Source of the DNA: Nitrospirota bacterium
GTDB lineage: Bacteria > Nitrospirota > Nitrospiria > Nitrospirales > Nitrospiraceae
Reading direction: 5' to 3'
Length of the DNA: 24,171 bases
Assembly (NCBI GenBank): GCA_031409835.1
Contig: JANNXZ010000309.1
Coordinates: 1 to 24,171 of the forward strand
Both the position numbers and the translations under genes were made by a program. The notes below the pieces were generated by a model, which was given only the letters and a program-made list of their open reading frames with translations, was not told the origin of the DNA and did no database searches. Shown in pieces: positions 1-24,171 of this stretch (its first letter is position 1; each line of letters starts with the position of its first letter).

Positions 1-152
1 CCCTTCTTCAAAAGGCTCTTGAGCTGCGCCTTGGTAAATGGCTTCTCATAGTAGTTGACGGCTGTGAAGGGCTTGCCGCTCTCTTGTAATAATTGCACTG
101 CCTGACGGCATGTGCTACAGGTTGGTTTCTGGTAAATCGTTATCTCTGCCAT
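1..152 (-). CDS. ArsC/Spx/MgsR (glutaredoxin-type arsenate reductase-like) family protein, 5' part only; runs off the window start
   Basis: Manual translation from ATG at 152: MAEITIYQKPTCSTCRQAVQLLQESGKPFTAVNYYEKPFTKAQLKSLLKK. The IY..P.CSTCR motif is typical of the family. AGGAG RBS lies 7 nt upstream. Absent from the ORF track because it is truncated. Confidence 0.85.
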   Translation of the reverse strand, partial: MAEITIYQKPTCSTCRQAVQLLQESGKPFTAVNYYEKPFTKAQLKSLLKK

Positions 153-241
153 CTTCAAACTCCTATCTCAGTGTCTCGTCTGCCTTGACGCCGTTTTTAC
201 CCCCGTGATACACGAATCACGTCTCATTCACATGAAGGCCC

Positions 242-634
242 ATGATGCCAACACCAATCTTCGGAACGAGCTCCAGTGGGCAGTTTTCCTGCGCCACAGA
301 CACGCAGCACACCCTACGAGACCTCCGCACCAAGCGCAAGGGGCAGCCGGTGTTCGTCCTCGGGCATGTCTTGGTCCGTAAAGGGCAGGAAGGAACCTTC
401 GAGATCTTTAATGACCGCCTGGCCATCGTCAAATTCTCCGACGGCGGCGCAATAGGGTATGACCCGTTCGAATTGCTCTTACCCACCGATATCGACGACA
501 AGGGAATTGCCTATTTCGAAATTCGTTCTTGCCGACAGTGCGAACAACTCTTTCCCTTGACTGCCGAAGAATGTGAGGCAGCAGAAGAACCCGGCTCTTG
601 TCCGGAATGCCGCCCAGCGATCCGTGAAACGTGA
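242..634 (+). CDS. Hypothetical protein with a possible SH3-like beta region and a C-terminal CxxC...CxxC zinc ribbon
   Basis: 130-aa ORF ending in CRQC-x19-CPEC. Divergent from the ArsC-like gene and convergent with the next gene. Confidence 0.75.
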   Translation: MMPTPIFGTSSSGQFSCATDTQHTLRDLRTKRKGQPVFVLGHVLVRKGQEGTFEIFNDRLAIVKFSDGGAIGYDPFELLLPTDIDDKGIAYFEIRSCRQCEQLFPLTAEECEAAEEPGSCPECRPAIRET

Positions 635-694
635 GGCGTGAAACGACGGACTGCCTCATGGTCTTCCTCCGAAACCTTTCACCTTTCACGCTCA
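623..694. repeat. Heptamer-periodic inverted repeat (CGTGAAA family)
   Basis: Left arm CGTGAAA CGTGAGG CGTGAAA CGACGGA (623-650). Right arm CCTTTCA CCTTTCA CGCTCA (675-694), whose reverse complement contains CGTGAAAGGTGAAA. Confidence 0.7.
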
Positions 695-720
695 AGAAGC
701 TGCCTTTTATGAGCATCCTG

Positions 721-1098
721 CTAGTCGACCAGCGGCGCGATTTCGACCGCTTTCTTAATCAAGCAATCGCCTGCAAAAGCCTGCAAGGACATCGGCAGCA
801 TGCCGGCATCGATCACATGCACCGTGACGATCTGAAATCCTTCCGCGACTGTGTATCCTTCCACCCTCATGGCATGACAGATTTCGAGTTTTTTCCAAAT
901 GAGATTATTCAGGATTGTTTCCGACGCGAGCAGCGTCATGTCTGACACTGCATCATTTACCGAGACTTTCGCCGATACGCGCGCCTTATCTTTTGGTGCC
1001 TCGCTCACGACGGCGAAACCGAGTATTTCGCTGTCGGCCTGAACCGAGGACGCTGTCCCCATGACCATGAGACTGAACAGCATGAGCAGGAGGGACAT
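721..1098 (-). CDS. Exported hypothetical protein with signal peptide
   Basis: From ATG 1098 (GGAG RBS upstream): MSLLLMLFSLMVMGTASSVQA|DSEILG, a hydrophobic leader with a VQA cleavage-type site. 125 aa. The ORF-track start at 1143 is probably too far upstream. Confidence 0.8.
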   Translation of the reverse strand: MSLLLMLFSLMVMGTASSVQADSEILGFAVVSEAPKDKARVSAKVSVNDAVSDMTLLASETILNNLIWKKLEICHAMRVEGYTVAEGFQIVTVHVIDAGMLPMSLQAFAGDCLIKKAVEIAPLVD

Positions 1099-1133
1099 GG
1101 GGTTTTCTCCGGTCGTGAGCGGTCGACAACGTG

Positions 1134-1162
1134 AGTATGCCAACCGATAGGAGTCAATTCAA
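1134..1162 (-). promoter_or_regulatory. Possible sigma70 promoter for the exported protein
   Basis: TTGAAT-N17-CATACT on the minus strand; weak match. Confidence 0.3.
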
Positions 1163-1237
1163 GATCCTGCCGCTTCGAACATGATAGACTGCTCCCACAC
1201 GTCATCTATCCCGTCACTCAGGTGAAGGAACACGATC

Positions 1238-2371
1238 ATGCCACATGATTTTATGCCAGGGCTCGCTGGCGTCCCCGCAGCCAAATCTGCAATCAGCGAT
1301 GTAGACGGACAGCGTGGTGTGCTGGAATATCGCGGCATCCGTGTCGAAGAACTCTGCCTGCGGTCGACCTATCTCGAAACCGCCTATCTGTTGCTATTTG
1401 GGCACCTTCCCACTGAATCGCAGCTCGCTCGATGGAACGAGGACATCGTCCATCACCGCCGGATCAAATTCAGGATTGTCGATTTGTTGAAATGCCTTCC
1501 TGAGCAAGGGCATCCCATGGACGCCTTGCAGGCTGCTGTCGCCGCGTTAGGCATGTTTTATCCAGGCCGGAACGTCCAGGACGTCGACAATAACTATTGG
1601 TCTGCCGTCCGTCTCGTGGCGAAGCTGCCTACAATTGTCGCGGCCTGGGCTCGTCTGCGGCATGGGAACGAGTACATTCCACCACGCGACGATCTTGGTT
1701 TTTCGGAGAATTTTCTCTACATGCTGACTGAGACGGAGCCGCTTCCTTTATGGGGCGATCTGTTCGACGACTGTCTGATCCTCCATGCTGAGCACACGAT
1801 GAATGCGTCGACCTTCACCGGCATGGTCACAGCATCGACGCTGGCCGATCCCTATACGGTCGTCGCATCCTCAATCGGGGCTCTGAAGGGTCCGCTGCAT
1901 GGAGGGGCCAATGAAGAGGTCGTGCAGATGTTAAAGGAGATTGGTGAGCCAGGAAAGGCCCGACCTTACCTCGAAGAGCAGGTCCGTGCGAAACAACGAC
2001 TGATGGGTTTCGGTCATCGGGTGTACAAGGTCAAAGATCCCCGGGCGACAATCCTACAAGGTCTGTGCGAGCGACTCTTTAAGGAATGCGGTAATTCACG
2101 GATGTACGATGTGGCAGTGGAAGTCGAACGGGTCGCAGAAGAGCTGCTGAAGGGGAAGGGAATTTATCCCAACGTCGACTTCTACTCAGGAATCGTTTAC
2201 GAAAAAATGGGCATCGAGACCGATCTGTTCACACCATTATTCGCCATGGCGCGGGTGTCGGGGTGGCTGGCCCACTGGTTGGAGCAACTTCGCGAGAATA
2301 AACTATTCCGCCCAGACCAGATTTATTCTGGTGAACATGGCCGGTCGTATGTGCCTATCGCGCAGCGCTAG
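1238..2371 (+). CDS. gltA: Citrate synthase (small ~377-aa type)
   Basis: Motifs GPLHGGAN, GFGHRVYK and NVDFYSG; AAGGA RBS. 2-methylcitrate synthase is not strictly excluded. Confidence 0.93.
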   Translation: MPHDFMPGLAGVPAAKSAISDVDGQRGVLEYRGIRVEELCLRSTYLETAYLLLFGHLPTESQLARWNEDIVHHRRIKFRIVDLLKCLPEQGHPMDALQAAVAALGMFYPGRNVQDVDNNYWSAVRLVAKLPTIVAAWARLRHGNEYIPPRDDLGFSENFLYMLTETEPLPLWGDLFDDCLILHAEHTMNASTFTGMVTASTLADPYTVVASSIGALKGPLHGGANEEVVQMLKEIGEPGKARPYLEEQVRAKQRLMGFGHRVYKVKDPRATILQGLCERLFKECGNSRMYDVAVEVERVAEELLKGKGIYPNVDFYSGIVYEKMGIETDLFTPLFAMARVSGWLAHWLEQLRENKLFRPDQIYSGEHGRSYVPIAQR

Positions 2372-2376
2372 TACGC

Positions 2377-2477
2377 GCGAGACTGGCGGGACGCAAGGGT
2401 CTATCTGGTTCATCTGGTCTATCTAGTCTGTCTGGTTCAAGCAAACAAGACAAACCATCCGTTCTCGCCCGTCCGGC
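2377..2477. repeat. Nested periodic repeat: GC-rich nonamer arms around a GTCTATCTG-type nonamer array
   Basis: Left arm GCGAGACTG GCGGGACGC (2377-2394). Core GTCTATCTG GTTCATCTG GTCTATCTA GTCTGTCTG (2399-2434). Right arm reverse complement GCCGGACGG GCGAGAACG (2460-2477). Confidence 0.8.
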
Positions 2478-2488
2478 GCTAGCTCCTC

Positions 2489-2518
2489 TTGTGCTAGCTG
2501 GCGGCTACCGTTTATTAT
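2489..2518 (+). promoter_or_regulatory. Possible sigma70 promoter for fumC
   Basis: TTGTGC-N18-TATTAT, 42 nt upstream of the ATG. Confidence 0.3.
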
Positions 2519-2560
2519 GGCGCCCGCACCACCTAGCCCCCTCACCCCGGAGTAGTATCC

Positions 2561-3997
2561 ATGAAGAAACCAGTGACTCAGTCATCACCGACGACCAGAG
2601 TTGAACGCGATACGATGGGCGAGCTGGCCGTGCCGGCCACGGCCTATTATGGTGTGCAAACCGCTCGCGCGATTGAAAACTTCCCAATCAGCTCGCTGCG
2701 ATTCCCCCGCGCCATGATCCGGGCGATGGGAATGATCAAACGCGCTGCTGCAACGGTCAATCAGTCGCTGGGTCTCCTCGACAAGAAACCAGCGGATGCA
2801 ATCAACCAAGCCGCGACCGAAGTGGTCGAGGGAGCGCTCGATGCCGAATTTCCTGTGGACATTTTTCAAACCGGCTCAGGCACCTCGACGAACATGAACA
2901 CCAACGAGGTGATCTCCAACCGCGCCACTGAGCTGTTAGGCGGAGCACGGGGCAGCAAGCTGGTGCATCCCAACGATCACGTCAATCTGGGCCAATCCAG
3001 CAACGACGTGATTCCTACAGCGATTCATATTGCCGCCGGGGAGATGATGCAGCAACAACTCATTCCGGCGCTCACCTGCTTGCAGAAAGCGCTCGCTCGG
3101 AAAGCCAAAGAGTTCGACAAGATCGTCAAGATCGGGCGCACCCATTTACAGGATGCGACGCCTGTTCGATTGGGGCAGGAGTTCGGCGGGTATGCGAGGC
3201 AGATTGAACTCGGCATTCAACGGGTCAAGCGAGCGCAGGATGCCCTTAGTGAAGTCGCACTCGGCGGCACCGCAGTCGGCACAGGGCTTAACTGCCATCC
3301 GAAGTTCTCCACCAAGGTGATGGCCATCGTGTCGAAAGAGACCGGCTGCAAGTTCATAGAAGCGAAGAACCACTTTGAAGCGCAGTCCACACAGGATTCG
3401 TTGGTCGAAGCGAGCGGAGAACTGAAGACCATTGCCGTGAGCCTCATGAAGATTGCCAACGATATTCGCTGGCTCGGTTCCGGCCCTCGCTGCGGGCTCG
3501 GGGAGATTAATTTGCCGGAGACACAGCCAGGCTCGTCCATCATGCCGGGGAAAGTAAACCCGGTCATTGCCGAATCGGTGACGATGGTCTGCGCGCAGGT
3601 GATCGGCAACGATGTGACCGTCACAGTGGGCGGGCAGGCGGCCAACTTCGAACTGATCGTCATGATGCCGGTGATGGCCTATAACCTCTTGCAATCCATT
3701 GAACTCCTCTCGACAGCCTCGGCCAACTTCGCAGTCAAGTGTATCGACGGCATCAAAGCCAACGAGGAACGTTGCAGAAGCTTGATCGAGGAAAGTCTGG
3801 CCATGTGCACTGCCCTGGCGCCAGAGATCGGGTACGAAGCTGCCGCCAAACTCGCCAAGGACGCCCATAAGTCAGGCAAGACCGTGCGCCAGATGGCCAA
3901 GGAACAAAAAGTCCTCTCAGAAAAGCGCCTCACCGAACTGCTCGACCCCTGGCGCATGACCGAACCAGGTGGGCCGGTGGGAAGTGCAGGGGGGTAG
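2561..3997 (+). CDS. fumC: Class II fumarate hydratase
   Basis: Motifs QTGSGTSTNMN, SSNDVIPTAIH, GRTHLQDATP and GSSIMPGKVNP; GGAG RBS. Confidence 0.93.
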   Translation: MKKPVTQSSPTTRVERDTMGELAVPATAYYGVQTARAIENFPISSLRFPRAMIRAMGMIKRAAATVNQSLGLLDKKPADAINQAATEVVEGALDAEFPVDIFQTGSGTSTNMNTNEVISNRATELLGGARGSKLVHPNDHVNLGQSSNDVIPTAIHIAAGEMMQQQLIPALTCLQKALARKAKEFDKIVKIGRTHLQDATPVRLGQEFGGYARQIELGIQRVKRAQDALSEVALGGTAVGTGLNCHPKFSTKVMAIVSKETGCKFIEAKNHFEAQSTQDSLVEASGELKTIAVSLMKIANDIRWLGSGPRCGLGEINLPETQPGSSIMPGKVNPVIAESVTMVCAQVIGNDVTVTVGGQAANFELIVMMPVMAYNLLQSIELLSTASANFAVKCIDGIKANEERCRSLIEESLAMCTALAPEIGYEAAAKLAKDAHKSGKTVRQMAKEQKVLSEKRLTELLDPWRMTEPGGPVGSAGG

Positions 3998-4044
3998 GCT
4001 AGGAGTAAAAGGGCTATGGGGGTAGCGGGATAATAGAGGGGTAA

Positions 4045-4080
4045 GGGACTGGCTCCGCCGTCTGCGGCGGTGCCTGTCCC
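4045..4080. repeat. REP-like GC-rich hairpin
   Basis: GGGACTGGCTCCGCCG-TCTG-CGGCGGTGCCTGTCCC. 14 of 16 stem positions pair; the two mismatches are T.T (4050/4075 and 4054/4071). Confidence 0.75.
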
Positions 4081-4093
4081 ACTTCTCAGGTGG

Positions 4094-4121
4094 CGCTTCA
4101 CGCTTCACGAACGACGCTTCA
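4094..4121. repeat. Heptamer tandem array (CGCTTCA), same family as 623-694 in the opposite orientation
   Basis: CGCTTCA CGCTTCA CGAACGA CGCTTCA; the reverse complement contains CGTGAAG CGTGAAG. Confidence 0.7.
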
Positions 4122-4136
4122 GGCACACAAGCCGCT

Positions 4137-4166
4137 TTGACACCACAAAACCCCCTATGTTAAAGT
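4137..4166 (+). promoter_or_regulatory. Sigma70-type promoter for the oxidoreductase
   Basis: TTGACA-N18-TAAAGT with a TG extended -10 element. Confidence 0.55.
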
Positions 4167-4223
4167 CCGCGGAACTGTTGAGGTTCTAGGCACTATTCAC
4201 TCACTCTCCCCAGGGAACAACGC

Positions 4224-5582
4224 ATGAGCGATCAAGGCAAGCATGTGATTATTGTGGCCGGCGCTGGACCGGCTGGAATGGCCGTGGCGAGTTCACTCGC
4301 GAAGGCAGGCCATGAAATTGTTATCCTGAATCGGGACATTAAGTTCGGCGGGTTGGCTGAGTATGGGATTTTCCCCGCAAAGCTTAAGCTGCGCGGCGGT
4401 CTCAGGAAGCAGTACTGGGAGTTGCTTGAGCGACCGAACGTCCACTATTTCGGCAATGTCTCAATCGGCAACGGTAAAGATCTTACCGTCGAAGAGATCA
4501 GAAACCTTGGCGCCAGCGCCGTCGTATTCTCTATTGGCGCGCAAGGGACTAAGGCCATTGGCGTGGAAGGGGATTCAGCCAAGGGCGTGTTCCATGCGAA
4601 GGATGTCGTATACCACTTTAATCGGTTACCCGGATTCGGCGATCGCCCATTTGAAATGGGTCAGCATGTGGCCGTGATCGGCGCCGGCGATGTGATGGTC
4701 GATATCGCGCATTGGTTGGTCCGCTATAAGAAGGTTGAGCGGGTCACCGCGATCGTGCGGCGTGGGCCAGTCGAGCGAAAGTACAATCCGAAAGAAATTC
4801 GCATGGTGTGCGCCAACATGGATGTGGACGGGATTGCCAATGAGGTCGCTCGGATTAAGGATCGCCTTGCCGCGGTCGGCCAGAATGCAGACGAAGTACT
4901 CAAGGGTCTGACGGACGAGTTTACAAAGTGTGAACCAACAGTCAGCGAGACGAAGATGGGTTTCAAGTTTTTGGCCTCTCCAAAACGCATCCTAGTGGAT
5001 GAGAACAATCGGGTTCGTGGCCTGGAGATGGAAGACAACAAGCTCGATCCAAAAGGTGAGGATACGGTCGCCGTCGGACTGAAACAGTATTATGAATTCC
5101 CTTGCGACTCTGTGGTCTTTGCCGTCGGCGACAAAGTCGATGAGACCGTTGGGTTACCATATAAGAGTGGTCTGTTCGTCACGAATCCCAACAAGACCGG
5201 CAACGATCCGGACGACGCGCTTTTCCAAGCTTATGACGAAACTGCAGGCAAGATTATGGATGGTGTGTTTCTCGCTGGGTGGGCACGGAAGGCAAGCGAG
5301 GGCTTAGTCGGCATTGCTAAACGGGACGGGGATTGGTGCGCAGAAGTTGTCAGCAAATACCTTTCGACGAAAACATCAGACAGCCAATCTGACATCAAAG
5401 TCGTCCTCGGCGAGCTAGCCGCAACTCTCACGGCGCATAAGAGTCACCCGGTCGATCTGGCGGGGCTTCGGACGCTTGAGGCGAGTGAGAAAAGTCACTG
5501 GAGTGAGAAAGAGTGTATCGGGGAGTTTAAATTTACGAGCAACCAGGAAATGATTGAGTTGATCGAGCGCGGGAAGACATAA
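4224..5582 (+). CDS. FAD/NAD(P)-binding oxidoreductase, probably a ferredoxin-NADP+ reductase of the adrenodoxin-reductase/FprA type
   Basis: N-terminal GAGPAG FAD motif, GGLAEYGI, a second Rossmann motif GAGDVMVDIA and a C-terminal AGWARKASEG(L)VG. No Fe-S cysteine cluster seen. Confidence 0.75.
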   Translation: MSDQGKHVIIVAGAGPAGMAVASSLAKAGHEIVILNRDIKFGGLAEYGIFPAKLKLRGGLRKQYWELLERPNVHYFGNVSIGNGKDLTVEEIRNLGASAVVFSIGAQGTKAIGVEGDSAKGVFHAKDVVYHFNRLPGFGDRPFEMGQHVAVIGAGDVMVDIAHWLVRYKKVERVTAIVRRGPVERKYNPKEIRMVCANMDVDGIANEVARIKDRLAAVGQNADEVLKGLTDEFTKCEPTVSETKMGFKFLASPKRILVDENNRVRGLEMEDNKLDPKGEDTVAVGLKQYYEFPCDSVVFAVGDKVDETVGLPYKSGLFVTNPNKTGNDPDDALFQAYDETAGKIMDGVFLAGWARKASEGLVGIAKRDGDWCAEVVSKYLSTKTSDSQSDIKVVLGELAATLTAHKSHPVDLAGLRTLEASEKSHWSEKECIGEFKFTSNQEMIELIERGKT

Positions 5583-5600
5583 CCAGCAGGCCCTTCGTTT

Positions 5601-6461
5601 CTATCCATCCCCCCATTTGAGCTTTTCTCTCAGCACGTCATAGTAATTGCTCTCTGGAAACCGGATCAATCTGGTCCGGTGCTCCGAGGTCTGGATCATA
5701 ATCGTGTCTCCCTGCGTGATTGCCACTCCCATCTGTCCATCGAGCGTCGCCATGGCGCCGTCATCTTTACTGGTGAGCGTCACATCAATCTTCACATTAC
5801 CCGGCACGATCAATGGCCGATGCGTCAGCGTATGAGGGCTAATCGACGTCAGAATCAATGACTGGACAGCCGGATCGATAATGGGGCCTCCGGCTGAAAG
5901 AGAATAGGCGGTGGATCCCGTCGGGCTGCTGACAATCAGCCCATCGCCGCGCAAGTTGGTCACGAATCGTCCTTGAATCGCAATCTTGAGTTCGATCATG
6001 TGGGCCAGCGTGCCCTTGCCGATGACGACATCGTTCAACACCACTCCTTGCGCAACCGTCTCTCCATGCCGAAGTATATTTGTCCGTAGCATGAGCCGCT
6101 CATCGAGGACGAAGTCATTTGCAAATACCCGTTCGAGCGAGGGAAATAGATTTTCCAGGCGCACCTCAGTCAAAAAGCCGAGCCCACCCATGTTGACGCC
6201 GAGGATGGGAATGCCTCGCTCAGCGGCAAGTCGCGCAGCATTGAGCATGGTTCCGTCGCCGCCCAAAACCAGAAGTACGTCCGCTTTGCTCGCCAGTTGA
6301 GCGTTCTGATACCCCCCCTGTTCACCGAGAAGCATCGCCGCCGTCTGATCTAAAATCACATCGATGCTTCGAGCCCGGAGCCAGGCGATGACATCTTGCA
6401 GCGTACTCTTGATCTCAGGAAACTTAGGCTTTGCCAGAATCCCGATACTTTTGCTTTTCAT
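5601..6461 (-). CDS. nadK: NAD kinase
   Basis: Motifs LGGDGTML, GVNMGGLGFL, LND and SPTGSTAYSLSAGGP. Confidence 0.96.
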   Translation of the reverse strand: MKSKSIGILAKPKFPEIKSTLQDVIAWLRARSIDVILDQTAAMLLGEQGGYQNAQLASKADVLLVLGGDGTMLNAARLAAERGIPILGVNMGGLGFLTEVRLENLFPSLERVFANDFVLDERLMLRTNILRHGETVAQGVVLNDVVIGKGTLAHMIELKIAIQGRFVTNLRGDGLIVSSPTGSTAYSLSAGGPIIDPAVQSLILTSISPHTLTHRPLIVPGNVKIDVTLTSKDDGAMATLDGQMGVAITQGDTIMIQTSEHRTRLIRFPESNYYDVLREKLKWGDG

Positions 6462-6512
6462 GCGGTGAAACTCTGTTGTCGTTCCATCGAGAGGTTAGAG
6501 AAAATGTGCGCA

Positions 6513-6542
6513 ATTGTATCGGGTGGGTTATTTTGAAGTCAA
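6513..6542 (-). promoter_or_regulatory. Sigma70-type promoter for nadK
   Basis: TTGACT-N18-TACAAT on the minus strand, back-to-back with the clpC promoter. Confidence 0.55.
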
Positions 6543-6622
6543 CGAATCAGAAGGCGACAGACCTTCACCGATATGTATTTCGTCCACTCCAAACTCTTGG
6601 CTTGTGCGATTGTCTCGTAGTC

Positions 6623-6651
6623 TTGACACTTAAAATCCTTCTAGCTAGAAT
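6623..6651 (+). promoter_or_regulatory. Near-consensus sigma70 promoter for clpC
   Basis: TTGACA-N17-TAGAAT. Confidence 0.75.
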
Positions 6652-6718
6652 TAGCTCAGATTTTTCGAGAACTTTGCGTACATGAACCGGTCATAGGCTG
6701 CATCTAAAAGGAGGCAGG

Positions 6719-9145
6719 ATGTTCGAAAGATTTACGGATAAGGGCAGGAAGATCATTATCCTCGCACGGGAAGAGGCTGAACGTCATCAGAACGACTACC
6801 TCGGGACCGAGCATCTTGTCTTGGCCATTCTCCGTGAATCCGACGGGATTGCCTTGATGATCTTGAAAAAAATGGGACTTTCGACTGAACAAGTCCGTTT
6901 GGAGATTGAACGGAATTTGCCTGGCGGGGGAACCACCATGACCTTTGGTGAGATCCCATTCAGCCCGCGGGTCAAGAAGGTCATCGAATACGGGGTCGAA
7001 GAAGCCCGTCTCCTTGGACATAATCATATTGGTAGTGAGCATCTCTTATTGGGCCTCCTCCGAGAAGAGGAGGGGATCGGCGGAAAGATTCTCCGCAGCT
7101 TAGGCGCCAATCTCCTCACTGCCAGACAATTGACCGTGACATTCTTACGGAAATCTGCCCCGCGTGAGCGGGACCGGAAGAGTAATACCCCAGCACTTGA
7201 TGAATTCGGTCGCGATCTGACCCAGCTTGCCCAGGCGGGGCAACTGGATCCTGTCATCGGTCGAGCCGACGAAATCGAGCGGGTGCTTCAGATCCTGAGC
7301 CGCCGCTCAAAAAACAATCCCGTGCTCATCGGGGAAGCCGGGGTCGGCAAGACTGCCATTGTTGAAGGTCTTGCCCAACGAATTATCCAGTCTGAAGTGC
7401 CGGATAACCTTCTCTCGCGACGTGTCATTGCACTCGACCTCGGCTCATTGGTCGCGGGCACGAAATATCGGGGCCAATTCGAAGAACGGCTGAAGGTCGT
7501 GATGAAGGAAATCGTCCAGGCCGGGAACATCATCATTTTCATCGATGAACTCCATACTTTGGTGGGTGCAGGGGCGGCGGAAGGATCGATCGATGCCTCC
7601 AACATGCTCAAGCCCGCACTATCGCGTGGAGAAATTCAATGTATCGGTGCCACGACTCTCGATGAGTATCGAAAGCATATTGAGAAGGATGGAGCCCTCA
7701 AGCGACGGTTTCAGCCGATCCACGTCCAGCCGCCGAGCATGGATGAAACAGTGCTGATTATCCAAGGGCTTCGCGATCGGTATGAAGAACATCATGGGGT
7801 CGAGATTTCAGAAGAGGCCATCCTCGAAGCGGTTAAGCTGTCCGATCGATACATTAGCGATCGGTTCCTACCGGACAAGGCCATCGATTTGATCGATGAG
7901 ACTGGGTCGCGGGCAAAATTGCAGGCGTATGCACTGCCGTCGGACTTGAAGGCCATGGAGCAAGAGCTGAAAAAAGTCTCTCGCGACAAGGAACTGGCTA
8001 TTTCGATGCAGAACTTCGAGGAGGCTGTTCGCCATCGCGAGGAAGAAGAACGTCTGCGAAAACTCCTCGATGAATCCAAGCGTGAGTGGAAGAAGAACCA
8101 GGAAAAAAATAAACCGACGATTGGGAAAGAAGAGGTCGCCTATGTCGTCTCCAAAATGACAGGCATTCCACTCTTCAAGCTTGAGGAAGAAGAATCGAAC
8201 AAGCTGCTTCGTATGGAGGAATTCCTCCATAAACGCGTGATTGGGCAGAATGAGGCAATCTCCGCTGTGGCCCGAGCCATTCGGCGGTCACGTGCCGGCC
8301 TGAAAGAAGCGAAGAAGCCCATCGGGTCTTTTATTTTTCTAGGACCAACTGGGGTCGGGAAAACTGAGCTAGCAAGGACATTAGCGGAGTTCCTCTTCAA
8401 TAGTGAAGACTCGCTCATTCGGATCGACATGTCCGAATATCAGGAAAAGTTCACCAGTTCACGGCTCTTCGGCGCCCCTCCTGGGTACGTGGGGTATGAA
8501 GAAGGTGGCCAATTGACTGAGCGGGTTCGGCGCCGGCCCTATTCCGTGGTCCTGTTCGACGAAATCGAAAAGGCCCATCCCGATGTGTTCAATATTTTGC
8601 TGCAAGTATTGGACGACGGGGTGCTGACCGACAGTCTCGGACGCAAAGTGGACTTCAAGAATTGTGTCATTATCATGACCTCCAATATCGGGACGAAGAT
8701 GATTCAGAAGGGGGTTTCGCTCGGATTCCAGAACACGGAAGGCGATCAAGAGCGCCACAAAAAGGAAGAAGTATTAGGAGAATTGCGCCGCTCGTTCAGC
8801 CCGGAATTCCTCAACCGGATCGACGAAATCGTGGTTTTCCACCAGTTGGACAAAACACATCTCACCAATATTCTCGACATCCTTTTGAGTGAACTCAACC
8901 TCCGTCTGCTCGACAAGGGTGTGGAGATCGAGGTCGAGGATGACGTCAAACAGTGGCTGATCAAAGAAGGCTATCAACCGCTTTACGGCGCCAGACCGAT
9001 GCGCCGAACGATTCAGCGAGCGATTGGCGATCCTCTCTCCGAAGAGATGATTAGAGGACGATTCAAGGAATGCCGAAAGATCCGGGTGGTGCTTCGAGAC
9101 GGCGCTCCGGCATTCATTGAGCAGGAGGCGATGGCTGGCGTCTAG
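6719..9145 (+). CDS. clpC: ATP-dependent Clp protease ATP-binding subunit ClpC
   Basis: Double Clp-N repeat (GTEH/GSEH), two Walker A motifs ([16 protein letters not shown]), a short UVR-type middle coiled coil and an LGF ClpP-docking loop. 808 aa, AGGAGG RBS. Confidence 0.95.
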
Positions 9146-9186
9146 TATCTTAGCCTAGCGCCTGCGCGACGCCATTGCATAGAGTA

Positions 9187-9227
9187 GACACGGCCCTTGT
9201 GGCGCCAACGGCCACAGGGGCCGTGTC
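9187..9227 (+). terminator. Strong hairpin after clpC, candidate intrinsic terminator
   Basis: GACACGGCCCTTGTGGC-GCCAACG-GCCACAGGGGCCGTGTC: a 17-bp stem with one G.U pair, followed only by a pyrimidine-rich tail (ATTTCTCCTCTT), not a clean U run. Confidence 0.5.
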
Positions 9228-9296
9228 ATTTCTCCTCTTCTGAGTAACGCATTTATCGCTGCCCCAGTTCGTATGATCGGGAAGCATTGTATGGTG

Positions 9297-10355
9297 ATGA
9301 CGACCGTTGAACAGCCTACCGTAGCCTGGATACCGGGGCCCATCCTTGGTATCGAGACATCATGCGATGAAACGGCCGCGTCGGTGCTTGCCGCAGACGG
9401 CTCCGTCCTTTCGAATATTATTGCATCGCAGCATGCGGTTCATCGACGATTCGGAGGCGTCGTTCCCGAACTCGCTTCTCGTGCCCACATTGAATCGATT
9501 GAAGACGTTTCATCTGAGGCACTGCAACAAGCCGGTCTCGCATGGGTGGATCTCACGGGAATCGCCGTCACCCAAGGACCAGGCTTGGTGGGCGCTCTGC
9601 TCGTCGGAGTCAACTATGCAAAGTCACTGGCCTATGCCTTGAACATTCCGATGGTTGGTGTCAGTCATCTTGAGGGCCACATCGCCTCCGCTTGGCTGAA
9701 GGATCCAGCATTTCCGTTGCCCTGTGTGGTCCTGGTTGTTTCGGGTGGCCATACCCATCTTTACTATAAGGAGAGAGGCGGTCACTGCAAGCTCCTTGGA
9801 GCTACCAGAGACGATGCGGCAGGGGAGGCATTTGACAAAGGAGCTCAGCTGCTTGGGCTGGAGTATCCTGGGGGACCAGCCATTGATCGCTTGGCTAGAC
9901 AGGGAAACCCAGGGGCCATTGCATTTCCCCGTTCGTATCTACAAAAGGGGAGTCTTAACTTCAGTTTCAGTGGATTGAAAACGGCCTTGCTATACAGACT
10001 TCAAGCGATAGATGAGAAATCATGTGCGGCGCAAGCTGCTGACTTGGCGGCAGGTTATCAGGAGGCCATCGTGGACGTGCTGGTCAAAAAGTCCTTTGCC
10101 GCTGTTCGGTCATCCGGCGCTCGTGCGCTGGCCGTTGTCGGAGGGGTGTCCGCCAATTCTCGATTACGTGCGCTACTCCAGCAACGAGCAGCATCCGAGA
10201 ACCTGCAGCTCAGTCTTCCCCCGCTGGCGTACTGTACCGATAATGCCGCGATGATCGCCGCCGCAGGGAGGCAGGCGCTTCGCGCGGGGCTCCGGGCACC
10301 CCTAGCCATCGACGCACAAGCCTCAATGGTGTCATCGTTCGCACATACGCTCTAA
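9297..10355 (+). CDS. tsaD: tRNA N6-adenosine threonylcarbamoyltransferase
   Basis: Motifs LGIETSCDET, GGVVPELASR, HLEGH, VSGGHT, DDAAGEAFDK and CTDNAAMI. Start uncertain (9273, 9291 or 9297). Confidence 0.96.
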   Translation: MTTVEQPTVAWIPGPILGIETSCDETAASVLAADGSVLSNIIASQHAVHRRFGGVVPELASRAHIESIEDVSSEALQQAGLAWVDLTGIAVTQGPGLVGALLVGVNYAKSLAYALNIPMVGVSHLEGHIASAWLKDPAFPLPCVVLVVSGGHTHLYYKERGGHCKLLGATRDDAAGEAFDKGAQLLGLEYPGGPAIDRLARQGNPGAIAFPRSYLQKGSLNFSFSGLKTALLYRLQAIDEKSCAAQAADLAAGYQEAIVDVLVKKSFAAVRSSGARALAVVGGVSANSRLRALLQQRAASENLQLSLPPLAYCTDNAAMIAAAGRQALRAGLRAPLAIDAQASMVSSFAHTL

Positions 10356-10381
10356 CCGACGACGACAAGGAAACGACGCCC

Positions 10382-12070
10382 ATTCCAGAAATTCACGGAC
10401 AGGTTCTCGGTCTCCGCGCCGGCCAACTCGCCATGCTTGAGCGGCTCTATCGCCGGCGTATGCCTGTCGATGAAGTCCTGTCGGCTGAAGCGGCAAAAAC
10501 TCTCGCGCAGTTTACGCACGAAATTCGGCGCCCCATCGGCTTGGTCATTACCAGGCGCGGAGCTGTTCAAGACGTTTTGGTCGGCGCCGGCACCGAGCCA
10601 TCGCCGACGACTCTGTCCACATTTCGCGCAAGTCCGAGATCCCTGCGGGGCCTTCGCCTGCTACGCTCTCATCTCAAGGAACAGCCCCTGACTCAAGAGG
10701 ACCTCACCCTGCTGGGCCTGCTACGGCTCGACATGGTCGGAGTATTGGCTGTTACTTCCAAAGGTGAACCAGGCTTACTCTCCCTGGCCCATCTGAATCC
10801 ACCCAACACTCAGGGGCAGCTCTATACACTCCTAAAGCCCACGCTGGTACATCAATGTCCGGTGAGTTTCGAGACATTCGTTCGCGAATTGGAGGCTGAC
10901 CTTCAACGTCAGAGCGGGTCTCACACGACGGCTCAGGGACAGACCGCCATCCTCGTGAGCGCTTCGCCCAAGAGCAAGGCCGAGCAAGAAGAACGCCTCG
11001 CCGAATTGGGAGAACTGGCCTCCTCGGCGGATCTCACGGTGATCGACCGGTTAGTGCAGCGTACACAGGGCGGTGGCCGCCAGCGGTTTCAATTGGGAAG
11101 CGGAAAACTCAAGGACGTGCTGATGCAAGCCATGCAAAAAGGCGCGGACCTGCTTATCTTCGATCAAGATTTAACCCCTGCGCAGCTGCGCACGATTGAA
11201 GAGATCACCGACCTGACGGTCATTGATCGTACCCAGCTGATTCTCGACATCTTTGCGCAACGGGCGCACAGCCGAGAAGGCAAGGTGCAAGTCGAGTTGG
11301 CGCAACTCCGTTATTTGCTTCCTCGTCTCTCCGGTCAGGGGACGAGCTTATCGCGATTGGGAGGCGGCATCGGCAGCAGAGGTCCCGGCGAAACGAAGCT
11401 CGAAACGGACCGCCGTCGCATCAGAGAGCGCATCGACCATTTGGATCGGGAAATCGAGGGATTTGCCCGGCATCAAGACCAACGGCGATCGCGCCGCATC
11501 CGACAGGAATTCCCAGTTCTATCCATCGTGGGCTACACAAACGCCGGCAAGTCGACATTACTCAACGTGTTAACGAACAGCCAGGTGAGCACAGCCCCAC
11601 GTGTCTTTGAAACGCTCGATACCACGAGCCGCAGACTGCATTTCCCGCAGGGTCGTGAAGTCATCGTCACCGACACGGTGGGATTTATTCGCGACCTGCC
11701 CAAAGACCTCCTCGCAGCCTTCAGGACAACATTGGACGAAATGCGCGATGCCAATCTCCTCCTGCATGTGGTCGATGCAGGAGCAAAGGATATGGATGCG
11801 CATATCAAATCGGTCGACACGGTGCTTCAAAGTCTCGCGCTCGATCAGATTCCACGAGTTCTGGTATTCAACAAGTGTGACCAGCTCCCGACCGGACAAG
11901 CGGAAGCCCTCTGTCGACGCTACGGTGCGATTGGGATCTCGGCTCTGCACCCGGAGACCTTGCCGCCACTGATTCAGCACCTTGAAGAAAAGCTGGCCGC
12001 GCTTGTCCCGCCGGGCAGTTCTTCCAAGAAATCGGTAACCTCGGTGCCCACACTTGCATCTTGTCCGTAA
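10382..12070 (+). CDS. hflX: GTPase HflX, long form with an extra N-terminal domain
   Basis: G1 GYTNAGKST, G3 DTVGF, G4 NKCD and GPGETKLETDRR. The first ATG is 10433; a start at ATT 10382 is inferred (see findings). Confidence 0.93.
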   Translation: MPEIHGQVLGLRAGQLAMLERLYRRRMPVDEVLSAEAAKTLAQFTHEIRRPIGLVITRRGAVQDVLVGAGTEPSPTTLSTFRASPRSLRGLRLLRSHLKEQPLTQEDLTLLGLLRLDMVGVLAVTSKGEPGLLSLAHLNPPNTQGQLYTLLKPTLVHQCPVSFETFVRELEADLQRQSGSHTTAQGQTAILVSASPKSKAEQEERLAELGELASSADLTVIDRLVQRTQGGGRQRFQLGSGKLKDVLMQAMQKGADLLIFDQDLTPAQLRTIEEITDLTVIDRTQLILDIFAQRAHSREGKVQVELAQLRYLLPRLSGQGTSLSRLGGGIGSRGPGETKLETDRRRIRERIDHLDREIEGFARHQDQRRSRRIRQEFPVLSIVGYTNAGKSTLLNVLTNSQVSTAPRVFETLDTTSRRLHFPQGREVIVTDTVGFIRDLPKDLLAAFRTTLDEMRDANLLLHVVDAGAKDMDAHIKSVDTVLQSLALDQIPRVLVFNKCDQLPTGQAEALCRRYGAIGISALHPETLPPLIQHLEEKLAALVPPGSSSKKSVTSVPTLASCP

Positions 12071-12104
12071 CCCGCTGCACAATTGGCCCATTCTGGCACC
12101 ATCC

Positions 12105-12767
12105 ATGACAACGAAATCTCTGCCATTATCGGATTATCGAAAGCGTCTCCGAGAGATTGCAAAGACGCTCCAGCGCACCATGCCAAGCCCGAAGATGGAG
12201 CTCGACCATCGTTCGCCTTGGGAATTGCTCGTGGCCACGATCCTCTCCGCCCAATGTACCGACCAGCGAGTCAACCAGGTCACGCCATCGCTCTTTCGAC
12301 AGTATCGGAGACCAGCAGAGTTGGCTGCGGCGCATGCTCCTGAACTCGAACAGCTCATTCGTTCCACGGGTTTCTTTAAGAATAAGGCGAAACATCTCGT
12401 CGCCTGCGGCAAAGCTGTGACCGAGCGTTTCGGCGAACAGGTTCCGCGCACGATGGAAGAGTTGATCACGTTGCCGGGCGTTGGTAGGAAGACCGCAAAT
12501 GTTATTCTGGGGACTGCGTTCAGCCAGCCCAGTATCGTCGTCGATACCCATGTGAAGCGTGTGGCGAAGCGACTTGGATTGACCAGATCCGACAATCCAG
12601 ACTTGGTCGAACAAGACCTGCAACTGCTCCTGCCAAAATCCCAATGGACCGCTGTTTCGCAACGATTGCTACTGCATGGCCGTTATGTCTGCCTTGCCAG
12701 AAAACCCCAGTGCGCCACATGTCCGGTCTACCGGCACTGCCCATGGAAAGAGAAAGGTCTTCAATGA
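12105..12767 (+). CDS. nth: Endonuclease III
   Basis: HhH motif LPGVGRKTANV, VDTHV and C-x6-C-x2-C-x5-C [4Fe-4S] motif. ATG 12105 is preferred over the track start at 12054, which lies inside hflX. Confidence 0.96.
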   Translation: MTTKSLPLSDYRKRLREIAKTLQRTMPSPKMELDHRSPWELLVATILSAQCTDQRVNQVTPSLFRQYRRPAELAAAHAPELEQLIRSTGFFKNKAKHLVACGKAVTERFGEQVPRTMEELITLPGVGRKTANVILGTAFSQPSIVVDTHVKRVAKRLGLTRSDNPDLVEQDLQLLLPKSQWTAVSQRLLLHGRYVCLARKPQCATCPVYRHCPWKEKGLQ

Positions 12768-13642
12768 TTCGTAGCATGACTGGTTTTGGACGACGACAGG
12801 CGCCCTGGCAGGATGGATCCGTGACGGTGGAGATGCGCTCCGTCAACCATCGTTTTCTAGAAATTGCCTGCCGCCTGCCCAGGCCGTTAAGCCCTCTGGA
12901 AGACTCCTTCAAGAAAGCCATTCAGCAGCGTTGTACACGTGGGCGCATCGACATCACGGTGACGGTCCAGGCGGGCAAAGGCCGCGCCGAAAACGTCATT
13001 CTTGACCAATCCCTCGCGAAACAGTACCATCAGGCCCTCCGGACCCTCAAGAAATCCCTGAAGCTGAGCGGTTCCATCGATCTTGCGCTAATGGCTGGGC
13101 TCCGCGATGTGCTGTCGGTATCGGATCAACCGACGGAAGACCCGAAACTGGCGAAGATCGCTCAACAACTGACGGTCGAGGCACTGGCGGATCTTGAGGG
13201 CATGCGAACGCGCGAAGGGAAGGCCCTGGCAGAGGATATGAGCGCGCGGATTCAGACGATCCGAGGGCATAAGACCCTTGTCGCCGCACGGACTCCTCTA
13301 CTGGCTCAGGAAATCTTTGACAAAATGAAGGGTCGTGTGGAAAAACTATTGGGATCGGAAATCCCCGATCCCTCACGGCTGTATCAGGAGTTGGCGGTGT
13401 ACGCAGATCGTGGTGATATTACAGAAGAAATAGTCAGGTTGGACTCTCATATGATACAGTTTGAGCAGACGCTCAACCGTGCAGACTCTGTAGGCAAAAC
13501 ACTCGATTTTCTACTTCAGGAAATTGGGCGGGAAGTCAATACGATCGGCTCGAAAGCCAACGACGCGGAAATTGCCGGTCATGTGGTTCAAATGAAGGCC
13601 GAACTGGAACGCATTCGCGAACAGGTTCAGAACGTCGAATGA
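12764..13642 (+). CDS. yicC: YicC/YloC family endoribonuclease
   Basis: Begins MIRSMTGFG, with RSVNHRFL, DITEEIVRL and GREVNTIGSKA. ATGA overlap with the nth stop. Confidence 0.93.
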   Translation: MIRSMTGFGRRQAPWQDGSVTVEMRSVNHRFLEIACRLPRPLSPLEDSFKKAIQQRCTRGRIDITVTVQAGKGRAENVILDQSLAKQYHQALRTLKKSLKLSGSIDLALMAGLRDVLSVSDQPTEDPKLAKIAQQLTVEALADLEGMRTREGKALAEDMSARIQTIRGHKTLVAARTPLLAQEIFDKMKGRVEKLLGSEIPDPSRLYQELAVYADRGDITEEIVRLDSHMIQFEQTLNRADSVGKTLDFLLQEIGREVNTIGSKANDAEIAGHVVQMKAELERIREQVQNVE

Positions 13643-14349
13643 ATTTAGCCACCACGACCAGCTCCACGGCGCCGACGTCAGGCCCCCCACGGTCCTCGAC
13701 GGATCGGCGAGGAATTCTTTTCATTATCTCCGCGCCTTCAGGAACGGGGAAAACCACGCTCTGCAAGCAACTTACAACGAACCTCCCCGGACTGTGGCAT
13801 TCAATTTCCTATACTACAAGAAAGCCGCGGCCAGGCGAAACGCATGGGCACGATTATTTCTTCATTGGAGAAGAGACATTCCGGGAGATGATCACGCGAA
13901 ATGAATTTGTCGAGTGGGCGCATGTGTACGGACATCTCTACGGCACTCCGTGGAAATCCCTGACCGAAAAGATCGATCAGGGGATCGATGTGTTACTGGA
14001 GATCGATGTGCAAGGGGCGATGCAGGTCAAAAAACGATTTGAGGATTCGGTATCGATCTTTATCCTTCCTCCCTCGATGACGGTGCTCCGAGCCAGGCTC
14101 CAAACCAGGGCATCAGATACCGCGGAAGAGATTCAGCGGCGACTGCACAAAGTGAAAGAAGAGGTGTGGAGCTACCGGGAATACGCCTATATCGTCAGAA
14201 ACGAAGACCTGGGACGATCCCTTCGTGATCTGGAAAGCATCTTTTGGTCGGAACGCTTAAAGACAAAACGTTTGAATATGGCATGGCTCGAGAATAATTT
14301 CATTCTTGACGATGAACAGAAACCCGAAGATCGCAAAGATCTTCCCTAA
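13639..14349 (+). CDS. gmk: Guanylate kinase
   Basis: Motifs SAPSGTGKT, SYTTRKPRPGE, YG..YGT and LEIDVQGA. ATGA overlap with yicC. Confidence 0.96.
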   Translation: MNLATTTSSTAPTSGPPRSSTDRRGILFIISAPSGTGKTTLCKQLTTNLPGLWHSISYTTRKPRPGETHGHDYFFIGEETFREMITRNEFVEWAHVYGHLYGTPWKSLTEKIDQGIDVLLEIDVQGAMQVKKRFEDSVSIFILPPSMTVLRARLQTRASDTAEEIQRRLHKVKEEVWSYREYAYIVRNEDLGRSLRDLESIFWSERLKTKRLNMAWLENNFILDDEQKPEDRKDLP

Positions 14350-14369
14350 CCTAAAGGAGTACCGCGTCC

Positions 14370-14726
14370 ATGATCGACATGTTGAGACTCTTGCCCCAAT
14401 ACACAACAGGCGAATTTGACTCGCGCCACCGGCTGGCGATCATCACAGCCCAGCGAGCAAAGCATATTGTCCAGGGATCGCGCCATGCCACTTCACGCTT
14501 CACTAAAGAAGCGGCTATTGCTCTTGAGGAGGTCCTTCAGGGGAAAATCACATACCTCGTCGGCCAAGAAGCGCGGGATGCCATGAAGGAGGCGAAGCGC
14601 GGCAAGGAAGGCGAAATGGAACGCATCGCCTTGATGACCGGCGACGATGCGAAGGAGATCAAAAAAGAACTGAGCGTCTATGTCGACGATTCCCCGAAGC
14701 CGGTGGTGGCTAAGAGCGAGGAGTAA
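14370..14726 (+). CDS. rpoZ: RNA polymerase omega subunit with a C-terminal extension
   Basis: SRHRLAIITAQRAK...IALEEV omega pattern, in the canonical gmk-rpoZ-coaBC order. Confidence 0.85.
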   Translation: MIDMLRLLPQYTTGEFDSRHRLAIITAQRAKHIVQGSRHATSRFTKEAAIALEEVLQGKITYLVGQEARDAMKEAKRGKEGEMERIALMTGDDAKEIKKELSVYVDDSPKPVVAKSEE

Positions 14727-14738
14727 AAGGAGTCATCG

Positions 14739-16004
14739 GTGACGATCTCCGATTCCAGTGGGCCGACGTTGGTCGGGAAGCAGATCGTGCTTGGCGTGAC
14801 CGGCAGCATTGCGGCCTATAAGGCGGTTGCATTGCTCCGGACCTTGCTCCGCGAAGGAGCGGTGGTGCACGTCGTGATGACGCAATCGGCCACGAAATTT
14901 GTCACCCCGCTGACATTTGAAGTGCTCTCCGGCCATCCAGTCTCGACGGATGTGTTCGAGGCGCATCAGGAGATGAAACACTTGTCGTTGCCTGCACAGG
15001 CAGATGTCATTGTCATTGCGCCTGCCACGGCCAATTGTCTTGCAAAGGCCGCATTGGGGTTGGGCGACGATCTCCTCTCGACCATGCTTCTTTCAGCAGA
15101 GTGCCCGTTGATTGTGGCCCCTGCTATGGATGGAGGAATGTGGATGCATCCATCTGTCCGAGAACATGTAGGGACGCTGTGTGCGAGGGGAACGATCGTG
15201 GTGAAGCCAGAAGTAGGCCCACTCGCTTCCGGACAGGTCGGCCAAGGGCGCTTGGCCGGGGAAGGCGCAATTCTGGAGGCGATTCAGGCGGCGCTGGGAC
15301 CACAGCGCGATTGGCAAGGGCAGCGTATGCTCGTATCGGCGGGTCCGACACAAGAGCCGATCGATCCGGTACGTTTCATTTCCAATCGCTCCTCCGGCAA
15401 AATGGGCTATGCCATTGCCGAAGCCGCCCAGGCAAGGGGAGCCCAGGTGGTCCTCGTCACTGGGCCAACAGCGCTACCGGCTCCGAGAGGCGTCGAGATC
15501 GTTTCGGTAGCCACGGCTGAAGAAATGTTGAAGGCCTTGTTTGCGCGCCTTGCTTGGTCCACCACTGTTATTATGGCCGCCGCCGTGGCGGATTTTCGTC
15601 CCACGCACCCTGCCATGCAAAAAATAAAGAAACAAGGGCGAACCGCCCAGACGCTCGATCTCGAACGAACCACTGACATTCTGGCATCCTTATCCGCTCA
15701 ACGGACCACGCAACTGATGGTTGGCTTTGCTGCTGAGACCAACGATCTGATCGCCCATGCGAAAGACAAGCTGAAAGCGAAAGGGCTCGACCTCATTGTC
15801 GCCAACGATGTCACGATGGAAGGAGCGGGATTCGGCAGCGATCAGAACGCAGCCGTATTGATCGACCGGCAGGGGGGCATGACAGAATTGTCTTTGATGT
15901 CAAAACGAGCACTCGCCGATGCGATTTTGAATCGGGCTCACGCATTGCTACACACCAGACAATCAACCCAGGCCCCGAAGCCGGCTAATATGGGAAGAGG
16001 CTAG
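14739..16004 (+). CDS. coaBC: Bifunctional phosphopantothenoylcysteine decarboxylase/phosphopantothenate-cysteine ligase
   Basis: Motifs GVTGSIAAYK, APAM, GPTQEPIDPVRFISNRSSGKMG and GFAAET. GTG start with AGGAG RBS. Confidence 0.96.
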   Translation: MTISDSSGPTLVGKQIVLGVTGSIAAYKAVALLRTLLREGAVVHVVMTQSATKFVTPLTFEVLSGHPVSTDVFEAHQEMKHLSLPAQADVIVIAPATANCLAKAALGLGDDLLSTMLLSAECPLIVAPAMDGGMWMHPSVREHVGTLCARGTIVVKPEVGPLASGQVGQGRLAGEGAILEAIQAALGPQRDWQGQRMLVSAGPTQEPIDPVRFISNRSSGKMGYAIAEAAQARGAQVVLVTGPTALPAPRGVEIVSVATAEEMLKALFARLAWSTTVIMAAAVADFRPTHPAMQKIKKQGRTAQTLDLERTTDILASLSAQRTTQLMVGFAAETNDLIAHAKDKLKAKGLDLIVANDVTMEGAGFGSDQNAAVLIDRQGGMTELSLMSKRALADAILNRAHALLHTRQSTQAPKPANMGRG

Positions 16005-16010
16005 CAGCCG

Positions 16011-16847
16011 ATGGCTCAGGATCAGCACGCCGCCGAGAGCGCCTTGGAGATCGATCGACTGGCTACCCAGTTGGCCAAAGATCCACACTCGAAGGTCTTT
16101 ATGCCCTTGGCCGAAGAATATGGGAAAGTCGGTATGTGGCAGGAAGCCGCAGGTGTCCTTGAAGATGGCCTGAAACTGTATCCCGGCTTCATTACCGCCA
16201 TGGTCGCGCTCGGGCGTGCATACGACCAGATGGGTCAGTCCACGATGGCCAGGGCCATTCTGGAAGAATCCGTCAAGTTGAGCCCTGAAAACCTGCGCGC
16301 GCACCGAACCTTGATCAAGATTTACCAGAGCCAGGGGCTGAACGAGTCGGCACTGCAATCCTGTGCCGTTATCCTCACGGTCAACCCACGTGATGAAGAA
16401 GCGCGCTCAGTTCAGGCTGTTTTAGGCGGACCGCTGAAACACAGGAAGGAACCGGAGCGGCCAAAACTGGCGGCTCCAGTCATCGACGATCTTTCCGTCC
16501 AAACGGCAAATGCATTGTCCGATCCTGCCGAGCTCACAGTCTCTGCCGCAAAGACGAGTGCAGTGCCAGACCTAACTATCTCAACAGTGGATGAATCGAA
16601 GAGCGCGTCTGTCGAGCCTATGAGTGTGCAAACGTTTCTTATGGAAACCGGCCTCTCCCCACAGGATCGGATAGGGGAGCACCCTAGGGTCGCGGAGTCG
16701 GATTCCCACGCCGCTGACACTGTGGAGATGCCTCCTTCATCGCCTCATGCTGAAGTTGTCACACAGCTGGAATCATGGCTTCGCAGCATCGAATCACGTC
16801 GTCACGATCGTGACACAACGAACGAGCCACACTCCAAGGTTTCTTAA
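16011..16847 (+). CDS. Tetratricopeptide-repeat protein
   Basis: N-terminal helical TPR-like repeats (LAEEY..., ALGRAY..., HRTLIKIY), a low-complexity linker and a short C-terminal helix (LESWLRSIESRR). Confidence 0.8.
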   Translation: MAQDQHAAESALEIDRLATQLAKDPHSKVFMPLAEEYGKVGMWQEAAGVLEDGLKLYPGFITAMVALGRAYDQMGQSTMARAILEESVKLSPENLRAHRTLIKIYQSQGLNESALQSCAVILTVNPRDEEARSVQAVLGGPLKHRKEPERPKLAAPVIDDLSVQTANALSDPAELTVSAAKTSAVPDLTISTVDESKSASVEPMSVQTFLMETGLSPQDRIGEHPRVAESDSHAADTVEMPPSSPHAEVVTQLESWLRSIESRRHDRDTTNEPHSKVS

Positions 16848-16861
16848 TACTTTTCACAGGT

Positions 16862-16890
16862 TTGACCGGTCTGAGGCGGACTGCTACAAT
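16862..16890 (+). promoter_or_regulatory. Sigma70 promoter for aroQ-efp-accB-accC
   Basis: TTGACC-N17-TACAAT with a TG extended -10 element. Confidence 0.7.
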
Positions 16891-16953
16891 GCCGCCGTGC
16901 TGGACCCCGTCACGTTGAATCATTCTCGTGTACCCAGTATGTAGTGGGAAGAC

Positions 16954-17454
16954 ATGCTACGAATTCGAGTCTTACACGGTCCAAATCTCAATCTTCTCGG
17001 GAGCAGGGAACAGTCGATATACGGCACCCTGTCCCTCGACGCCATGAATTCAACCATCGTGAAGTTGGCGGAGGAGCTGGCCATGAAGGTGGACCTGCGC
17101 CAGTCGAATAGCGAGGGTGAACTCGTTACCTGGATTCAAGAGACTCGGACGGGATACGATGGGATCATCATTAACCCTGCCGCGTACACACACACCAGCG
17201 TCGCAATTCGGGATGCCATTGCGGCGGTCGGTCTGCCGACCGTTGAAGTGCATCTGTCCAATATTTATCAGCGGGAAGAATTTCGTCACCGGTCCTATGT
17301 CTCAGGAGTCGCAATCGGACAAATTTCAGGATTAGGCCCGACCGGCTATCTTCTTGCGCTTCGTGGGCTGCACGACTATCTGACCACATCCAGACGCCAG
17401 AAGAAGATTTCTGCACCGGCGCCATCGCGACGAGCGGCAAAAGGAACGCGATAA
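16954..17454 (+). CDS. aroQ: Type II 3-dehydroquinate dehydratase
   Basis: Motifs [26 protein letters not shown] and EVHLSN. Confidence 0.96.
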
Positions 17455-17502
17455 TTGCAGCGCCGGCCCAACGACCGGCTTACAGTTTGAAGGGAGTATC
17501 GA

Positions 17503-18063
17503 GTGATTTCCACAACCGATTTTCGCGGTGGTGTGCGCCTCATGGTGGACAACCAGCCTTTTTATATCGTTGAGTTTCAGCATGTAAAACCCGGCAAAGG
17601 CGGAGCCTTCGTACGCACCAAGCTCAAGAGCTATCTTTCCGGTAATGTGCTAGATCGCACCTTCCGATCCGGTGAACGGTTCGAGGAGCCTGATCTCGAA
17701 GAACGGACCATGCAATTCCTCTATGCAACCGACGACGCCTATACCTTTATGGACACGGAGACCTTTGAGCAACTGACGTTTGAAAAGGGCAAGCTCGGCG
17801 GAAATGCGGACCTCTTGAAAGAAGACATGACGGTGAAAATCCTCGTGTATGAGCATCGCCCCATCGACGTCGAGCTGCCCAACTTCATCGAACTGAAAGT
17901 CAGCGATACCGAGCCAGGTTATCGTGGCGACACCGCCACGGGCGGCACCAAGCTTGCGACCCTTGAAACAGGCGCCACCATCAAGGTTCCGCTCTATATG
18001 GAAACAGGGACCGTCATTAGGATCGATACCCGCACACGAGAATATGTGGAGCGAGTTCGGTGA
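17503..18063 (+). CDS. efp: Elongation factor P
   Basis: [14 protein letters not shown] loop and PG.RGDTA..GTK.ATLETG. GTG start with GGGAG RBS. Confidence 0.97.
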
Positions 18064-18632
18064 GCAAGCGAACATCAAGTAAGCCAAAGAAGGGAGGGAG
18101 ACCGATTATCCTCCCACAAGCCTTTCCCGCAACCCAAAGCGGGCAGGGGACACCCTTACTGTCTGGACCACAGACCAAGCAGGTCCAAGAACTGATTGAT
18201 TTGCTCAAGAAGAACAACCTGACCGAAATGGAGTTGGAGTGGGAAGGCCTCAGAATTCGCGTGCGGCATGAAACCGGGCCGAGAACGATTACGGCTGCGG
18301 TTTCTGAGCAGGGGACGACTGTCTCAACCTCCATCGCGCAACTGCCTGCCGCAACAGGCACACAGACCGAAGATACGTCAGGCATGATCACCATCGCGTC
18401 CCCGATCGTCGGGACGTTCTACCGCTCCCCCTCGCCGGACGCCGACCCCTATGTTGAAGAAGGCGATTATGTAAAAAAGGGACAGGTCCTGTGCATTGTC
18501 GAAGCGATGAAGTTGATGAACGAAATCGAATCGGAGGTGGATGGTCGGGTCATGAAAATTCTGGCCGAAAGCACCAAGCCGGTAGAATATGGCCAAGCGC
18601 TCTTCCTCGTCGATCCGACAGCCACAGCTTAA
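18060..18632 (+). CDS. accB: Acetyl-CoA carboxylase biotin carboxyl carrier protein
   Basis: SPIVGTFY, biotin site EAMKLMN and [12 protein letters not shown] overlap with the efp stop. Confidence 0.95.
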
Positions 18633-18665
18633 TCCTCTTCCCTAGACCCACATCGGAGCATTTGC

Positions 18666-20006
18666 GTGTTCAAGAAAGTATTGATAGCCAATCGCGGTGA
18701 GATCGCGCTCCGCGTCATTCGGGCCTGTAAGGAACTCGGCATTAAGACCGTGGCGATCTTTTCCGAGGCCGATGCAGCAAGCCTTCATGTGCGCGCAGCC
18801 GACGAGAAGATCTGCGTTGGACCTCCCGACGCGGCGCTCAGCTACAGAAATATTCCCAACGTCCTGAGCGCGGCGGAGATCACCGGGGCGGACGCCATCC
18901 ATCCTGGCTATGGGTTCCTTTCCGAGAACGCCCACTTCGCTGAAGTGTGCGAGTCCATCGGCGTCAAATTTATCGGTCCTACGTCCGAACATATCGCCCT
19001 CTTGGGCGACAAGTCCAAAGCGCGAGAAATTGTCGCCCGCCGTGGTTTACCCGTCACGCCAGGCAGCCCCGGTGAGTTGAAGAGCGAACAAGCAGCCTTC
19101 GATGCCGCAGCCAAGGTCGGCTATCCCGTGATCATTAAAGCTTCGGCCGGTGGGGGAGGACGCGGCATGCGCGTCGTCAACAAAGCCGAAGACCTCGCTC
19201 GTGCATTTCAAGCCGCGCAAGCGGAGGCGAAGACCACGTTCGGCAACGATGCCGTCTATCTTGAACGATATTTTCTCGAGCCCCGCCATATCGAAGTGCA
19301 GATCATCGCCGATCATCGTGGGCATGTCGTGCATCTCGGCGAGCGCGACTGTTCCATCCAACGCCGGCATCAGAAACTGCTCGAAGAAACCCCTTCGCCT
19401 GCTGTCGACGAAAAACTCCGCCGGGAAATCTGCCGTGTGGCTGTCGAAGCCGTGAAAGCCGTGCATTACCGGAATGTCGGGACCGTCGAGTTCTTGCTCG
19501 ACAAGGACCACAACTTCTTCTTCATGGAAGTGAACACCCGCATCCAGGTGGAGCACGCCATCACCGAAATGGTGACCGGCATCGATCTCATCAAGGAACA
19601 AATCAGGCTCGCCGACGGGCAGTCCCTCTCGTTCAAACAGCAAGACATCAAGCTCAGCGGACACAGCCTCGAATGCCGCATCAACGCGGAAGACCCGGAA
19701 AAGTTTACTCCCTGTCCAGGTATGATCACTAAATACAGCGCGCCAGGCGGATTCGGTGTACGTGTCGATTCGGCGATGGAATCGAACATGATGGTCGTTC
19801 CGTTCTACGATTCCATGATCGCCAAGATCATCACCCATGGCCGGGACCGGCAGGAATCTATCGCCCGCATGCGCCGTGCCCTCGACGAATTCGTGATCGA
19901 AGGCATCAAGACGACCATTCCGCTGCACAAACGCATTCTCAACGACCCCGACTTCCAAAAGGGCCACGTTTCGACCACCTTCCTCGAACGCTTCCTCGCC
20001 AGTTAA
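18666..20006 (+). CDS. accC: Acetyl-CoA carboxylase biotin carboxylase subunit
   Basis: Motifs [35 protein letters not shown] and [13 protein letters not shown] start. Confidence 0.97.
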
Positions 20007-20011
20007 CTCAC

Positions 20012-20140
20012 GCAAGACGGGCGAGAAAGGTGCGACAGGCGCGACTCGAAGGCTAACGTTCGGGGTTCGAAGTTCCAAACACTTCAGTCTTCAGACCGCT
20101 TCGCCTGCCCCACCCTTCACGCAAGTCCCGCTCCTCGCGC
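20012..20140. repeat. Nested periodic inverted repeat: GC-rich nonamer arms around a heptamer core
   Basis: Left arm GCAAGACGG GCGAGAAAG GTGCGACAG GCGCGACTC (20012-20047). Core GTTCGGG GTTCGAA GTTCCAA..ACTTCAG TCTTCAG (20058-20094). Right arm reverse complement GCGCGAGGA GCGGGACTT GCGTGAAGG GTGGGGCAG GCGAAGCGG (20140-20096). Confidence 0.8.
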
Positions 20141-20345
20141 TGATCGTACCCCACATTGAGATGCGTGATTCAAGTAAGAACTCAGCGCAGAAGCGCGAAT
20201 CAACCATCGACTGTGGGAGAAGAGGGAAATCGATTCGTCAAGCCACAAAATATAGGGGCGCAATTGGGCAGGACACAATGCCTACTTCTTAGGCAAACCG
20301 CTGCGAGGTCTCTCAGCGTAGGTCATTTCCATCGAGACAACCCCC

Positions 20346-20380
20346 TCATCCACAGAGTTACCCACAGAAGCTGTGGAGCA
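20346..20380. promoter_or_regulatory. Cluster of DnaA-box-like nonamers
   Basis: TCATCCACA (20346-54) and TTACCCACA (20358-66) each match TTATCCACA at 8/9. An inverted TGTGGAGCA (20372-80) matches at 7/9. Confidence 0.5.
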
Positions 20381-20434
20381 GAATCTTTGCAAAAAAAAAG
20401 AAAGCGATTGAGACAGATGGAACGGGCAGGACTA

Positions 20435-20500
20435 GTTGATCTAGCTGATCTTGATTTTGGTATATCTAGTTGATTTAGCGTAACCAAGCACACGAGACAG
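20435..20500. repeat. Degenerate nonamer array, possibly of the GTCTATCTG family
   Basis: GTTGATCTA GCTGATCTT ... GTATATCTA GTTGATTTA, followed by an A/C-rich counter-arm (AACCAAGCACACGAGACAGAC). Confidence 0.45.
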
Positions 20501-20566
20501 ACGCAATATCGGTCGTCTTCTGATTGGGAGCGAGGTCAGCATCCTGTGAGAGGGGATTGACATACG

Positions 20567-20812
20567 CTACTTCGTCGATTTTTCAGATCCCTTTTCCGTG
20601 ATTTTCTTGACCGCATTTCCAATCGCAGACCCGATTTTGGGAATCTCCTTCTCGACATTGTTGGCCGCGCTCTTCAGCCCTCGTCCAAGATCGTCTACGG
20701 TGATGCCTTTGCCATCCCCTGGCTTAGGATTGTCGGCAGCGGTCGATAAGGCTGCTATCTGTGTGAGCCCCACGACCAAAATGGCCGCGACGATGATGAC
20801 CGTTCTGTGCAT
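20567..20812 (-). CDS. Small secreted hypothetical protein (81 aa)
   Basis: ATG 20812 with AGGAGG RBS; signal-peptide-like MHRTVIIVAAILVVGLTQIAALSTA followed by a Lys-rich helical segment. The track start at 20959 is probably too far upstream. Confidence 0.8.
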   Translation of the reverse strand: MHRTVIIVAAILVVGLTQIAALSTAADNPKPGDGKGITVDDLGRGLKSAANNVEKEIPKIGSAIGNAVKKITEKGSEKSTK

Positions 20813-21027
20813 GAGACACCTCCTGTTGGACAAACTATACCATGAAGATGCGAAAACGTTGTCCTTCGCTTCTTTGGTTCCTGTGGTTCCATGACCGAAA
20901 GAAATCAGCTCAACCGGGGAAATCGAATCACCTGTGTCCCCTGACGTCTCACCATGCATATCCCTGAAAGGCGACGTGCTTTCTCGCGGGGAAAGGGGTA
21001 TTCTTCCGCGGCCCCCACAACAACACT

Positions 21028-22386
21028 ATGCAGGCCACACCTCGCTTAATCCCGCTCCCGCTCTACACACAAGTGCTCATCGCTGTGGCCTGTGGCATGT
21101 TGCTGGGAGTGGTCTTTGGCCAAGAGCCCTATCTGGGTGGCCTAAAGAACGAGCATCTGGGCTGGCTTGGTTTGCTGCTCGTCACGCTGCTCAAGACCCT
21201 CGCCATCCCGCTCATCTTTTTTGCGATTCTTGATGCGCTCATCCGCACTAGCCTCCCGCTACGTCAGGGGACCAAGCTGCTCTTCATCTGCCTCATCAAC
21301 GTCTCCGTAGCCATGACAATCGGCCTCGTCATCATGAACACCTGGCAGCCGGGTCTCGCCTGGTTGGGCCACGTCGATGAATTGCTGAACGTCGTGCCAA
21401 GTCCCAAGCCATCGGCAGGCGCCTCCGCAACAGTGCAGACCGGGACGCAGAGTCCGATCGAATACCTCGCGTCCTACATTCCACGCACCATCATGTCGCC
21501 GTTTTCGACCGGCAACATCATTGGAGTGGTCTTCCTCGCCCTCTGCATCGGCGCCACGCTTCGCCGCCTGCATGGCAATACGGCGAAGGGTCGTGGAGTC
21601 ATTCATACCCTCGTACGATTCATTGAGCACGGCTATTACTGGCTCGTGCAGATCCTCGGATGGATCATCCTCGCGGTACCGCTCGCCGTGTTTGGCGTCG
21701 TCGCGCAGGTCGTTGGCAAAGCGGGCATCGGCGTCTTCGCCGTCCTCTGGATCTTCCTCGTCACCATGCTCGTCGGACTCGCCATCCACTCGCTTGGTTA
21801 CTACCCACTCGTCGCCTGGCTGATAGGGAAAAAGTCGCCGAAGGTCTATATCGGGCAGGGGGCCGACGCGATCATGACCGCCGTGTCATGCAACAGCAGT
21901 CTCGCCGCTGTGCCGGTCACCCTCCGGTGTCTCGATCGCATGCAGGTCTCGCCTCAATCGGCTCGCCTCGCCGCCTGTGTCGGCACCAATCTCAACAACG
22001 ACGGCATCACCCTCTATGAAGCGATGGCCGCGCTCTTTCTCGCCCAAGCGCTGGGCTTCGACCTATCAATGGGCAGTCAGGTATTGATCGTCGCCGCGTC
22101 GATGATCGCGGGGGCCGGCGTGGCCGGCATTCCGGAAGCCGGGATGATCGTGTTGCCGCTCGTCCTCTCCGCTGCCGGCTTGCCGCCTCACGTCATCGGT
22201 GCGGCCATTCCACTCATCATGACCGTGGACTGGATCATCGCCCGAGCCCGCTCTGGCGTCAACGTCCTAAGCGACATGCTCGTCGCCATCCTCCTCGATG
22301 TAGGGCGTATCACACCCGCCACCGAACTCATCGCGCTTCAGTCCCAATCCGAAGTCACCAATCCCACAGAGCCCCAGCCATCCTGA
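21028..22386 (+). CDS. Dicarboxylate/amino acid:cation symporter (DAACS, GltP/DctA family)
   Basis: Multiple TM helices, NSSLAAVPVT (HP1), NNDGITLYEA (TM7), GIPEAG (HP2) and DWIIARARSGVNVLSD (TM8). Confidence 0.9.
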   Translation: MQATPRLIPLPLYTQVLIAVACGMLLGVVFGQEPYLGGLKNEHLGWLGLLLVTLLKTLAIPLIFFAILDALIRTSLPLRQGTKLLFICLINVSVAMTIGLVIMNTWQPGLAWLGHVDELLNVVPSPKPSAGASATVQTGTQSPIEYLASYIPRTIMSPFSTGNIIGVVFLALCIGATLRRLHGNTAKGRGVIHTLVRFIEHGYYWLVQILGWIILAVPLAVFGVVAQVVGKAGIGVFAVLWIFLVTMLVGLAIHSLGYYPLVAWLIGKKSPKVYIGQGADAIMTAVSCNSSLAAVPVTLRCLDRMQVSPQSARLAACVGTNLNNDGITLYEAMAALFLAQALGFDLSMGSQVLIVAASMIAGAGVAGIPEAGMIVLPLVLSAAGLPPHVIGAAIPLIMTVDWIIARARSGVNVLSDMLVAILLDVGRITPATELIALQSQSEVTNPTEPQPS

Positions 22387-22396
22387 AGAAAGGGAT

Positions 22397-22484
22397 GGTC
22401 TATCTGGTCTGTCTGGTTCATTTGGTTGGTGTGGTTGGTTTTCCGATCCAGCCAACAAGACAGACCAGACAAACCAGATAGACC
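22397..22484. repeat. Long palindrome built from GTCTATCTG-type nonamers
   Basis: Left arm GGTCTATCTGGTCTGTCTGGT (22397-22417) matches the reverse complement of 22464-22484 (GGTCTATCTGGTTTGTCTGGT) at 20/21. Confidence 0.85.
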
Positions 22485-22536
22485 GTCGCTTGTGAGTCCT
22501 GGACATTCAGAGGCATCCCGCGTAGATTTTCACGCC

Positions 22537-23163
22537 GTGGCCCCCACTCCTCCAAAACACTTCTCGATGATCCGCGAGTTTCACTTGGCCGACTTCCTGA
22601 CACTGGCCAACGCCGCGAGCGGCCTTGGGGCGGTGTTGTTCAGCATGCTGTACATGGGCAGCCAGTCGCCGGGGTATTTCTTCGCCGCCACGGCCATGAC
22701 GCCGGCGGCGCTGGTCTTCGACTGGCTCGATGGCCGTGTCGCTCGATGGCGGCGCATGCATTCGGCGCTCGGGCGCGAGTTGGATTCGCTGGCAGACATC
22801 ATTTCGTTCGGGGTCGCTCCAGCAGCACTCGCATTCGCCGCGGGCATGCGCGGAGGGTGGGACTGGATCGTGCTGATCTATTTCGTCTGCTGCGGGGTTA
22901 GCCGACTAGCCCGGTACAACGTGACCGCCGAGAATCTCTCCGAGGGCGCGGATAAGGTGGTCTACTTCGAAGGCACCCCCATTCCCACGACCATGCTGTT
23001 GACCGGCGTGTTAGCCTTCGCCGCCTGGCAGGACAGACTGGGCGAGAATCTGTATTGGGGCGCATGGACACTGGGACCTTGCGATCTGCATCCGTTATCC
23101 TTGCTGTTCGTCCTATCCGGCACCTTGATGGTCAGCAAAACACTACACATTCCAAAAATGTAA
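22537..23163 (+). CDS. pssA: CDP-alcohol phosphatidyltransferase (phosphatidylserine synthase-like)
   Basis: Signature DWLDGRVAR-x8-G-x3-D-x3-D, with FGVAPA, RLARYN and FEGTPIPT. Start uncertain (GTG 22537 or ATG 22567). The track start at 22426 lies inside the repeat. Confidence 0.82.
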   Translation: MAPTPPKHFSMIREFHLADFLTLANAASGLGAVLFSMLYMGSQSPGYFFAATAMTPAALVFDWLDGRVARWRRMHSALGRELDSLADIISFGVAPAALAFAAGMRGGWDWIVLIYFVCCGVSRLARYNVTAENLSEGADKVVYFEGTPIPTTMLLTGVLAFAAWQDRLGENLYWGAWTLGPCDLHPLSLLFVLSGTLMVSKTLHIPKM

Positions 23164-23325
23164 GAAGGGTAGCCTGGTTGTCCTCTTTGCGCGTGGAACA
23201 GAGGAGGGGATGGAGCCTGATGATCTTCTGTGCTCGCGCAACGTGCGGTCGAAGACTCCCCTCGTTGAACGCGCGCAGTGGAAGATCAATCAGCCCCCAT
23301 CCCTGAAGAGAGAACGAGCAAGTAT
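23164..23325. mobile_element. Putative MITE/REP-like non-autonomous palindromic element
   Basis: Imperfect inverted arms GGGATGGAGCCTGATGATCTTC (23207-23228) and GAAGATCAATCAGCCCCCATCCC (23281-23303) enclose inner GCGCAACG/CGTTGAACGCGC arms. The boundaries and mobility are inferred. Confidence 0.45.
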
Positions 23326-23351
23326 ATGATTTTCCTTCCTGGCTCATCCCA

Positions 23352-23405
23352 TCGCCCCGCCACTCTCGCCATTCGCGCGTTTTCCGCCCGTCGCGCTTGT
23401 CTCGC
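23352..23405 (-). repeat. Six tandem degenerate GC-rich nonamers (solo arm)
   Basis: Minus strand: GCGAGACAA GCGCGACGG GCGGAAAAC GCGCGAATG GCGAGAGTG GCGGGGCGA. Every unit starts with GCG at an exact 9-bp period. Confidence 0.85.
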
Positions 23406-23552
23406 CGTTATCTCACCTCGCTGTTCACTTTCACTTATCTGTCTAGCTAATTAATAATACAACCATTTCACAATCTCATCTCTTGATTTTCAGGAATGAA
23501 AACGGTATCTCCGTGCAACTTCATGGACGAGCATACATAACAGGGAGGGAGC

Positions 23553-24059
23553 ATGCGCGCAGTGATACCTTGCGAACGAATTGAACAGACAATCCTCGTC
23601 ATCCGTGGTCATAACGTAATGCTGGATAGCGACTTGGCTCACCTATACGGTGTAACAGCGGGAAGATTGAACGAAGCCGTCAAACGAAATGAGGATCGAT
23701 TTCCTAGCGATTTCATGTTCAAGCTGACGAAACCGGAGTTTGAACACTTGAAATCGCAAATTGCGATATCAAGTTCGAAGTGGGGTGGCAGAAGGCATCC
23801 GCCCTATGCGTTTACCGAACAGGGTGTGGCCATGCTCTCCGGCGTGTTGCACAGCAAGCGGGCCATCGAGGTGAACGTCGCCATTATGCGCACCTTTGTT
23901 CGACTACGCGAGATGATCAGTTCAAACAAAGTCCTTGCCCGACGCCTCAATGAGCTGGAAAAGAAGTACGATGGCCAGTTTCGTGTCGTCTTCGAAGCCA
24001 TTCGTGAACTCATGGCGGAACCAGAGTCCAAACCCCGCCGCATCGGATTCAAGACCTGA
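23553..24059 (+). CDS. ORF6N (KilA-N-like) domain DNA-binding protein
   Basis: IRGHNVMLDSDLAHLYGV..RLNEAVKRN.DRFP.DFMF.L, GGRR..PYAFTEQGVAMLS and a C-terminal RRIGF. GGAG RBS. Confidence 0.92.
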   Translation: MRAVIPCERIEQTILVIRGHNVMLDSDLAHLYGVTAGRLNEAVKRNEDRFPSDFMFKLTKPEFEHLKSQIAISSSKWGGRRHPPYAFTEQGVAMLSGVLHSKRAIEVNVAIMRTFVRLREMISSNKVLARRLNELEKKYDGQFRVVFEAIRELMAEPESKPRRIGFKT

Positions 24060-24102
24060 GGAAAGTAAAGCTGCCCGTATTTGCCTGACATAGCAAGAGC
24101 AG

Positions 24103-24137
24103 TGTGTGGTGGGGGCAGAGTGCGACCCCCACACACA
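24103..24137 (+). other. Hairpin downstream of ORF6N
   Basis: TGTGTG(G)TGGGGG pairs with CCCCCACACACA: 12 bp with one bulge and no U-tract. Confidence 0.4.
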
Positions 24138-24171
24138 GCTAAAGTATTAGCCCGCAGGGAGGGGTGCTTTT

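Follow-up and report, generated by a model that had tools for sequence, protein, structure and literature searches.

The window analysed here, a 24,171-nt stretch of contig JANNXZ010000309.1 from a Nitrospirota bacterium of the family Nitrospiraceae, contains three loci at which GC-rich nonamer units with the core GCG-N-GA(C) follow one another in a strict 9-base phase. Behind gltA and accC the units form two arms in opposite orientation around an inner module of a different kind, while the third locus is a solo arm; a hairpin of a sister family is also present. The features are as follows:

1238-2371: gltA (Citrate_synt), stop codon ending at 2371
2377-2394, plus strand: left, G-rich GC-nonamer arm of the gltA element, two units, onset 5 nt past the gltA stop
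2398-2457: inner module of the gltA element, an AT-rich nonamer hairpin of GGTYTRTYT units, nested between the GC-nonamer arms
2460-2477, minus strand: right, C-rich GC-nonamer arm of the gltA element, two inverted units
18666-20006: accC, stop codon ending at 20006
20012-20047, plus strand: left GC-nonamer arm of the accC element, four units, onset 5 nt past the accC stop
20048-20096: inner module of the accC element, a nested heptamer (GTTCGRR-type) hairpin core
20097-20140, minus strand: right GC-nonamer arm of the accC element, three good units (20114-20140) plus two degenerate ones
22390-22491: AT-nonamer hairpin of a sister family, 3 nt past the stop of a dicarboxylate symporter gene
23352-23405, minus strand: solo C-rich GC-nonamer arm, six units, each with a CGC end

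An earlier note on this DNA had described GCG-N-GA-N-N-G units in 9-bp phase at these three loci, and both direct reading and a shuffle test confirmed them. Two phased units with at most one mismatch occurred 14 times in the window, compared to 4.16 ± 2.18 times in shuffled sequence (none of 100 shuffles reached 14), and 12 of the 14 matches fell within the three loci. The unit counts given in the note were accurate for most arms, but its five units for the right accC arm were a generous count. The 12-mer at 2462-2473 is, as it had stated, the exact reverse complement of 20016-20027, with the pairing extending to 20 nt at 85%. On the plus strand, the two-armed copies in the window fold weakly (z about -1), and the right arm of the inner AT-rich hairpin at gltA is decayed from about position 2442. 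The sister-family hairpin at 22390-22491, which has the same architecture as the GC-nonamer elements but another unit, folds strongly (MFE -64 kcal/mol, z = -8.9). No partner was recognisable on the expected side of the solo arm, which is separate from a neighbouring 155-nt repeat. An Rfam search returned no match at gathering score in the window and none at E up to 1 between 23100 and 23560.

The source genome (G000; 89% complete, 82% coding) holds 57 arrays of at least four units, whereas five dinucleotide shuffles yielded 0-3, so further copies do exist genome-wide beyond the shuffled expectation. Four is the modal unit number, found exactly in 49 of the 57 arms; within a unit, five or six positions are conserved and the others vary. 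Gene positions were taken from a simple ORF and codon-score caller, which gives exact stop distances for the ORFs called and makes distances to start codons unreliable. By these calls, 46 of the 57 arrays are intergenic, and a stop codon is found within 15 nt in 47% of cases, compared to 22 ± 4% under random placement in the same gap, in agreement with the proposed enrichment at gene 3' ends. The onset exactly 5 nt past the stop, on which the note had remarked, is correct for both window elements but is no rule across the genome, where the distance is commonly 0-14 nt. Elements are also commoner in convergent than in divergent gaps.

All 20 GC-nonamer pairs are convergent, with the G-rich arm 5' and the C-rich arm 3', a layout that lets a long imperfect hairpin form from either strand; for most two-armed copies the folding z is between -3 and -6. 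For most arms that appear solo, a weak partner exists: motifs numbered 26 on the expected side and 3 on the other. Subfamilies with common arms of about 36 nt and common loops recur at many loci and across species, and near-identical 33-nt arms with conserved loops are found at many unrelated loci in different species. Periodic hairpin modules of other kinds are nested in the centre of GC-nonamer elements: the order seen at gltA, with GC-nonamer arms around an AT-nonamer hairpin, is the same in G037, G041 and G048, and paralogous copies of the heptamer core of the accC element lie on contigs C363, C392, C19 and C268.

The same genome also has a family of AT-rich nonamers and four or more heptamer families, all of them two-armed. 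Over six families the G-rich arm was 5' in 98 of 98 pairs, the G-rich strand pointing to the centre on either strand, and the spacers between paired arms measured 8 to 78 nt; the reversed-pattern control was invalid for the AT-nonamer pattern, since its reversed unit reads nearly identically. Complementarity between the two arms of an element did not exceed that between arms of different elements in shuffled pairings, which argues against a fold-back origin as well as selected pairing. As arms do not co-vary, exact pairing is not under selection, and the notion of the arms as a co-evolving hairpin is not supported. Sense and antisense fold stability and G-U counts did not differ, revealing no RNA-strand bias, and RNA-level selection was rejected on these grounds.

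Among relatives, the family occurs in 13 of 39 Nitrospiraceae genera, with 0-101 strict copies per genome. The richest genome, G041 (99% complete), carries 101 strict arrays, and the streamlined G072 essentially none; outside the Nitrospiraceae, sparse matches, partly simple tandem repeats, were found in only 3 of 165 genomes of the phylum. Orthologous sites, which the note had proposed to compare, can be empty, filled or differently filled. At the gltA site, G033 and G040 have no element; eight genomes carry one there, in four different module combinations, the left GC-nonamer units numbering 0-4 among orthologous copies. At the accC site, relatives with a 96-97% identical accC protein carry other fillings. 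Orthologous copies differ in length by whole 9-nt units, so slippage contributes. The earlier statement that the repeats are not simple slippage therefore needs this amendment, while its other half stands, in that common arms and loops at many loci and in several species mark a propagated family. No consistent target-site duplication was seen between filled and empty gltA sites, where the copies are old, and no dedicated recombinase was found; the suggested dedicated recombination mechanism was not supported. All three window loci belong, as copies, to this dispersed family of two-armed repeats, which is restricted to part of the Nitrospiraceae.

A literature search for Nitrospira repeats returned nothing specific. 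The repeat class itself is nevertheless already known, contrary to the note, which had recognised no named class: inverted pairs of arrays built from 7-9-nt units, close to stop codons, have been described from Xanthomonas (PMC4692102) and Geobacter (PMC2700814). Xanthomonas campestris and X. axonopodis carry paired arrays of the heptamer GGGAATC (Rehm et al. 2015, PMC4692102) that are always convergent, with a G-rich run on each strand and a preference for four units, and that are over-represented intergenically and within about 50 bp of stop codons (PMC4692102). The Nitrospira elements share the convergent pairs, the modal four units and the proximity to stops, but their unit is 9 rather than 7 nt long, only 2 of 57 arms are G4-capable, and they comprise full-length subfamilies with conserved loops and nested modules. 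In Geobacter metallireducens, class 2 of the paired 'global regulator binding sites' (TCTCCGTS[Y] x3; Aklujkar et al. 2009, PMC2700814) likewise consists of three to five tandem 7-9-nt units in opposite-strand pairs with variable spacing, multicopy and mostly intergenic, with a C-rich run towards the 3' side of each strand. The unit sequence differs, however, the Geobacter regulator is a proposal only, and no link to a four-helix-bundle gene is reported there. Like REP/REPIN sequences and MITEs, the Nitrospira repeats are short, extragenic, palindromic, multicopy, patchy and often post-stop, and possibly stem from a gene-bearing parent. In contrast to both, their arms are phased tandem units and not a unique inverted repeat; they lack the RAYT association of REP/REPIN, and no transposase-bearing parent as in MITEs was seen, nor, among the old gltA copies, a consistent target-site duplication. 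The cyanobacterial STRR heptamers, reportedly described by Mazel and colleagues in 1990, are degenerate, tandem, short intergenic units with several families per genome, in all of which they resemble the Nitrospira repeats; the latter differ in being nonamers of strict two-armed layout in a different phylum.

The small cargo ORFs that the note had proposed looking for do exist, as the same arms frame a four-helix-bundle gene (PF05635/TIGR02436) in relatives. Inverted arrays of the same unit flank 15 of 25 PF05635 genes (60%) on both sides, compared to 9 of 1477 ordinary genes (0.6%). GC-nonamer arms frame one PF05635 lineage in G004, G010, G062, G076 and G178, which span three genera and are all rich in GC-nonamer repeats; other lineages lie between other 7-9-nt units, and the protein clades match the flanking units (support for the GC-nonamer clade, 97/94). 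One chromosomal slot holds either a GC-nonamer or an AT-nonamer cassette, indicating joint replacement of gene and arms. Since four of the five GC-nonamer cassettes clearly share a single orthologous slot, the link between gene and arms could partly reflect shared descent and not recognition. G072, essentially without arrays, has no PF05635 gene. The GC-nonamer-linked gene is absent from the window and from G000 (89% complete), which holds AT-nonamer and heptamer versions of the cassette, and likewise from G041 (101 strict arrays, 99% complete) and G012.

Beyond this gene, arm pairs in G000 showed no excess of long pairs or of any orientation that would point to enclosed cargo. Cargo between distant arm pairs was rejected in G041 as well, where three long pairs enclose housekeeping genes (ispF, cysE, lipA and similar). 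The only gene found between such arms encodes the four-helix-bundle protein and no known transposase, which speaks against a MITE with an autonomous transposase parent.

For the four-helix-bundle protein, a match was found in PDB entry 2GSC, which was deposited with five chains. The 2GSC protein is the product of the PF05635 gene XCC0516 of Xanthomonas campestris, and an array of four GGGAATC units overlaps the start codon of that gene (supplement of PMC4692102). PF05635 proteins also resemble Avd of diversity-generating retroelements (PMC10053308). Unlike the setting of Avd, no reverse transcriptase or template/variable repeat pair adjoins the Nitrospira cassettes, so that a retroelement with a reverse transcriptase partner was discarded; G000, G001 and G072 lack RVT_1, and G041 and G010 each have one unlinked copy. 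A further parallel is provided by the ORF-bearing intervening sequences of 23S rRNA in Coxiella and Leptospira, in which a PF05635/TIGR02436 gene lies between inverted repeats; that of Coxiella combines an S23p ORF and terminal inverted repeats with tandem heptamers of variable number beside the ORF (Warrier et al. 2016, PMC4990558). The Nitrospira cassettes differ in adjoining protein-coding genes instead of lying in 23S rRNA helices, the setting from which RNase III excises intervening sequences, and dispersed gene-less copies make up the bulk of the family.

Because the same repeats frame the four-helix-bundle gene in relatives, those in the window are probably gene-less miniatures of its cassette. 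As a whole, we lean slightly towards an explanation in which the dispersed family consists of miniatures of, or riders on, a gene-plus-arms cassette whose protein reads the units. The cassette would then be comparable to the ORF-bearing intervening sequences of 23S rRNA, and the gene-less hairpins would be its miniature derivatives or passengers. The PF05635 protein, pentameric by homology, may recognise the tandem units with roughly one unit per subunit. Elements could persist just past stop codons because the position is harmless, or because a hairpin there is useful at the transcript end or in processing.

Alternatively, the elements might be hairpins of a generic REP-like or terminator-like sort, functionally unconnected to the four-helix-bundle gene, spread by host or mobile-element activity and serving as mRNA 3'-end stabilisers or terminators; the cassette would be one more place where they pile up, or an element homing into hairpin loops. 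Crowding at stop codons, the preference for convergent over divergent gaps, the significant folding of most copies and the existence of repeat-rich genomes without the linked gene (G041, G012, G000) are all compatible with this, and the nesting marks hairpin centres as preferred landing sites. We nonetheless consider it unlikely, since it leaves unexplained the same-unit framing in 60% of PF05635 genes versus 0.6% of ordinary ones, the match of protein clades to unit families and the joint swap of gene and arms at one slot. An RNA-level function would predict a sense/antisense bias in stability or G-U pairs, contrary to what was found, and the arms do not co-vary, which leaves exact pairing outside selection. 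Moreover, a U-tract follows only 9% of arms: T-tracts were found after 19 of 213 arm ends, against a background of 2.6%, by which a canonical intrinsic terminator was rejected.

Quite improbable, in our judgement, are sites for a host factor reading a 9-nt periodic motif, be it a global regulator as proposed for the Geobacter paired sites, a nucleoid protein, or Rho with the C-rich arm as its loading site. An essential regulon would hardly vary from 0 to 101 copies among congeners and vanish from the streamlined G072, nor would several unrelated unit families be expected to share one architecture or orthologous sites to be empty or hold different families. This holds even though the partial conservation of each unit, the modal four units, the dispensable arm complementarity, the six C-rich units of the solo arm and the Geobacter precedent of three tandem 8-9-nt units paired on opposite strands (PMC2700814) would suit such sites. 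An in-place origin of non-mobile arrays, through slippage or through the repair of breaks at fragile palindromes, would fit the whole-unit length differences between orthologous copies, the fixed polarity of the G-rich strand towards the centre and the mutual independence of the arms; it is very improbable given the near-identical 33-nt arms and conserved loops at unrelated loci in different species, which require the copying of whole elements. Hardly credible, finally, and largely refuted are REPINs mobilised by a RAYT (Y1 HUH) transposase and G-quadruplex repeats of the Xanthomonas type. The extragenic, palindromic, high-copy nature of the elements and the modal four units shared with Xanthomonas (PMC4692102) speak for them, but the canonical G4 motif (G3+N1-7 repeated four times) occurs in only 2 of 57 arms. 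The RAYT/HUH link raised by the note fails too, as a RAYT/IS200 transposase does not co-occur with the repeats: within the genus, PF01797 was detected in no more than 20 of 41 genomes, and those without it include G000, G004, G008, G010, G018 and G041, where arrays number 24-101.

For decades, hairpins of short tandem repeats have been described behind genes in cyanobacteria, Xanthomonas and Geobacter, with a mechanism missing, and we know of no role for four-helix-bundle 'intervening sequence' proteins outside diversity-generating retroelements. A broader generalisation of the cassette explanation, offered tentatively, is that these PF05635 proteins may be sequence-specific readers of tandem 7-9-nt repeats, each lineage co-evolving with its own unit. 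Their cassettes would be the source of dispersed short-tandem-repeat hairpins in many phyla, including the Nitrospira nonamers and heptamers, the Xanthomonas GGGAATC arrays, the cyanobacterial STRR, the Geobacter paired sites and the rRNA intervening sequences. If true, one mechanism would cover two long-unexplained features; with one protein lineage per repeat unit and joint exchange at one slot, both puzzles converge on a single bench question, the binding of each protein to its own unit. For annotation, the elements account for many oddities, among them variable post-stop spacers, contig breaks and spurious ORF starts within hairpins in Nitrospira assemblies.

The genome that holds the window, G000, is metagenome-assembled and comprises 2.1 Mb in 422 contigs with 56% G+C; the window is an entire contig of 24,171 bases, and its accC protein shares 96-97% identity with homologues from uncultured Nitrospiraceae and Nitrospirota. 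Pfam agreed with the gene names gltA and accC, and direct reading bore out the earlier note's description of GC-nonamers, phased tandem 9-nt units of the form GCG-N-GA(C), at three loci, together with the 12-mer identity between the gltA and accC elements. The right arm at accC had been credited with five units, of which three are good and two weak. The 5-nt gap reported after each stop codon is exact at both window elements, but is a coincidence within a range of 0-14 nt.

Genes and GC-nonamer arrays in the window
1238-2371: citrate synthase gene gltA (Pfam)
2377-2394: left arm of the gltA element, two units, from stop + 5 nt (read from the sequence)
2460-2477: opposite arm of the gltA element, two inverted units
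18666-20006: biotin carboxylase gene accC (Pfam)
20012-20047: left arm of the accC element, four units, from stop + 5 nt
about 20097-20140: opposing arm of the accC element, three good and two weak units
23352-23405: third array, a solo arm of six units, CGC at every unit end

The GC-nonamer array is a real dispersed repeat. The window contains 14 matches to a two-unit phased pattern (4.16 +/- 2.18 in shuffles), 12 of them within the three loci, and G000 carries 57 arrays of at least four units, compared to 0-3 in dinucleotide shuffles. Periodicity at 9 and 7 nt was found in 109 and 74 windows of this genome, respectively, versus 0-9 at other lags; the excess stems from AT-rich nonamers (GGTYTRTYT) and from heptamers of several families. 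Such families are also nested between GC-nonamer arms, with AT-nonamers inside the gltA element and a heptamer hairpin inside the accC element. Two further gene ends of the window carry comparable short heptamer arrays (674-689 and 4094-4109; ACCTTTC and CGCTTCA units). At 22426, the TTG start of the longest CDP-alcohol phosphatidyltransferase ORF falls within an AT-nonamer hairpin (22390-22491); the true start of this gene is probably located 3' of 22491.

Although 82% of G000 is coding, 46 of the 57 arrays are intergenic, with convergent gaps favored and divergent gaps disfavored. The crowding at stop codons that the window had suggested holds genome-wide, as 47% of elements lie within 15 nt of a stop, compared to 22 +/- 4% upon random placement in the same gaps. 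The elements may act at transcript ends.

The arrays behave as a proliferating repeat, in which slippage alters the unit number. Distinct subfamilies have ~36-nt arms, loops and even flanks common to many loci, and identical 33-mers recur in other species. Comparing orthologous gene ends, as the earlier note had proposed, revealed an empty gltA site in two relatives, where the stop adjoins the promoter-like TTGACT box of the next gene, and filled sites in eight others (GC-plus-AT nonamers, AT-nonamers alone, GC-nonamers with a heptamer core or an unrelated heptamer hairpin); the accC site is filled differently in the closest relatives. Propagation, rather than simple slippage, had been proposed for these units. 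Subfamilies and empty or filled sites support propagation, and slippage contributes as well, as gltA copies with a clearly orthologous right boundary have left arms of zero to four units. Strict four-unit arrays occurred in all 18 sampled congeners (1 to 58 copies each), and a later sample widened the range to 0-101 copies per genome. Of 39 Nitrospiraceae genera, 13 have such arrays, and nearly all of the 165 other Nitrospirota genomes lack them.

Arm architecture is strongly constrained. The G-rich arm precedes the C-rich arm in 20/20 neighboring GC-nonamer pairs and, on either strand, in 98/98 close pairs over six G000 families. The gene-bearing L134 locus of a relative (TCAGC units) seemingly has the opposite polarity. 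Four units is the modal arm length (49/57 arrays), and where an arm seems to be solo, a short, degenerate partner can usually be recognized on the expected side (26 motifs, versus 3 on the other side). For most two-armed copies, folding is stronger than in shuffles (z of -3 to -6); folding of both window copies is weak on the + strand. Selection for a classical RNA hairpin was considered, and two tests speak against it. At variable positions, complementarity between the two arms of an element does not exceed that between arms of different elements (0.431 versus 0.469 +/- 0.025 for GC-nonamers; 0.635 versus 0.629 +/- 0.014 for AT-nonamers), and no difference between the sense and antisense strands was seen in folds or G-U counts (26 versus 18, p = 0.38). 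U-tracts seldom follow the arms, and G-quadruplex motifs are rarer still.

Repeats of this kind have been published; the nonamer form is new here. Xanthomonas arrays resemble GC-nonamers in their convergent pairs, preference for four units and proximity to stop codons (PMC4692102), and the arrays of Geobacter, also paired, comprise three to five units of 7-9 nt (PMC2700814). Repeat #15 of X. campestris ATCC 33913, composed of four GGGAATC units, overlaps the XCC0516 start codon and lies 6 nt from bccP (XCC0517) (Rehm et al. 2015, supplement file 2); the searched text does not name the protein family of XCC0516, a PF05635 protein solved as PDB 2GSC. PF05635 proteins resemble Avd, the DGR accessory protein (PMC10053308), and the Coxiella rRNA intervening sequence, which RNase III excises, has such an ORF flanked by inverted repeats, together with tandem heptamers that vary (PMC4990558).

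The GC-nonamer family is linked to cassettes in which inverted arrays of one unit frame a PF05635 four-helix-bundle gene. RAYT or Y1 transposases, of the kind that the earlier note had proposed to look for between paired arms, did not track with the repeats. A search of G000 returned three PF05635 genes, one next to AT-nonamer arrays, one next to GAAGGCT heptamers and one next to GTGATGN heptamers. When ten other members of the genus were surveyed, inverted arrays of one unit framed 15 of 25 PF05635 genes, compared to 9 of 1477 ordinary genes. Clades of the protein tree coincide with flank units: a well-supported clade from G004, G010 and G062 is framed by GC-nonamer arms, as is the same lineage in two other genera (G076, G178), and all five carriers are repeat-rich. 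Moreover, at least six genomes have a cassette in one fixed slot, which is bounded by the conserved motif GTAAGTGAAAGGGCGGAGCTG and a NusG-like gene (G000 contig C32:2570-3200, locus L129; loci L137, L141, L138, L163 and L170). Four of the cassettes are of GC-nonamer type, and two combine AT-nonamer arms with another protein lineage, indicating that gene and arms change together. The related genome G072 lacks the gene family and has essentially no arrays. The cassette protein matches XCC0516 (PDB 2GSC, five chains) and TIGR02436. The GC-nonamer-linked gene is absent from G000 and from the richest genome, G041, and, since most GC-nonamer cassettes are orthologous, part of the link may reflect shared descent. 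The PF05635 protein may recognize the repeat units, and gene-less repeats are probably miniature derivatives of the cassette. The tie between nonamer repeats and Avd-like four-helix-bundle genes is a testable lead.

Two other recurrent sequences were noted in G000. Directly 3' of the CDP-alcohol phosphatidyltransferase stop, and separate from the neighboring solo nonamer arm, is a ~155-nt repeat (23164-23322) that folds into a long imperfect hairpin and gave no Rfam match. It has about 25 copies or fragments in G000, and virtually all genomes of the genus carry many copies, of which the best reach 87-96% identity. Finally, a ~55-nt conserved motif ending in ...GATGCCTGACTCAA lies directly 5' of one GC-nonamer subfamily (G000 C32:4411-4465, C236:1528-1582 and C363:4755-4809), and contig C356 has an inverted copy behind the element, creating a third nesting level.
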